Assembly: GCA_001822095.1 (NCBI GenBank)
Contig: MHPP01000024.1
Span: 1-48,961, forward strand
Reading direction: 5' to 3'
Origin: Candidatus Staskawiczbacteria bacterium RIFOXYC1_FULL_38_18
GTDB taxonomy: Bacteria > Patescibacteriota > Minisyncoccia > Minisyncoccales > Staskawiczbacteraceae
Length of the DNA stretch: 48,961 nucleotides
Position 1 is the stretch's first letter. Every line of letters begins with the position of its first letter. The translations under genes were made by a program, and so were the position numbers. Below, one piece after another: positions 1 to 48,961 of this stretch. The notes under the pieces were generated by a model. That model made no database searches. It worked only from the letters and a program-made list of their open reading frames with translations, and was not told the origin of the DNA.

Positions 1-425
1 AAATATGCGTTTAATTTGGCTCTTGTCAAAGGACCAACCTGGTTTGCAGGTACAAATCCTTGCTGTGCCTGGTAAACTTTAACAGCTGCTAAGGTTTTTG
101 AACCAAAGTAGGATGTTTCAGCTCCAGGTGAGCCTGCTCCTGTTGCGCTAACTTGGGTTGAAGATGACTGGTTCAAGATTGTTTGCAAACATTTTACATC
201 TGAACCTGTGGCCCCAACTGTCAAGTTGCGGGTAAATGTAACTCCGGCGCAATTGGCAAGTGAAGAACCGCCAGTTGAAGCGCCTTGAAGCGCATTTAAT
301 TGAGCGGACAATTGGGCAATTTGCGCCAAAAGTTCGTCAATCGTTACCGCTTGAACGCTAGGAGCAACTACTGCAACCAAAGTCAAAGCGACCAAGGTTG
401 TTATAATTGTTCTTTTTATACTCAT
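1..425 (-). CDS. secreted peptidoglycan-binding-domain protein, partial (C-terminus runs off the left edge)
   Basis: Not in the ORF track because it is open at the window edge. Reverse-strand translation from ATG 425-423 gives MSIKRTIITTLVALTLVAVVAPSVQA (signal peptide), then CAGVTFTRNLTVGATGSDVKCLQTILNQ...YFGSKTLAAVKVYQAQQGF, a PG_binding_1-like pattern. Confidence 0.7.
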   Translation of the reverse strand, partial: MSIKRTIITTLVALTLVAVVAPSVQAVTIDELLAQIAQLSAQLNALQGASTGGSSLANCAGVTFTRNLTVGATGSDVKCLQTILNQSSSTQVSATGAGSPGAETSYFGSKTLAAVKVYQAQQGFVPANQVGPLTRAKLNAY

Positions 426-567
426 TTTTGTGTTTTTTTTGTTTATCCCTCGTTAAAGGGATATATTAAATTTATTAGTTTTATTTCTCGCCTGTCGACC
501 TTATCGTTCACGGCTTTACGTACTAACCACGAACAATGGCTCGTCAAATATTATGTTTAAAAGATAA

Positions 568-595
568 AGTATACGTAAATACTCTATCTCGTCAA
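568..595 (-). promoter_or_regulatory. sigma70-like promoter candidate for the PG-binding protein gene (TTGACG-16-TATACT)
   Basis: Minus strand reads TTGACG (595-590), 16-nt spacer, TATACT (573-568). The 10-mer ATTTGACGAG recurs 48 nt downstream (549-540). Confidence 0.4.
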
Positions 596-620
596 ATGTT
601 TTGTAGTCGTAGACTATAAA

Positions 621-1325
621 TTAATTACTTATTGCCAACAACTCTTCCAGCGCCTGTGAATATTTCCCTGCGTCATACAATTCTTTTGCTCCTGCCAATG
701 TTTCTTTTTGCTCTTCTGTGAGTGTTGCTTTTTCTAAGTCTGCAATCTGGCTAATAACAACTGCTTGATACAAATCTTTTACATCCTGATTTTCGCTCAA
801 ATCTGTTCCTGCCACACTGGCTAATGTTTTTAAAGTTGTTGCAATTTCTTTTATTGCCACAGGATCTTGCACAGGATTATCTTTCAGGTTTTTTGCCAAT
901 TCCGATGCATTAGCTTTAATTTCCACAATCACAGAAGGAATGCTTTCTTTTCTTCCGTCTTTGGCAACTTGGGCCAAATCATTTACTCTGTTGCTCAAAT
1001 TGGCTATTTCTTTGTTTAAAGTTGTTTGGCCGGTCAAATTTGCTTGCGATTGTTCTGCTATTTTTTTAATTGGAAAAAGCGCGTCTCCCGGCACCGTATA
1101 CTGCGCAAATCCCAAAACCCCAACAATCATAATCAAAAGAGTTGCAAAAGCATAAGCTATTTGCCGTTGATAGAATATAGACGATATAACGTCCATAATA
1201 CTTACAGTTTTGGCGGGTTTGGCCAATATTTGCGACTTAAGCAAAGAAGCCCACTCCTGTCTGGGTTTGATAATTTTGAGCCCTTTTATCTGCTCAATTA
1301 GTTTTTTTTCGGTTAATTTGGCCAT
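621..1325 (-). CDS. single-pass membrane protein, DUF5667-like; putative anti-sigma partner
   Basis: 234-aa ORF directly downstream of an ECF sigma gene. It has one TM (IAYAFATLLIMIVGVLGFA) followed by PGDALFPIKK and helical repeats. The architecture matches the 6548-7555 paralogue. Confidence 0.6.
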   Translation of the reverse strand: MAKLTEKKLIEQIKGLKIIKPRQEWASLLKSQILAKPAKTVSIMDVISSIFYQRQIAYAFATLLIMIVGVLGFAQYTVPGDALFPIKKIAEQSQANLTGQTTLNKEIANLSNRVNDLAQVAKDGRKESIPSVIVEIKANASELAKNLKDNPVQDPVAIKEIATTLKTLASVAGTDLSENQDVKDLYQAVVISQIADLEKATLTEEQKETLAGAKELYDAGKYSQALEELLAISN

Positions 1326-1378
1326 TTTTTGCTTGTTATAATTAAGACGCCCAATAGAGCCGTTTTGTTACAAATTAC

Positions 1379-1888
1379 CTAATTTTCCTGAATAATCCCC
1401 TTCAATTCCTTCAACCCCCTGTGAAGCATAACCCTAACCGTACCAGCCGGCCTGCCCGTTAATTTGGCAATATTCGCAATTGGCATGTCTTCCAAATAAT
1501 GCCATATTATTATGTCCTGGTGCTCTTTTTTAAGCTTTTGTATGGCTGTTTTAACAACATTAATGTCTGCGCTTAAAACCGCTTTATTATACTGGCTTGA
1601 TTCTGTGTCTGCAATTTCTGGCAAAATATCAGAAGAAACAGTCTTTGTCCTACCCTTTTCCCTATAATGGTCAATAACCGCATTGCCCGCTATTTTATAT
1701 AAAAAAGAGCCAATATTGTCTATTTTGCTATCTGGGGCGCTATAAGCCTTCCATGCGCCCAAAAATACCTTAGAGGTAATATCCTCTGCCGTCTCCTCAG
1801 AATTGACCTTCAGGTACACAAATCGGTATATTTTTTCAATATATTGGTCGTAAATCTGGCCAAATTGTTCATTTTGATTCTCCATCAA
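1379..1888 (-). CDS. ECF-type RNA polymerase sigma-70 family factor
   Basis: 169 aa. Region 2 (IYRFVYLKVNSEETAEDITSKVF...IDHYR) and a region 4 HTH (IANIAKLTGRPAGTVRVMLHRG). Confidence 0.85.
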   Translation of the reverse strand: MMENQNEQFGQIYDQYIEKIYRFVYLKVNSEETAEDITSKVFLGAWKAYSAPDSKIDNIGSFLYKIAGNAVIDHYREKGRTKTVSSDILPEIADTESSQYNKAVLSADINVVKTAIQKLKKEHQDIIIWHYLEDMPIANIAKLTGRPAGTVRVMLHRGLKELKGIIQEN

Positions 1889-2007
1889 ATATTGATAATA
1901 TTACTATAAAACTGGCAAAAAGTCAATAATTTTAGGGATATTTTAGATAGGACAATCTATCTTCGCCAAAATGTCCCATCTTATTATTTTTGTCCCACCC
2001 CTTTTAA

Positions 2008-2619
2008 TCAACTCTCCAAAACTTTATTTTCGCTGATTTTATAAAAAACCTCGTTAAATTCGCCCATTCTAATTATTTTGCCTGCTCCCAAAAGCTCGTC
2101 TAGGTCCCTTCTTATTGTTCTTTTTGTGACATCCGGTAAAATTTTCTGTAAATCCATTACCTGCGCTTTTTCATTGCCGGCTAAAAATTCAAGTATTTTT
2201 CTCTGCCTATTGCTAAGCTGGTCTTTTTTGTCATTCCCGTTTCCCGCCTTGGCGCTAGGCAGATCGCCAAGAGAACGAATAGCAAGCGGGCGCAATTCAA
2301 TCTCTTCTTTTATTTTTTTATATTCATTTGAAATTATTAAATAGTTTGTTGAATTTAGCCATCCTTGGCATTTTGCTATCCAAAAATAACCCAAAAGAAT
2401 ATCAACATCTTCTATCACTTGTGTTTTGATTTTATCATTCTGAAACGAAGCCCAGCCTTCAATTCCATCCAGCAAAATAAGGTTTTCCATCAACAACAAA
2501 ACCCTGTCTTTCGCCCTGTTTTTTAAGGGGTCGGATTCCGGAAAAAACTCAATGACTTTGTAAGCGGTATTTGTTAATTTTATAAATCCTTCGTCCATAA
2601 CATTTATCCAAATTAACAA
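2008..2619 (-). CDS. DeoR-type HTH domain protein with helical N-terminal domain
   Basis: C-terminal LSNRQRKILEFLAGNEKAQVMDLQKILPDVTKRTIRRDLDELL is a DeoR-like wHTH. Confidence 0.55.
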   Translation of the reverse strand: MLIWINVMDEGFIKLTNTAYKVIEFFPESDPLKNRAKDRVLLLMENLILLDGIEGWASFQNDKIKTQVIEDVDILLGYFWIAKCQGWLNSTNYLIISNEYKKIKEEIELRPLAIRSLGDLPSAKAGNGNDKKDQLSNRQRKILEFLAGNEKAQVMDLQKILPDVTKRTIRRDLDELLGAGKIIRMGEFNEVFYKISENKVLES

Positions 2620-2713
2620 AATTTAAATAAAAAAACAAGGTGCAAAATACCCTTAATCAAAAATAATACATTTAATAATTATATCTAATTATTTTATTGG
2701 TTTCAACCTGTGG

Positions 2714-2743
2714 ATAAAAAAACTGCTGACACTTGTCAGGCAG
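2714..2743 (-). terminator. intrinsic terminator after GC1
   Basis: Stem ctgctga/tcag(g)cag (2723-2743) followed on the minus strand by a T7 run (A-run 2716-2722). It begins right after the TAG at 2746-2748. Confidence 0.55.
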
Positions 2744-2745
2744 TA

Positions 2746-3012
2746 CTACTTGTTAATTCTTTCCAGCAAAAGCTGTATTTCCCGATGGCCCTTTGCTATT
2801 CTTGCTTTGCTCAGCTTCCATACGGTAAATACGCAAGCGATGCTCAAAGGAAACCCTGTCGCAAAAACGATGACGAGGTAGTTGCTATACCCCAAAATGA
2901 CTGTTGCTGTAATGGTTAACAGCCAAAAGTTCAGACAAATAACCACTGCTTGTTGGACAGCCCTCCTGACCCTGTGGTTGTTTGTTATCCTAGGATGAAA
3001 TGTAATGCGCAT
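2746..3012 (-). CDS. GC1: small hypothetical membrane protein (GC-rich cassette)
   Basis: Internal ATG of track ORF 2746-3084. The product MRITFHPRITNNHRV...VVICLNFWLLTITATVILGYSNYLVIVFATGFPLSIACVF has two TM segments. AAGGGGG lies upstream, and the unit has its own terminator. It is GC-richer than rlmN. Confidence 0.35.
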   Translation of the reverse strand: MRITFHPRITNNHRVRRAVQQAVVICLNFWLLTITATVILGYSNYLVIVFATGFPLSIACVFTVWKLSKARIAKGHREIQLLLERINK

Positions 3013-3056
3013 AACCCCCTTCTTCCTACAAAATGGTAAAGGACGATACATTATTA

Positions 3057-3084
3057 ATGCTATGCTTTGCCATATGAATGTCAA
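3057..3084 (-). promoter_or_regulatory. weak promoter candidate for GC1 (TTGACA-16-TAGCAT)
   Basis: The -35 TTGACA (3084-3079) overlaps the rlmN stop codon. The -10 is poor. Confidence 0.3.
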
Positions 3085-4097
3085 GCTTTTTTACTCTCTG
3101 TGGCAAACTGCCCGCAAGCTGCTTTTATGTCGTCCCCAAACCGATATCTTTGTACAAAATTTATGTTTTCTTTTTCAAGTAGTTTTTTAAAAGCCCCGAC
3201 TCTTTTTGTTTCAGATGGCTCAAACGAGCCGGTCTTGTTGTAAAGTATTAAATTCACAAAATATAGTTTTTTTCGCATCAATTTAGCAAGTTGAACAGCA
3301 CACTCATCAGAATCATTAACATTTTTGATTAAAACATATTCAAACATTACTTTTCTTTTTGTTTTTTTAATATATTCGTCAACTGATTTTAAAATATTTT
3401 TTAGAGAATATGTTTTATTCACAGGCATTAATTCTGTTCTTAGTTTATCGCTTGGCGCGTGCAAAGAAATGGCCAAGTTAAGCTGGAGTCCCTCTTCACT
3501 AAATTTTTTTATTCCCTCAACAATTCCGCAAGTTGAAACAGAAATTGACCTTGCTCCAATATTAAAAAAATCCTTATTATTTAAAATTTTTATTGACTGC
3601 ATTACATTATCGTAATTCAAAAACGGCTCCCCCATTCCCATGAACGTCACGTTCGTGACGTAATTTTTAATTTTAAATTTTAAATTTTTAATATATCTGT
3701 CAAAAAAAATCACCTGTTCTAAAATTTCGCTTGCTGTTAGATTTCTGACAAAACCCATTTTTCCCGTAGCGCAAAATGCGCAATTCATGGGGCATCCCAC
3801 CTGTGAAGAAACGCAAACCGTGTTTCTTCCATCTGCATGCCTCATTAAAACAGATTCTATTTCCAGCCCGTCAAATAATTTTATTTTAGCTTTTATACTA
3901 TTTTTATCTTTTGCCACTAAAATATCCGCTTTAATATCCAACGGGCACTCTTTATTTAATTTATCGCGCAAATCTTTTGTAAAAAAAGTTGCCTCATTCC
4001 AGTCAGAAATGAAGTTTTTAAAAACCGCCTCATTTGCCTGTTTTAAGCGGTATTTCGGCTTGTTTTCAAGTATTTTTTCCAGTTTTGTTATGTCCAT
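3081..4097 (-). CDS. rlmN: 23S rRNA/tRNA adenine-C2 methyltransferase RlmN (radical SAM)
   Basis: 338 aa. Radical-SAM cluster GCPMNCAFCATG, GMGEP motif, and C-terminal conserved Cys (AACGQ). Confidence 0.9.
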   Translation of the reverse strand: MDITKLEKILENKPKYRLKQANEAVFKNFISDWNEATFFTKDLRDKLNKECPLDIKADILVAKDKNSIKAKIKLFDGLEIESVLMRHADGRNTVCVSSQVGCPMNCAFCATGKMGFVRNLTASEILEQVIFFDRYIKNLKFKIKNYVTNVTFMGMGEPFLNYDNVMQSIKILNNKDFFNIGARSISVSTCGIVEGIKKFSEEGLQLNLAISLHAPSDKLRTELMPVNKTYSLKNILKSVDEYIKKTKRKVMFEYVLIKNVNDSDECAVQLAKLMRKKLYFVNLILYNKTGSFEPSETKRVGAFKKLLEKENINFVQRYRFGDDIKAACGQFATESKKA

Positions 4098-4150
4098 TAA
4101 ATTGTTTATAGCCTTTTTTCTTGTTTTATGCCTGCCTGCCGGCTGGCAGG

Positions 4151-4182
4151 CAAAAAAATAAGCGACAGCTGGAGACTGTCGC
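4151..4182 (-). terminator. intrinsic terminator after GC2
   Basis: Stem gcgacag(4162-68)/ctgtcgc(4176-82) followed on the minus strand by T7 (4152-58). A second hairpin gcctgcc-ggct-ggcaggc sits at 4134-4151. Confidence 0.65.
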
Positions 4183-4199
4183 CTTTGGTGTGCTTCTGC

Positions 4200-4499
4200 C
4201 TACGACTGAGTCAAATGGCTATAGTTTTGACGGGTTGCCACCATCAGGAGAAACTCCAGTCTCCGGGCCCCGCCAATCTTAAAGTCGTTGTTACAGCCCT
4301 CCCACAGCTGACCTATTGCGGTAGATGCTGGGGACGAAAAACGAGCTTGAGCCCCGCTTGCAAGTGGGCAAAATGCAAGCGTTACTCCAGTCGTCAATTT
4401 TTTTCTGACCGGCAGAAGGACCCAAAAGCCCCACGCCAAAACCAGAACAGAAAAGAACAACGGGTTGGCTCCAATGAGCCAAACATCTTGCTGGCTCAT
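4200..4499 (-). CDS. GC2: hypothetical small membrane protein (GC-rich cassette)
   Basis: 99 aa with an N-terminal TM (NPLFFSVLVLAWGFWVLL). GGGAGG at 4505-4510 lies 5 nt before the ATG. The unit has its own promoter and terminator on the minus strand. Confidence 0.55.
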   Translation of the reverse strand: MSQQDVWLIGANPLFFSVLVLAWGFWVLLPVRKKLTTGVTLAFCPLASGAQARFSSPASTAIGQLWEGCNNDFKIGGARRLEFLLMVATRQNYSHLTQS

Positions 4500-4542
4500 T
4501 TTTGCCTCCCTTCAAGTTTCAGTTCAGAAACCAGATATTCTT

Positions 4543-4570
4543 ATTATATACAAAATTAATTCTGTGTCAA
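4543..4570 (-). promoter_or_regulatory. consensus sigma70 promoter for GC2 (TTGACA-16-TATAAT)
   Basis: TTGACA at 4570-4565 lies inside the 3-prime end of the LTD gene. TATAAT is at 4548-4543. Confidence 0.6.
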
Positions 4571-5848
4571 TATTTCATTTTCTTTTCCGGGCGTAGGAGT
4601 GCTCAATTTAAAATCCACAGAATTATCATCCGTGTCTTTATATGTTTGGCTTTCTCCATCAAATACTCTGCCAATACTCTGGCCGTCTTCCGGATTAGTT
4701 AAAAATGACGCAGTTTCAAAATCTTGCGCCAGCCCAAAACCAACTTTATCGGAAATTTCTCGGTTTGGATTTTTAAACGCGAAAGAGTTATCTGGCGTGA
4801 TTGATAGTATCGTAAAAATATCATTTGAGCCTACATAATAGCTATCCCTCGAAATCATAAAGTAATCATTTGAACCTATAATTTTTCCAGCAAAATTGGG
4901 TGAAGACACGCACGAGCTCCACAAGTCATCCATGCTTGCGGATTTAGTCTTTCTTTGCAAATACCAGCCAGTTAAACTTACCTGCTTATCGGTCGGATTA
5001 TATAATTCAATAAATCTTTTTCCTATCGGGCTTATCTGTATTTCAGAAATTAAAATTTTTGGATAAACAACTGGCGCGGGACTGTTGCTACCCCCGCCGC
5101 TTCCTCCACCGGTTGATGTAACGTTCGCAGTTAAGGCGGTAGCCGAAATTTCTCCGTTTGGATTTTTTAAAACTAAGGAATTACTTTCAGATAAGATTAA
5201 GTCGGGCAGTAAAATATTAGCGTTAAAATTTTCTCTGGCAATCAAAAAATAGCTATGAGCGTAAATTGTTTTATTTTCAAAATTGGTCGAAGACACGCAC
5301 GAGCTCCAAGAATCCGCGTTTTGTGTTTTTCTTTGCAAATACCAGCCGGTCAGACTCACAGAAAAATCGTTTGGATTAAAAAGTTTTATGAATCTTTGAC
5401 TAATGGGGCTTGCCAAAGTTTCTGAAATTAAAATTTCAGGATAAGTTACAGCCTGCTTGTTTTTGTCTTGTTCTTGTTCTTGTTCTTGTTCTTGTTCTTT
5501 TTCATCTTCTTCGTCTTCTTTTTCTTCCTCCTTCATTTCTTCATATTCTAACTGGTTTTGTTCTTCTAATAAATCGCTTATTTGCCTGTTTATAAGGTCA
5601 ATTTTTTCTTTTAGGTCGTCTATTAAGTTTTGTTTTTCTTCATCTGCTAAAACCACTTTCCCTTCTTCTGTCGCAGGCGGGTCTAGAGATAATAAAGCAT
5701 CAAAAATTGGGGTGTTTTGTTTTTCAAGAATATCTAACTGGTTTAAACTTGCTGTAAAACTTTTTGAGTCAAAAAATCCGGCGGAAAACAAAACAACAAA
5801 AGCCGGCAAAAATAAAAAAAGCCATCTTAAAATAACCCGCCCTAACAT
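4556..5848 (-). CDS. membrane-anchored protein with two lamin-tail domains (LTD) and an acidic coiled-coil linker
   Basis: 430 aa with an N-terminal TM. Two copies of the pattern YP(E/K)ILISE..SPI..RFI.L.NP.D..VSLTGWYLQRKT...WSSCVSS, characteristic of the LTD. Confidence 0.75.
   Translation of the reverse strand: MLGRVILRWLFLFLPAFVVLFSAGFFDSKSFTASLNQLDILEKQNTPIFDALLSLDPPATEEGKVVLADEEKQNLIDDLKEKIDLINRQISDLLEEQNQLEYEEMKEEEKEDEEDEKEQEQEQEQEQDKNKQAVTYPEILISETLASPISQRFIKLFNPNDFSVSLTGWYLQRKTQNADSWSSCVSSTNFENKTIYAHSYFLIARENFNANILLPDLILSESNSLVLKNPNGEISATALTANVTSTGGGSGGGSNSPAPVVYPKILISEIQISPIGKRFIELYNPTDKQVSLTGWYLQRKTKSASMDDLWSSCVSSPNFAGKIIGSNDYFMISRDSYYVGSNDIFTILSITPDNSFAFKNPNREISDKVGFGLAQDFETASFLTNPEDGQSIGRVFDGESQTYKDTDDNSVDFKLSTPTPGKENEILTQN
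5467..5496 (-). repeat. perfect hexanucleotide tandem repeat (CTTGTT)x5 inside the LTD gene, encoding (EQ)5
   Basis: Read directly from the sequence: cttgtt x5, with degenerate copies on both sides. Confidence 0.9.
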
Positions 5849-5879
5849 TTTTACATCTTTAATTATTATATTCTACCAT

Positions 5880-5906
5880 AAAAAAAGAAGCCCGAAGCTC
5901 CCGGGC
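5880..5906 (-). terminator. intrinsic terminator after GC3
   Basis: Minus strand reads gcccg-ggagctt-cgggc followed by TTCTTTTTTT. Confidence 0.55.
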
Positions 5907-5933
5907 ATAACTGAACAACAAAGAACAAAACGG

Positions 5934-6467
5934 CTAAGCACAACCGACAGCAGACAGAAGTTCATCGGGAAGCGAAGCCGATAAAATCGCGCAGGACGGC
6001 TTTCTCAACGGCGGAGGCGTGAAACTACAAACCTCTTGAACGTACTCCATTCTCTGGCAAGTCCAGACCTCAAAAAGTAACTCATGCCATGGCTCGGGCA
6101 GGAAAAGGACTCTTGAAATGCTATCGCATGGATTCGGGCTAAACTTAGGTTTTCCCTTTGCGTGCGAATTATACGCCACAGCCCTAAAGCAGTTTCTCCC
6201 CTCTGTGAGCTCGGAGAATAACCCGTCCAAGCTTTTAATTCCCGAAAACCCAATGTCGGCCCAGCTAACATGGATTTCCCTACCTTTTGGCAAAAAGGGC
6301 GTAAAAACAATTCCCCTTTTCCAAGGACTAAGCCTGACACATGTTTCAAGTTTTTTTTCAGCCCCATTAAGAGCAAACCTTGCCTTCAGAAAGACCACTG
6401 CTGTTTCAATCAACTTTGGCAGAGGTATCAGGTTTTGCCTGATTACTTCCAGTTCAGTGGCATTCAT
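5934..6467 (-). CDS. GC3: hypothetical protein (GC-rich cassette)
   Basis: 177 aa. GGAG (6476-79) lies 8 nt before the ATG, and a minus-strand terminator follows. Competing frames 6005-6376(-) and 6118-6474(+) lack such signals. Confidence 0.55.
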   Translation of the reverse strand: MNATELEVIRQNLIPLPKLIETAVVFLKARFALNGAEKKLETCVRLSPWKRGIVFTPFLPKGREIHVSWADIGFSGIKSLDGLFSELTEGRNCFRAVAYNSHAKGKPKFSPNPCDSISRVLFLPEPWHELLFEVWTCQRMEYVQEVCSFTPPPLRKPSCAILSASLPDELLSAVGCA

Positions 6468-6547
6468 GTTTTAAACTCCGTTGGGTTGTAGTGTCCGATA
6501 GCTGTAATTAAAAAGTATTATAAAATAATAAATTATTTATTAAAAAC

Positions 6548-7555
6548 CTATCGAGTTTTTATTTTAAGCAAAAGTTTTGATTCCCGTGCAGTTGTTAATG
6601 CTTGTTGAAATAGAAAAATTGCCCCCCTGTAATCTTTAATATCACCGCTCATTTTAATTGTTCCCTCGACTATCTTTTGTTCGGCTTTTTCTAAATTCTT
6701 CTGAACTTTTAAAACAACCTCATTCTTAATTTTTCCTTTGTCCGCTTCAATCAATTTATTAACTTCATTAATTGCATTTTGAGCCGATTGCAATCTATTT
6801 TGAGCTATTTTTTCCAGCGCAACCGACTTTTCCGGCTGATTTTCGCCTGTTGTATTGTTTTCATTTTCCACGCTGTTTACAGAGATTGCCCCCGAATTAA
6901 AGGCCTCCTTGCTTGCATTGTCAACTTCAATTATTAAAGAATCCATTTGCTCTGTGGTTTCTTCTCCGCCCAAAGCAGATCCGCCTATGGCGGACAAAAC
7001 TGCGCTATGAGCTTTTAGGGTTGCTTCAAAACTGGAGGCAATTTTTGCCGCAGCGTTATACATTTTTGCGTTGTTTAACTTTTCAATGCTTTTTACCACC
7101 TTATCAACCCTTGCATTAAAATTATTGTTTATTCTTATTTGAATACCCGGCAAAAGTTTCCCTTCAACCGCCAGCTGTTCGGCTTCCTGCAATCTAACTT
7201 CGGCCAACTGTATATTCAAGTCTGTTTTTGCTTCGTCGGAAAACGCCAAAACTTGCAAAACGTTTTCATTCACCCCCACTTTTACCGGGTATAAAATGTC
7301 TCCCGGAAGAGCGGCATTGGCCTGCACACTCACAACTCCTCCGGTGCACAAAACTACTGCCAAAGCTGAAACAAAAATATAAACTGGCTTTAACCTTGGC
7401 GAGAACACGGTGCCCCAAAAAGTCCTCTTTTGCGCAGGCAGAGAGTTCTCTTTCATAAAGACCAAAACAGCCTCTTTAATAGAATTTTTCTTTTCCTTTT
7501 CCAGTTTTACTTGTTTTGCTTTCCCAAAAAGTTTTTTTATTGGATTATCAAACAT
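6548..7555 (-). CDS. DUF5667-like single-pass membrane protein; putative anti-sigma partner
   Basis: 335 aa. One TM followed by LPGDILYPVKVGVNE...LAEVRLQEAEQL. There is a 1-nt gap to the upstream sigma gene. Confidence 0.6.
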   Translation of the reverse strand: MFDNPIKKLFGKAKQVKLEKEKKNSIKEAVLVFMKENSLPAQKRTFWGTVFSPRLKPVYIFVSALAVVLCTGGVVSVQANAALPGDILYPVKVGVNENVLQVLAFSDEAKTDLNIQLAEVRLQEAEQLAVEGKLLPGIQIRINNNFNARVDKVVKSIEKLNNAKMYNAAAKIASSFEATLKAHSAVLSAIGGSALGGEETTEQMDSLIIEVDNASKEAFNSGAISVNSVENENNTTGENQPEKSVALEKIAQNRLQSAQNAINEVNKLIEADKGKIKNEVVLKVQKNLEKAEQKIVEGTIKMSGDIKDYRGAIFLFQQALTTARESKLLLKIKTR

Positions 7556-7556
7556 T

Positions 7557-8075
7557 TTATTTATACTTTTCTTTTACTATTTCCCTGAATTTGCTCATAC
7601 CCTGATTTAGTCTTACGGATATGGCGTTTGCTGTTTCGCCTAAAATATCGGCAATTTCAGCAGGCAACAATTCGTTTACGTATCTCATTGTTATCACCTG
7701 TCTTTGGTTTTCGGGCAATTTTTCAAGCAATTTCATGAGCTCATCTGCCTCAAACTTATTAAAAATATTGCCCTCCACACTATTAAGACGTATTGACTCC
7801 CTTGGCTCTTTTTCATTCATATCATCCAAATAAATATCTTTTCTTTTTCTGCTGTGATCAATTATCAGGTTTACGGCCACCTTATATAAGAAGGACTTCG
7901 TGTTTTTAATTTCCTGTCCTGCTACAATATACTTCCAGGTTTTAATAAAAGTTTCTTGCGTCAAATCCTCCGCCAGTTCTTTATTGTACACCCTAAAATA
8001 GCAATGGCGATAAATATCGTTTGCATATTTTTCATAGGCAGACAAAAATTCTTTTTCACGTTTATCTTTAAACAT
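7557..8075 (-). CDS. ECF-type RNA polymerase sigma-70 family factor
   Basis: 172 aa. Region 2 (IYRHCYFRVYNKELAEDLTQETF...IDHSR) and region 4 (LPAEIADILGETANAISVRLNQG). Confidence 0.85.
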   Translation of the reverse strand: MFKDKREKEFLSAYEKYANDIYRHCYFRVYNKELAEDLTQETFIKTWKYIVAGQEIKNTKSFLYKVAVNLIIDHSRKRKDIYLDDMNEKEPRESIRLNSVEGNIFNKFEADELMKLLEKLPENQRQVITMRYVNELLPAEIADILGETANAISVRLNQGMSKFREIVKEKYK

Positions 8076-8194
8076 TTAACTTGATTAAAACACAAAAAAA
8101 CAAAAACATAAAGGGCAAAAGAGTTGGTGTTTTGCTTCGTCTTATAGGGTGTAAGGTCGGCAAAAATAAATTTATACTATTAATTATAAAAACT

Positions 8195-9142
8195 ATGAAT
8201 ACATTAATTAAAAAGTCAACAATTGCAATATTAACCTTGGCAGTGGTGGGAATAACAGCCATGCCTTTAATGGCAAGCGCCGACAGCTTTGTGCGCATTA
8301 GAAACGGAGTAAACAGCGTTGTTATTCGGTCAAATGTGGGAGAAAACGGAAATATGGTGTCAATTAACGGCGTTACGCTCAATAACACCGCCGCCCAAGA
8401 CGCCCGCAAAACATATAACACAGCAGTAAAAAACGCCAATAAGACTTATACGGATGCAAGAAAATCAGCCCGCGATAAAATGAGAACCGCATTATCTTCT
8501 GCAGGAAACGACTTCTCAAAACGTATGACAGCCTACACAACATATTTGTCCGAAATTTTAGCGGCGTTTAACCAGAGGTCAACAGCCAAGGCAACCGCAT
8601 TGCAGGCTTATATCAACGCCCTTAAAGCAATACAGTCTTCTACAAACCAGGCTCCAACAGCAAACAACCAAAGCGTAAGCACAAATGAAGAAACGCCAAA
8701 AGCTATTACCCTAACAGGAAGCGACCCGGAAAGTTCAGCATTAACATACTCTGTTGTTGCAAACCCAAGCCACGGAGCATTGTCTGGCACAATACCAAAT
8801 CTGACTTACACTCCAGCAACAAATTATTCCGGCTCTGACAGCTTTACCTTCAAAGTTAACGATGGGACTCAAGACAGCAACACAGCGACAATTTCAATTA
8901 CGGTAATTGCCGTAAATGATGCGCCGGTAGCAACAGCCCAAAGCGCTTCATTAGCTAAAAACGTCTCATCGGCAATTACCTTAACAGGAAGCGACCCCGA
9001 AAACTCAACATTATCTTACTTTGTTGTAACAAACCCGGTTCACGGAACATTATCTGGCACAGTGCCAAACTTAACCTACTTGCCCGCAACAGATTACACC
9101 GGATCAGACAGTTCACCTTTAAGGTTAATGACGGAAGCTTAG
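8195..9142 (+). CDS. secreted tandem-95/cadherin-like repeat protein; its last repeat is broken by a frameshift (intact reading would end at 9183)
   Basis: Start MNTLIKKSTIAILTLAVVGITAMPLMASA (signal peptide). Two repeats follow: ITLTGSDPE.S.L.Y.VV.NP.HG.LSGT.PNLTY.PA..Y.GSDSFTFKVNDG...ISITV.AVNDAP. Confidence 0.7.
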   Translation: MNTLIKKSTIAILTLAVVGITAMPLMASADSFVRIRNGVNSVVIRSNVGENGNMVSINGVTLNNTAAQDARKTYNTAVKNANKTYTDARKSARDKMRTALSSAGNDFSKRMTAYTTYLSEILAAFNQRSTAKATALQAYINALKAIQSSTNQAPTANNQSVSTNEETPKAITLTGSDPESSALTYSVVANPSHGALSGTIPNLTYTPATNYSGSDSFTFKVNDGTQDSNTATISITVIAVNDAPVATAQSASLAKNVSSAITLTGSDPENSTLSYFVVTNPVHGTLSGTVPNLTYLPATDYTGSDSSPLRLMTEA

Positions 9143-9224
9143 ACAGCGCGGTAGCCACAGTTTCAATCACAGTAAATCCGTAAAAAATAAAAAAGTAGCA
9201 ATATAATTAAAAAAAATTAATAAC

Positions 9225-9467
9225 ATGAAAAAAGTAATTATTTTACCAGTTATATCTATAATGTTTATGATTTTTCTGGCTCCTCTAAGCTATGCATCGG
9301 CAATGGTTACGGCTAACAAAACAGTTGCAAAAATAGCACCGCATACCATAGCGTCGCAAACAAAGATAACAGATTCTTATGGTAACACGGTCACTATCAC
9401 AAAAACAGCCACAGCTTTTGCAACTCCCTACTACCGCGGAGTATTGGTAACCAGAACAGTGAGATAA
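9225..9467 (+). CDS. small secreted protein
   Basis: 80 aa with signal peptide MKKVIILPVISIMFMIFLAPLSYASA. A strong terminator follows. Confidence 0.5.
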   Translation: MKKVIILPVISIMFMIFLAPLSYASAMVTANKTVAKIAPHTIASQTKITDSYGNTVTITKTATAFATPYYRGVLVTRTVR

Positions 9468-9488
9468 TAAGCAATAGATCAAACAAAA

Positions 9489-9530
9489 AACCGCCCGACG
9501 TAAAAAAGTATAGGGCGGTTTTTTTGTTTT
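9489..9530 (+). terminator. intrinsic terminator
   Basis: aaccgccc ... gggcggtt stem followed by TTTTTTTGTTTT. Confidence 0.7.
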
Positions 9531-9557
9531 AAAAATAATATCAATACTGCCACCCCA

Positions 9558-9601
9558 TACTTACTCTATATACCTGCGATAGCATTTATACAGCGTAATC
9601 A
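9558..9601. repeat. direct repeat copy 1 (pairs with 10236-10280)
   Basis: CTTACTCTATATACCTGCGATAGCATTTATA + CGTAATCA is shared with copy 2, with 2-3 mismatches. Confidence 0.85.
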
Positions 9602-10177
9602 GTTTATCTTGAAAAACTTCTTATATTCCCCATCCTCCCCAATATCTTCAACCACCAACATTCTTATCTCTTTATCTGATAATCCAAAGAATGATTTTAG
9701 TATTTTTACTTCTTTCGCGCAGTTATATGGAATTACCCATACGCTTTTTTGCAACATAGTAAATCCCATGCTTATCAATTTTCCCCTCAACGCTTCTCTG
9801 TGCAATCTTTTTAGCTCGGTTATGTCAAACAACAGCACCCTCCATTTTCCATCCCACCTTTTTGGCTTGTTTATTTTTAAATTATCTACCTGCATCCATC
9901 CAGCTTTTTTCTTTCCTTTTTCGGTTAGAGAAACAAAGATTTGATTATTTTTTTCGTAAAAATTTACATATCCTTGTTCTTTAAGCCTATAAAAAGTGTC
10001 ATATACTTTTTTGCTTTTATACTTTTTCAAATCCTTAAAAACGCGTAATAAATTTTGTATAAAAAAGGGCGAAGTGGCTGCAATAGTTATCATTCCACCA
10101 AGCAATAATCCGGCCAGAATACATCCTGTTATTTCCGATGACTTTTTAAAACAATAATTATTTCTTTTAATATTCAT
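9599..10177 (-). CDS. PaaX-like regulator (wHTH + Cas2-like ferredoxin-fold domain) with N-terminal TM
   Basis: 192 aa. YRLKEQGYVNFYEKNNQIFVSLTEKGKK (wHTH), then WDGKWRVLLFDITE..R..LRGKLISMGFTMLQKSVWVIPY. Confidence 0.5.
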   Translation of the reverse strand: MNIKRNNYCFKKSSEITGCILAGLLLGGMITIAATSPFFIQNLLRVFKDLKKYKSKKVYDTFYRLKEQGYVNFYEKNNQIFVSLTEKGKKKAGWMQVDNLKINKPKRWDGKWRVLLFDITELKRLHREALRGKLISMGFTMLQKSVWVIPYNCAKEVKILKSFFGLSDKEIRMLVVEDIGEDGEYKKFFKIN

Positions 10178-10235
10178 AGCAAAAATTATTAAACATTATT
10201 AAGCGCAACGTTTATTAATAATACCACAACAAAAC

Positions 10236-10280
10236 CACTTACTCTATATACCTGCGATAGCATTTATATAACGTAATCAA
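10236..10280. repeat. direct repeat copy 2
   Basis: See copy 1. The repeats are 678 bp apart and bracket exactly one gene. Confidence 0.85.
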
Positions 10281-10294
10281 TAAATTTTGATTGC

Positions 10295-10323
10295 TTGACA
10301 ATTTTATTTTATTATCATAATGT
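10295..10323 (+). promoter_or_regulatory. sigma70 promoter for GC4 (TTGACA, 15-17 nt, CATAAT/TAATGT)
   Basis: TTGACA at 10295-10300. AT-rich spacer, then overlapping -10 candidates at 10316-10323. Confidence 0.5.
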
Positions 10324-10361
10324 ATTTGTAGTACCTCCTCACCCGTTACAAGGAGCCAAAA

Positions 10362-10664
10362 ATGGCGAAGCTAAAAATGAAAATGGCGATGTTGCTGATT
10401 CCGGCGGACGAAGTCATGAGCGACTTCTGCTACAACTTTGCCCGAACGCTCCTCAAAAAGCTAGTGCGTCTTGTCGCAGAAGACCGCGTATTCAAGGACA
10501 AAGTAGGCTCTCGCGGAAAGCTTACCGATATCGCATACGCAGTACTCCGTGCCCTTAGAAATCAGGTCAACCCTGCTACCGGGACTTCAACGATTTTTGA
10601 CAGAAAGGAGTTTGACGAATTCATGGCAACTGCCGATGAATTCCTCGCCATTTTCGAGGCCTAG
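10362..10664 (+). CDS. GC4: hypothetical protein (GC-rich cassette)
   Basis: 100 aa. AAGGAG at 10350-55, own promoter, and a strong terminator. Confidence 0.55.
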   Translation: MAKLKMKMAMLLIPADEVMSDFCYNFARTLLKKLVRLVAEDRVFKDKVGSRGKLTDIAYAVLRALRNQVNPATGTSTIFDRKEFDEFMATADEFLAIFEA

Positions 10665-10712
10665 ACCGACCAGCTCAAACACAACGCCTGGTCGTACTAC
10701 GGCCTAACGCAA

Positions 10713-10747
10713 AAGCGTCCCAATTTTATCAGGACGCTTCTTTTTTT
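10713..10747 (+). terminator. intrinsic terminator after GC4 (convergent with the clpB end)
   Basis: aagcgtcc (10713-20) / ggacgctt (10732-39) followed by CTTTTTTT. Confidence 0.7.
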
Positions 10748-10753
10748 ACATTT

Positions 10754-13459
10754 TTATTTTTTGGATTTTGCCAGCCTTTGGATATTTGGCGCCTTAGGAA
10801 GAATCTTTGGAGTCACAAAAGTAATTTTGCCCTCATTTGCATCAATCAAAACCCTATTACCTTCTGCAATTTCATTGGTAACAATTTTAATTGAAAGCGG
10901 GTCCAAAATTAACTTCTGGATTATTCTCTTTAAGGGGCGTGCGCCCAAATTCGGGTCAAAACCTTCTTTTACCAAAAGCTCTTTTGCCTTGTCGGAAATT
11001 TCAATCTTTATTTCTTTTGCCGCCAATCTCTTTTCAACTTTTGACAGCTCCAGGTCAACAATTTTCATTATCTGCGCTTTTTGCAGATAGTTAAAGATTA
11101 CAATCTCGTCAATTCTGTTTAGAAACTCAGGCCTAAATCCTTCTTTTAAGGACTCAAAAACTTTTTCCCTCATTGATTCCCTCTGGGCAACATCTTCTGA
11201 GGTGCCAAATCCGATAGACGACATTTTGTTGATGTAGTCAGACCCCATATTTGAAGTCATAATAATTATTGTGTTTTTAAAAGAAACCATTCTGCCCTTT
11301 GAATCCGTCAGCCGGCCGTCTTCAAAAATTTGCAATAAAATATTAAAAACATCGGGGTGCGCTTTTTCAATTTCGTCCAAAAGCAAAACAGAATACGGCC
11401 TTCTTCTTACTTTTTCTGTTAGTTGCCCGGCTTCTTCATATCCAACATAGCCAGGGGGCGAGCCGATAATTTTTGAAACAGTGTGACGTTCCATATATTC
11501 AGACATATCCAGCCGTATTAGCGCTTTTTCATCGTTGAACAAAAACTCTGCCAAAGCTCTTGCTGTTTCTGTTTTTCCAACTCCTGTTGGCCCCAAAAAA
11601 AGAAAAGATCCAAGGGGCTTGTTTTCTTCTGAAATACCTGCCCTTGCCCTGCGTATTGCTCTTGAAATTGCTGAAATTCCCTCGTCCTGCCCAATTACAC
11701 GCCTGTTTAAAACATCCTCCATTGCTTCTAATTTTTTTGATTCTTCGGTAACCAGTCGCATAACAGGAATTCCTGTCCAGCGCGAAACAACTTTGGCAAC
11801 TTCTTCTTCTGTAACTTCTTCTTTTAAAAATCTGTCTTCTTTTTGAATTTTAATAAGTTTTTGCTCGGTTTCAGAAATTTCTTTTAGCAATTCGGGAATT
11901 TTTCCATATTTTATTTCAGCAACTTTTTCCAAATCAGCTTCCCTCTGCGCAAGTTCTGTTTGATGCGAAAGCGCCTCAAGCTTTCGCCTGGCGTCTTTTA
12001 TTTTGTTAATCAATTCTTTTTCGGCTCCCCACCTTAACCTCAACGATTTTGTTTTTTCGTTTAAATCGGCCAACTCTCTAGCAATTATTTTTAACCTCCT
12101 TTCGCTTCCTTTTTCTTTTTTTAACGCCTGCTTTTCAATTTCGAGTTTTGTAATTTCTTCGTTAAATGTTTCGAGTTCCTGAGGGTCAGACTCAATTTCC
12201 AATCTTAGGGCGCTGGCGGCCTCGTCCATTAAATCAACTGCTTTATCGGGCAAAAACCTGTCGGCAATATATCGGCTTGCCAAATCAACAGCGGCTTTAA
12301 TTGCGGAATCTTTTATTCTTACCCCGTGGTGAACTTCATATTTTTCCTTAATTCCGCGTAAAATTGCGGTAGCGTCGTCAATGTTGGGCTCTTGCACATA
12401 AATGGGCTGAAACCTCCTTTCCAAAGCAGGGTCTTTTTCAATATACTTTTGATATTCTTTTAAGGTTGTTGCTCCAACTGCTCTTAATTCTCCGCGGGAC
12501 AAAGCCGGCTTCAACAAATTTGAAGCGTCAATTGCGCCCTCGGCAGCTCCGGCTCCCACCAGCGTGTGAAGTTCATCAATAAACAAAATGTATTTTCCCG
12601 AAGCCCTGTGCAATTCTTTCAGCAAAGCTTTAATTCTTGTTTCAAATTCCCCGCGGTATTTTGTGCCTGCAATAATTGCCCCCAAATCCAATGAAATAAC
12701 CTCTTTGTCCTTTAAAAATTCAGGCACGTTTCCTCTTGCAACTCTTTGGGCAAAACCCTCAACAATTGCTGTTTTTCCAACCCCCGCTTCTCCAATCAAA
12801 ACAGGATTATTTTTTGTCCTGCGGGAAATTATCTGCATCAACCTTCTTATTTCGTTATCTCTGCCAATTATGGGGTCAATTTTTCCGGCTACAGCCAAAT
12901 CAGTTAAATTTCTTGTATATTTTTCAATTACCTGATATTTTGATTCGGGCTCCGGGTCTGTAATTCTCTGCCCGCCCCTTAACTTCGCCAAAACTTTTAA
13001 AACGCCGTCGTAATCCAGCCTTGAAGTTTTTAGATTATTAACTTCGCCCGACGATAAAAAAGAAATCTTCTCCAAAACATCTTTTGCTGTTGACTTTGTA
13101 TCCAATAAAGCCAAAAACAAATGTTCAACAGAAATAAACTCATCGTTCATTTTTATTGCCTCCTGCCTTGCCTTGTCTAAAACCTTTGCCATATCCTGCG
13201 TAAGATAAAACTGCCCGAAGGCTTGCGGGGTTGAAACAACGGGAATTTTAGAAATTTGCGCCTCAACTTTCTTCTTTAAAACATCTGCATCAACTCCCAT
13301 TTTTTGCAAAATTGTTGCAATAATGCTTTGTTCCTGGTCAATTAAAGCCAAAAGCAAATGCAGGGCGTCTATCTGCGATTGCCCTTTTTCCTGCGCCAAT
13401 TGCTGTGCCTGCATTAATGCATCTTGGGCTTTGTTTGTAAAATTATTTCCTCCGTTCAT
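10754..13459 (-). CDS. clpB: ATP-dependent chaperone/disaggregase ClpB
   Basis: 901 aa. Clp_N repeats, two AAA+ modules ([13 protein letters not shown]; [15 protein letters not shown]), and a long middle coiled-coil. Confidence 0.95.
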
Positions 13460-13530
13460 GTTTATATTATTATAAATAAATATTAACTTTTTATTACTAA
13501 CAATACCATATTTTTATTACATTTTCAAGA

Positions 13531-13561
13531 TAAAAAAAGCTTTGCGGTATTACCGCAAAGC
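13531..13561 (-). terminator. intrinsic terminator after GC5
   Basis: Perfect 10-bp stem gctttgcggt/accgcaaagc followed on the minus strand by T7. Confidence 0.75.
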
Positions 13562-13870
13562 CTAGTGTACGCTGATTTGGGACTTGTCGTCGATCAAATA
13601 AAAACTATTAAAATTTATTTTCGGGTCACGACACACATGCGCAAGCTCTTCTAACTCCATTTCCCTAAACTCGCATTCGCAGATGTCTATGTCATTTGCC
13701 TCCGCGTAGCCCATAGCAAGTGCTTTAGTATCAAAAACAAAAGGAACCTGACGTTCACCTCCGCAGAGAATCTTACCATTACACAGCATTACTGTGTAAG
13801 GCTTTACATTAATTCTCGTTAAAGGCTTTACGCTACTTTTGACTCTTCTGTGCCCCATCATTTTTTGCAT
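13562..13870 (-). CDS. GC5: hypothetical protein (GC-rich cassette)
   Basis: 102 aa. GGGAGAG at 13875-81, with a consensus promoter and terminator. Confidence 0.6.
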   Translation of the reverse strand: MQKMMGHRRVKSSVKPLTRINVKPYTVMLCNGKILCGGERQVPFVFDTKALAMGYAEANDIDICECEFREMELEELAHVCRDPKINFNSFYLIDDKSQISVH

Positions 13871-13899
13871 TTTTCTCTCCCAGTAAAGGTACTAAAATA

Positions 13900-13928
13900 A
13901 ATATAGCACGGGTTAAATTTAGTGTCAA
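13900..13928 (-). promoter_or_regulatory. sigma70 promoter for GC5 (TTGACA-17-TATATT)
   Basis: TTGACA at 13928-13923 and TATATT at 13905-13900. Confidence 0.65.
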
Positions 13929-13931
13929 CTA

Positions 13932-13960
13932 TTGACATTGAGACTTGTATATGATATAAT
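13932..13960 (+). promoter_or_regulatory. consensus sigma70 promoter for GC6 (TTGACA-17-TGaTATAAT)
   Basis: TTGACA at 13932-37; extended -10 TGATATAAT at 13952-60. Back-to-back with the GC5 promoter. Confidence 0.7.
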
Positions 13961-14016
13961 TAATATATGGGGTGAATTCTAAAATCCCCTTAAAAAATCT
14001 ACAAAGGAGACCTGTA

Positions 14017-14343
14017 ATGTACATCGCGGTTGTGGCGGTTGAGCTGGCCATCATTTGCGTTTGGCAGATCTCTGTAATCTGTCAGCTCAAATGGGAGCTG
14101 GAGGCAAAGGAAAGAGCTGTGTGCAAACCAACTCTGCCCGTTTCTCTGTCTTCTTTTCCCGACGGCACATACCAGCGGGAAGTAGATCCTTACTTAAGGG
14201 TCTACAGAGAGATCCATGACATGAGCGGGCAAGTCATGGTTGGGCAAGCCAATCCTGGAGAGCTCCTATTCCAAAAAATTCTGGTCGAAAAAGGCCAGGT
14301 AATAGGAATTGAGGTTCTTCCCCGCCGACGGAGCCGGCGATAA
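14017..14343 (+). CDS. GC6: hypothetical membrane-anchored protein (GC-rich cassette)
   Basis: Internal ATG of track ORF 13972-14343, preceded by AAGGAGA (14004-10). N-terminal TM MYIAVVAVELAIICVWQISVI and an Arg-rich tail. Confidence 0.55.
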   Translation: MYIAVVAVELAIICVWQISVICQLKWELEAKERAVCKPTLPVSLSSFPDGTYQREVDPYLRVYREIHDMSGQVMVGQANPGELLFQKILVEKGQVIGIEVLPRRRSRR

Positions 14344-14360
14344 ACACAACTCCAATATAT

Positions 14361-14406
14361 CCAGCGCGATTCGCCTAAAAAACGGACGCGCTGGAATCCT
14401 TTTTTC
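14361..14406 (+). terminator. intrinsic terminator after GC6
   Basis: ccagcgcg/cgcgctgg stem (18-nt loop) followed by AATCCTTTTTT. Confidence 0.5.
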
Positions 14407-14488
14407 AAATCATTAGTCGAATAACGAATAACTATCAATTTTCTTTAGTGATTTGAAAAAAGGATTTTGCCGGATCCTAAAAATTTTA

Positions 14489-14518
14489 CAAAAAAAGACT
14501 GCTTCGGCAAAAGCAGTC
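14489..14518 (-). terminator. minus-strand hairpin + T7, lying in the 5-prime leader of GC7
   Basis: gactgctt-cggca-aagcagtc (14498-14518), preceded on the + strand by A-run 14490-97. It would stop minus-strand transcripts coming from GC8. Confidence 0.45.
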
Positions 14519-14544
14519 ATGGAGCCAACGCGGAGGATATCGCA

Positions 14545-14739
14545 ATGGCAATCGTTTTCGAGCGTGTTGACGGTCGGCTGGTGACGGTTCCGCAGATTCT
14601 CGCGCAAGTCGTTGCGCAGACCGACGAGATCGTCAAGAAGCCCAAACACCATGTTAAGGTCGCCCCGGAGCACGCTCCCATGGGAACGCGGTATGGCAAC
14701 CGCGGGGCGGAGAAGAAGCGGATGCTTCAACTCGCCTAG
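14545..14739 (+). CDS. GC7: small hypothetical protein (GC-rich cassette)
   Basis: 64 aa from an in-frame ATG, with GGAGG (14532-36) 8 nt upstream and a plus-strand terminator downstream. The antisense ORFs look like low-complexity artefacts. Confidence 0.35.
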   Translation: MAIVFERVDGRLVTVPQILAQVVAQTDEIVKKPKHHVKVAPEHAPMGTRYGNRGAEKKRMLQLA

Positions 14740-14771
14740 GCCCAGCGACCCACGACGAACAACTACAAGAG

Positions 14772-14805
14772 AGCCCACCACTAACAATGGTGGGCTAAAT
14801 TTTTA
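14772..14805 (+). terminator. intrinsic terminator after GC7
   Basis: 9-bp stem agcccacca/tggtgggct followed by AAATTTTTA. Confidence 0.5.
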
Positions 14806-14866
14806 CCCTTCGACAGGCTCAGGGCAGGCAAAAAAAGTGGCCAGGAAAACTGACCGCATAAGAGGC

Positions 14867-15139
14867 TTAATAGCCCCAAGAAAAAAAATCGTGCGCATCT
14901 TCAAAATCATGAATGTGCCGGCTATAAAATATATTTCCGCGCTGGCACTTTTTGACTCCGGGTTTTCTGCCAAAAACAAGAACGTCCAGCTCGTCTTCTA
15001 CAACCCCCAAGGCGGCAAGAACAACCCCGTCCCCGTTATGGGTTTTTTTCACCCTAACTTCAAATCCCCGGCCAGCTAAGTCTAACGCAACATGGCTTGC
15101 TGCTTGCTTGCCTGCGTTTTTTTCCATAAGAACAATCAT
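14867..15139 (-). CDS. GC8: small hypothetical protein (GC-rich cassette)
   Basis: 90 aa from the internal ATG (MIVLMEKNAGKQ...), with GGGAGG (15145-50) 5 nt upstream. Composition looks alpha/beta. The strand choice is less certain than for other cassettes. Confidence 0.45.
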   Translation of the reverse strand: MIVLMEKNAGKQAASHVALDLAGRGFEVRVKKTHNGDGVVLAALGVVEDELDVLVFGRKPGVKKCQRGNIFYSRHIHDFEDAHDFFSWGY

Positions 15140-15170
15140 GTTTTCCTCCCAAATTTTCAACGAGCAAAAG

Positions 15171-15197
15171 AAAAAACCCTCTTCTACGAGAAGGGGG
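15171..15197 (-). terminator. hairpin with flanking A/T runs immediately upstream of GC8 (terminator or attenuator; orientation ambiguous)
   Basis: ccctcttc-tacga-gaaggggg. Minus-strand reading is followed by TTTTTTCTTTT; plus-strand reading is followed by a weaker T-rich tract. Confidence 0.35.
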
Positions 15198-15356
15198 CTT
15201 GTCTTAATTTTTAATTTATAATTTTTAATTCTTAAACATTAAAACAAATCTCCTTCTCAAAGGGGCTAAAATAAAAGAAAAACCAATTATTTAATTTAAG
15301 ATTGTTTTGCTTGCTCATGTTATATTTTAGTCTACCAAAACAAAAACTCTTGTCAA

Positions 15357-15399
15357 TGGTATAATTATTGTTTGACTTTCTATATTGATATGGTATTAT
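15357..15399 (+). promoter_or_regulatory. tandem promoters for GC9: extended -10 TGGTATAAT, then TTGACT-16-TGGTATTAT
   Basis: TGGTATAAT at 15357-65; TTGACT at 15372-77; TGGTATTAT at 15391-99. Confidence 0.6.
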
Positions 15400-15482
15400 T
15401 ATCAATTGCTGAATTTCTCGGCAACCCGCAATGCGGGGCACATTTACATCTCTAAAACCCTTAAAAAGGGAAGGAGACAGTC

Positions 15483-16847
15483 ATGAGTAAACAGAAGGTT
15501 TTGCCGTCTGTAATGGGATTTTACCATGAGGACGGACACGTTCCTGCTTGGAAGCAGACAACAAGGTTCATTGGTAAGGATGGTAGGATTGGGGTTCTCC
15601 CGGACGTTATCGAGGCTCGTCTTGCGACAAAGCCAGGTGAAACGCCTTGGGAAACATATTTTACCACCCTCACTGCCGAGTATCTCGGGTTCAGTAAAGG
15701 GGGCACGAGAATCCTGATTGTGGCACACGGAATCGGACCGATGTCTACACTCGATGGCATTCTCAAGGTCTACAGCTACGAGTTCAAGGACAAGGAACGC
15801 AACAGGCGTGGAGGCAGGATTTCGCATCAGGAATTTCTTGATCTGGAGTCCGGCAAGTACGGAGAAGTTCAGATTGTGGACTTTGATGCTTACTGCCTTC
15901 GCTATCAGTATCCGTTTCTTCAGCATCTACGATCTTCGCAGGCGTTGGTAGATCCTGTGCTCAGGGCTCGGCTTGGTGCACAGGCAGAAAAGTACGTGCA
16001 AACGCACACTGCCTATGCACGGAAATGGCACTGTGAGCAAGCTGACATTGACCCCGAGAATCCTTACAAGCTTCCCAATCACGAGCAGTTTCTCACCAGG
16101 CGGGCTCAACAGCACGCACGGGACGGGGCGGAATACTCCGATCCATTTATTGTCGAGGTCGGAGGACCGGCTAACTGTTGCTATACCTTCGGCCCCGAAC
16201 ACGGACATCGGCCGATCGAAGAAGGTATGGCGTTTGCGCATCTGATTTCCATCGGTGGCCTCTGCAACATGCATCACGAGGGCAATGAAAGCCTCGTGTG
16301 TGATGTGGGTTGCCACGAGTGGTGGAATGGCGTTCGGCTACTGGGCATTCGGAAGAACGCCAAGCTGGATGGAATTCACCAAGGCGCTCGAGCGTACGAT
16401 CTCCTTCGGAAACACTGGAAGTTTCTCATGAAGCCGGTGAAAGAAGTCCAAGTTCACAATGGCTTCTGCCACATTCTTTCAGTGGGAGATTCTTGGTTCA
16501 CGGACTATCCAAAGCAAGGGGCTTCAATGGATAACTGGGAGCCGGAATTCCTTGTGGAGTCTGTCGAGAACGTGGGAACCCCCGTGCTTTTCAAAACGAC
16601 CATCGGAGGCTACCACGGATTCTTCCGATACGACATCAGGGAAATCAAAAGGATTGCTCCGCTGGAAGCGAATGCTTACAGCTTCACGGATGAACCTCAA
16701 TGCATCTGGGAAGGTGGCAATCCGAAGTATCACACAAGGACTGTTCAGTTCCACCGGATCGTCTTCGATCCTTCCCAACGTCTGATTCGGGTCTCGGAAC
16801 TCGTCAACGATTACGAGACGCTGATGGCGCTCGTCGCTAAAGGCTAA
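15483..16847 (+). CDS. GC9: 454-aa hypothetical protein (largest GC-rich cassette), with a Cys/His cluster
   Basis: Long uninterrupted ORF. GGAAGGAGA lies 6 nt before the ATG, and the unit has its own promoters and a strong terminator. I recognise no family motif. Cluster: GGLCNMHHEGNESLVCDVGCHEWW. Confidence 0.8.
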   Translation: MSKQKVLPSVMGFYHEDGHVPAWKQTTRFIGKDGRIGVLPDVIEARLATKPGETPWETYFTTLTAEYLGFSKGGTRILIVAHGIGPMSTLDGILKVYSYEFKDKERNRRGGRISHQEFLDLESGKYGEVQIVDFDAYCLRYQYPFLQHLRSSQALVDPVLRARLGAQAEKYVQTHTAYARKWHCEQADIDPENPYKLPNHEQFLTRRAQQHARDGAEYSDPFIVEVGGPANCCYTFGPEHGHRPIEEGMAFAHLISIGGLCNMHHEGNESLVCDVGCHEWWNGVRLLGIRKNAKLDGIHQGARAYDLLRKHWKFLMKPVKEVQVHNGFCHILSVGDSWFTDYPKQGASMDNWEPEFLVESVENVGTPVLFKTTIGGYHGFFRYDIREIKRIAPLEANAYSFTDEPQCIWEGGNPKYHTRTVQFHRIVFDPSQRLIRVSELVNDYETLMALVAKG

Positions 16848-16862
16848 AAAAGGTTTTCAAAC

Positions 16863-16900
16863 ATGGGCTATGCTCTCCGGAGCACAGCCCATTTTTATTT
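16863..16900 (+). terminator. intrinsic terminator after GC9 (probably also serves the convergent htrA)
   Basis: 13-bp stem atgggctatgctc/gagcacagcccat (1 mismatch) followed by TTTTTATTT. Confidence 0.75.
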
Positions 16901-16917
16901 ACTGCGACAATATTTAT

Positions 16918-18261
16918 TTACGAGCTTCTTTCGCCAAGCGTAACGTCAACGCTTATTTCTTTGCTATCTCGTAAAACTTTTAAAGTAATTTTTTCTCCCG
17001 GGCTGTATTTTTGGATTATTTTTGCCATTGAATTATTTTTTGTAATTTTTTCTCCATTTATTTCTAGAATAACGTCATTTTCTTTAATTCCTGATTTTTC
17101 AGCGGCAGACCCCGCAGTAATAGCCGATTCTCCATTTGATCCCCTAACCACAAAAGCGCCTGTATCCGCTAAAAGGTTGTATTTTTGTTTTACCGCCTCA
17201 TCAACCAAAACATATCTCACTCCCAAAAATGGGTAAACAATTTTATTTAAGGAAGAAACCTGCTCTATATCTTTTTTTGCGGCATTTATGGGGATTGCGA
17301 AACCTATGCTTTGGGCTCCCTGCGCCATAGCCGTATTAATTCCAATAACCTCCCCCCTTAAATTTACCAGCGGGCCTCCGGAATTTCCCGAGTTTATTGC
17401 CGCATCTGTTTGTATTATCCCCTCCAGCGTTTCCGAAAAAGAACCTGCCTGGTCAGAAGCCGAAATTGTTCTGCCAAGCCCGGAGACTATGCCCACAGAA
17501 ACCGTGTTGGTAAATTGTCCCAGCGCGTTTCCAATTGCAACAACCGTCTGGCCTGTTTGTATGCCCGAAGAATCGCCCAGCACAACCGGCTTAAATACGC
17601 CTTGCGCGGTTAATCCTGCTTGCGCGGGCAGTTTGGCTTGTATTCTAATAACAGCCAAATCTTGCACGGGATCTAGCGCCAAAACTTTAGCTGTATATTT
17701 TTCTCCTTCATTTGTATAAACCGTATATTCGGCTTTTTTGTCAGAAACAACGTGCTTATTTGTTAAAATCAGGCCGTCGGCCGAAACAATAAATCCCGAC
17801 CCCGCCCCAACCTCCTGTAATTCAGTGCCTTTTTGCACATACTGAGGAATCTGCAAATCAAAAGGGGAATTTTCGCCAAAAGGATTTGTAAATTGCTGTT
17901 CATAAATTGGCACATTTTTTGAAATAACAATGCTGACAACCGACGGCGATATTTTTTTTGCCGCATCTATTATTGCCTGCTCATAAGAAATGTCAGATTT
18001 ATATTCGCCAACGGGAGCTTGGTTTATATTGTTTGGCGAAGCCTGGCGGGCAATATTTGTTTTTTCCAGAAAAGAATTTATTTGTAAAGGAAAAAACTGC
18101 AGAGCAATAACGCTGGCCACTGCAATAATTATGCAGCCCGCAACAAACAAAGAAAACCTCCGCCAGCCGGCGGACCAAAAAATTCGGCTCTTAAAAAATT
18201 TTAAAATTTTTTTGAGGCTGTCCTTTATATCCAACAAATTTGATTCTGGTAACTCGTACAT
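16918..18261 (-). CDS. htrA: HtrA/DegP-family serine protease with PDZ domain
   Basis: 447 aa. N-terminal TM; catalytic TNKHVV, D, GNSGGPL; C-terminal PDZ. Confidence 0.9.
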   Translation of the reverse strand: MYELPESNLLDIKDSLKKILKFFKSRIFWSAGWRRFSLFVAGCIIIAVASVIALQFFPLQINSFLEKTNIARQASPNNINQAPVGEYKSDISYEQAIIDAAKKISPSVVSIVISKNVPIYEQQFTNPFGENSPFDLQIPQYVQKGTELQEVGAGSGFIVSADGLILTNKHVVSDKKAEYTVYTNEGEKYTAKVLALDPVQDLAVIRIQAKLPAQAGLTAQGVFKPVVLGDSSGIQTGQTVVAIGNALGQFTNTVSVGIVSGLGRTISASDQAGSFSETLEGIIQTDAAINSGNSGGPLVNLRGEVIGINTAMAQGAQSIGFAIPINAAKKDIEQVSSLNKIVYPFLGVRYVLVDEAVKQKYNLLADTGAFVVRGSNGESAITAGSAAEKSGIKENDVILEINGEKITKNNSMAKIIQKYSPGEKITLKVLRDSKEISVDVTLGERSS

Positions 18262-18279
18262 AGTGGAATTTTTTAATTT

Positions 18280-19005
18280 TTAATTGTCTTTATAATGATT
18301 AAACTTATAATTAAATATATCCGACCTTACCGGGCCTATAAAAAAGGTGTAAAGCTCCGACAAAAGGTATTTAATTGTTGTTGTCGCCCATCCGTCTTTT
18401 TTAAACCTTCTGTCCGAAATAAATACTTGCGCCGATCTTATAATGCCAAACTTGCCGTGCTCTGCCGCTCTCGCCCCAAAATCTCTGTCTTCAGATAATT
18501 TTAAGGTTTCGTCGTAGCCCTTTGTTTTATCAAAAAAATCCTTTTTTATTAAAACCCCAATAATGGAATATGGGGTTATCTTTTCCAGCATAACCACCAT
18601 TTTATTGTAAAAGTCCAACATAAAGTGGAATGCGTTTTCTTTTGAAGGGGAATCAAAACAAAAACTTGCAAAATCCAGCTTTCTCAAATTAAATTCTTCC
18701 AAAGATTTCTTCAAAAAATCATCCGGCAAAACAGTGTCGGCGTCCAAAAAAAACATTATTTCTCCTTTTGCAATTTTTGCCCCTGCGTTTCTGCCTCGCG
18801 CGGGCGCTCCGCCCCGTGTTGTTACGCACCCGTACTTTTTTGCAATTTCCAAAGTTTTATCTTTTGAACCTGCGTCAGCCACAATTATCTCGTAATCTTT
18901 AAAATCCTGTTTTTTTATGGACTTCAAAAGCATGGGCAGATAATCTTCTTCGTTTAAGGTTGGAATAATGATACTTAACATATTAAAGTTGTAATTTAAT
19001 TTCAA
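18280..19005 (-). CDS. family-2 glycosyltransferase
   Basis: 241 aa. IIIPTLNEEDYLPMLLKSI ... FLDADT (DxD). Confidence 0.8.
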   Translation of the reverse strand: MKLNYNFNMLSIIIPTLNEEDYLPMLLKSIKKQDFKDYEIIVADAGSKDKTLEIAKKYGCVTTRGGAPARGRNAGAKIAKGEIMFFLDADTVLPDDFLKKSLEEFNLRKLDFASFCFDSPSKENAFHFMLDFYNKMVVMLEKITPYSIIGVLIKKDFFDKTKGYDETLKLSEDRDFGARAAEHGKFGIIRSAQVFISDRRFKKDGWATTTIKYLLSELYTFFIGPVRSDIFNYKFNHYKDN

Positions 19006-19265
19006 ACTTCATCTTGCCCGTTAATTTTTAAAATAATGGCATACAGTAATATTACGAATAGAAAAGAGGTAATATTTCCCAATAAGTTATTAAAAAAATC
19101 CGGCATAAAATAATTTAAATTCAGGATATTAAAATAATTAAGGATATTTACGTTTTTAGACACTATCGCAAAAATAAAAAGAATTACCATGTGAACTATA
19201 GCCGAAAAGAGCATTAACAAAAACAGCGCGTTAAGATATTTATTTTTTACAATTTTTATTTTCAT
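19002..19265 (-). CDS. small integral membrane protein
   Basis: 87 aa with 2-3 TM segments. 4-nt overlap with the downstream GT2 gene. Confidence 0.45.
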   Translation of the reverse strand: MKIKIVKNKYLNALFLLMLFSAIVHMVILFIFAIVSKNVNILNYFNILNLNYFMPDFFNNLLGNITSFLFVILLYAIILKINGQDEV

Positions 19266-19278
19266 TATAAAAATATTT

Positions 19279-20055
19279 TTAATTTAAAAATGAATATTTA
19301 TAAAATTTCATTACCGGCCCCGGGAGATAGGCACCAAACACAAAAATTAAAAACAGCGCAATATCTATGCTGTACCACGCAAGATAAGCGGGGTAGTCTA
19401 AAATTAAAACAAAAATAGTAAGGCTAAGTGTTACAAATTGAAGCGCTGCCAGCTTTGATGCTGTGTAATGTTTTAATATGCTCCGCGCCTCCCATCCGGG
19501 CGCTTTTATTTCAATAATCCTGCGGGAGCACGCAACCGCAAACGCAAAAAATAATACTGCCAAAAGCAAAAAAAATGGTATTCTGGTTGTTACCAGCATA
19601 GCGCCAAGCAAAAATCGCATTGGATGGGTCAGACTGTTGGCGATAATCTCCAAATAAGGCATTTTTTTTGCAATATGGGTATATATTTGATTAACCAAAA
19701 TAAAAAACACGTACAATAAAAATATACTTTTGCCAAAATATAAATAAGCTGCAGCCAGCCCGATAGATATGAGCGTAAAAGCAAAAAAATACGCGGATTG
19801 AACGCTTACCTTTCCTGACGGCAAAGGCCTGTTTTTTTTCTTCGGATGCCTGCGGTCAGATTCAATGTCCGCGATATCGTTTAAAGTGTAAAGTCCGCCG
19901 TACAAACATATGTTGAAGGAAAGGTAAACAATCAATAACGGGCTTATTATTGTATAAACCGGGCCGTCGGCCAATATCAGAGCGCCCAAAATTACAAAAA
20001 TAAACGATATGTGGTATCTAAATTTGATTAAACGGATGTAATGGGCAAAATTCAT
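19279..20055 (-). CDS. UbiA-family polyprenyl-phosphate phosphoribosyl/prenyl transferase
   Basis: 258 aa, polytopic. NDIADIESDRRHPKKKNRPLPSG (NDxxDxxxD motif). Confidence 0.8.
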   Translation of the reverse strand: MNFAHYIRLIKFRYHISFIFVILGALILADGPVYTIISPLLIVYLSFNICLYGGLYTLNDIADIESDRRHPKKKNRPLPSGKVSVQSAYFFAFTLISIGLAAAYLYFGKSIFLLYVFFILVNQIYTHIAKKMPYLEIIANSLTHPMRFLLGAMLVTTRIPFFLLLAVLFFAFAVACSRRIIEIKAPGWEARSILKHYTASKLAALQFVTLSLTIFVLILDYPAYLAWYSIDIALFLIFVFGAYLPGPVMKFYKYSFLN

Positions 20056-20513
20056 TTTATTATATAAAAAACAATTAAAGCTGTTGCCGCGCCTATTAAA
20101 AATCCTGCCAACACGTCTATTGGATGGTGGCGCTTAAGATATATCCTTGAATAACCCACGCAAAGAACAACAAGGACGCAGGCAATAATGGTGGGGGCAT
20201 CTTTATAAAATAAGCTAAACATAACCGCTATTAGCGAAATTCTTGCGCTATGTATGCTGGGGAAGCTGTTTGCGTCTATTTTATTATAAATATTATCCCT
20301 TGCTTGTTCAACCGGCCTTTCCTTGCGGTAGATAATCTTGATAATAACGCAAAACAACTCAACAAATATAAGCGCCCCCAACAGCGGCATGGCAAGCGAG
20401 ACATTAAATTTTAATAAAACTAAAATAATTAAAATATAAAAAACCGGCGAGCCAAAAGAGGTTATTGCGCCGAGTGTGTCGTCCAAAAGATTTTTGTATG
20501 GGCTCATATGCAT
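20052..20513 (-). CDS. PAP2-family phosphatase
   Basis: 153 aa. KERP...SFPSIHS...SRIYLKRHHPIDVLAG (PAP2 motifs). 4-nt overlap with the UbiA gene. Confidence 0.75.
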   Translation of the reverse strand: MHMSPYKNLLDDTLGAITSFGSPVFYILIILVLLKFNVSLAMPLLGALIFVELFCVIIKIIYRKERPVEQARDNIYNKIDANSFPSIHSARISLIAVMFSLFYKDAPTIIACVLVVLCVGYSRIYLKRHHPIDVLAGFLIGAATALIVFYIIK

Positions 20514-20523
20514 TTAATAATTA

Positions 20524-21426
20524 TTAAAAAGCCAGCACAGCCAGCCCCAAAACAATTAAAATTATAGAAATTATTTTCTTTATAATTAAGCTTGTTGATA
20601 TTTTTTCTTTCAAAATTTTAGGATAAAAAAATGAAAGAAACAAGGTCATAAAAAAAATAAAAATATACTGAATTCCCCGCAAAGAATTTATAACCGGCAA
20701 AAAAACCATCGGCGCCAAAAATATTGAAAAGCTCTGAAGCACGTTTGCTGCGCCCCCAGACGCCTGGCCGCCAAAAAATATAATTCCTGTTTTTTTATTT
20801 AATAGATTCTGTTTTTTAAAAATTTCTTTTCTAAAGCCCGCCCTGAAAAGGAACGATAAAACCAAAATAAAACTAAATATTCTCATCCAAATCAGCCCCT
20901 GCCAAAACGGCTGGTTTAAAAAAACCATTTTAGAAAAAATATAATCCAGAGAAAACATAAAAGCCGAAAAAAGGATAATTCTTAAATAATCTCCAGATAT
21001 TTTGATATTTTTTTCAAAAGAAATAATGCTACTGCCTGCCAATAATATAATAAAAGCCAAAATATCCGTTGCCCTCATTGGCTGGGATCCCCAAAACAAA
21101 AATATCAAAACAAAAATAAATATTGGCTGAATGGCTCCAATGGTCGGCATAACGCGGGAAACGTCAAATTTCTCTAAAGCAACAAACATAAAGTATAGCC
21201 CCAATACAGAGGCAAAAGATGCCATAATCATCCATGGTATCGAGGCAATATCAGGCAGGCCAAATTGGACAAACGGTATTAATAAAACCGCCAGTATGTT
21301 TAGTGCCCCAATATAAAAAGTATACGATTTTGGCTCTGGGGGCCCTTCTAAAATCAGCTTATCTGCCAAAGAAGATATGCTAAAAAATAAATAAGCTAAA
21401 ATTATAATTAAAAGCCAATATATCAT
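20524..21426 (-). CDS. DMT/EamA-like polytopic membrane transporter
   Basis: 300 aa, about 10 TM segments, with two-fold internal architecture. Confidence 0.55.
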   Translation of the reverse strand: MIYWLLIIILAYLFFSISSLADKLILEGPPEPKSYTFYIGALNILAVLLIPFVQFGLPDIASIPWMIMASFASVLGLYFMFVALEKFDVSRVMPTIGAIQPIFIFVLIFLFWGSQPMRATDILAFIILLAGSSIISFEKNIKISGDYLRIILFSAFMFSLDYIFSKMVFLNQPFWQGLIWMRIFSFILVLSFLFRAGFRKEIFKKQNLLNKKTGIIFFGGQASGGAANVLQSFSIFLAPMVFLPVINSLRGIQYIFIFFMTLFLSFFYPKILKEKISTSLIIKKIISIILIVLGLAVLAF

Positions 21427-21433
21427 AAATTTT

Positions 21434-22315
21434 TTATCTCTGCTTAGGGCTTTCGCCGTTTAAAAAATTCTTGATTAAATCTGATATGTCAACGTTAGCT
21501 TCTTTAAGCCTTATGGTGTTTGCCAGAAATAACTCATCATAAGCATTCTTTATTTTATCTATGCCGCCTTGAAGCACTCCATGGGTAATTATTGCTATTG
21601 CCTTGTGCGCGCCGAGTTCTCTGCATTTTTTATTAACACAAGCCATTGTGCCGCCCGTTTCAATCATATCGTCAATCACGCCGACTATTTTCCCTCTAAT
21701 ATTTTTTTCAAGATTTTCATCGCAAAACATTTCTATCTCGTATGAATTTTTTCTTTTTTTCGTAAATCCTGGCAAATTATTTCTTCTGACCGACCCGGCA
21801 TCCGGGGCAATAAAATATATTTCCGGATATTTTTTTAAAACCTCGGCTTTAAGAATACTTGTGCTGGGTATATCTTCTATCGGGTACTTTTTAACCCACT
21901 CTCTGCCTATAAAATGGGCGTCAATAATATATATTTTTTTAACTCCATAAAAATTTGTCCATTTTTTGATTAAGGCCTCTGCAGCATTTATTTCGCCGTC
22001 CTGAAAAATTAAATCCTGTTTTCCATATGGAAAATAAGTGATAAAAAGTTCAATAAAATTTATTTGCCGATCCTTTAATATATTAAGAGCAAACTCTAAT
22101 TCCACAAGGCCGTCGTTTGGATTGGGAGCGCCCGAATGAAGCACAACCGCCCTTTCTCCGCTCAGCTTGCCAAGGTTTACATACACTTCTCCGTCTGGAA
22201 AATATCTTTTGCCGTCTTTATTCTTTCCTATGTAATGAACATCAAAATCAGACTTTTTTGATAAAATTTCAGCAAGATGCTCCGCGCTTGAAGTTGCAAT
22301 AATATCAATTTTCAT
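21434..22315 (-). CDS. prs: ribose-phosphate pyrophosphokinase (PRPP synthetase)
   Basis: 293 aa. PRPP-binding loop GKIVGVIDDMIETGGTM. Confidence 0.8.
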   Translation of the reverse strand: MKIDIIATSSAEHLAEILSKKSDFDVHYIGKNKDGKRYFPDGEVYVNLGKLSGERAVVLHSGAPNPNDGLVELEFALNILKDRQINFIELFITYFPYGKQDLIFQDGEINAAEALIKKWTNFYGVKKIYIIDAHFIGREWVKKYPIEDIPSTSILKAEVLKKYPEIYFIAPDAGSVRRNNLPGFTKKRKNSYEIEMFCDENLEKNIRGKIVGVIDDMIETGGTMACVNKKCRELGAHKAIAIITHGVLQGGIDKIKNAYDELFLANTIRLKEANVDISDLIKNFLNGESPKQR

Positions 22316-22318
22316 TTT

Positions 22319-23350
22319 TTATCTTTCAATTGCCGTTTCTTTATAATAACCTCTTTGGCTTTCAGGCAACATTCCCGCCACATGAGCCATACACCAATCA
22401 GTGTCGTTAAGCCTGCTATCGTTTTCGGATAACCTTACAGGATCTTTGATCACAAGTTTTTTCTTGCCCGTGGTCCGGTCTTCTACAAATGCGGTCGGTA
22501 TTATGGACAATTCTTCGCCGGTTAATTTTTTATATTGGCCCGCAACTAATTCTATCCCGCGATATCCTTGCTTCATTTCTTGTTTTTCCCTGATTTTTGG
22601 CAACTCGGGGTTTAACCAAAGGCCTTCAGGAAAAATACCCACAGTATCTCCTCTTGAAAGCGCCGCAACGGCCTGTCTGACAAATTCAGCGTTCATCGCT
22701 GTTCCGCCCTGTTTTTCCCTGTCGATTATTTTTCTAAAAGCTCTTTTCCCTTCTTTGCCTTGCCGTTTTAGAGAAGCTTCTTTATCTTCTTCTGAAATAT
22801 TTGCCAAGCTTTCTTCAATTGGAATTGTTTTTAATTTTTTAAGAACCCACCTAATCACCGGATTGCTATTCCACCAAACTTCTTTGGCAACCACCAAGTG
22901 CAAATCATAATCCTTAAAAGTTTTTGCAAGCGCGTCGCCCTCCAATCCAAAATGATTGCAAACCACAAGAAAAGGCCCTTTTTCCGGCAGGTTTTCCCTC
23001 CCTTCGATTTCAAATTTTAAACCCCTTGTCCAAAAATAGGTTATGGCTTCCCCAATAATTCCCTTCTTTCTGTCGCAAAGATAATCTGGTAAATATTTAT
23101 CCTGATATGCTTTAACTTTTCCTATTCTTTGCTGAGCATCTTCCAGCGGTTCCGGCGTTAGTTTTTTTTCGTCAACTGCCCGCCCTATGCCTTGTTTCAA
23201 CTTCTTTATTTTTTGTTCTATTTCTTCCGGTCTTTCTTGCGCCGTTTTTTCTCCAGTTTTTTCTGGTTTATTTCCAGAAAAAATTTCCTGCCCAGCCTCT
23301 ATCTCCGATTTTTTAAATCCTTCTTCTAAAAAATGTTCTTCTGATTCCAT
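22319..23350 (-). CDS. lysophospholipid (PlsC-like) acyltransferase with charged N-terminal extension
   Basis: VVCNHFGLEGD and FPEGLW resemble acyltransferase motifs I and III, but the spacing in motif I is atypical. Confidence 0.5.
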   Translation of the reverse strand: MESEEHFLEEGFKKSEIEAGQEIFSGNKPEKTGEKTAQERPEEIEQKIKKLKQGIGRAVDEKKLTPEPLEDAQQRIGKVKAYQDKYLPDYLCDRKKGIIGEAITYFWTRGLKFEIEGRENLPEKGPFLVVCNHFGLEGDALAKTFKDYDLHLVVAKEVWWNSNPVIRWVLKKLKTIPIEESLANISEEDKEASLKRQGKEGKRAFRKIIDREKQGGTAMNAEFVRQAVAALSRGDTVGIFPEGLWLNPELPKIREKQEMKQGYRGIELVAGQYKKLTGEELSIIPTAFVEDRTTGKKKLVIKDPVRLSENDSRLNDTDWCMAHVAGMLPESQRGYYKETAIER

Positions 23351-23354
23351 GATT

Positions 23355-24362
23355 TTAAAAAAGTTTTTTTGCTTCGTTCCATATTTGAGGCTGATTTTGC
23401 ACTGTTTTCATCCAATACCACCATTCTACTCCCCAAAAATAAAAGGTATCAAGCCCTGTTGCTTTTGCATATTCAACATTTTTTTTAAATAATTCCAGAC
23501 TCATTGTTTTTGCCTGCTCTTCTAAGGGGACATCATAAAACGGTTCTGACGCCCAGGGTTCTGCTTGGAGCTCTATACATATTACTTTTTTACCAAATAT
23601 TTTTTTAATTAGCAACGCTTTTCTCCAGTAAGTGACGGGTGATAAAAATGAGTTAAGATTAAATCCAAATTCATCTGTTATGTGCGCCCAAACTTTTCTG
23701 TACATAGTAATTCCAACGATATCAGATATTTTTGCGGCTTCAAACCAATTTGACTGTTCTCCGGAATCAGAAATAATAATTTGCCTTGAATTATCCAATA
23801 ACTTTACCAACTCCACCTCTTTTTTTAAAAAATCTTTATCATACCAAGGGCATTCGCCAAAATCAAAAAGAGGTTCATTTTCCACCTGCCAATAAATAAT
23901 TGAGTTACTTTTTTTATATCTTTTTACCACCTCTGTTATATACTTTAAAATTTTGTCTTGTTGCTGTTGTTTTGTTAAGTTGACGGCCCATGCAGGAATA
24001 TGGCATTCCGGCCAGCGCCCACTTTTCATTCCAAGCACGTAAATAATGTTTACCCCGCTTTGCTCTGCTTGGTTAATTTGCCAGTCTGTATCGGCAAAAT
24101 AATATTTATCTTTTTTGCCTTCAATCCAGTCCCATTGATTATGCAATTTAATATTTTTTGCCCCCAAATCATTAATTATAGCCAAATAAATTTTTTTCCA
24201 GTCCAATTTTAAGTTTTCCGCCTGCATTTGCGAAAAATCAATTCCCCAGATTATGTTTTCCTCGCGAGGAGCCGAACCTGCAAAAAAGTATAAAAATGCT
24301 GCAAAACTCGCTATTATTATAATTACTGCGACTAAAATACATATTTTAATTATTTTTTTCAT
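23355..24362 (-). CDS. membrane-anchored TIM-barrel glycoside-hydrolase-like protein (clan GH-A-like)
   Basis: 335 aa. N-terminal TM; WQVENEP catalytic-acid-like motif. Confidence 0.45.
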   Translation of the reverse strand: MKKIIKICILVAVIIIIASFAAFLYFFAGSAPREENIIWGIDFSQMQAENLKLDWKKIYLAIINDLGAKNIKLHNQWDWIEGKKDKYYFADTDWQINQAEQSGVNIIYVLGMKSGRWPECHIPAWAVNLTKQQQQDKILKYITEVVKRYKKSNSIIYWQVENEPLFDFGECPWYDKDFLKKEVELVKLLDNSRQIIISDSGEQSNWFEAAKISDIVGITMYRKVWAHITDEFGFNLNSFLSPVTYWRKALLIKKIFGKKVICIELQAEPWASEPFYDVPLEEQAKTMSLELFKKNVEYAKATGLDTFYFWGVEWWYWMKTVQNQPQIWNEAKKLF

Positions 24363-25385
24363 TTAAACTTTAACCAAATTATCAATAAAATAATCTGCTG
24401 ACTTCTCCCAAGAAAATTTTAAAGCTTTTTCCCGGCATTTATCTCGGGATATACCAAGGCAGGCCAGAGCCGCTTTTTCAAGATTTTCATCTAAAATTCC
24501 ATCGACTCCGCTTGTAATAATGTCTTTGGGCCCCATAACGTTATGGGCTGCAACCGGCACGCCACACGCCATAGCTTCTAATATTACCAAGCCAAATGTT
24601 TCTGTTCTGGAAGGAAAAACGAAAACATCACAAACAGAAAGCCAATCAACCAAATCCTGTCCACTTTTGTATCCTAAAAATTTTGTACCTTTTTTGTATT
24701 TATTTTCAAACTTTTTTCTGAGAGGTCCGTCGCCTATAACAAGCTTTGTCCCCGGCAAATTACATTCAAAAAATTCTTCAACACTTTTTTCTTTCGCAAT
24801 TCTTCCAAAATATGCAAAAACCGGTTTTTTAAAATTATTTTTTTGTTGTGGAGAATTAGGATTCCTGCGGAACAAATCCGAATCCACGCCCATCGGGCAA
24901 ATTGTCAGGTTTGAAAAACCATGATCTTCCAATTCTTCTTTTAGGCTATCAGAACAAACCATATTTAATGCTGCCGGTTTATGAAACTTACGAAAACGGT
25001 CATAAACAAAATTAAAAAGCAACCTGCTTTTTATCCCGGCGTAAAATTCTGCGTATTTGGAAATATTGCCGTGATACGAGGCTGTAAATTTCAGATTTTT
25101 TTGCAGACAGACAGACCTTACAGCTGTCCCGACCGTCCACTCTGTAACTATATGAATAAAGTCGGGCTTAAAATCCTCAATTATTTTTTTTATTTTTCTT
25201 TTGGTAAAAAAAGAAATTCTCATTTCCGGATAAAGAAAAAGGGGAACGGATAAAAAAAGACCGGGGTGGATTATTTTAACTTCAAATCCCTGTTTTTCCA
25301 AATATGGCAATATCATTTCAGTTGCCCTTACCACTCCGTTAACTTCAGGGTACCACATATCAGTAGCTATAATAATTTTTTTCAT
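24363..25385 (-). CDS. GT4-family (GT-B) glycosyltransferase
   Basis: 340 aa. VFVFPSRTETFGLVILEAMACGVPVAA (EX7E region). Confidence 0.85.
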   Translation of the reverse strand: MKKIIIATDMWYPEVNGVVRATEMILPYLEKQGFEVKIIHPGLFLSVPLFLYPEMRISFFTKRKIKKIIEDFKPDFIHIVTEWTVGTAVRSVCLQKNLKFTASYHGNISKYAEFYAGIKSRLLFNFVYDRFRKFHKPAALNMVCSDSLKEELEDHGFSNLTICPMGVDSDLFRRNPNSPQQKNNFKKPVFAYFGRIAKEKSVEEFFECNLPGTKLVIGDGPLRKKFENKYKKGTKFLGYKSGQDLVDWLSVCDVFVFPSRTETFGLVILEAMACGVPVAAHNVMGPKDIITSGVDGILDENLEKAALACLGISRDKCREKALKFSWEKSADYFIDNLVKV

Positions 25386-26692
25386 TTAATTCTTTCCGCA
25401 GATATTATTTTTTCAATATTATAGGCGCCCATTTTTTCAATTTCTATAAACCCTTGCATTGCCATTTCTGCAAAGTCTCCCGCATTTAGCAAATCAAAAA
25501 ACCACTGGTCTGTGTATTTTGGGTTTTCTTGGGGAACGCCGGCGCCAACATGCAAAAGCCATTTTTTGTTAAAATCTTCCTGCGAGCCTATTGGGGGCGC
25601 TATTATTATGGGCATACCAAGCCCGGCGTAAAAAGAAAGCTCAGAAGGTTTTGTCCACAAGACATCCGTTTCTCTTAGCGCTTCATTAAAAATTTGAAAA
25701 TACTCATTGGTTGTTATAGCAGAAATTATCTGTACCCATCCGTCTAAGCGCAAATTTTTTAAATTTTCTGAAAAATATTTCCTCAATTCCTCCCTTATTC
25801 CAATTGCGACAATAAATCTTAATTTTTTGTTTTTAATGTGTCCAGAAAGGCTTTTTATGGCATCCAAGCATATTTCTTTTTGGGCTCCCGCTCCGCCAAT
25901 AGAAAACATTATTGTAAGCGGATGGTCGGACCGTTCTGGCAATTTTTCCAGCTCTCCTTTTATTAACGGCTCATACGTTTTTCTGTACCTTTTTTGTGGA
26001 TCAAGATTTATCAACCTACGCTTTAGGTCTTCTTTTACAACTTCCATATTTTTGCCAATATTTTCTTTTGGCAACGGATAGCCAGTTAATACTATATCTT
26101 CTTTATTTACCCCATAAAGCTTCAGGCGATCGCGAGTCCACGTATTAGACGCAAAATATTTTATTTTGCTTTTCTTGGGGTCTAAACTTACCCATGACCT
26201 GTTGATATCGGCGTCGCAAACTGCGCAGTAAACATGACCGGGATATTTAAATTCTTCGGCCATAAAAGCCGGCGTAAAAAATGTTGTCACAAGAGGAATG
26301 GGATTTTTTTTTAATCTTTCTATCATATCTTCTCCCCAGCCTTTTTTAATAAAATAAAAAATATTTTTTAAATTAAAATCCGCATTCGATAAATCCCTTT
26401 TTGGATAATATGCCAAAATTCTTTGGAATTTGTCCATAATTAAAAAAGCGGTGCTGCCAAAAAAAGGGATATTTTTAATTCGGGAAATAAACTCGTATAT
26501 TGCCCTGGTCTGCTGCCAAAATCTTCTGTCTTTTCTCGGTATGCCTTCATAACTATTGGCATTAATAACTCTGCCACCAAAGGCAATGTCCCTTAGTGCA
26601 TAGGCTGTTCGCTGATGCCCATAGCCCATATCAACCGCCACAACCCAGGCCTTTTTATTTTCTCTTTTTGAAATCATTAATCTATTATACAT
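25382..26692 (-). CDS. GT-B fold glycosyltransferase, MGDG-synthase/MurG-like
   Basis: 436 aa. N-terminal VAVDMGYGHQRTAYAL resembles the GT28 G-loop. 4-nt overlap with the GT4 gene. Confidence 0.45.
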   Translation of the reverse strand: MYNRLMISKRENKKAWVVAVDMGYGHQRTAYALRDIAFGGRVINANSYEGIPRKDRRFWQQTRAIYEFISRIKNIPFFGSTAFLIMDKFQRILAYYPKRDLSNADFNLKNIFYFIKKGWGEDMIERLKKNPIPLVTTFFTPAFMAEEFKYPGHVYCAVCDADINRSWVSLDPKKSKIKYFASNTWTRDRLKLYGVNKEDIVLTGYPLPKENIGKNMEVVKEDLKRRLINLDPQKRYRKTYEPLIKGELEKLPERSDHPLTIMFSIGGAGAQKEICLDAIKSLSGHIKNKKLRFIVAIGIREELRKYFSENLKNLRLDGWVQIISAITTNEYFQIFNEALRETDVLWTKPSELSFYAGLGMPIIIAPPIGSQEDFNKKWLLHVGAGVPQENPKYTDQWFFDLLNAGDFAEMAMQGFIEIEKMGAYNIEKIISAERIK

Positions 26693-26714
26693 TATTTAGC
26701 AAAAATATTTAAAT

Positions 26715-26743
26715 CTTGATATATTAGAAAATACGTGCTATGA
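26715..26743 (+). promoter_or_regulatory. sigma70 promoter for GC10 (TTGATA-17-TGcTATGAT)
   Basis: Read directly from the sequence. Coordinates may be off by 1 nt. Confidence 0.6.
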
Positions 26744-26809
26744 TATTATTGTTTGCGCTACACGGAGTAGCACAAAAAGACGGACCTTTGAAATCAAGGA
26801 GTTGCTATC

Positions 26810-27241
26810 GTGAGACTATTTGTTTACTGCTCTGATCCGAGGGAAGCAGCCGATTTGGAACGAAAAATCAATCAGAAGCTTCTGAAACCCGGCGAAAAAA
26901 TCACCCGCCTTACTCTCTATGGCGGTCCGATTCCCTTTGCGCATCCGCGCGACTTAAGGGCAGGAGCCGAATCATTCCTGGAACAAATCCGTTTCGGGAT
27001 GAAAATGCCGGGAGAGTTTCAAATTACCGAGGTGGTTTTGGTTTTTCACGACTGCGGATTCTACGCCAATGTGCCGTTTTCTGTAACCAGGCAAACAAAA
27101 CTGCACGACGTGGTCCGAGCCATCCGCTTTCTGAGAAAGCACATCCACAGAATCAAGATTCGGGCGTATTATGACAGTAGCGTCGGCGATAAGATTTCTT
27201 TTATCAGATATCGCGCGCGCCGACTTGCTTGCGCTAACTAA
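26810..27241 (+). CDS. GC10: hypothetical protein (GC-rich cassette)
   Basis: 143 aa with a GTG start. AAGGAG lies about 8 nt upstream, and the unit has its own promoter and terminator. Motifs: CSDPR ... FHDCG. Confidence 0.65.
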   Translation: MRLFVYCSDPREAADLERKINQKLLKPGEKITRLTLYGGPIPFAHPRDLRAGAESFLEQIRFGMKMPGEFQITEVVLVFHDCGFYANVPFSVTRQTKLHDVVRAIRFLRKHIHRIKIRAYYDSSVGDKISFIRYRARRLACAN

Positions 27242-27267
27242 CCCAAACTATGGCCGAAAGGTTTCGT

Positions 27268-27297
27268 GTCTCCCCGCTTGCGAGGAGATTTTTTTTC
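27268..27297 (+). terminator. intrinsic terminator after GC10
   Basis: (g)tctcc / ggaga(t) stem with a 10-nt loop, followed by T8. Confidence 0.5.
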
Positions 27298-27313
27298 TAC
27301 CTGTAATCGTAGA

Positions 27314-28801
27314 TTAAAAAATGCGGGAATATTTTTTGCGCAACAGATGGTTTGCGCACCCAATAACCAAATAAGAAATTAAAAGCCAAACCCAATGGAC
27401 ATTTTCTATAATTTTATATGCCCAGGGTTTTGAAAAAAAGTTCACAACCCCCATAAAATATGCCATTAAAAAATAACACGGCACGGACAAAATCCATCCC
27501 AGCGGGCTAAAAACTGCGCCAAATAATGCGGATAAAAATCCAAAAAACATTAAATAATAAACTATTGGCAAAATTAAAATGTTGGCTATAAGTGAAACAA
27601 AAGAAATGTTTCCAAAATTATAAACTATCACTGGCAAAGTAAAAATCTGGGCGGAAATAGTTGCGGAAAGCATCATCAAGCCACCTTCATATTTTTCTTC
27701 AATTTTATAATTTAAAAATTTCTTTATTAAAAATTTAAAAAACATTCTTATAAAAGGCTCAAAATGGATTAGCGCCAGCACAGCCAAAAATGAAAGTTGA
27801 AATCCAATATCATAAATTAATAACAACGGATTTTGCAAAAGCATCAGGCTTCCCGCCAAAACAATAATTTGTGATCCGGCGCTTTGCCTTCCAATTTTTT
27901 GTCCAAATAAATATAAAATTCCCATAATTCCGGCTCTTATTCCAGAGGCTGGCAGGCCCACTAAAACAATATAAAAACAAATAAAAATTATTGAAAAATA
28001 AAACGCTTGTCCGCGATAAAACCCGGCTGCAAGCAAAAGAGCCATTAAAATTTCAATTAAAATGACCATATGCTGGCCGGAAACAGCCACAACGTGGCTT
28101 ATGCCGGTTATGCTTAGTTTATTTTTTACATCTTGCGGTATTGATGTTTTGTCGCCCAAAATTATCCCCTGCATTATTAGCCCCTCAGGCGGAAAAAAAT
28201 TCTTTTTTATGCTTTCTCTCAACTTTTGTTTTAGCGACAAAATCCCCGTATAAATCGCGGAAACCGAGCTTCCGCGGACTTTACCTGTAGCTTCAATTTT
28301 TGGGAAACCCATAACAGAATAAATCCTGTCTTTCATAAGATATTTTTTATAGCTGAACTCTTCGGTTTCTGTTGGCGTTTCCAATTTTCCTGTGATTTTT
28401 AATTGGTCTAAATATTTGTATTCAGGATACCTGCTCGTCGTAACCAAAACAACGCTATCGCTAATTTTTACTTTAATTCTTTGCGAAGTGTCGCGCACGT
28501 CCGGCTCATCTATAATTGCACCGCTCAAGACAACAGGGTCCTTCCCGTTAAATTTGCTTAACTTATTATTTTCAATATTAAACTCTGAAATCTGCATTCT
28601 CAAAAGCCCCAAAACTAAAAACAAAACACAAAACCCAATCGCGGGGTTTATTTTTTTTATAAAAACAGAAATAATAATAAATAAAACTGCGGCAAATAAA
28701 ATTCCCCAAACAAAAATTTGGGCTATTTTGGCCATAGATTCCAAAAATATCCCAAAAATAAATGACAGAGATAAAAAAAATAATACTTTAGATGGCGTCA
28801 T
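27314..28801 (-). CDS. comEC: ComEC/Rec2-family DNA internalisation channel (no metallo-beta-lactamase domain)
   Basis: Start moved to MTPSKVLFFLSLSF (ATG 28801). OB-like VVLSGAIIDEPDV...RIKVKI; competence domain ITGISHVVAVSGQHM; many TM segments. The track's longer N-terminus overlaps a terminator and the next gene. Confidence 0.8.
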   Translation of the reverse strand: MTPSKVLFFLSLSFIFGIFLESMAKIAQIFVWGILFAAVLFIIISVFIKKINPAIGFCVLFLVLGLLRMQISEFNIENNKLSKFNGKDPVVLSGAIIDEPDVRDTSQRIKVKISDSVVLVTTSRYPEYKYLDQLKITGKLETPTETEEFSYKKYLMKDRIYSVMGFPKIEATGKVRGSSVSAIYTGILSLKQKLRESIKKNFFPPEGLIMQGIILGDKTSIPQDVKNKLSITGISHVVAVSGQHMVILIEILMALLLAAGFYRGQAFYFSIIFICFYIVLVGLPASGIRAGIMGILYLFGQKIGRQSAGSQIIVLAGSLMLLQNPLLLIYDIGFQLSFLAVLALIHFEPFIRMFFKFLIKKFLNYKIEEKYEGGLMMLSATISAQIFTLPVIVYNFGNISFVSLIANILILPIVYYLMFFGFLSALFGAVFSPLGWILSVPCYFLMAYFMGVVNFFSKPWAYKIIENVHWVWLLISYLVIGCANHLLRKKYSRIF

Positions 28802-28818
28802 TTGTTGTATTATACAAC

Positions 28819-28848
28819 AAAAAAACAGGGATGGATTCCCTGTTTTTG
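28819..28848 (-). terminator. bidirectional hairpin terminator
   Basis: acaggga-tggat-tccctgt flanked by A7 and T5. Confidence 0.6.
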
Positions 28849-28868
28849 CATTCTGTATTAAGTTAGAA

Positions 28869-29123
28869 CTACCAGCCGCAACCTCCGCCCGGAACAGGAA
28901 CCATAAACCATCCGCATGAACATGGTGTCCAGACATATGCCTGCGGAGCCCCCCATTGGTAAGCAACCGCTCCGTTAGGGCCGGCTGCGACAATGCCATT
29001 TTGGTTTGCTGCAACAAAACGGTTTTGCCCCGCTGCTACAAAAGCCGCTGACGCAAACATTGGAGCTACAACAAAAGATAACAGCATCATTGATGCTAGC
29101 GCAAAAGTAATTACTTTTTTCAT
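28869..29123 (-). CDS. small secreted Gly/Ala/Asn-repeat peptide with Cys/Trp-rich C-terminus
   Basis: 84 aa. Signal peptide MKKVITFALASMMLLSFVVAPMFASA; repeats VAAGQNRFVAANQNGIVAAGPNGAVA; tail WTPCSCGWFMVPVPGGGCGW. Confidence 0.5.
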   Translation of the reverse strand: MKKVITFALASMMLLSFVVAPMFASAAFVAAGQNRFVAANQNGIVAAGPNGAVAYQWGAPQAYVWTPCSCGWFMVPVPGGGCGW

Positions 29124-29213
29124 ATTACATATTAAAATTAATTTATTTAATCTCCGACTTCGACCTTTGTTCTCGCATTACATTATAATTTTAAGCTATT
29201 AAATATCTGTTAA

Positions 29214-29243
29214 AACAAAAAACCATTTTTAAATGGTTTTTTA
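29214..29243 (-). terminator. intrinsic terminator ending the nrdD-RM-nrdG gene string
   Basis: aaaaaccattt/aaatggttttt stem followed on the minus strand by a T-run. Confidence 0.65.
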
Positions 29244-29261
29244 ATCTTTAGAAAAGCTGTT

Positions 29262-29960
29262 TTATCCGCGGAACATGCAGGTTTTAAAATACGGGGAAAT
29301 CTCTTCTACAACCTCGCCAAAAAATTCTTTTTTATACGGCTGTACTTTCTCAAATTCCGGGTCAATTGTTTTTGCGGGCACAAAATTTTGCAAATAATAT
29401 GTCACATTTTTACCTCCAATCCATTTTGCAATTTCAACAAAATCTTCTTTTTTATGCACGCCATTTACCACAGTGGTTCTAAACTCAAAATCCACACTGC
29501 CCTGCTTTAAAAATTTTACAGACTCTTCAATATCAGCCATTTTTATTCCCTCTCCCATAATTTTTTCGTAAACTCCCAACCCTTTTATGTCCATTGCAAC
29601 ATAATCAACTAATTTCCTGTTTACCAAATCTTTTAACATTTTTGGATTTGAGCCGTTTGTGTCCAATTTTACCAAAAACCCCCCGTTTTTTATTTTTTCC
29701 AAAAATTGCGGCAAATCTTTGTTTATTGTGGGCTCGCCCCCACAAATTACAACCCCGTCAAGCAAACCCTTGCGCGTGCGCAAAAAATCCAAAACTTCTT
29801 TTTCTGAAATTCTTGGCTGTGTTGCAATTTTCAACGGCAAAACAAGTTCTGCAGAATAACACCATGGGCAACGAAAATTGCATCCTGCCAAAAAAACTAT
29901 GCAGGCAATTTTGTCCTGAAAATCTATCAATGTGGTTTTTTGCAACCCCGCAATTATCAT
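29262..29960 (-). CDS. nrdG: anaerobic ribonucleotide reductase activating enzyme (radical SAM)
   Basis: 232 aa. GCNFRCPWCY (CX3CX2C) and GGEPT. Confidence 0.85.
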   Translation of the reverse strand: MIIAGLQKTTLIDFQDKIACIVFLAGCNFRCPWCYSAELVLPLKIATQPRISEKEVLDFLRTRKGLLDGVVICGGEPTINKDLPQFLEKIKNGGFLVKLDTNGSNPKMLKDLVNRKLVDYVAMDIKGLGVYEKIMGEGIKMADIEESVKFLKQGSVDFEFRTTVVNGVHKKEDFVEIAKWIGGKNVTYYLQNFVPAKTIDPEFEKVQPYKKEFFGEVVEEISPYFKTCMFRG

Positions 29961-29969
29961 AATTCAATT

Positions 29970-30668
29970 TTAAAAAGTTATTTCTTCAACCTTTTCATAT
30001 AAATCTTCTAGTTTATTCTCAAAAACACGAAATCCCGTTCCATGATTTCGTGCCATCGTTCCTTTATCATGAAGTCTCAAGTCTACGAGCAAATGTTCAT
30101 TTTCAAACTGATTTTTGAGAATAGATTGACTTGTTCCATGAGAAAGTAATCTTGCCCTATCGAATAAAAAGTATTCTACCCCGTCGCGTTCTTCAACTTT
30201 TGCCTTAACTAGTAAAACATTTTTAACCTTAGCTTCAAACCGCTTTTCAACCTCTGCCAATTGCCATACCGCAATAATGGTGCCATCAATATGTCTTACG
30301 GATATTGATTTACTATCAACAGATAAAAATAATCCCGCGCTATTGGGTTTCATTCCCATAGTATAATATAGCCCCATTCTACCGTCTTTATCTAAACTGC
30401 CATATTTCCTTACAGCTTCAAGGGGGTCCATTTTCCACGCCTTATTATTAAATGTAAAAAGCGTCGTCATCCCAGTATGCTTTTCTCTTTGAGATTTTAG
30501 TTCAATTTCTCCTAAATCAGGAGAAGAGATATTATTTTCTTTGATTTTTAATAAAGTTTCTAGAGTATATCCAACGCCAGTCGGACCGCTTCTTAAGCTT
30601 TTTACATACCCTAATTTTTTAATTTTAAAAAGATTTTGTTTTATTTTTTTTAATGTAATTTTAGCCAT
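29970..30668 (-). CDS. type II restriction endonuclease, MvaI/BcnI (MutH-like) family candidate
   Basis: 232 aa. GPTGVGYTLE...ENNISSPDLGEIELKS...TLFT and a C-terminal LVDL.LHDKG...NHGTGFRV, matching my recollection of BcnI/MvaI. Sits 2 nt downstream of a DNA MTase gene. Confidence 0.6.
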   Translation of the reverse strand: MAKITLKKIKQNLFKIKKLGYVKSLRSGPTGVGYTLETLLKIKENNISSPDLGEIELKSQREKHTGMTTLFTFNNKAWKMDPLEAVRKYGSLDKDGRMGLYYTMGMKPNSAGLFLSVDSKSISVRHIDGTIIAVWQLAEVEKRFEAKVKNVLLVKAKVEERDGVEYFLFDRARLLSHGTSQSILKNQFENEHLLVDLRLHDKGTMARNHGTGFRVFENKLEDLYEKVEEITF

Positions 30669-30670
30669 AA

Positions 30671-31966
30671 TTAATTTTTGTGGAAAACCACAATATATTC
30701 GTTAGTCATTGTTTGTAATTTTGCCCCGACTATATTAGTTGGAGAATTTTGAGAAGGCATTATTTTATTTAAAATATTTCTAACAAAAATATCTTCAAAC
30801 TGCAAACCCATGCTTTCGAGAAAGAATGATGTTATTTGATCCATTGGTATCTGTTGGCCCTTAACCGTCCTATTACCGACAACAAAACAAGCCCTGCCAT
30901 CTTTATTAAGATTTTTTACAATATTTTTAATAGCATTATAATAACCATTAAAAAAATAAAAAACTTCGCTTGCTCTTTTTTTATCAACATCTTCAATTTT
31001 ACTTATCACATCAAGTAAAATTTTACAACTTCTAATATTTTTATTTATAAATCCTGCTTTGCCCATGCTTTCTTTATCAACTTTGTATTTGACACCACCA
31101 TAAGTATTTATATCGTCCGTCCAATCAGAACCAAAACTTGAATATTCTCCATAGGCTACCGTTGTCCGGCTATCTCCGTATGGCGGAGAAGTAATAACTA
31201 AATCGTATTTTATTTCTGGAAATTTGTTTTCTGAATTTGATAACATGGGATAACTTTTACTTTTTGGCTTTTCAGTTTTATCGATAATTTCAATCATTGA
31301 TTCAATATGCAAAAATAATTTTTCAAAAACCTTATTTTCAGATTTTTTTATTTTTTCTTCTTTAACTCTATATCTTTTAAATTCGCCGTTTCTTGTCAAG
31401 GATTGATTTCTACAAATAAAAGCAAAACAAGCTACAAAAAAATCATGATATTCATACTTTTTCGTCTTAAAAACAGCTTTTATCTTCCCCAAATCTTGAA
31501 TAACATCATCTTTATACCAGTATTCTATATGATTTATATGCGGAACATCAATAATCTGACTATTAAGCACTGATTTTTTAAAATCGGCAAACTCTTGCCT
31601 CAATTTCTCAGTGTCATATTTCGCTATTTTTGCGTTTGCGATTAATAAGGCCAATGGGTTTATATCAAAACCAATTGACTTGTGATTATTTATGCTCGAT
31701 TGCAATAAAGTCACTCCGCTACCGCAAAAAGGGTCAAAAATAATATCATCTTTTTTTGAATATTTTTTTAAAATAAAATCTACCAACAATGGATGGAGCA
31801 TCGCAGGATAAGGATGTATTTTATGTCGTCCTCTAATCAACTTTTCACCCGCAAAAGATAGTTCATCTCTTAATGTCCTTTTGTAACAAGATTGTTTCGT
31901 GCTGTCATTTTCTGAAAAAAATCCTACATTTTTGGGCAATAATTGTTTTTGCTGTTTTGTTTCCAT
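30671..31966 (-). CDS. DNA amino-methyltransferase (N4-cytosine or N6-adenine)
   Basis: 431 aa. AdoMet motif IIFDPFCGSGVT and catalytic TSPPYGD, with motif I placed before motif IV. Confidence 0.85.
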   Translation of the reverse strand: METKQQKQLLPKNVGFFSENDSTKQSCYKRTLRDELSFAGEKLIRGRHKIHPYPAMLHPLLVDFILKKYSKKDDIIFDPFCGSGVTLLQSSINNHKSIGFDINPLALLIANAKIAKYDTEKLRQEFADFKKSVLNSQIIDVPHINHIEYWYKDDVIQDLGKIKAVFKTKKYEYHDFFVACFAFICRNQSLTRNGEFKRYRVKEEKIKKSENKVFEKLFLHIESMIEIIDKTEKPKSKSYPMLSNSENKFPEIKYDLVITSPPYGDSRTTVAYGEYSSFGSDWTDDINTYGGVKYKVDKESMGKAGFINKNIRSCKILLDVISKIEDVDKKRASEVFYFFNGYYNAIKNIVKNLNKDGRACFVVGNRTVKGQQIPMDQITSFFLESMGLQFEDIFVRNILNKIMPSQNSPTNIVGAKLQTMTNEYIVVFHKN

Positions 31967-31994
31967 TCTTTTGGTTGTTCTTTACTCCAATATA

Positions 31995-32021
31995 ACAAAA
32001 AAACTCCTGATTTAACAGGAG
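31995..32021 (-). terminator. hairpin terminator between nrdD and the R-M cassette
   Basis: ctcctg-atttaa-caggag with T-runs on both sides. Confidence 0.55.
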
Positions 32022-32032
32022 CTTTTTAGATT

Positions 32033-34255
32033 TTATGTTGTTTGGTTTTTTTGGCTAATTGCAACTGCGGGCTGTTCTAAAATTTCTTTTATTGTTTCGC
32101 CTGGCGCAATAAATTCCTTTCTCTCGCCATATTCTTGTTGTTTGCCTTTGTGCCATTGCTGAACAGGCCTGATATAGCCCACAACACGCGAATAAACCTC
32201 GCAGGGCTGCTCTATGGTGCACTGGGGGCATTTAAAATGCTCGCCAGACAAATAACCGTGGGTGGGGCAAATTGAAAATGTTGGAGTCAGAGTAATATAG
32301 GGCAGGCTGTAATTTTCGCAAATCTTTTTAACCAGATTTTTTGCGGAATTTGGGTCAGAAATTTTTTCTCCCAAAAATATGTGTAAAACAGTTCCTCCCG
32401 TGTATTTTGTCTGTAATTCGTTTTGCAAATCAAGGGCTTGAAAAACGTCATCGGTAAAACCAACCGGCAATTGTGTAGAATTTGTATAATAAGGAGCTTC
32501 TTTTGTGCCGGCTGTGATAATGTCGGGATATTTTTCCCTGTCTGTTTTTGCTTGCCTGTAGCTTGTGCCTTCTGCCGGAGTTGCTTCAAGATTATATAAA
32601 TTTCCAGTTTCTTCCTGAAAGCTTATCATTGTGTCTCTCATAAAATCCAAAATTTCTAAAGCAAATTTTCTGCCTTTTTCTGTTGTTATGTCTTCGCCTA
32701 AAAAATTGAGTAACGCTTCGTTCATTCCGCAAATTCCAATTGTGGAAAAATGGTTTCCAAAATAAGTATTCCTCATTTTTTTCATTTCCTGCAAATAAAA
32801 CCTTGAATAAGGATAAAGCCCTTTTTCCATAAAAGAGTCCAAGGCCTTTCTTTTGATTTCCAGGCTTTCTTTTGCCAAAACCATGAGACGCGACAATCTG
32901 TCCAAAAATTCTGTTTTGGTTTTTGACAAATATCCAATCCTTGGCAAATCAATTGTTACAACTCCAATGCTCCCTGTTTTTGGAGAAGAGCCAAACAATC
33001 CCCCCCCTCTTTTATACAATTCTCTGTTATCCAGCCTTAACCTGCAACACATTGACCTTGCGTCGTCCGGGCTCATGTCTGAATGTATAAAGTTTGAAAA
33101 ATAATTTATTCCGTATTTTGCCGTAGCATCCCACATTGTTGACAAATTTGGGTTGTCCCAGTCAAAATCTTTTGTAATTGAAACTGTCGGAATGGGGAAA
33201 GTAAACGGCCTGCCAGAAGCATCCCCCTCCATTAAGCCCTCATAAAAAGCTTTAATAAACATATTCATTTCTTCTTGGAATTCTCCGTAAGTTTCGTTTT
33301 GAGGCTCGCCCCCAATAATAACCGGCTGTTTTGCCAAATACGAGGCGGGCTTAATGTCCAAAGAAACGTTTAAAAACGGTGTTTGGAAGCCAACGCGCGT
33401 GGGCACCATGCAATTAAACAAAAATTCCTGCACTATTTGCTTTACCTGTTTATAATCCAAATGGTCATACCTGATAAAAGGCGCCAAAAGCGTGTCAAAA
33501 TTTGAAACAGCATTTGCCCCAGCTGTTTCTCCCTGCAGAGTATATAAAACATTCACCAGCTGGCCCATAGCTGTTCTTAAATGCTTTGGAGGTTTGCATT
33601 CTATTTTTCCCGGGACTCCGCCAAATCCTTTTATTAAAAAGTCATACAAATCCCAGCCGGCGCAATATGGGGCCAGCAGTTGCAAATCATGAATATGAAA
33701 ATCTTCATTGGCAGCCGCGTCGCGGATTTCTTTTGGATAAATTTTATTCAACCAATATTTTTTTGAAATATACGAGCCCACATATTCGTTTAATCCCTGC
33801 AAAGAAAAAGTCATATTGGCGTTTTCTTTTACCTGCCAGTCAAGCTCGCCCAAATAGCTGTCAACCTTTTCCGAAGAATCGTCAGCTACTTTTGAAGCCT
33901 CCCTTATTTGCCTTCTTTGCTCTCTGTATAAAATGTATGCTTTTGCGGTATCAACCAGGTCCTCCAAAATCAAAGCCTCTTCAACAATATCCTGAATTTG
34001 TTCAATGGTGGGCACTTCACCTTTTTTAAACCTTCGGTTTACCAGGCTAACAACTTTTTCGGCAACTTTTTTTGATTCTTTGCCGTCCCCTTGGTTTGCG
34101 GCCACAATTGCCTTGTGCACTGCCTGTTCAATTTTTTCCTGCTCAAAACTAACAACCCTTCCGTCTCTTTTTCGGACCTTCTCAATATGATTCTCTATTT
34201 TCTTCTCCTCTACTTTTTCTTCTGCCATGTTTTTAATGGGGACAAAAAAAGGCAT
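32033..34255 (-). CDS. nrdD: anaerobic (class III) ribonucleoside-triphosphate reductase
   Basis: 740 aa. ATP-cone VRKRDGRVVSFEQEKI, C-terminal Zn site CPTHG...CPQC, glycyl-radical motif SRVVGYIRPV. The start could instead be the ATG at 34228. Confidence 0.92.
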   Translation of the reverse strand: MPFFVPIKNMAEEKVEEKKIENHIEKVRKRDGRVVSFEQEKIEQAVHKAIVAANQGDGKESKKVAEKVVSLVNRRFKKGEVPTIEQIQDIVEEALILEDLVDTAKAYILYREQRRQIREASKVADDSSEKVDSYLGELDWQVKENANMTFSLQGLNEYVGSYISKKYWLNKIYPKEIRDAAANEDFHIHDLQLLAPYCAGWDLYDFLIKGFGGVPGKIECKPPKHLRTAMGQLVNVLYTLQGETAGANAVSNFDTLLAPFIRYDHLDYKQVKQIVQEFLFNCMVPTRVGFQTPFLNVSLDIKPASYLAKQPVIIGGEPQNETYGEFQEEMNMFIKAFYEGLMEGDASGRPFTFPIPTVSITKDFDWDNPNLSTMWDATAKYGINYFSNFIHSDMSPDDARSMCCRLRLDNRELYKRGGGLFGSSPKTGSIGVVTIDLPRIGYLSKTKTEFLDRLSRLMVLAKESLEIKRKALDSFMEKGLYPYSRFYLQEMKKMRNTYFGNHFSTIGICGMNEALLNFLGEDITTEKGRKFALEILDFMRDTMISFQEETGNLYNLEATPAEGTSYRQAKTDREKYPDIITAGTKEAPYYTNSTQLPVGFTDDVFQALDLQNELQTKYTGGTVLHIFLGEKISDPNSAKNLVKKICENYSLPYITLTPTFSICPTHGYLSGEHFKCPQCTIEQPCEVYSRVVGYIRPVQQWHKGKQQEYGERKEFIAPGETIKEILEQPAVAISQKNQTT

Positions 34256-34363
34256 TGCCTTTAATTAAGCTGGTTGCTTAAAAATTTTTTCGGTAAAAAG
34301 TTTTTAAGCAGTAAGCCTACTTAAAATGCCTTTATTAATTAATATTTTAATGTCGATTACTAC

Positions 34364-34391
34364 ATTTTACTCCGCCCAATAATCCTGTCAA
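34364..34391 (-). promoter_or_regulatory. sigma70 promoter for nrdD (TTGACA-16-TAAAAT)
   Basis: TTGACA at 34391-86 and TAAAAT at 34369-64. Confidence 0.55.
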
Positions 34392-34433
34392 ATATTAATT
34401 TAAAGCTACATCTGTGGATAACTTTGAGTTTTT

Positions 34434-35360
34434 TTATTTTTCCAGTTTTGTGGCAATTACCGTAATTTTTATTTCCCCTTTTTTGAGAGTGTTATCTTTT
34501 ACGGCCCCAAAAATTATTTGAGCCTTTGGGTCAACATTTTTTGTGATAACTTTTGCGGCTTCCTGAATTTCGCTTAAAGTTGTATCTTGTCCTGAAACAG
34601 AAAACAAAACTCCTTTTGACCCTTTAATTGAAAAGTCCAGCAAAGGCGAGGCAATTGCAATTTCTGCTGCTTTTACAGCCCGGTTTTCTCCGCTGGCTTT
34701 ACCAACTCCAAACATTGCCCTGCCTGAATTTTTCATTACAGATAAAACAGAAGCAAAATCAATGTTTATGATTCCGGGATTTAAAATTAAATCCGTAATT
34801 CCTGAAACAGCTTCGTGCAAAACGCTGTCGCAAATTTCAAAAGCGTTTGAAACTGTTGTTTTTTCATTAATAATCTTTAAAAGATTATCGTTTGAAATAA
34901 TTAAGAGAGAATCCATCTTGCCTTCCAAATTTTTTAAAGCCGCGTCTGCAACTTTTTTTCTTTGCTCTCCCTCAAAAGAAAACGGCGTTGTTACAACTGC
35001 AATGGTTAAAATGCCAAGGCTTTTTGCAATTTCGCAAACAACAGGGGTTGCTCCGCTGCCCGTGCCACCTCCCAATCCGCAAGTTACAAAAACCATATCA
35101 GCCTCTTTTAGGTTTTCTGAAATTTCTTGGTTATTTTCTTCTGCCGCTTGTTTTCCCAAATCAGCGTCCATTCCCGTGCCAAGCCCTTTGGTGACATTTT
35201 TTCCAATAAGGATTTTTTTGTCCGCCTTTGAGAAATGCAAAGCCTGCGCGTCTGTGTTTAAAGAAATCAGTTCAATTCCCTGTATTTCAAATTTAGCCAT
35301 GCGCGACACAGTATTTGACCCCGACCCTCCCGCTCCTACAACTTTTATAATCGGTTGCAT
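34434..35360 (-). CDS. ftsZ: cell-division GTPase FtsZ (core only, no C-terminal linker or tail)
   Basis: 308 aa. GLGGGTGSGATPV signature. Ends ...KITVIATKLEK. Confidence 0.95.
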   Translation of the reverse strand: MQPIIKVVGAGGSGSNTVSRMAKFEIQGIELISLNTDAQALHFSKADKKILIGKNVTKGLGTGMDADLGKQAAEENNQEISENLKEADMVFVTCGLGGGTGSGATPVVCEIAKSLGILTIAVVTTPFSFEGEQRKKVADAALKNLEGKMDSLLIISNDNLLKIINEKTTVSNAFEICDSVLHEAVSGITDLILNPGIINIDFASVLSVMKNSGRAMFGVGKASGENRAVKAAEIAIASPLLDFSIKGSKGVLFSVSGQDTTLSEIQEAAKVITKNVDPKAQIIFGAVKDNTLKKGEIKITVIATKLEK

Positions 35361-35425
35361 ATTTGTAAAAAAAATTAGTAATAAGTGATATTACCAAAAT
35401 TGCTTTAAACCTGCAAATATTTAAA

Positions 35426-36661
35426 TTATGGTTTGAATGCTCTGAAAATTTTCTTAAATACAGAACCGATTTTTACGACATTCAGCATTGTTCCTTCATC
35501 GCTGTCAAAATCCACTCCACCCAAGGCCAATCCCGCAACAGTTGCCAAGGCTGGGTCATCCTCTAAGCCCACAATGCCTTTGGGTTCGCCAATTACGCAG
35601 TTTAGTTTTAAAGTTTCTTTTGTAAGCTCTTTTATCCGCGGTATTTTTGCCCCCCCTCCGGTTATCACAACTCCACCGGGTAACAATTCCTGCCTGCCTA
35701 TTTTTTTTAATTCTTTTTGCGCTAAATCCAGAATCTCCGACACCCTGGGTTCAATAATATCCACCAGCATTTTTTTTGTAAAGTTAAGCGACGAGGATTT
35801 ATCAAAAACTTCTATTTTTTTCTGGTCGACTGGCTGGCGGAGGTTTTTTTTATCTTTCTCTGCTTTAACAAACACACATGTTCCGTGTTGTTTTTTAATT
35901 GATTCGGCAATTGCCACATCGGTTTTTAATCCAATGGCAATGTCGTTTGTAATATTTGCAGAGCCAATTGGGAATATCGCCAAATGCATAAGCTCGCCCT
36001 CTTCAAAAACCGCCAATGAAGTTGTTGCGGCCCCAATGTCAATTAAAGCAACTCCCAGTTCTTTTTGCTGGGGGGTCAAAACCGCTTTTGCAGCGGCCAA
36101 AGGAGAGGGTATTACGTCATTAATCTGCAACCTTGAATTTAAAACAGCCTGCGTTAAATTTGTGAAATAAGGCGCAAAATAGCAAAGCAATAAAACTTTT
36201 GCTTCAAGCCTTATCCCTTCCAGCCCCTCGGGAGATTTTATCCCTTTTTGGTCGTCAATAATAAATTCTTTTGGAAAAACATCCAAAACCTCTTCGTTAT
36301 GGGGAATATTTATTGCTTTTGTTGCCTGCAAAACCCTTTCGACGTCTTCTCTTGAAATTCTGTTGTCTGCCCTTGAAACAGAAATTATTCCATCAGAAGG
36401 GATAACATACAAATGACTTCCGCCAATATTTACAAAAACAGAATTAATTTTTCTTCCGCAGTCTTTTTCAACTCCCGCCATTATCATTTGGATATTTTTT
36501 GAAGTTTCTTCAATGCTCACAACCGCTCCCTTTCTTAACCCAAAAGAGGGAATCTCAGCAAAACTCAAAACATCGCAAGAACTTCCCTTCTTTTGAACAG
36601 CCAGCGCCTTTATGCTATATGTGCCAATATCTAAACCAGTTATTATGTTTCCGCGCGACAT
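35426..36661 (-). CDS. ftsA: cell-division protein FtsA
   Basis: 411 aa. Actin-like ATPase (GLDIGTYSIKALAV, DIGAATTSLAVF, GGGAKIP) with a C-terminal amphipathic helix. Confidence 0.9.
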   Translation of the reverse strand: MSRGNIITGLDIGTYSIKALAVQKKGSSCDVLSFAEIPSFGLRKGAVVSIEETSKNIQMIMAGVEKDCGRKINSVFVNIGGSHLYVIPSDGIISVSRADNRISREDVERVLQATKAINIPHNEEVLDVFPKEFIIDDQKGIKSPEGLEGIRLEAKVLLLCYFAPYFTNLTQAVLNSRLQINDVIPSPLAAAKAVLTPQQKELGVALIDIGAATTSLAVFEEGELMHLAIFPIGSANITNDIAIGLKTDVAIAESIKKQHGTCVFVKAEKDKKNLRQPVDQKKIEVFDKSSSLNFTKKMLVDIIEPRVSEILDLAQKELKKIGRQELLPGGVVITGGGAKIPRIKELTKETLKLNCVIGEPKGIVGLEDDPALATVAGLALGGVDFDSDEGTMLNVVKIGSVFKKIFRAFKP

Positions 36662-36664
36662 AAG

Positions 36665-37069
36665 TTATTTAATGCTTGATAAATATAAATTTTGTTTTGC
36701 CTCCATTATATTTGCTTGGGCATCTTTTTCGTGGTCATACCCCAATAAATGCAAAATCCCGTGAATAAAAACTTTCATTGTTTCGCTTTTTGCAGATACG
36801 CCGATTTTCCTAGCGTTTTCTTTTACAACATCCGGACAAATCACAATTTCACCTAGATGTTTGGGTTCGTTTAAATTGAATGACAAAACATCCGTTGCTC
36901 TATTTTTCTTCCGGAATTTTTTATTAAGTTTTTTTATCTCCTCTCTGCTGACAAAAACCAGAGATAGCGTTTCCGTTTCTCTATTTTCACCCAATAATAC
37001 TTTTTTTGCAACCTGTGCAAAACTTTTTTTATCCACAATAAACTTGGTAATGTTGTTTATTTCAATCAT
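36665..37069 (-). CDS. ybeY: rRNA maturation endoribonuclease YbeY
   Basis: 134 aa. HGILHLLGYDHE zinc motif. Confidence 0.9.
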   Translation of the reverse strand: MIEINNITKFIVDKKSFAQVAKKVLLGENRETETLSLVFVSREEIKKLNKKFRKKNRATDVLSFNLNEPKHLGEIVICPDVVKENARKIGVSAKSETMKVFIHGILHLLGYDHEKDAQANIMEAKQNLYLSSIK

Positions 37070-37102
37070 TCTTATTATTTTACATCATTTTTGCAAAACA
37101 AA

Positions 37103-37126
37103 CAAAAAAAAGAGGCGTATGCCTCC
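37103..37126 (-). terminator. intrinsic terminator after GC11
   Basis: Minus strand reads ggaggc-atac-gcctc followed by T8. Confidence 0.55.
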
Positions 37127-37134
37127 ATGTGTTT

Positions 37135-37554
37135 TCAGGTTGTGTCATGCTCGTGGCCGCAATCTTGGCACTTATTCACGTGCACGCGGTCTTGGCCAAA
37201 AAGCTCCATGCGATTGTGCTTCATTGGGCCTCCGCATTTAAAGCAAACTTGCCATGGGTGGCCCCTTTTTCTCTGCCTGAAAAAATTGCACTTTGCGCAT
37301 TTTTCTCCAACAAAAACTTCCTCCTCTCCTCTTCCTCTGCCGTCCAATCTGCTACAGTAATGTTCGTCGAGCACCATAATTCTTTTGAAATCATGGTCGC
37401 AATCGCTTTGAACTTTTTTTGCCTCCTCAACCAATTCCTGCCTTGCATCGTTAAGGCGCTTGCACAAGTCAAACACCCGTTGGAGCAACTCCAAAACCTC
37501 CGGAGTTTGCGGAAAATCTTCTCTTTTTTCCATCGGCACGATAGCTTGAAACAT
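37135..37554 (-). CDS. GC11: hypothetical zinc-ribbon-type protein (GC-rich cassette)
   Basis: 139 aa. GGGAG lies 6 nt before the ATG. Three CxxC pairs (CAKC, CFKC, CQDC) plus a CDHD/HYC region. Own promoter and terminator. Confidence 0.65.
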   Translation of the reverse strand: MFQAIVPMEKREDFPQTPEVLELLQRVFDLCKRLNDARQELVEEAKKVQSDCDHDFKRIMVLDEHYCSRLDGRGRGEEEVFVGEKCAKCNFFRQRKRGHPWQVCFKCGGPMKHNRMELFGQDRVHVNKCQDCGHEHDTT

Positions 37555-37589
37555 GATTATCTCCCTGTCTTTGTAAAAGGCCTATTATG

Positions 37590-37618
37590 AATTTATATCA
37601 AAAATCCACAAAAGTCAA
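37590..37618 (-). promoter_or_regulatory. promoter candidate for GC11 (TTGACT, 15-17 nt, TATAAAT)
   Basis: TTGACT at 37618-13; TATAAA/TAAATT at 37597-90. Confidence 0.45.
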
Positions 37619-37656
37619 TGAATGCCTCAGGCAGATTTGGAGTGTTTATTTTTTAT

Positions 37657-40077
37657 TTATTTTTTCGGTTTTTTTGATTCCACAAAACTGACGCACTCGC
37701 CCTGATTTTTAAATTTACCCCCAAAATTCTTCCATCCGTCTTTTTTACACTGGTCCTTAGATGTTGGCAAATTTATAATCTCAAAATTAATTGTTTGTTT
37801 GGGGCTGTTATTGCCGGCCATGTCTGACGCAAAAAAAGTTATTACGTGCCTTCCTTCGCCTTCAACATTTATTTCAGCCATGCCTCCGGGAACTTTTTTA
37901 ATACTGGCTTCATCCAAACTATATTCAATATCCAAAACTCCCGACTCCGTATCATTTGCGTTAATTTTTACAAACGCAAAATTTACATAAAGCCCATCTT
38001 TATTTTTTTCACCGGTTAGGGTTGCTGTTGCAGTTGGCGGCAGTAAATCTTCCAGATCTTCGCCGATTAGGGTTGCTGACGGTAAAACTGTTTCTATCTC
38101 GCTTTCTGATGTTTGTTTTATTAAAAGAACCACCTGCCCTGAGCCTGTCAAAGGGTCCGCATTTAAATTCATTTTACCTGTGAGCTGGGTTGTTGCCGCT
38201 AAGTTGCTAAAAACTTCGGTTGTTACCGCTTGTCCGGCAACAATGTCTTGGCTTTTTATTGTGTAAGTTCCCGTGCCAATTCCCTGCAAACTAATATCAT
38301 AAACCTGTCCATCGTCGTCCGGGAGGTAAACAAATTTATGCTCGCCCCAAATTTCAAAGTCGGCGTTTGGAATTTCGTTTATAACACTCCTGTCTTCGGC
38401 TAAGCCCAGCCTATTACCAAACTGGTCTGTCACAAAAATATCAATTGGGCTAAAAACAGAAATTGCTTTTCCGTTTAAATTGCACCTGTTTATATCTTGC
38501 GTAATTACATTATTTGAAATTTCCAAACTGCTCCCCGAAATCAAATTTACAATTTTCTGCCTGCTTCCGTTGGCGCTCAACATTTTGCTGTGACTGCCCG
38601 ACAAAGAATAAAATTTGTTTTCTTGGCTTATTGGCAAATTGGTTGCGCTTTCCAGGGGAACAGTGCCATCTCCCGGAGTAAATTTTGGCGCATCGTATTC
38701 TGTAATATTGTTGCCCAGAAAATCAACTCGCCTTCTCTCAATAACTTTTCCCAGAGTGCCTGCTTTGCATCCGTCAATTGCATAAAGTTCAACTCCTGCC
38801 GTTCTTAAGTCGTAATTATCAAAATTTTCCGTGTGCAAAATTTGCGCATTATCAAATCCCACGGAATTTAAATTATGGTCTTCTGTTAAAAAACCTTCCA
38901 CCTCCTGATAATTTAAATCTTTTATCACATTTTGTACATTGGGGTTTTCTGTTGTTGGAATAGCCTCGTCTATGGTTTTTATAAAACTCCCGTTAACATC
39001 ATAATATTGCTGGCTCGGGAGCAAATCATAAGAAGCTGGCATATTTTCAGAAATCTTTTTTATTTCGCTTTCAGCCAGCCACGGAATTCCAAAACTATCT
39101 CCCTGCAATAAAACCTTAACCGATTTTGGCGCGCCTGTATTTGGCACGCCCACAAAAACCGCTTTTCCAATGTGATGGCTTGCGGGATTATCCATCACAT
39201 ATTTTTTAACAATCAATCCGCCCAGGCTGTGAGCTACAACATCAACTTTATCACCTCCGGTTTGCTGTAAAATTACATTTATTTTCTCTCCCAACAAATC
39301 CGAATTAGTTTTATTATCGGCATATTTTCCACTCGCCCCATACCTCCAATCGTACGGAAACGTAAATAAATTATCATTTTCTACATATCCCTGATTTTTA
39401 AATTCATTGATTAAACCGTCCGCATAGTCAAGAAATGGTTGTTTTTTAATAATATTGTTTTTATATATTTCGTTATTTATCGGAGTTAAATTCTCATTAA
39501 ATTCTAACGGGTCAATAAAACTATCTCCCACATCAGTAGCCATCCTGACCAAATCAGCCCACAATAGTTCGTCACCATTTTTCATTTCTGTCCCTAATAG
39601 TCCCGGCACAATTAAAACCGGTATTTTTTCATTTATTTGTGTGTTGTTAAAAACACAAATAATATTTTCGGCAACAGTTGAGTTGACTTCCATGATTACG
39701 CCATCGGGCAAATATGAAAAATTATCGCTTTGGCTTTCGCTGGCGCAATGAATAATATCAATTTCAAAACCCTCCGTGTTTTCTTGAGACAGCAAATACT
39801 GCCCTCCCCAGGCAGAGACCGCTGTTGCAACCGATGCGGTTAAGTTTTGAGTTTGCAAATTAAAATTTTGATAGTCATGCCAAACAAGGATATAGTCATC
39901 GAGTTCTTCGTCGTATTCGTAATAGCCCGCTTTTAAACTAAAATTAAAAGGGGCTTCCCGCCCCTGCGTGTTTACAACTATATTTAAATTGGCATCCGGT
40001 ATAATAATTCCCGCATCCGAAACTGCGGGCGTAAGAACTGCAATTAACGCAAAAAGTATAATTATTTTATTTTTCAT
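37657..40077 (-). CDS. secreted alpha/beta-hydrolase lipase/esterase (LCAT/PGAP1-like) with C-terminal Ig-like domains
   Basis: 806 aa. Signal peptide; nucleophile elbow VVAHSLGGLIVKKY; beta-rich C-terminal modules. Confidence 0.65.
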   Translation of the reverse strand: MKNKIIILFALIAVLTPAVSDAGIIIPDANLNIVVNTQGREAPFNFSLKAGYYEYDEELDDYILVWHDYQNFNLQTQNLTASVATAVSAWGGQYLLSQENTEGFEIDIIHCASESQSDNFSYLPDGVIMEVNSTVAENIICVFNNTQINEKIPVLIVPGLLGTEMKNGDELLWADLVRMATDVGDSFIDPLEFNENLTPINNEIYKNNIIKKQPFLDYADGLINEFKNQGYVENDNLFTFPYDWRYGASGKYADNKTNSDLLGEKINVILQQTGGDKVDVVAHSLGGLIVKKYVMDNPASHHIGKAVFVGVPNTGAPKSVKVLLQGDSFGIPWLAESEIKKISENMPASYDLLPSQQYYDVNGSFIKTIDEAIPTTENPNVQNVIKDLNYQEVEGFLTEDHNLNSVGFDNAQILHTENFDNYDLRTAGVELYAIDGCKAGTLGKVIERRRVDFLGNNITEYDAPKFTPGDGTVPLESATNLPISQENKFYSLSGSHSKMLSANGSRQKIVNLISGSSLEISNNVITQDINRCNLNGKAISVFSPIDIFVTDQFGNRLGLAEDRSVINEIPNADFEIWGEHKFVYLPDDDGQVYDISLQGIGTGTYTIKSQDIVAGQAVTTEVFSNLAATTQLTGKMNLNADPLTGSGQVVLLIKQTSESEIETVLPSATLIGEDLEDLLPPTATATLTGEKNKDGLYVNFAFVKINANDTESGVLDIEYSLDEASIKKVPGGMAEINVEGEGRHVITFFASDMAGNNSPKQTINFEIINLPTSKDQCKKDGWKNFGGKFKNQGECVSFVESKKPKK

Positions 40078-40104
40078 ACAATTTTATTACTTATTTATTA
40101 TTTT

Positions 40105-40464
40105 TTAAAAAATTTCCATACTAAGGGTCATTGCTGAATATAGGGCGAAGCCAGTAATAATTAAAGTGACCGACAATAACGCTATTAATAAATATTTTAT
40201 TATTTTTTTTCTACAATATTTATTCTTAACGAGGAAAATTAGCGCCAACAATAAACCAATAAATTGCAATGCAATTACAAATTTTAAATAGCTTAAATTA
40301 TCTGAATTTTGTAAAAAATTATCTCGTATGGGGTGGACGTTACTTGTTCTACTAGATTGAAAAAATTCATAATAAAAATTTACCACTGGGCTCCATAATA
40401 TTTCCGGGACAATGAACATCGCGCCGGAAACCCATAACCAAATTTTTTGCGTTTTAGATAACAT
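40105..40464 (-). CDS. integral membrane protein
   Basis: 119 aa, 4 predicted TM segments, AT-rich like the core genome. Confidence 0.5.
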   Translation of the reverse strand: MLSKTQKIWLWVSGAMFIVPEILWSPVVNFYYEFFQSSRTSNVHPIRDNFLQNSDNLSYLKFVIALQFIGLLLALIFLVKNKYCRKKIIKYLLIALLSVTLIITGFALYSAMTLSMEIF

Positions 40465-40514
40465 ATTTTTACGTTTTTAATAATATTTTATTATTATACC
40501 CCTCTTTCTTAAAA

Positions 40515-40556
40515 TAAAAAACCCCGGGTGATGCTTTTGCGAGTTCAACGCGGGGT
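40515..40556 (-). terminator. imperfect hairpin + T-run after GC12
   Basis: ccccg ... cgggg closing a structured loop, followed on the minus strand by TTTTTTATTTT. Confidence 0.4.
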
Positions 40557-40580
40557 ATATGACTGCAGAAGTTAAAGGTT

Positions 40581-41573
40581 CTATCGTTTGCCCGATTGGC
40601 CTTCCAATTCTATGGCCATTTGAGCCAATTTGGCCTGTTCTGTCTCCAGAACTTTCAGCGCGCGTTGTCGATCCGCTTCTTTTTGTTCTTTGCATGACTT
40701 TTCGTACAGTGCTTTTATACGCTTCCGTTCTCTTTCCCTGACTCTGTGCAGAAGAACAACTTGAGCAGCAACCGAACCGCCGAGCACTGCTTCCTGTAAA
40801 CTGGCTGGCTTCCTATAGTTTGAAGAGGAAAAAGCCCTCTCGTGAGGAAAGCTGTAACTCTTGCCCATGGCCAGCTCGACCAGCTTCTTCAAAGATGCCT
40901 CATCCAGTTCCTGAGTGTTCAACCAATTAAGCTCCTTTAATTGGTCTAGAATCTCAATGAACTGCGGTCTAGTAGCAACCAGCCGGTTCCTAACCGACTC
41001 GTCGGTTGTTTCGTTATAGCATCGCTCAGACATTGAACTAAATTTCCATCCGAGCCGGGTAAATTCTCTCATAAACTCTCGCAACATTTCCTGCTGGTGC
41101 CGGATGTTGGCATCTGAGTAAAAAGAGCTGTCGAAGTAATTTTTCCTGTCCGGCCGTAGAAACCACAGGACTTTTTGAAACAGAACATCGTGCTCCAGTA
41201 TCCACCACCACAAAGGGTGGCCTCCGTCCCTTGCCCCGCCATTAAAAAACTTCGCGCAGAGAACGCCAAACGCCTTTTCCGAGATTTTCTGGCGGTTCCT
41301 GGCAATCTCATTATTGTAATCATATTCCTGCCTGTCGTGAAAATCATAACCGCCATCGTAGCCGTTGGCGATATCCAAAAGAAGCGACACTAATTCCGCT
41401 TCCTTCCACCACCACTGCGCCTCCCCGGTCGTCAACAAATGCAACAGTCCGAGCAGGTCGCCAAGCTTTTTGGTTTCCTTCCATTTTGCCATCCACTCCT
41501 CGAGCGAATAAGCGGTTGGCACAAATGTCATCAACGGATGCTTGGCCTTAACAACTCGCGGATCTTGAGACAT
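40581..41573 (-). CDS. GC12: 330-aa hypothetical protein (GC-rich cassette), Trp-rich with a basic coiled-coil tail
   Basis: GAGGAG lies 6 nt before the ATG. Long clean ORF with a C-terminal RVRERERKRIKALYEKSCKEQKEADRQRALKVLETEQAKLAQ. Confidence 0.75.
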   Translation of the reverse strand: MSQDPRVVKAKHPLMTFVPTAYSLEEWMAKWKETKKLGDLLGLLHLLTTGEAQWWWKEAELVSLLLDIANGYDGGYDFHDRQEYDYNNEIARNRQKISEKAFGVLCAKFFNGGARDGGHPLWWWILEHDVLFQKVLWFLRPDRKNYFDSSFYSDANIRHQQEMLREFMREFTRLGWKFSSMSERCYNETTDESVRNRLVATRPQFIEILDQLKELNWLNTQELDEASLKKLVELAMGKSYSFPHERAFSSSNYRKPASLQEAVLGGSVAAQVVLLHRVRERERKRIKALYEKSCKEQKEADRQRALKVLETEQAKLAQMAIELEGQSGKR

Positions 41574-41590
41574 GACACGCTCCTCTCATT

Positions 41591-41620
41591 ATTATGCCCA
41601 GTTACTTAGGGCGTTTTCAA
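41591..41620 (-). promoter_or_regulatory. promoter for GC12 (TTGAAA-18-CATAAT)
   Basis: TTGAAA at 41620-15; CATAAT at 41596-91. An additional TTGACA sits at 41665-60. Confidence 0.5.
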
Positions 41621-41700
41621 AAAACAACTCATTTAAAAGTTTATTCCATTCCGCCAAATTGTCAAGCAAACAAAAAAGCGAAGACCCGTTCTCCGATTTT

Positions 41701-42168
41701 TTACTTTGATAAGATTTCTTTTATAACTTTTGAAATTTCGCTTCCTTCGGCTTTGCCCTTAACTTTTGGCATTAAATCGGCCATTATTTTGCCCGTTTCC
41801 TTAATCTCTTTGGCGCCGGTTTTAGCAATAGACTCTTCAACCAGTTTTTTTAAATCTTCGGAGGATAATTGTTCTGGCAAGTATTTTTGCAAAACTTCAA
41901 TTTCTTTTCTTTCTTTTTCTGCAAGCTCTAGCCGTTTGCCTTGCTCATAAAGCGCAATAGCGTCCCTTCTTTTTTTAATTTCAGAAGAAACCACGGCCTG
42001 TACCTCTTCATCTGTAAATTCCGGATCTTTTTCCAGAGACAATTTATATCTCTTTTCTTTTTCTTTTGAGGCAACAGATGCCAGCAACAAACGCAAAGTC
42101 GTTGTAGTTAAATTATCTCCTGCTTTCAGGGAATCAGTGGCGTCTTTGTGTATTTGTTGTTTAAGCAT
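41701..42168 (-). CDS. GatB/YqeY domain protein
   Basis: 155 aa. Typical YqeY helical pattern, in the classical position after rpsU. Confidence 0.85.
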   Translation of the reverse strand: MLKQQIHKDATDSLKAGDNLTTTTLRLLLASVASKEKEKRYKLSLEKDPEFTDEEVQAVVSSEIKKRRDAIALYEQGKRLELAEKERKEIEVLQKYLPEQLSSEDLKKLVEESIAKTGAKEIKETGKIMADLMPKVKGKAEGSEISKVIKEILSK

Positions 42169-42187
42169 AAGCGAGGTCGAGTGTAAA

Positions 42188-42409
42188 CTAAGCCTTTGGT
42201 TTTGCCAATTTTTCGGCTTTTCTTTTTTCGAGCCGCAACTCCACTCTTCTCAACGCGCCCCTCTTTTTTGCCAAAGCGGATTTTGATCTTTTGTGGAACT
42301 GATGTCCCCTTAACTGAAGCAAAACCCCCGATTGCCTTACGACCTTGGTAAATCGGTGCACCAAATTTTGCGAAGTTTCTTTGTCTTTTTTTGTAACCTG
42401 TAATGCCAT
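42188..42409 (-). CDS. rpsU: 30S ribosomal protein S21
   Basis: 73 aa, highly basic. ...LVHRFTKVVRQSGVL...KRSKSALAKKRGALRR. Confidence 0.8.
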   Translation of the reverse strand: MALQVTKKDKETSQNLVHRFTKVVRQSGVLLQLRGHQFHKRSKSALAKKRGALRRVELRLEKRKAEKLAKPKA

Positions 42410-42420
42410 ATGCGCAAATT

Positions 42421-43713
42421 TTAATTTTTTAATGATTTAATTTTTTCTTTCATCTCTTCTACGACCTTGTCTAATTTTATTTCTTTTTGGGTTCCTGTTT
42501 CCATATCCCTCAAAGTAATAAAATCTTCCAATGCTTCTTTTTGCCCAAAAATTAAAACCCATTTTGCCCCCATTTTGTCTGCAGATCTTAATTGGGCTTT
42601 TAAAGAATCCTTTGAAAACGACTCTGCCACAGGAATTTTTGCCGCCCTGAATTCTTCAAACAACTTCATTCCCTTTCTTTTTGCCATCTGCCCAAGCTGG
42701 GCCAAAAATATTTTTGCTTCCTCGGGCTTTTTGCTTTTGACAACCGCCTTATCTTCTCTGCTTCCCAGCAAATTTATTATTCTCTCCATTCCTCCCGCAA
42801 CCCCACAGGCAGGAGTGTCCCTGCCTCCTAAAATCTTTGACAAACCGTCATACCTTCCGCCTCCCATTAATGTGCCCTGCGCTTTTCCGTCTTCAGAATT
42901 TTCAATAATTTCAAAAACTGTTTTTGTGTAATAATCCAGCCCGCGCACCAAATATGGGTTTAATGTGTAAGGAAGTTCAAGCTCGTCTAAAAATTCCAAA
43001 ACATCCTTAAAATGGGCGTGGCAGTTTTCGCAAAGGTGGTCAATTATTTGAGGCGCTCCGGCTTTTACCCTTTGGCATTTTTCCTCTTTGCAGTCCAAAA
43101 TTCTTAATGGATTTTCTTTTAGCCTTCTCTGGCAATCCGGGCACAATGCGGCCCTGCGCGACTTAAAATAGCTTATCAATATCTTTTTAAAATATGGCCT
43201 ACATTCTGAGTCGCCAATTGAATTTACTTCAATTGAAATATTTTTAAACCCCAGCTCCTTCATTACGTCATAGCTCATTTGGATAATCTGGCTGTCCAAA
43301 GAAGCGTTTTGCTCTCCTAAAACTTCAAAGCCAAACTGGTTAAACTGCCTGTACCTTCCTGCCTGAGGCCTTTCGTGCCTAAAACACGGCCCCAAATACC
43401 ACAGCTTTATTGGCTGGGGCTGGTTGTGCATTCCGTGTTCAATATAGCTTCTCATTATTACGGGAGTATATTCGGGCCTTAGCGCAACCAAGTCGCCACC
43501 TTTTGTGCGAAATGTGTACATTTCTTTTTCAACAATATCTGTACCGCTTCCGGTGCCTTTTGAAAAAACTTCCGCAAACTCTAAAACAGGAGTTTCAATT
43601 CTTGAAAATCCGTGATATTTTGCCACGCTTTCAACCGTTTTTTGAACCTTGTTAAAATAAACAAAGTCCTCGGGCAGAATATCGTGCACTCCTGACAAGG
43701 TTTGATACTTCAT
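42421..43713 (-). CDS. hisS: histidine--tRNA ligase
   Basis: Start moved to MKYQTLSGVHDILPED. Class II motifs: LRPEYT, GPCFRHERPQAGRYRQF, GGGRYDGL. The track's longer N-terminus overlaps lepB. Confidence 0.92.
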   Translation of the reverse strand: MKYQTLSGVHDILPEDFVYFNKVQKTVESVAKYHGFSRIETPVLEFAEVFSKGTGSGTDIVEKEMYTFRTKGGDLVALRPEYTPVIMRSYIEHGMHNQPQPIKLWYLGPCFRHERPQAGRYRQFNQFGFEVLGEQNASLDSQIIQMSYDVMKELGFKNISIEVNSIGDSECRPYFKKILISYFKSRRAALCPDCQRRLKENPLRILDCKEEKCQRVKAGAPQIIDHLCENCHAHFKDVLEFLDELELPYTLNPYLVRGLDYYTKTVFEIIENSEDGKAQGTLMGGGRYDGLSKILGGRDTPACGVAGGMERIINLLGSREDKAVVKSKKPEEAKIFLAQLGQMAKRKGMKLFEEFRAAKIPVAESFSKDSLKAQLRSADKMGAKWVLIFGQKEALEDFITLRDMETGTQKEIKLDKVVEEMKEKIKSLKN

Positions 43714-43724
43714 TATTATGTGTT

Positions 43725-44330
43725 TTAATAACTGGGCCTTGGTATCACAAATAATTCTGTGACAGGGAAAAGCCTTAAAAATGCTTTGCCGACTAAATCT
43801 TTTTGCGGGACAACTCCCCACGCCCTTGAGTCGTAAGAATAATCTCGGTTGTCTCCCAACACAAAATATTCTTTTTCTTTTAAAGTTATTTTTATTTCAC
43901 CAATTGTTTTCAAATTATCTGGAAGATATTTTTCTTCCAAAATAGTTATTTTGCCGTCTTTTATTATTTCCACTTTTCCTCCGACAACATTAACCGTCTC
44001 TCCCGGAAGCCCAATAACTCTCTTTATAAATCTTTGCGACGTGTCTTTGGGAAAATCAAAAACAACAACGTCACCCCTTTGAGGGTTTGAAAGCCTGTAA
44101 GAAATTTCGTCAACAATTAAATAGTCTCCCGACTCAAAATTGGGCGCCATTGATTCTCCTTTTACAATAAACGGCTGGAATAAAAAATACCTTATTGGCA
44201 AAACTATTACCAGGGCAATTAAAGCTATTTTAAAAAGTTCCCAGGCAAAAGACAAATATTTTTTATACCCCACAATTTCTTTTTCAGGATCCTTTTCTTC
44301 AACGATATTATTAGTTTGATTGTTCTCCAT
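43725..44330 (-). CDS. lepB: signal peptidase I
   Basis: 201 aa. GESMAPNF, RGDVVVF, KRVIGLPGE, GDNRDYSYDSR. Confidence 0.9.
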   Translation of the reverse strand: MENNQTNNIVEEKDPEKEIVGYKKYLSFAWELFKIALIALVIVLPIRYFLFQPFIVKGESMAPNFESGDYLIVDEISYRLSNPQRGDVVVFDFPKDTSQRFIKRVIGLPGETVNVVGGKVEIIKDGKITILEEKYLPDNLKTIGEIKITLKEKEYFVLGDNRDYSYDSRAWGVVPQKDLVGKAFLRLFPVTELFVIPRPSY

Positions 44331-44383
44331 AATTTACATATTTTATCATACTTTTTATAGTATTGCAATACCCTTAAAAACAA

Positions 44384-44424
44384 TAAAAAAGGGTCGCAAG
44401 CAAACGCCATGTTTGCTGCGACCC
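44384..44424 (-). terminator. strong intrinsic terminator after GC13
   Basis: 14-bp stem gggtcgcaagcaaac/gtttgctgcgaccc (1 bulge) followed on the minus strand by T6. Confidence 0.75.
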
Positions 44425-44454
44425 CCGTGGGAAACCGCGAAGGCGAAGAAAGGG

Positions 44455-44865
44455 TTATCGGTTAAAGCAGGGCCGATGCCTCTTCAGCCAGCGACGGCGG
44501 CGCGGACGCCGCCTCCTTTGAGAGCGCTCTTTGCGCTTCAGTGTCGGGGCGACAAGGTCGGTTCTGCCAGCCAACAGCTCCACGAGCTCAAAATGGATTC
44601 CGACGTGGAACTTCTGCGAAAACCTCCACTTGATACTATGGATAGGCTCGGAAGGATCCGCATAGGCGAGAAACTCGCGCTGAGCGGAATCCATGCTACT
44701 CACGTGGCGAAGCACCGCTTTTCTTCGAAACGGCATACAAGATTCCTTCTTGCAAGAAACAGATCGGACAGAAAAGTGCCTCTTCTCTGTCCCGCCAAAA
44801 CGACAAAAAACTAGGATCACCCCCTTTCCCATTTCTTTGCCTTGTTGACAACGAACATATAACAC
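44455..44865 (-). CDS. GC13: hypothetical protein with Arg-rich tail (GC-rich cassette); start uncertain (GTG 44865 or ATG 44832)
   Basis: This is the only >=60-aa minus-strand ORF between a consensus promoter and a strong minus-strand terminator. The SD-proximal ATG (44858) is out of frame. Confidence 0.4.
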   Translation of the reverse strand: MLYVRCQQGKEMGKGVILVFCRFGGTEKRHFSVRSVSCKKESCMPFRRKAVLRHVSSMDSAQREFLAYADPSEPIHSIKWRFSQKFHVGIHFELVELLAGRTDLVAPTLKRKERSQRRRRPRRRRWLKRHRPCFNR

Positions 44866-44901
44866 CTCCCCTCTTTTGCCAAAGGAATGTATTATTAAAA
44901 A

Positions 44902-44930
44902 ATTATAGCTCTTGAAAAAGCCAAAGTCAA
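44902..44930 (-). promoter_or_regulatory. consensus sigma70 promoter for GC13 (TTGACT-17-TATAAT)
   Basis: TTGACT at 44930-25 and TATAAT at 44907-02. Confidence 0.65.
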
Positions 44931-44940
44931 TGTGTAGAAT
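44912..44940 (+). promoter_or_regulatory. pth promoter (TTGAAA-17-TAGAAT), near-leaderless
   Basis: The -10 ends 8 nt before the pth ATG (44949). It interdigitates with the GC13 promoter. Confidence 0.6.
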
Positions 44941-44948
44941 GATTAAAT

Positions 44949-45500
44949 ATGATAATAATAATTGGCCTGGGAAACCCGGGCAAAAAATTTGAAAACACCC
45001 GCCATAACGTTGGCTTTATGGCAATTGATGAATTTGCAAAAAAAAATAATTTTCCTGATTTTGTTTTAAATAAAAAAGCTAATGCATTAATTTCGGAAAA
45101 CAATAAAATTATTTTGGCAAAGCCCCAGACTTTTATGAACGAGTCAGGCAAGGCCGTCCGCGTTTTAACTAAACCCTACATCCTAAACCCTAAACCCTTG
45201 CTTGTTATTGTCCACGACGATATAGACCTAAAAGTCGGCAAAATAAAAATAGTAAAAGAGCGCGGTTCTGCCGGACATAAAGGCGTAGAGTCTATAATTA
45301 AAAATATCGGCAATGAAGGATTAATTAGAATAAGAATTGGAATAGGCGGACAAAATGATGTAAAGGCAATGAAAGTTGTTTTAAAAAAATTCTCAAAAAA
45401 CGAGCAAAAAATAATTAACGGAGTTATTTTCAAAACCACCGATGCGATAGATTCTCTAATAAAAAATGGCCATGAAAAAGCCACGAACGAGTTTAATTAA
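44949..45500 (+). CDS. pth: peptidyl-tRNA hydrolase
   Basis: 183 aa. IIIGLGNPGKKFENTRHNVGF ... HDDIDL ... GHKGVES. Confidence 0.92.
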   Translation: MIIIIGLGNPGKKFENTRHNVGFMAIDEFAKKNNFPDFVLNKKANALISENNKIILAKPQTFMNESGKAVRVLTKPYILNPKPLLVIVHDDIDLKVGKIKIVKERGSAGHKGVESIIKNIGNEGLIRIRIGIGGQNDVKAMKVVLKKFSKNEQKIINGVIFKTTDAIDSLIKNGHEKATNEFN

Positions 45501-45529
45501 TTGACAATTAATCTTCTTGGTGGCAATAT
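45501..45529 (+). promoter_or_regulatory. promoter for GC14 (TTGACA-17-TGgCAATAT)
   Basis: TTGACA starts immediately after the pth stop codon. Confidence 0.5.
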
Positions 45530-45655
45530 TAATCTAGCGGTATAAATAGCACCTTAAAATAAGATGCGCGACTTAGGCAATTGAATCCATCTGAAAAAAT
45601 TATGGGTGCAGTTGCGTGGGTCGCGTGTCAATCATCCAAAACATGGAGAGTCGTT

Positions 45656-46174
45656 ATGATCAAGCGCATTTTACTGATGGCGTTGATTATCGCGGCCATG
45701 ACGGCTGTGATGGCATGCTCCTCGGCGGTCGCGCAGGCAAAAAGACCAGCGCAACCATTTGTGGATACCGGGCCAATTTGGCAGGCTATTGCGCAACAGG
45801 AATTGCGGGAACAGCAAGAGTTCAGACTCTGGCAGCAACGCGGAATGACAACTCCCCAGATTTACTCCCAAACGCCAGCGAATCCGGCAAGAATGGCTGC
45901 CCAACTTCAGGCGGCGCGAGTGTGGGCATGGCAGCACAATCTGCCGCCCCCTTCCTCGTTTTCCCAGCAACAGCCAATGGTTGTTTACGACAATCAGCCC
46001 CAGCAAATGGCCCCGCAACAACGAACCCGACCCCAACCGAACGTTGTCCGCTCCGGCCCAAACGCAATGCCGGCAATGGGCTCTTTCATCTACGGCGCAA
46101 ACCGACCTGTGCAGACGTCTGCAAACAGAAATTGGCGGACGCCAACGGGACAGTCCGACCTACGCAAAAAATGA
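45656..46174 (+). CDS. GC14: secreted or lipoprotein-like Gln/Pro-rich hypothetical protein (GC-rich cassette)
   Basis: Internal ATG preceded by GGAGAG (45645-50). Signal peptide MIKRILLMALIIAAMTAVMACSS; Q/P-rich body. A terminator follows. Confidence 0.55.
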   Translation: MIKRILLMALIIAAMTAVMACSSAVAQAKRPAQPFVDTGPIWQAIAQQELREQQEFRLWQQRGMTTPQIYSQTPANPARMAAQLQAARVWAWQHNLPPPSSFSQQQPMVVYDNQPQQMAPQQRTRPQPNVVRSGPNAMPAMGSFIYGANRPVQTSANRNWRTPTGQSDLRKK

Positions 46175-46212
46175 CCGCGCCGACGCGTCGATATTGATTC
46201 TCCAGCTTCCAT

Positions 46213-46250
46213 GTCCTTTCCTTGCCAACCGGCAGGACAGGACTTTTTTT
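46213..46250 (+). terminator. intrinsic terminator after GC14
   Basis: gtcct..cttgcc-aacc-ggcagg..aggac two-part stem followed by T7. Confidence 0.6.
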
Positions 46251-46289
46251 GCTATTTTTCAATTTTCTAAGTATCATTATCATATAAAT

Positions 46290-48251
46290 ATGGATAGTTT
46301 GAATCAACTTTTAATAGTTGGAATACACCCCTACTTTTTGGAAAAGGAGGGGTCTTGGTATGCAGAAAATTTGGAAAAATTGCTTGATTCTCGCAATACT
46401 CAAACTTTTTTTGAGGATAACATAATTTTTTTGGAAAAAGACCATAGTTTTAATTTTTCGAGCTTCTTAAGAAAACTGGACGAAATGGGCTATGAAAAAG
46501 TTTTTAAGGTTACAGATCCCGGCGAATTTTCTCAGAAAGGCGGAATAATTGACGTATTCCCCATTAACACAAAAAATGCCGTGAGGCTGGATTTTTTAGG
46601 AAACGAGATTGATGAAATAAAAGTTTTAGATATTTTTGTTGCTGATGAGCAAAAATATAAAAATATTCTATTAAAAAAATTAAAGTCTCAAAAAATATTT
46701 TCTGAATTAAAAGGTCTAAAATCCGGAGACTATCTTGTTCATTTAGACCACGGCATAGGACGATTCTGCGGAATCGAGAAATTCGAAATCCATAATTCAA
46801 AATCAAAAACCGAATATTATGTGCTTGAATACGACAAAGAAGACAAGCTTTATGTCCCTTTGGGTTTGGAAAAAAAATTGTCGCGATACGTTGGTTTTAC
46901 CGATCCAAAAATTTCACGGCTTGGTTCGTCACTTTGGCAAAAAACAAAATATAAAATAAAAGAAGGGGTTGAAAAACTGGCAAAAGATCTTTTAGATCTT
47001 TACGCAAAAAAAGAAATTGTAAAACGCCCCATATATACAGAAGACAAAGAAATTGAGAGCCAATTGAGGGCGGGTTTTATATACGAGGAAACCCCCGACC
47101 AAATGCAGGCGATTGAGGATATTAAAAATGATTTGAGCAAAGAAACTCCAATGGACCGCATTGTTTGCGGAGACGTGGGCTTTGGAAAAACAGAGGTTGC
47201 CCTTCGCGCCGCCCTATTGGTAGCCGTCAATAGCAAACAAACAGCTTTAATTTGCCCAACAACAATTTTGGCAAACCAACATTTTAATAATTTTAAAAAA
47301 AGGTTTGAGAAGCTTCCCGTAAAAATTGCGATGATAACAAGGTTGCAAAACAAAAAAGAGCAGGAAAAAATAGCCGAAGAATTAAAGCAAGGGAAAATAG
47401 ACATTATCATTGGCACGCACAGGCTTTTGTCTCGAGATATAGAATTCAATAATTTACAGCTCTTAATAATTGATGATGAACAAAGATTTGGCGTGAAACA
47501 AAAAGAAAAATTAAGACAGATGAAGGTCAGTCTAGATGTTTTAAGCTTGTCGGCAACCCCTATTCCCCGCACAATTTATTTGGCGATGTCATCTTTCAAA
47601 TCCATCAGTTTGATGCAAACTCCCCCAAAAGGCAGGCTGGCTGTTAAAACAAAAGTTTTAGCATATGACAAAAAAGCAATTAAAAAAGCAATAAATTTAG
47701 AGCTTAAAAGAAAAGGGCAAATCTATTATTTGCACAACAGAATACAAACTATAGAAAAAACTGGGCACGAAATAAAAAAACTTTGCCGTAAAGCAAAAAT
47801 TAGCTTAATCCACGGCAGGATGCCAGAAATCAAATTGATAAAAATAATGGACGACTTCCAAAAAGGAAAAACAAATGTTTTACTGGCAACCACAATAATT
47901 GAAAACGGATTGGATATGCCAAACGTAAATACGATTATTATAGAAGACTCCACACGGCTTGGGCTTTCACAGGCGCATCAGATAAGGGGAAGAGTTGGCA
48001 GAAGCGACAGAGAAAGCTTTGCATATTTTTTCTATGATAAAAAATCCTTAACGCCCATGGCAAACGAAAGATTAAAAGCTCTCCAAGACAGCCAAGAATT
48101 GGGAGCCGGCTACAGAATTGCAATCCGCGACTTGGAGCTCCGTGGAGCAGGAAATATTTTGGGCAGAGAGCAATCTGGCGCCATAAACAAAATCGGGCTT
48201 AATTTATATTCTCAAATTTTAAGCGAGGCAGTTGAGAAGATGCGAGCATAA
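46290..48251 (+). CDS. mfd: transcription-repair coupling factor Mfd, minimal form
   Basis: Start moved to MDSLNQLL (ATG 46290). The track's upstream extension runs through GC14 and its terminator. CarD/TRCF domain GDYLVHLDHGIGRF; helicase motifs GDVGFGKTEVA, DDEQRFGV, QIRGRVGRS. Confidence 0.9.
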   Translation: MDSLNQLLIVGIHPYFLEKEGSWYAENLEKLLDSRNTQTFFEDNIIFLEKDHSFNFSSFLRKLDEMGYEKVFKVTDPGEFSQKGGIIDVFPINTKNAVRLDFLGNEIDEIKVLDIFVADEQKYKNILLKKLKSQKIFSELKGLKSGDYLVHLDHGIGRFCGIEKFEIHNSKSKTEYYVLEYDKEDKLYVPLGLEKKLSRYVGFTDPKISRLGSSLWQKTKYKIKEGVEKLAKDLLDLYAKKEIVKRPIYTEDKEIESQLRAGFIYEETPDQMQAIEDIKNDLSKETPMDRIVCGDVGFGKTEVALRAALLVAVNSKQTALICPTTILANQHFNNFKKRFEKLPVKIAMITRLQNKKEQEKIAEELKQGKIDIIIGTHRLLSRDIEFNNLQLLIIDDEQRFGVKQKEKLRQMKVSLDVLSLSATPIPRTIYLAMSSFKSISLMQTPPKGRLAVKTKVLAYDKKAIKKAINLELKRKGQIYYLHNRIQTIEKTGHEIKKLCRKAKISLIHGRMPEIKLIKIMDDFQKGKTNVLLATTIIENGLDMPNVNTIIIEDSTRLGLSQAHQIRGRVGRSDRESFAYFFYDKKSLTPMANERLKALQDSQELGAGYRIAIRDLELRGAGNILGREQSGAINKIGLNLYSQILSEAVEKMRA

Positions 48252-48275
48252 AAAAAGCGAAGGTGTTTCCTTCGC
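48250..48275 (-). terminator. intrinsic terminator after GC15 (hairpin shared with the mfd 3-prime end)
   Basis: gcgaagg-tgttt-ccttcgc followed on the minus strand by T7. Confidence 0.65.
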
Positions 48276-48295
48276 GCTTTGCCGGATTTCTTCGG

Positions 48296-48709
48296 CTATC
48301 GTTGAGAGTCGCGCGCCCTCGCTTCGTCAAGCAATTTCCACCTTTGGCCCAAATTGCGATCTGGCACGCCAAATAGGATATTGACTTTGCGAACCAAATC
48401 TCGACCTTCTTTCTCGGCTCCTTCCACTGATGCGATTTGTTCAGCACACCACTGTCGCAACTTTCCAAATGTGTCGATGTTAATCGGCACTCGCTTTCCA
48501 ACGGCAACGCCAGACTTTATGGAAAGGACGTAGTGCGTCTTTGACACCATTGTTGCGTACACAAGTTGCAACGTCCCGTCTAAGTGACCTAAGTGCGCTT
48601 CGCAATCGGCACGAGGAAAATTAACCGGGATTTTGTCGCTGTCAGAAAAAGAATCCGCGACAACAAGCGTTTCACCATACATGCTCAGCCGGATCGATTC
48701 AACCGACAT
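48296..48709 (-). CDS. GC15: hypothetical protein (GC-rich cassette)
   Basis: 137 aa from the internal ATG (MSVESIRLSMYGE...), with AAGGAG (48717-22) 7 nt upstream. Own promoter and terminator. Confidence 0.6.
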   Translation of the reverse strand: MSVESIRLSMYGETLVVADSFSDSDKIPVNFPRADCEAHLGHLDGTLQLVYATMVSKTHYVLSIKSGVAVGKRVPINIDTFGKLRQWCAEQIASVEGAEKEGRDLVRKVNILFGVPDRNLGQRWKLLDEARARDSQR

Positions 48710-48752
48710 GGCTTTTCTCCTTGACAATGACCTGTGGTTTAGACCGGTTTTT

Positions 48753-48780
48753 ATATTACTCCAAAACCTAAAAATTGCAA
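48753..48780 (-). promoter_or_regulatory. promoter for GC15 (TTGCAA-16-TAATAT)
   Basis: The palindromic TTGCAA at 48775-80 is shared as the -35 with the divergent topA promoter. Confidence 0.5.
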
Positions 48781-48804
48781 ACATACGTATATTTCTGTTA
48801 TAGT
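48775..48804 (+). promoter_or_regulatory. topA promoter (TTGCAA-18-TGtTATAGT)
   Basis: Extended -10 TGTTATAGT at 48796-48804. Confidence 0.5.
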
Positions 48805-48835
48805 GAACAAAAATAATAGTAAAAAATAAAACGAG

Positions 48836-48961
48836 ATGAAAAGCTTGGTTATAGTTGAGTCACCCGTGAAGGCAAAAACAATCCAAAAGTTTTTGGGAAA
48901 AGATTTTGTAATAAAGTCGTCTTTTGGACATGTACGAGATTTGCCTAAAAGGGAATTGGGA
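48836..48961 (+). CDS. topA: DNA topoisomerase I, N-terminal Toprim fragment (continues beyond the window)
   Basis: Own translation: [42 protein letters not shown]. Confidence 0.85.

Follow-up and report, generated by a model that had tools for sequence, protein, structure and literature searches.

The window (the whole 48,961-nt stretch of DNA analysed here, from Candidatus Staskawiczbacteria bacterium RIFOXYC1_FULL_38_18) carries 15 GC-rich ORFs, designated GC1 to GC15, set among AT-richer conserved genes. The features are as follows (nt positions).

2718–3084, minus strand: GC1 cassette; ORF 2746–3012, 88 aa, two TM-like helices; GC 0.438
4150–4570, minus strand: GC2 transcription unit; ORF 4200–4499, 99 aa, coding status doubtful; GC 0.517
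5880–6554, minus strand: GC3 cassette; ORF 5934–6467, 177 aa; GC 0.472
9496–10740, no strand: strain-variable segment, PaaX-like gene and GC4; missing from strain contig L001
10287–10747, plus strand: GC4 cassette; ORF 10362–10664, 100 aa; GC 0.495, third-codon-position GC 0.59
13527–13928, minus strand: GC5 cassette; ORF 13562–13870, 102 aa; GC 0.411
13932–14406, plus strand: GC6 cassette (promoter, ORF, terminator); ORF 14017–14343, 108 aa, N-terminal TM helix
14467–14806, plus strand: GC7 cassette; ORF 14545–14739, 64 aa, or 90 aa from TTG 14467; GC 0.600, third-position GC 0.74
14829–15200, minus strand: GC8 cassette; ORF 14867–15139, 90 aa; GC 0.458
15365–16899, plus strand: GC9 cassette; promoter, leader of about 85 nt, ORF 15483–16847 (454 aa), terminator
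15450–15476, plus strand: conserved leader hairpin adjoining the GC9 Shine-Dalgarno sequence, CUCUAAAA-CCCUU-AAA-AAGGG-AAGGAG
26715–27297, plus strand: GC10 cassette; ORF 26810–27241, 143 aa; GC 0.491; hairpin and T8
29970–31966, minus strand: restriction-modification (RM) pair (MvaI_BcnI and N6_N4_Mtase) between nrdD and nrdG; GC 0.30–0.33, no GC-rich cassette
37100–37618, minus strand: GC11 cassette; ORF 37135–37554, 139 aa, three CxxC motifs
37657–40464, minus strand: lipase-like gene and 119-aa ORF in the yqeY/ybeY spot; accessory, GC 0.386 and 0.294
40516–41665, minus strand: GC12 cassette; ORF 40581–41573, 330 aa; GC 0.487
44385–44930, minus strand: GC13 transcription unit; ORF 44455–44865, 136 aa, Arg-rich tail, coding status unproven; GC 0.530
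45501–46250, plus strand: GC14 unit; ORF 45656–46174, 172 aa, signal-peptide-like N-terminus, Q/P-rich; GC 0.566
48247–48842, minus strand: GC15 cassette; ORF 48296–48709, 137 aa, or 162 aa from 48784; GC 0.495

The compositional deviation reported in a preliminary description of this DNA is statistically sound, and the hand counts of G+C given there (35/60, 34/60, 14/60 and 21/60) were all exact. The cassette ORFs have a mean GC of 0.498 (range 0.411–0.600) against 0.365 (0.246–0.432) for the 38 other genes, and a third-codon-position GC of 0.547 (0.43–0.74) against 0.347 (0.23–0.47); the Mann-Whitney p is 1e-8 in each case. Four-fold sites show the same difference (0.54 vs 0.40), and the products are raised in GARP and lowered in FYMINK residues. 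The islands are visible in a 300-nt GC profile, separated by AT-rich gaps of about 0.25–0.30 GC. Chimeric assembly can be dismissed, as over 20 independent assemblies share the junctions; across these, 23 contigs (ENA, JGI, NCBI and Logan assemblies) are at least 99.5% identical.

Each of the 15 ORFs is intact at the position originally given, and all 15 frames score first by codon score (GC1 first of six frames), with GC7 the best of the set. For GC2 and GC13, gene callers differ as to the strand. The GC2 tract has a rival 143-aa plus-strand ORF that is called in other assemblies, a flat profile across the three codon positions, the lowest codon score of the cassettes and an RNA fold z of -3.2, and strain variants alter both frames. 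The GC13 tract (fold z = -4.4) has a rival 164-aa plus-strand ORF annotated in GenBank, and GC14 combines a flat codon-position profile with a low codon score. The coding status of these three tracts is unproven.

Of the 18 internal spacers that are 50 nt or longer, 10 hold a cassette, as does the spacer after mfd, and every spacer longer than 250 nt has one. The core otherwise keeps a single orientation, to which six of the 15 cassettes run antisense; GC15 is antisense to the local core genes. Most units have a sigma-70-type promoter. A promoter scan returned perfect 12/12 consensus matches for GC2 (4570–4543) and GC6 (13932–13960, with a TG element, divergent from the GC5 promoter), 11/12 for GC5 (13928–13900) and GC13 (44930–44902), and promoter-like matches of 9–10/12 for GC1 (3084–3057, 10/12), GC4 (10287–10315), GC9, GC11 (37618–37590), GC12 (41665–41638), GC14 (45501–45530) and GC15 (48842–48813). 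The GC10 promoter lay outside the scan and was found by eye (TTGATA-18-TATGAT, 26715–26744); that of GC3 is weak, and the scan gave no convincing promoter for GC7. A purine-rich Shine-Dalgarno sequence lies 5–9 nt ahead of all 15 starts, and a hairpin with T-run follows all 15 stop codons, including that of GC4. Terminators or terminator-like elements lie at 2739–2726 (GC1), 4184–4160 (GC2), 5906–5890 (GC3), 13563–13537 (GC5, 12 bp), 14772–14796 (GC7), 37126–37111 (GC11) and 48275–48257 (GC15); the GC13 hairpin is long, and GC14 also has a terminator. GC8, previously described as lacking a stem-loop, has one at 14855–14839. The central observation, that cassettes of promoter, ORF and terminator with a deviant composition lie in the spacers separating conserved transcription units, is thus upheld, and the build is that of a phage moron (a single gene with its own promoter and terminator). 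As first described, no cassette carries an integrase, transposase or terminal repeats; searches for tRNA genes, Rfam families and shared repeats at cassette borders likewise returned nothing. The 15 products show no paralogy: the cassettes represent many genes without relationship to each other and do not form a single element.

None of the products matched Pfam, NCBIfam, PHROGs or PADLOC, apart from a weak, sub-threshold Pfam DAHP_snth_FXD hit for GC8 (E = 0.003). The statement that they fall into no recognised family therefore holds for curated libraries, but at least seven belong to conserved protein families. Searches of large protein collections covered GC3, GC4, GC5, GC8 to GC12 and GC15. 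Over 340 homologues of GC9 were found in Patescibacteria (50–85% identity) and more than 100 of GC12 (27–49%; Paceibacterota, Nealsonbacteria and other Patescibacteria), so that a general description of the products as ORFans is rejected. Smaller sets were found for GC11 (about 20, 29–45%), GC10 (twelve, 35–62%) and GC5 (seven, 49–58%, one of them named Staskawiczbacteria), and relatives for GC3 and GC8; GC4 and GC15 gave only self-matches among the best 150 matches of an exhaustive search. Judged from these comparisons, most cassettes appear to encode small, CPR-restricted proteins. The AF2 model of GC12 (pLDDT 88.6) is all-helical and had no match in the PDB, while that of GC9 (pLDDT 90) had a C-type-lectin-fold protein as its best and sole significant PDB match (5ioo_A, E = 4e-8). 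Foldseek comparison with BFVD found nothing at E ≤ 0.001, GC9 had no match in IMG/VR, and PADLOC, applied with a view to the defence or host-interaction role that the products may have, gave no hits.

Comparison with related Staskawiczbacteria showed that gene order in the core is conserved while the content of its spacers turns over, which places the cassettes in the flexible genome. The order mfd-pth-lepB-hisS-s73-yqeY-ybeY-ftsA-ftsZ-nrdD is kept in relatives (HisS 78–85% identical) with GC12 to GC15 missing, GC12 being absent from its site in all relatives examined. Some equivalent spacers are empty; others contain unrelated ORFs, often rich in GC, or diverged orthologues. The GC1 site lies beyond the reach of the related genomes compared. 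The GC10 site is a 32-nt gap and the topA-mfd gap (GC15) 99 nt in L076; between mfd and pth (GC14), L074 and L080 carry unrelated ORFs where L076 and L081 have an empty spacer; the pth/lepB spacer (GC13) holds other, non-homologous GC-rich tracts; GC6 is absent from the equivalent spacer of L079, and GC11 from L074–L076 and L080–L082. Between strains, GC6 differs by four SNPs, all synonymous and third-position, and the site of the PaaX-like gene plus GC4 is variable between strains more than 99.9% identical (L001, 99.97–99.98% elsewhere). This sole strain indel is a replacement with its junctions inside terminator hairpins, and the comparison resolved no integration junction bearing microhomology; the PaaX-like gene is flanked by a 54-nt direct repeat (9559–9612 and 10237–10290).

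Five cassettes have orthologues at the same position in relatives, at 37–62% amino acid identity: in L079, GC3 adjoins clpB/SNase/LTD (37%, E = 1e-24, GC above its flanks), GC5 adjoins clpB (57%) and GC8 adjoins htrA (38%, E = 1e-12); GC10 lies between DUF6938 and comEC in L077 (62%, third-position GC 0.56), and GC11 lies directly upstream of ybeY in L078 (44%) and L127 (31%). Not all cassettes are therefore recent or independent arrivals, and for these five the alternative of ancestral genes at conserved positions is partly borne out. The AT-rich DNA between cassettes is also less uniformly core than was proposed: its order is conserved, but it includes accessory, non-GC-rich DNA, namely the PaaX-like gene, the RM pair and the lipase-like gene. 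In relatives, nrdD and nrdG (here 29262–29960, 76% identical to the L076 copy) are adjacent, and the yqeY-ybeY gap is 74 nt in L075 and holds DapB, a 205-aa ORF or a lipase homologue in L074, L076 and L081.

At least one unit, GC9, has moved as a discrete block. The unit occurs in three unrelated contexts with about 79% nucleotide identity and identical ends, conservation running from the -35 box through the terminator and then stopping. At 82–83% amino acid identity, the L072 copy lies between rplK and dCMP deaminase, and that in L073 adjoins an integrase and an RM system. Its distribution is patchy: HisS has more than 100 relatives at 76–88% identity, whereas only four GC9 relatives exceed 70%.

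The best reading is that the islets sit in spots free of mobile genetic elements (MGEs) and are exchanged mainly among CPR bacteria. Many horizontal transfer spots lack MGEs and have recombining flanks, and they are more frequent in species capable of transformation (PMC5635113), so that the unrecognised insertion route once postulated is not required; the single genes that Patescibacteria acquire come for the most part from within Patescibacteria (PMC12455944). We somewhat favour an account in which the 15 tracts are single-gene, transcriptionally self-sufficient accessory islets in non-essential spacers, whose GC excess partly reflects their source. The DNA would come from other Patescibacteria, on average richer in GC, and enter by natural transformation (comEC lies within the window). 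Where the donor is a relative, homologous recombination in flanking conserved genes could integrate it; in a new context, illegitimate recombination or transport by an integrase-bearing element could do so. Selection would keep only insertions between transcription units that bring their own promoter and terminator, which would explain the arbitrary-looking orientation without recombinases or repeats. The kind is already known (horizontally exchanged gene islets); the density is unusual, and the GC excess is only partly explained.

That excess may, at least in part, be source composition not yet erased. For GC9, though, it looks like a gene-specific equilibrium and not a donor signature: the family exceeds its neighbours in GC in 36 of 39 genomes by a near-constant offset, GC-rich hosts included. 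In favour of source composition, three-taxon polarisation indicates net GC loss at third positions of GC9 in the two AT-rich chromosomal copies (S>W 39 vs W>S 16, and 63 vs 17), a polarisation that is noisy in core-gene controls. A single old import fares less well, since it should have ameliorated, while the syntenic GC3, GC5, GC8, GC10 and GC11 orthologues keep raised third-position GC. A further force, such as repeated allele replacement, GC-biased gene conversion or selection, may maintain high GC in these old residents. There is no sign of the single high-GC host or phage donor once proposed, as named homologues are all Patescibacteria and PHROGs gave no matches; a GC12 homologue in L160, adjoining an RM system, is at the GC of its host genome. 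The pattern extends through the lineage: recognisable accessory genes in relatives (acn/icd, GCS2, Macro, DapB) are likewise GC-rich, and rplK and nusG have the lowest third-position GC.

The GC9 leader hairpin has no Rfam match. Its stem covaries over 36 homologues (among the pairings CCCC:GGGG, CCUC:GAGG, CCCU:AGGG, CCUU:AAGG and CCCA:UGGG), and a descriptor of it was found just upstream of the gene at 33 of 56 homologue loci, with three matches elsewhere in 3.54 Mb.

The window has an overall GC content of 38.7%. The fifteen GC-rich ORFs picked out in the preliminary description (GC1–GC15, numbered along nt 2746–48709) are all intact, correctly delimited and of 41–60% GC, and the four hand counts of GC made there were exact on recount. 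GC3 denotes here only the cassette with ORF 5934–6467; GC at third codon positions is written out. The compositional deviation is strong, with a mean GC of 0.498 for the cassette ORFs and 0.365 for the 38 other genes of the window (Mann–Whitney p = 1e-8). The shift is present at all three codon positions, including third positions (0.547 versus 0.347, Mann–Whitney p = 1e-8), and four-fold degenerate sites give 0.54 versus 0.40. Cassette proteins contain more Gly, Ala, Arg and Pro, and less Phe, Tyr, Met, Ile, Asn and Lys, than the other proteins. In a 300-nt profile the cassettes appear as sharp GC islands separated by gaps of 25–30% GC. They occupy 10 of the 18 internal spacers that measure 50 nt or more, as well as the spacer after mfd (11 of 19), and every spacer longer than 250 nt holds one. 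Their orientation is mixed, with 6 of the 15 units antisense to a core that is otherwise fully co-oriented. Values of 44–50% GC are also reached inside ordinary genes, namely at nt 17251–17720 (htrA, a homologue of which in the relative L077 is GC-rich throughout, at 0.47) and nt 8250–9150 (a cadherin-like gene), so that compositional heterogeneity is not limited to the 15 cassettes.

Each unit is predicted to have its own transcriptional control. A consensus scan returned promoters for 11 of the 15, with perfect or near-perfect −35/−10 pairs upstream of GC2, GC5, GC6 and GC13, and 9–10 of 12 consensus matches upstream of GC1, GC4, GC9, GC11, GC12, GC14 and GC15. The GC10 match (TTGATA-18-TATGAT) lies in a region outside the scan and was read by eye. 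The scan placed terminator hairpins 3′ of GC1, GC2, GC3, GC5, GC7, GC8, GC11 and GC15, and direct reading of the flanks found a Shine–Dalgarno sequence and a hairpin with T-run in all 15 units, including GC8, which had been singled out as the one lacking a terminator. The AT-rich stretch separating GC8 from GC9 contains a bidirectional hairpin (nt 15177–15197 / 15194–15177), with a T-run on either strand, that lies within the 5′ region of GC8 and may be either a terminator insulating these divergent units or an attenuator. A repeat search of the window revealed no repeat family at the cassette borders, and the window contains no tRNA (ARAGORN) and no Rfam family, whether at the gathering cut-off or at E ≤ 1. 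The absence of an integrase or transposase at the sites, noted previously, was borne out by precomputed Pfam assignments for all called genes of the region.

The gene order topA-mfd-pth-lepB-hisS-(72 aa)-yqeY-ybeY-ftsA-ftsZ-nrdD-nrdG-comEC-DUF6938 is conserved. HisS has more than 100 relatives at 76–88% identity, the named ones mostly Candidatus Staskawiczbacteria, and the syntenic set compared here consists of contigs with HisS 78–85% identical (L074–L076, L078, L080 and L081) together with distant ones down to about 50%. GC12, GC13, GC14 and GC15 are absent from all of the approximately 20 syntenic relatives compared. The spacers and the orthologues found at corresponding positions were as follows.

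topA|mfd spacer: 99 nt in L076
mfd|pth spacer: empty in L076 and L081; a 212-aa ORF in L074; an 868-nt GC-rich tract in L080
pth|lepB spacer: 90 nt in L074; other GC-rich tracts in L075, L078, L080 and L081
yqeY|ybeY spacer: 74 nt in L075; DapB in L074; a 205-aa AT-rich ORF in L076; in L081, 6.2 kb of inserted DNA that includes a lipase homologue
GC10 orthologue: in L077, between DUF6938 and comEC, 62% amino acid identity
GC11 orthologues: directly upstream of ybeY, in L078 (44%) and the relative L127 (31%)
GC5, GC8 and GC3 orthologues: in the relative L079, around clpB (57%, 38% and 37%, respectively)

When GC-rich tracts from a given site are compared between species, their nucleotide sequences show similarity only beside the core genes. 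A conserved non-coding RNA in the pth|lepB spacer was ruled out, the tracts there being alike only at their gene-proximal ends. The ORFs inserted in relatives are often GC-richer than the backbone (0.55 and 0.52 versus 0.42 in L075), as are the inserted windows of L080 (0.52–0.54 versus 0.32) and DapB (0.46 versus 0.39). Accessory genes markedly GC-richer than the backbone were also seen at L072:5283-8447, L077:1090-1935, L078:253-771, L074:7120-7998 and L076:1448-2185. Recognisable products of such genes include aconitase and isocitrate dehydrogenase (0.50–0.52 GC), a GCS2 ligase (0.49), a Macro domain protein (0.51), DapB and an Apyc1-like metallo-beta-lactamase, so the association of high GC with accessory status seems to be general in the lineage. 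Accessory DNA is not only GC-rich, however. The lipase and PaaX-like genes are also variable, and a restriction–modification pair (nt 29970–31966; an MvaI/BcnI-like type II endonuclease and an N6/N4 methyltransferase) is, at 0.30–0.33 GC, AT-richer than the core. It is inserted between nrdD and the activase gene nrdG, which are adjacent in all relatives examined.

Turnover is visible even between strains that are 99.97–99.98% identical, which differ by a 1,245-nt segment comprising the PaaX-like gene and GC4 (nt 9496–10740). Its ends lie inside terminator hairpins, and the strain without it has 25 nt of a different terminator loop in its place. A 54-nt direct repeat, 89% identical (nt 9559–9612 and 10237–10290), brackets the PaaX-like gene, overlaps the promoter region of GC4 and may represent either an operator or a scar left by recombination. 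At the other extreme, small core proteins of the same genome pairs as the listed orthologues show identities (ybeY 55–62%, pth 57–70%, prs 57%) close to those of GC3, GC5, GC8, GC10 and GC11, which, judging by these values, are old residents. The preliminary description had held that ORFs conserved at identical positions would be ancestral genes; this applies to the orthologues of these five, but the same five are missing from other close relatives.

The best evidence of movement comes from GC9. The three closest relatives of this gene with usable context are all located elsewhere. One, in L072, lies between rplK and a dCMP-deaminase/dUTPase operon. Another (83% identical) is carried by a 10.3-kb one-strand contig (L073:1-10348) with many small ORFs, Dcm/R.HinP1I/Vsr genes, a tyrosine integrase (phrog_216, E = 1e-27) and an ORF of 77 aa that has weak similarity to the major coat protein of filamentous (inovirus-type) phages (phrog_1646, E = 2e-4); this contig may represent an integrative, perhaps filamentous-phage-like, CPR element in which GC9 is a true moron. 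In both comparisons, nucleotide similarity of about 79% extends over nt 15365–16899, beginning exactly at the −35 box (TTGACT, with a TG-extended −10) and ending past the T-run of the terminator. The shared block comprises a leader of about 85 nt and the ORF, and outside it the sequences are unrelated. On the evidence of these alignments, GC9 moves as a block running from its predicted promoter to its predicted terminator. Only four homologues above 70% identity occur in the densely sampled Staskawiczbacteria, so that GC9 is patchy there, and in distant Parcubacteria it is found beside ftsZ, beside pth or several kb off. A multi-gene island was rejected, as GC5–GC8 never accompany GC9 homologues. 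The family has more than 340 homologues at 50–85% identity. A scan of genome contigs with the single sequence found 0 loci, while the alignment-based scan found 53, in as many GTDB species representatives; most were labelled as Patescibacteria lineages (Paceibacterota, Yanofsky-, Vogel-, Falkow-, Levy-, Moran- and Collierbacteria, Saccharimonadia and others).

Immediately 5′ of its start codon, GC9 carries a conserved leader motif (YCYAAAA-[CCNN]-A-rich loop-[NNGG]-AAAGGAG, nt 15450–15476) that is also present ahead of the homologues in L011–L063, L072 and L073. Its stem covaries (CCCC:GGGG, CCUC:GAGG, CCCU:AGGG, CCUU:AAGG and CCCA:UGGG), and a strict descriptor finds it at that spot in 33 of 56 homologue loci, with three other places in 3.54 Mb. 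The hairpin has no match in Rfam and is a candidate cis-regulatory RNA specific to the GC9 family. Modelling of the protein (pLDDT 90) returned 5ioo_A as the best and only significant PDB match (E = 4e-8, target TM 0.70). This is AvpA, the C-type-lectin-fold variable protein of a nanoarchaeal DGR, which the GC9 model resembles in fold although GC9 has an extra N-terminal alpha/beta domain. GC9 is not itself a DGR variable protein: the called genes include no reverse transcriptase, the window contains neither a template/variable repeat pair nor a further repeat of GC9, and the family is highly conserved, C-terminal region included, whereas DGR variable proteins are hypervariable.

The units thus combine autonomous architecture, flexible content within a fixed core frame, a mobile block in the case of GC9, homologues restricted to CPR (Patescibacteria) and a lack of recombinases or repeats. 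They are probably horizontally exchanged accessory islets, a kind already known, and the exchange would be mainly among CPR. While the observation made in the preliminary description was confirmed, its interpretation found only partial support. DNA would be taken up from other Patescibacteria (comEC lies in the window) and, where the donor is a relative, would integrate by homologous recombination in the conserved flanks. New contexts would be reached by illegitimate recombination, or by carriage on integrase-bearing elements such as that of L073. Only insertions that fall between transcription units and bring their own promoter and terminator would be tolerated, which fits the mixed orientation.

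The closest known parallel in cellular chromosomes is that of transfer spots without mobile genetic elements (Oliveira, Touchon and Rocha 2017, PMC5635113). As in those spots, accessory genes lie between syntenic core genes and turn over among relatives, here including a strain indel, there is no integrase, transposase or tRNA, and the lineage has competence genes, which fits integration via recombination in flanking core genes. The pathway outlined above is the MGE-independent one put forward for spots without mobility genes, a class more frequent in transformable species (PMC5635113). In that study transfer is concentrated in about 1% of spots, whereas here some 30% of gene-to-gene junctions, corresponding to the 11 of 19 spacers, each hold a one-gene unit for the most part; hotspot-like accumulations are seen only at clpB|htrA, with five units, and at yqeY|ybeY, with four genes. 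The inserts are also GC-richer than the host rather than AT-richer. The transfers and islands of groundwater Patescibacteria (PMC12455944) concern the same phylum and habitat and many uncharacterised genes. In the sections of that study drawn on here, most single-gene transfers are predicted to come from other Patescibacteria, in agreement with the donors proposed above, and these sections describe neither promoter-to-terminator cassettes at operon boundaries, nor their GC excess, nor the GC9 family. Integron cassettes, CALINs and SALINs are likewise mobile units of a single ORF whose stop codon is followed by a sequence able to form a hairpin, but the present units have their own promoters and their hairpins are ordinary intrinsic terminators with T-runs. 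An integron origin was rejected: no attC pair (RYYYAAC ... GTTRRRY) lies 3′ of any of the 15, only two occur in the whole window, and the window has no intI or other integrase.

Import from GC-richer genomes explains much of the GC excess. Expression-linked codon bias is an unlikely cause of the high third-position values, as in a relative rplK and nusG are lowest in this respect (0.25–0.27) while the GC9 homologue reaches 0.52. The homologue of GC12 in a Patescibacteria genome of 43% GC (L160) is at host GC. At third positions of GC9 in two AT-rich chromosomal copies, three-taxon polarisation gave 39 S>W against 16 W>S changes and 63 against 17, a net GC loss that is suggestive only because the method was erratic on core-gene controls. 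Other data do not fit recent import followed by slow amelioration. Syntenic orthologues of GC10, GC8, GC5 and GC3 have third-position GC of 0.43–0.56 versus 0.22–0.42 for their neighbours, and at 37–62% amino acid identity their synonymous sites must be saturated. The offset of GC9 is almost constant and fits no better: its third-position GC exceeds that of the flanking ORFs in 36 of 39 genomes (mean +0.13), with a slope of 0.90 over host third-position values of 0.22–0.67, whereas for HisS the excess over the flanks is only 2.2 points of total GC. The excess of the cassettes might be maintained by selection acting on them, by GC-biased gene conversion or by repeated allele replacement via recombination in the flanks.

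The persistence of the excess speaks for a contrary reading, in which the cassettes are genes specific to the lineage and passed on vertically. Their high GC would then be a stable equilibrium of each gene, sustained either by selection on the mRNA or cassette or by GC-biased gene conversion at spots prone to recombination, and their presence or absence would reflect loss and not gain. The syntenic orthologues of five cassettes retain raised third-position GC at saturated divergence, the GC9 offset points the same way when set against HisS, and GC-biased gene conversion is documented to raise the third-position GC of recombining genes in bacteria (PMC4450053). Set against this are the occurrence of GC9 in three unrelated contexts at about 80% identity, one of them an integrase-bearing contig, its very patchy distribution in a densely sampled clade and its net S>W flux in AT-rich hosts, along with the absence of GC12–GC15 from the syntenic relatives and the ordinary composition of the GC12 homologue in L160. 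In addition, the reported effects of biased gene conversion in bacteria are smaller than the gap of 15–20 points in third-position GC seen here. We regard vertical inheritance with a stable equilibrium as unlikely, though not negligibly so. Equally tentative, and in our estimate improbable as a whole, is the idea that Patescibacteria share a pool of portable single-gene cassettes, each running from promoter to terminator, that relocate between operon boundaries or onto integrative elements without recombinases of their own, and whose GC is actively held above that of the resident genome, for example by GC-biased gene conversion at spots prone to recombination or by selection for expression that does not depend on context. 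The clearest example of such a cassette would be GC9, whose leader hairpin is conserved and covaries, and the GC excess would be the mark of a distinct evolutionary regime of genes and not the fading signature of a donor.

The 15 products have no meaningful match in Pfam, PHROGs or PADLOC, and NCBIfam gave nothing for the ten searched. The earlier remark that they belong to no recognised family stands for these curated libraries; many, however, are not ORFans. There is no paralogy among them, as had been stated. An exhaustive, profile-free phmmer search with seven concatenated ORFs (GC3, GC4, GC5, GC10, GC11, GC12 and GC15) returned 573 matches, with more than 100 full-length relatives of GC12 at 27–49% identity, about 20 of GC11, 12 of GC10, seven of GC5 and one of GC3; GC4 and GC15 gave only self-matches among the 150 matches listed. 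One relative of GC8 was found by tblastn. Named homologues are assigned to Paceibacterota, Nealsonbacteria, Staskawiczbacteria or 'Patescibacteria group'. GC11 has three CxxC motifs, and GC1, GC2, GC6 and GC14 have transmembrane- or signal-like segments. GC12 is modelled confidently as all-helical (pLDDT 88.6), with no match in the PDB (Foldseek). Roles in defence or host interaction are conjecture.

GC-rich intergenic islands in AT-rich genomes are a classical signature of non-coding RNA, and some tracts (GC2, GC13, GC14 and possibly GC1) might be structured RNA genes instead of protein genes. GC2, GC13 and GC14 have flat GC across the first, second and third codon positions and long overlapping ORFs on the opposite strand, their gene calls are inconsistent between assemblies, and a strong predicted promoter and terminator bound transcripts of 380–520 nt, two of which have fold z-scores of −3.2 and −4.4, values that include the terminator hairpins; they are for these reasons only putative protein genes. 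Codon-usage scores (trained on confirmed cassettes) are lowest in this group and near zero for GC2 and GC14, the Arg-rich tail of GC13 is implausible, and the product of GC14 is Q/P-rich and of low complexity. Strain variants in GC2 alter both rival frames and do not discriminate between them. Yet a Shine–Dalgarno sequence stands at the proper distance from the start codon in all units, the named frame has the best codon-usage score of the six for all 15, and Rfam is empty even at E ≤ 1; relatives offer no homologous tract for a covariation test of GC2, GC13 and GC14. RNA genes are on this evidence distinctly unlikely. In GC6, 4 of 4 strain SNPs are synonymous third-position changes.

The preliminary description had likened the units to phage morons, a concept reportedly due to Hendrix and colleagues, and had suspected the host of the episymbiont or a phage as high-GC donor. 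Moron criteria have been restated operationally as own promoter and terminator, deviant GC, occurrence of a unit in different backbones and different units per site (PMC2920897). In these respects the units may be said to behave functionally like morons: each is typically a single gene between two that are adjacent in relatives, has a predicted promoter and terminator, and differs from its surroundings in GC content; different units fill one site at hotspots; and the GC9 block occurs in three contexts, recurrence being known for GC9 alone among the 15. The integrase and weakly coat-like ORF beside the L073 copy also point in this direction. By definition, though, a moron resides in a phage genome, and these units lie in the chromosome of a cell, among hisS, ftsZ, clpB, mfd and other genes of that type whose order is conserved; several of the units are old residents common to related species. 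No product matches a PHROG at E < 0.001 (GC12 is marginal at E = 0.0011). GC9 has no relative in IMG/VR and, by Foldseek, no BFVD match at E ≤ 0.001 (best 1.5e-3 over 123 residues). The window contains no phage structural genes, integrase or att-like repeats, and the named homologues are all Patescibacteria, which are not plausible hosts. It is thus very improbable that the units are true phage morons, remains of decayed prophages or genes acquired from the host of the episymbiont. A chimeric origin of the AT/GC mosaic, through assembly or binning, is refuted for practical purposes, as nothing beyond the abrupt composition changes favours it, while exact copies of GC9 and GC12 lie on 22–23 contigs from independent ENA, JGI, NCBI and Logan groundwater assemblies of different samples and pipelines (including GCA_001822165.1 and a 136.9-kb scaffold), independent assemblies run straight across the AT/GC junctions at 99.5–100% identity (blastn), and the same type of mosaic occurs in related species.

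CPR genomes are tiny and streamlined, and about half of their genes have no assigned function. The window shows where much of this flexible content sits, namely in inter-operon gaps as autonomous one-gene units, and a GC excess combined with an own promoter and terminator offers a cheap handle for telling accessory from core genes in AT-rich MAGs. Acquired DNA is usually AT-richer than its host and ameliorates, a rule that the persistent GC excess of old syntenic copies contradicts. Should this excess result from selection for portability or from biased gene conversion, it would bear on the interplay of base composition and gene flow in minimal genomes. Three features appear to be new: how densely a CPR chromosome is filled with one-gene autonomous units, the direction of the GC bias together with its persistence, and the sharply bounded GC9 cassette with its family-specific, covarying leader hairpin. 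Several well-defined CPR-wide families become accessible to functional work, among them GC9, with its predicted C-type-lectin-like fold and family-specific leader RNA, and GC12, with a confidently predicted helical fold that has no solved relative.

At the divergent pth|lepB junction (nt 44331–44948), which is the site of GC13 and is kept in relatives, gene orientation and GC skew both switch, and the cumulative skew has its minimum near 45.5 kb; a replication origin is not supported here, as there is no cluster of DnaA boxes. SNPs between the strains cluster in the gene for a cadherin-repeat surface protein (nt 8310–9013), which has internal repeats of 270 nt, and in the lipase-like gene (nt 38857–39508). 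Neither is a cassette-flanking gene, and both clusters resemble short tracts of recombination or gene conversion.

Follow-up and report, generated by a model that had tools for sequence, protein, structure and literature searches.

Genomes that mix leaderless and Shine-Dalgarno (SD)-led genes are known from Actinobacteria and Deinococcus-Thermus and form 'group C' of the GeneMarkS-2 classification. In Bacteroidetes initiation is SD-independent: an anti-SD exists but sees little use, and a small number of genes have retained an SD for regulatory purposes. The window studied here (the whole analyzed stretch of DNA, 48,961 nt) resembles group C genomes in that the -10 box lies 6-8 nt before operon-first starts, ATG is strongly preferred, and a second gene set has canonical SDs. 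Unlike in group C genomes, the two modes are split perfectly by composition and gene type (core genes versus single-gene units, below called cassettes), and operon-internal genes in the window also lack SDs. As in Bacteroidetes, most upstream regions are A-rich, G-poor and SD-less, with a minority having strong SDs, while the leaderless-type spacing of the -10 box is a difference from that phylum.

Foreign DNA is usually AT-richer than its host. Like acquired genes and genomic islets, the cassettes are atypical in composition and codon usage and are sited at boundaries of core operons, one of them being strain-variable and one species-restricted. They differ from islets in having a higher GC content than the host; neither mobility genes nor repeats at their boundaries were found, and two cassette families are ancient in the radiation, with a GC offset that tracks the host.

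According to the available part of a study of Parcubacteria, the same phylum-level group, only 48% of 16S genes have the anti-SD motif, and SD helices were inferred not to form in the lineages lacking it (Tsurumaki et al. 2022, RNA; PMC9297842). The 16S of L086, a co-occurring relative of our organism, also lacks CCUCC. A retained class of SD-led genes, not mentioned in that part of the article, is prominent here, and in L086 it stands beside an anti-SD-less 16S.

We consider it probable (roughly 0.6) that the host of the window, a groundwater member of Patescibacteria (candidate phyla radiation) of the Parcubacteria type, uses two native expression architectures, an SD-less core and autonomous SD-led units.

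Two initiation regimes and the cassette set

Two initiation regimes exist and, within the window, coincide perfectly with gene composition. The energy of the duplex between positions -20..-1 and ACCUCCUU, a tail not read from the host's own 16S, is at most -6.1 kcal/mol in 14/14 clear GC-rich cassettes (range -6.1 to -10.8, median -8.0), while 0/38 AT-rich core genes fall below -3.5 kcal/mol (median +0.6; Fisher p = 5.7e-13, Mann-Whitney p = 2e-8). The SD-to-start distance in cassettes is 4-11 nt, and 14% of ATGs internal to cassettes have a comparable upstream site. The first-pass annotation had claimed an SD before every GC-rich cassette and none before core genes, allowing that the former might merely follow local GC content. 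Both observations hold, and the 14/14 compare with about 0.14 per gene expected by chance from each cassette's own composition (joint 2e-12). All the listed strings are present, on the strand of the gene they precede, including GGAGG at 14532-14536 (plus strand, before ATG 14545). Positions 26795-26800 read CAAGGA, the AAGGAG given there being at 26796-26801, and GGGGAGG at 44865-44871 exists but lies before ATG 44858, from which an ORF of only 13 codons runs; the long ORF there is in another frame. One cassette, 2746-3012 on the minus strand, was missing from that list and is added here. As an out-of-sample check, seven more genes located just beyond the window (six in L072 and topA in L088) are all AT-rich and SD-less, fitting the rule. 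In other genomes, SD and GC3 are only weakly linked after removal of c454 homologs.

Each cassette is a self-contained unit consisting of a sigma-70 promoter, a leader of 25-80 nt, an SD, an ORF and an intrinsic terminator. The promoters match 10-12 of the 12 consensus positions, with 29-83 nt between the end of the -10 box and the start; a terminator is present downstream of every cassette. Promoter and terminator flank each SD-led ORF in the same orientation, and the SD precedes the first ATG of the ORF. The approximately 15 cassettes, named below by protein length, code for proteins specific to the radiation or to a lineage, among them several membrane or secreted proteins, and separate core genes that are adjacent in the syntenic relative L016. 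No mobility genes, integrase, transposase or shared flanking or boundary repeats were found around them.

2746-3026, minus: c88, 88-aa two-TM protein (2746-3012), SD GGAAGAAGGGGG at 3015-3026 (dG -10.8)
3057-3084, minus: c88 promoter TTGACA-16-TAGCAT; terminator hairpin just below 2746
4200-4570, minus: c99, 99-aa membrane protein (4200-4499), SD GGGAGG at 4505-4510
4543-4570, minus: c99 consensus promoter TTGACA-16-TATAAT; terminator 4160-4184
5934-6479, minus: c177, 177-aa ORF (5934-6467), SD GGAG at 6476-6479; terminator 5890-5906
10350-10664, plus: c100, SD AAGGAG at 10350-10355, 100-aa ORF (10362-10664), within a strain-variable indel (9496-10752)
13562-13928, minus: c102, 102-aa ORF (13562-13870), SD GGGAGAG at 13875-13881
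13900-13928, minus: c102 promoter TTGACA-17-TATATT; terminator 13537-13563
13932-14343, plus: c108, 108-aa membrane protein (14017-14343), SD AAGGAGA at 14004-14010
13932-13960, plus: c108 promoter, perfect TTGACA-17-TATAAT
14532-14796, plus: c64, SD GGAGG at 14532-14536, 64-aa ORF (14545-14739); terminator 14772-14796; the weakest gene call of the set, public calls also starting at TTG 14467 (90 aa)
14867-15150, minus: c90, 90-aa ORF (14867-15139), SD GGGAGG at 15145-15150; terminator 14839-14855
15372-16847, plus: c454, 454-aa ORF (15483-16847), SD at 15469-15477; promoter TTGACT-16-TATTAT at 15372-15399
26796-27241, plus: c143, SD AAGGAG at 26796-26801, 143-aa ORF from GTG 26810; terminator downstream
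37135-37565, minus: c139, 139-aa Cys-rich (CxxC) protein (37135-37554), SD GGGAG at 37561-37565
40581-41612, minus: c330, 330-aa all-helical protein (40581-41573), SD GAGGAG at 41580-41585
41596-41612, minus: c330 upstream element, conserved palindrome GCCCTAAGTAACTGGGC followed by CATAAT
44455-44871, minus: c136?, ambiguous; SD GGGGAGG at 44865-44871, ATG 44858 and 13-codon ORF (44817-44858), with a 136-aa GC-rich ORF (44455-44865, GTG) in another frame; to be read as a leader peptide or as a frameshifted gene
45645-46174, plus: c172, SD GGAGAG at 45645-45650, 172-aa Q/P-rich putative lipoprotein (45656-46174); terminator downstream
48296-48722, minus: c137, 137-aa ORF (48296-48709), SD AAGGAG at 48717-48722; terminator downstream

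GC3 is 0.23-0.47 in core genes versus 0.43-0.74 in the approximately 15 cassettes, and GC1/2/3 are 0.44/0.33/0.35 and 0.57/0.40/0.55, respectively. The shift concerns all three codon positions and G- and C-ending codons alike, and extends to the 50 nt upstream (GC 0.40 in cassettes versus 0.25 in core genes). A shift at all codon positions also resembles a different mutational history.

Leaderless-type starts of core genes

The -10 box of core genes lies 6-17 nt before the ATG, or else the gene is packed tightly in an operon; the start codon is ATG in 37/38 cases. Gaps of 6-9 nt are seen in comEC, ybeY, pth, clpB, lepB, mfd and one sigma-factor gene. Examples, all SD-less, and the main operon are:

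28799-28814, minus: comEC, TATAAT at 28809-28814, 7 nt, ATG 28801
37067-37082, minus: ybeY, TAAAAT at 37077-37082, 7 nt, ATG 37069
44935-44951, plus: pth, TAGAAT at 44935-44940, 8 nt, ATG 44949
46278-46292, plus: mfd, TATCAT at 46278-46283, 6 nt, ATG 46290
18280-26692, minus: core operon of DUF6938, GT4, orf335, acyltransferase, prs, orf300, PAP2, UbiA, orf87 and GT2

The TATAAT noted earlier for comEC is there, with a gap of 7 rather than 9 nt, and for mfd TATCAT, with its 6-nt gap, is a better -10 candidate than the string given as abutting the ATG. In the core operon the intergenic spacing is -4 to +20 nt, and the junctions are A/T-rich and without SD; translation within it is presumably coupled.

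In about 55 related Patescibacteria loci the -10 box is positioned exactly 6 nt upstream in 35/351 SD-less first genes, while SD-led genes show no such peak; individual leaderless-type examples are present in the relatives L015-L017. At the level of sequence motifs, this peak is a leaderless signature. Judging by motif positions, many core mRNAs are apparently leaderless or near-leaderless; this earlier proposal fits the gaps of 6-9 nt, the prevalence of ATG and the peak in related loci alike. A literature search found no description of leaderless initiation in Patescibacteria. The public runs containing the window sequence are DNA runs only.

Spread and age of the cassette families

Homolog searches covered 3/15 cassettes and recovered families for c454 and c330, the structure models of both being confident (pLDDT ~82). 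More than 340 homologs of c454, at 50-85% identity, are found across Patescibacteria, and its SD is conserved in 43/51 lineages. The structured leader of c454 (~77 nt) contains the motif YCCU-AAAA-hairpin-AAGGAG (15448-15480), which occurs 49 times in 978 kb, each time immediately 5' of a c454 homolog. The hairpin adjoins the SD and shows covariation in all 4 base pairs; moreover, the predicted folding of the leader hides the SD by pairing it with the conserved pyrimidine box. In these features it is similar to SD-sequestering riboswitches and RNA thermometers, but it matches no Rfam family, and covariation is seen for the 4-bp hairpin only, not for pairing of the SD with the pyrimidine box.

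The GC3 of c454 equals 1.00 x neighbour GC3 + 0.136 and is above that of the neighbours in 35/36 loci, thus tracking the host with a constant offset, as a gene of long residence does. The c330 family (369 cluster representatives) shows comparable behaviour, retaining the SD, the GC excess and the upstream palindrome. By sequence conservation, both families are old and Patescibacteria-wide rather than recent foreign imports. The GC excess seems to be a long-standing feature intrinsic to these genes, rather than a sign that they were imported recently from beyond the radiation. As c139 is found in this species only and c100 lies inside the strain-variable 1.26-kb indel, some cassettes may be recent gains, with no pointer to a donor outside the radiation.

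Alternative explanations and the proposed architecture

The first-pass annotation ascribed the cassettes to a foreign, SD-dependent background. Recent acquisition from a GC-richer organism outside the radiation, with donor ribosome-binding sites and codon usage kept, would account for the raised GC at all codon positions and in noncoding flanks, for the restricted c139 and variable c100, and for the interruption of core genes adjacent in L016. For c454 and c330 it is contradicted by homologs numbering in the hundreds, located on contigs of Patescibacteria, in which SDs and leader or promoter elements are conserved, and the c454 offset following host GC speaks against it as well. No viral, PHROG or PADLOC (phage- or defence-family) relatives were found, none of the source-named matches inspected lies outside Patescibacteria, and mobility genes and shared flanking repeats were not found; we regard this origin as unlikely. 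A 'plug-and-play' gene pool circulating within Patescibacteria, e.g. by natural transformation, is a tentative possibility: the signals would differ from those of the operon-embedded core because each gene would bring along a promoter, an SD and a terminator of its own. The c454 context differs in every genome examined, the gene always being a single-gene unit, and c454 is conserved more than FtsZ or HisS (identity with L016 of 56%, 53% and 41%, respectively; with a Levybacterium, 52% for c454 and 28% for HisS). Strain-level gain or loss of c100, the presence of comEC in the window and the atypical composition of whole units point the same way, while the slope of 1.0 favours long residence in each host over frequent exchange between hosts differing in GC, and neither integrase nor transposase genes nor boundary repeats shared among the units were found.

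If the host 16S had lost its anti-SD, the purine-rich motifs could instead serve in RNA structure or protein binding, or an unconventional 3' end of the rRNA could read them. The canonical 16S tail is ...GAUCACCUCCUUA, whereas after helix 45 the L086 16S reads GGAUCA-UUUUUUUU (GGAUCA, then U8) and ends GGAUCAUUUUUUUU, yet L086 has both gene classes, and its two GC-rich genes carry AGGAG 8 nt before the start. The figure of 48% for Parcubacteria 16S genes and the predicted pairing of the c454 SD with the pyrimidine box agree with such a loss. However, L086 is a different organism (c330 homolog 39% identical), and the mature 3' end of its 16S is uncertain, since UCUCCUUA occurs ~130 nt past helix 45. 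Moreover, in 14 unrelated genes the motif is spaced optimally, 4-11 nt from the start, as selection by an anti-SD predicts. Such a loss is rather improbable, and the host 16S probably carries a working anti-SD. It is highly improbable that the motifs are an artefact of GC- or purine-rich DNA and some small cassettes spurious ORFs in GC-rich noncoding DNA. ORFs do overlap on both strands of GC-rich islands (a public pipeline called 4128-4559 on the plus strand, not 4200-4499 on the minus strand), and the calls of c64 and c136? are uncertain, but the motif is always correctly spaced, promoters and terminators are co-oriented, and for two cassettes there are confident models as well as homologs by the hundred. 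For the cassette set as a whole this explanation was rejected, given the joint chance of 2e-12.

Under the preferred reading of two native architectures, AT-rich housekeeping genes would be translated without SD. Where a gene opens a transcription unit, with the -10 box 6-9 nt, or occasionally up to 17 nt, before the ATG, the mRNA would therefore be leaderless or have a very short, G-poor and A-rich leader; for downstream genes the spacing of -4 to +20 nt would fit coupling or re-initiation. The approximately 15 GC-richer genes would be expressed as autonomous monocistronic units with a near-consensus sigma-70 promoter, leader, SD and terminator. They would have SDs because a real 5' leader offers a site for 30S-type initiation and for regulation, and in the c454 family the conserved hairpin and pyrimidine box would, as predicted, sequester the SD.

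Gene map and Shine-Dalgarno sequences of the two gene classes

The GC content of the window is 38.7%, and its sequence is more than 99.5% identical to contigs of the Rifle aquifer metagenomes, to contig MHPX01000016.1 of assembly GCA_001822165.1 and to a 137-kb ENA scaffold, the strains being too near each other for informative dN/dS. By its gene content and best relatives, the window belongs to Patescibacteria of the Parcubacteria/Paceibacteria type. The core map, built from public gene calls with Pfam matches, comprises clpB, htrA, a glycosyltransferase/lipid-carrier operon with prs, comEC, an nrdG-type radical-SAM gene, nrdD, an MvaI/BcnI-type restriction-modification pair, ftsZ, ftsA, ybeY, an 806-aa lipase-like gene, yqeY, rpsU, hisS, lepB, pth, mfd, and two sigma-factor/DUF5667 pairs. 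The radical-SAM gene was called rlmN in the first-pass annotation, but since it has radical-SAM and Fer4_12 domains and adjoins nrdD, it is re-assigned here to the nrdG-type activases. A tRNA scan of the window found none, and Rfam at the gathering threshold yielded nothing relevant over the whole window and no rRNA gene.

Shine-Dalgarno (SD) sequences were scored by the energy of the duplex with ACCUCCUU in the 20 nt preceding each start, three starts having been corrected and one cassette (2746-3012, minus strand) added to the scored set. All 14 clear cassettes, that is, the GC-richer single-gene units named by product length (c454 encodes 454 aa), score at -6.1 to -10.8 kcal/mol, while none of the 38 AT-rich core genes is below -3.5 kcal/mol (Fisher p = 5.7e-13). 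The cassette motifs are GGAG, GGAGG or AAGGAG, with the SD core lying 4-11 nt, mostly 5-8 nt, from the start codon (the expected range is about 4-12 nt). The contrast between cassettes with an SD and core genes lacking one, described in the first-pass annotation, is thus reproduced, and every SD string listed there was recovered on the same strand as the gene downstream of it. Local GC content does not explain the cassette SDs: among 20-nt windows and internal ATGs drawn from each cassette's own sequence, the level of -6 is reached by about 14% and 14%, respectively, and the joint probability is 2e-12. The regions upstream of core genes have the GC content of 25% and are almost G-free from -11 to -1, with A constituting 50-63%. 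Seven genes just outside the window are also AT-rich and SD-less.

The GC content in the third codon position (GC3) is 0.43-0.74 in cassettes vs 0.23-0.47 in core genes. It is a better discriminator than the overall GC content, because an 84-aa secreted Gly/Ala/Val-rich gene at 28869-29123 (minus strand) has 51% GC overall, while its GC3 is core-like (0.40) and it has no SD. This gene is separate, with its own terminator, and was formerly fused to comEC by longest-ORF calling; comEC proper begins at 28801. Within the window GC3 is at its minimum, 0.23-0.24, in the restriction-modification pair at 29970-31966 (minus strand; an N6/N4 methyltransferase and an MvaI/BcnI-type endonuclease, both SD-less), by composition the most foreign-looking element of the core class, with the deviation toward AT. 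At 44817-44871 (minus strand), the strongest SD of the window (GGGGAGG) precedes a 13-codon ORF that ends inside a 136-aa GC-rich ORF in another frame; the arrangement reflects a leader peptide or else a frameshift in the gene, and one public pipeline calls no gene at this place. The c64 terminator region (14796-14828) and a segment inside the lipase-like gene (38133-38165) form a 33-nt inverted repeat (85% complementary).

Starts and strands are called wrongly at 4128-4559, htrA, comEC and c64 by gene callers trained on one ribosome-binding-site model and one composition model, and the conflicts of public calls in or near the GC-rich islands probably reflect such single-model gene finding.

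Conflicting public gene calls
4128-4559, c99 site: one public call is an opposite-strand 143-aa ORF replacing c99
14467-14739, c64: calls differ between assemblies, 64 vs 90 aa
16918-18261, htrA: calls differ between assemblies, 410 vs 447 aa

Promoter spacing in cassettes and core genes

Each cassette is a complete monocistronic unit consisting of a sigma-70-type promoter, a leader with the SD, an ORF, and a terminator formed by a G+C-rich hairpin followed by a T-run. In four cassettes the promoter matches 11-12 of the 12 consensus positions (TTGACA-17-TATAAT), and cassette -10 boxes end 29-83 nt upstream of the start. In core genes with a visible promoter, the gap between the -10 box and ATG is 6 nt for mfd, 7 nt for comEC and ybeY, 8 nt for pth, and 9 nt for clpB and lepB, while the few other core first genes have gaps of 15-17 nt and therefore short leaders; operon-internal core genes are spaced by -4 to +20 nt. 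With ATG being the start codon in 37 of 38 core genes, these distances support, at the level of sequence, the earlier proposal of two initiation regimes and a leaderless or near-leaderless core. The window sequence occurs in DNA runs only.

In about 55 related Patescibacteria loci, -10-like hexamers in front of SD-less first genes peak sharply at a distance of exactly 6 nt from the start (35/351), and no such peak is seen for the SD-led genes of these loci. This spacing is plain in individual loci as well (L015, L016, L017), and the 6-nt peak, judged by motif position only, corresponds to the classical leaderless signature. SD-led genes outside this genome have GC3 only 2-4 points higher, with c454 homologs removed, and hence the radiation as a whole does not share the perfect coupling between the SD and the GC content, which characterizes this genome along with a few others (L015, L078, L086). 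The cross-locus SD fractions, 14-23%, are rough, as automatic gene calling gives noisy results within GC-rich islands.

Conserved leaders and the origin of the cassettes

Homologs of c454 number more than 340, with identities of 50-85%. Loci of this family (n=54) occur in named genomes of Yanofsky-, Vogel-, Falkow-, Levy-, Collier-, Moran-, Komeili-, Kerfeld- and Uhr-bacteria and Saccharimonadia, and a few homolog records titled with other phyla are likely binning labels. Between the same genomes c454 is conserved beyond FtsZ or HisS, its genomic context differs in each genome, and the SD at -6 or better is kept in 43 of 51 lineages. The 33 nt preceding the SD form a conserved motif, YCCU-AAAA-hairpin-AAAGGAG, in which the SD-adjacent hairpin has 3-4 bp and an A-rich loop.

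Leader elements of the c454 and c330 families
15406-15482 (motif core 15448-15480), c454 leader: promoter, variable hairpin, pyrimidine box (YCCU), AAAA, hairpin, AAAGGAG
49 related loci, e.g. L019:164-196 and L015:9964-9996: the c454 leader motif
41596-41612 (minus strand), c330 palindrome GCCCTAAATAACTGGGC: conserved at the sequence level upstream of c330 homologs in L076-L086

A covariance model of the c454 leader, built from 16 sequences and scanned over 978 kb, gave 49 matches, always directly 5' of a homolog, and two weak matches elsewhere. All four pairs of the hairpin covary, 95% of cells are paired, and the observed score was reached in 0/500 shuffles. This hairpin came from a hand-anchored alignment and the covariance model, while RNAalifold found only the variable upstream hairpin. 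In the window leader, UCUCU-GGAGA pairing is predicted to sequester the SD (z = -2.8), and partner-specific covariation gave no support for this outer pairing. Rfam searched at the E-value threshold has no family matching the leader, which is a candidate SD-sequestering riboregulator specific to the c454 family.

In the structure model of c454 (15483-16847; pLDDT 83), the C-terminal half is similar in fold to C-type lectins, with a match to AvpA, a nanoarchaeal DGR variable protein (5ioo_A, E = 8.5e-8). Because of this fold c454 was considered as a DGR target, which was rejected: the window contains neither a TR/VR repeat pair nor a reverse transcriptase, and the C-terminus is conserved, not variable.

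At an E-value cutoff of 1e-3, the c330 family comprises 369 cluster representatives; its structure model is all-helical, with no PDB match. The homologs retain AAAGGAG and are GC-richer than their own loci (0.41-0.51 vs 0.34-0.43), and even those with only 39-54% protein identity share the palindrome GCCCTAAATAACTGGGC, with CATAA(T) and then the SD after it. The palindrome may act either at the DNA level, as an operator within the promoter spacer (the window promoter being TTGAAA-18-CATAAT), or as a hairpin in the RNA.

Among the remaining cassettes, c88, c99, c108 and c172 encode membrane- or secreted-looking proteins. Pfam, PHROGs and PADLOC assigned no family to the cassettes, the only match being a sub-threshold one of c90 to the DAHP-synthase ferredoxin-like domain. 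Large protein database searches covered c454, c139 and c330; the other cassettes had no tblastn matches in any of the fetched loci. The Cys-rich c139 is confined to this species, and no donor was found. A 1.26-kb segment (9496-10752), absent from one strain (ENA scaffold_72), contains c100 and an AT-rich PaaX-like gene flanked by 54-nt direct repeats (9559-9612 and 10237-10290, 89% identical), which suggests that this gene and the repeats are a small mobile or recombining unit.

The composition of cassettes is atypical: GC3 is 0.55 vs 0.35, all codon positions are shifted, and the excess involves both G- and C-ending codons and reaches the flanks. Foreign origin, proposed in the first-pass annotation, was not upheld for c454 and c330, which are widespread in Patescibacteria with the SD, the leader or palindrome, and the GC excess all conserved; scans of viral contigs for these two proteins found no relatives. 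In particular, the GC3 of c454 homologs exceeds that of their neighbors in 35 of 36 loci and follows it with a constant offset (1.00 x neighbor GC3 + 0.136, r = 0.76), indicating a long-term resident with a gene-specific bias rather than a recent import. The donor hypothesis thus fails for the two families tested in depth, while the species-restricted and strain-variable cassettes may still come from a donor.

The GC excess may also result from exchange within the radiation, as opposed to gene-specific selection, and the variable location and unusually high conservation speak for such exchange, while the GC3 slope of 1.0 speaks against it, as does the absence of mobility features. Around the cassettes of the window there are no shared flanking repeats, integrases or transposases, the sole repeat being that of the PaaX-like gene beside c100. 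Integron gene cassettes lack promoters, carry attC sites and form arrays next to an integrase. This candidate was rejected, as the window has no intI and no attC-like shared repeat, and its cassettes are dispersed in both orientations, each with its own promoter and terminator. The SD conservation and composition of c454 and c330 therefore point to the SD being a native, selected signal in this radiation.

Anti-SD sequences and two modes of initiation

Leaderless or SD-less initiation of core genes, with native SDs in the GC-richer class, is our main explanation, and it expects the tail GAUCACCUCCUUA after helix 45 in the 16S rRNA of this genome; a U-rich or other non-CCUCC tail would fit a second SD reader. 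Extension of the window ends reached a cell-surface/glycosylation gene cluster and topA, not rRNA, and the motif search in all fetched loci found 16S only in L086 and L085. L086, a 104-kb contig from the same aquifer, carries a c330 homolog (39% identity) and a 16S gene (342-2120) that has, as in L085, an insertion of about 1 kb. After helix 45 this gene reads GGATCA-TTTTTTTTAAAAATG (GGAUCA-U8 as RNA), with no CCTCC at the anti-SD place; about 130 nt downstream TCTCCTTA is paired with AGGAGA in a hairpin, followed by a tRNA. This example of a 16S gene apparently lacking the anti-SD represents a single organism, a Patescibacterium co-occurring with that of the window. Logan contigs matching the L086 16S gene are too fragmented for organism assignment; one ITS contig has about 2.2x the window depth in 4/4 runs. 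In L086, AT-rich SD-less genes occur together with two GC-rich genes whose starts are preceded, at 8 nt, by AGGAG.

According to the figure given by Tsurumaki et al. (PMC9297842), only 48% of Parcubacteria 16S genes have the anti-SD motif, and its loss in half of Parcubacteria raises a concrete question of what reads these SDs. It seems improbable to us that in organisms of the L086 type the conserved GC-rich class, keeping SDs at optimal spacing, is served by an unconventional second reader, giving two separate translation channels. Such a reader could be the anti-SD-like UCUCCUUA about 130 nt past helix 45, displaced by the intervening sequence, or else a heterogeneous ribosome population or a dedicated factor. 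If true, in these minimal cells core genes would be translated via leaderless 70S-type initiation, and the radiation-specific gene set via a specialized SD channel.

Returning to the main explanation, the SD observation, the two regimes and the leaderless reading of the first-pass annotation stand on sequence evidence, while its foreign origin is not supported for the tested cassettes. Patescibacteria account for much of bacterial diversity, their ribosomes are reduced and hardly any of them are in culture, and to our knowledge their translation start signals are essentially undescribed. Two large uncharacterized families, c454 and c330, are flagged here with conserved cis-elements and thus become testable. 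What is new is that the known mixture of leaderless and SD-led genes partitions by gene class: the window and about 55 related loci suggest that Patescibacteria housekeeping genes are by default initiated in the leaderless or SD-less way, and that canonical SDs are reserved for autonomous, GC-richer, radiation-specific genes with regulated leaders.
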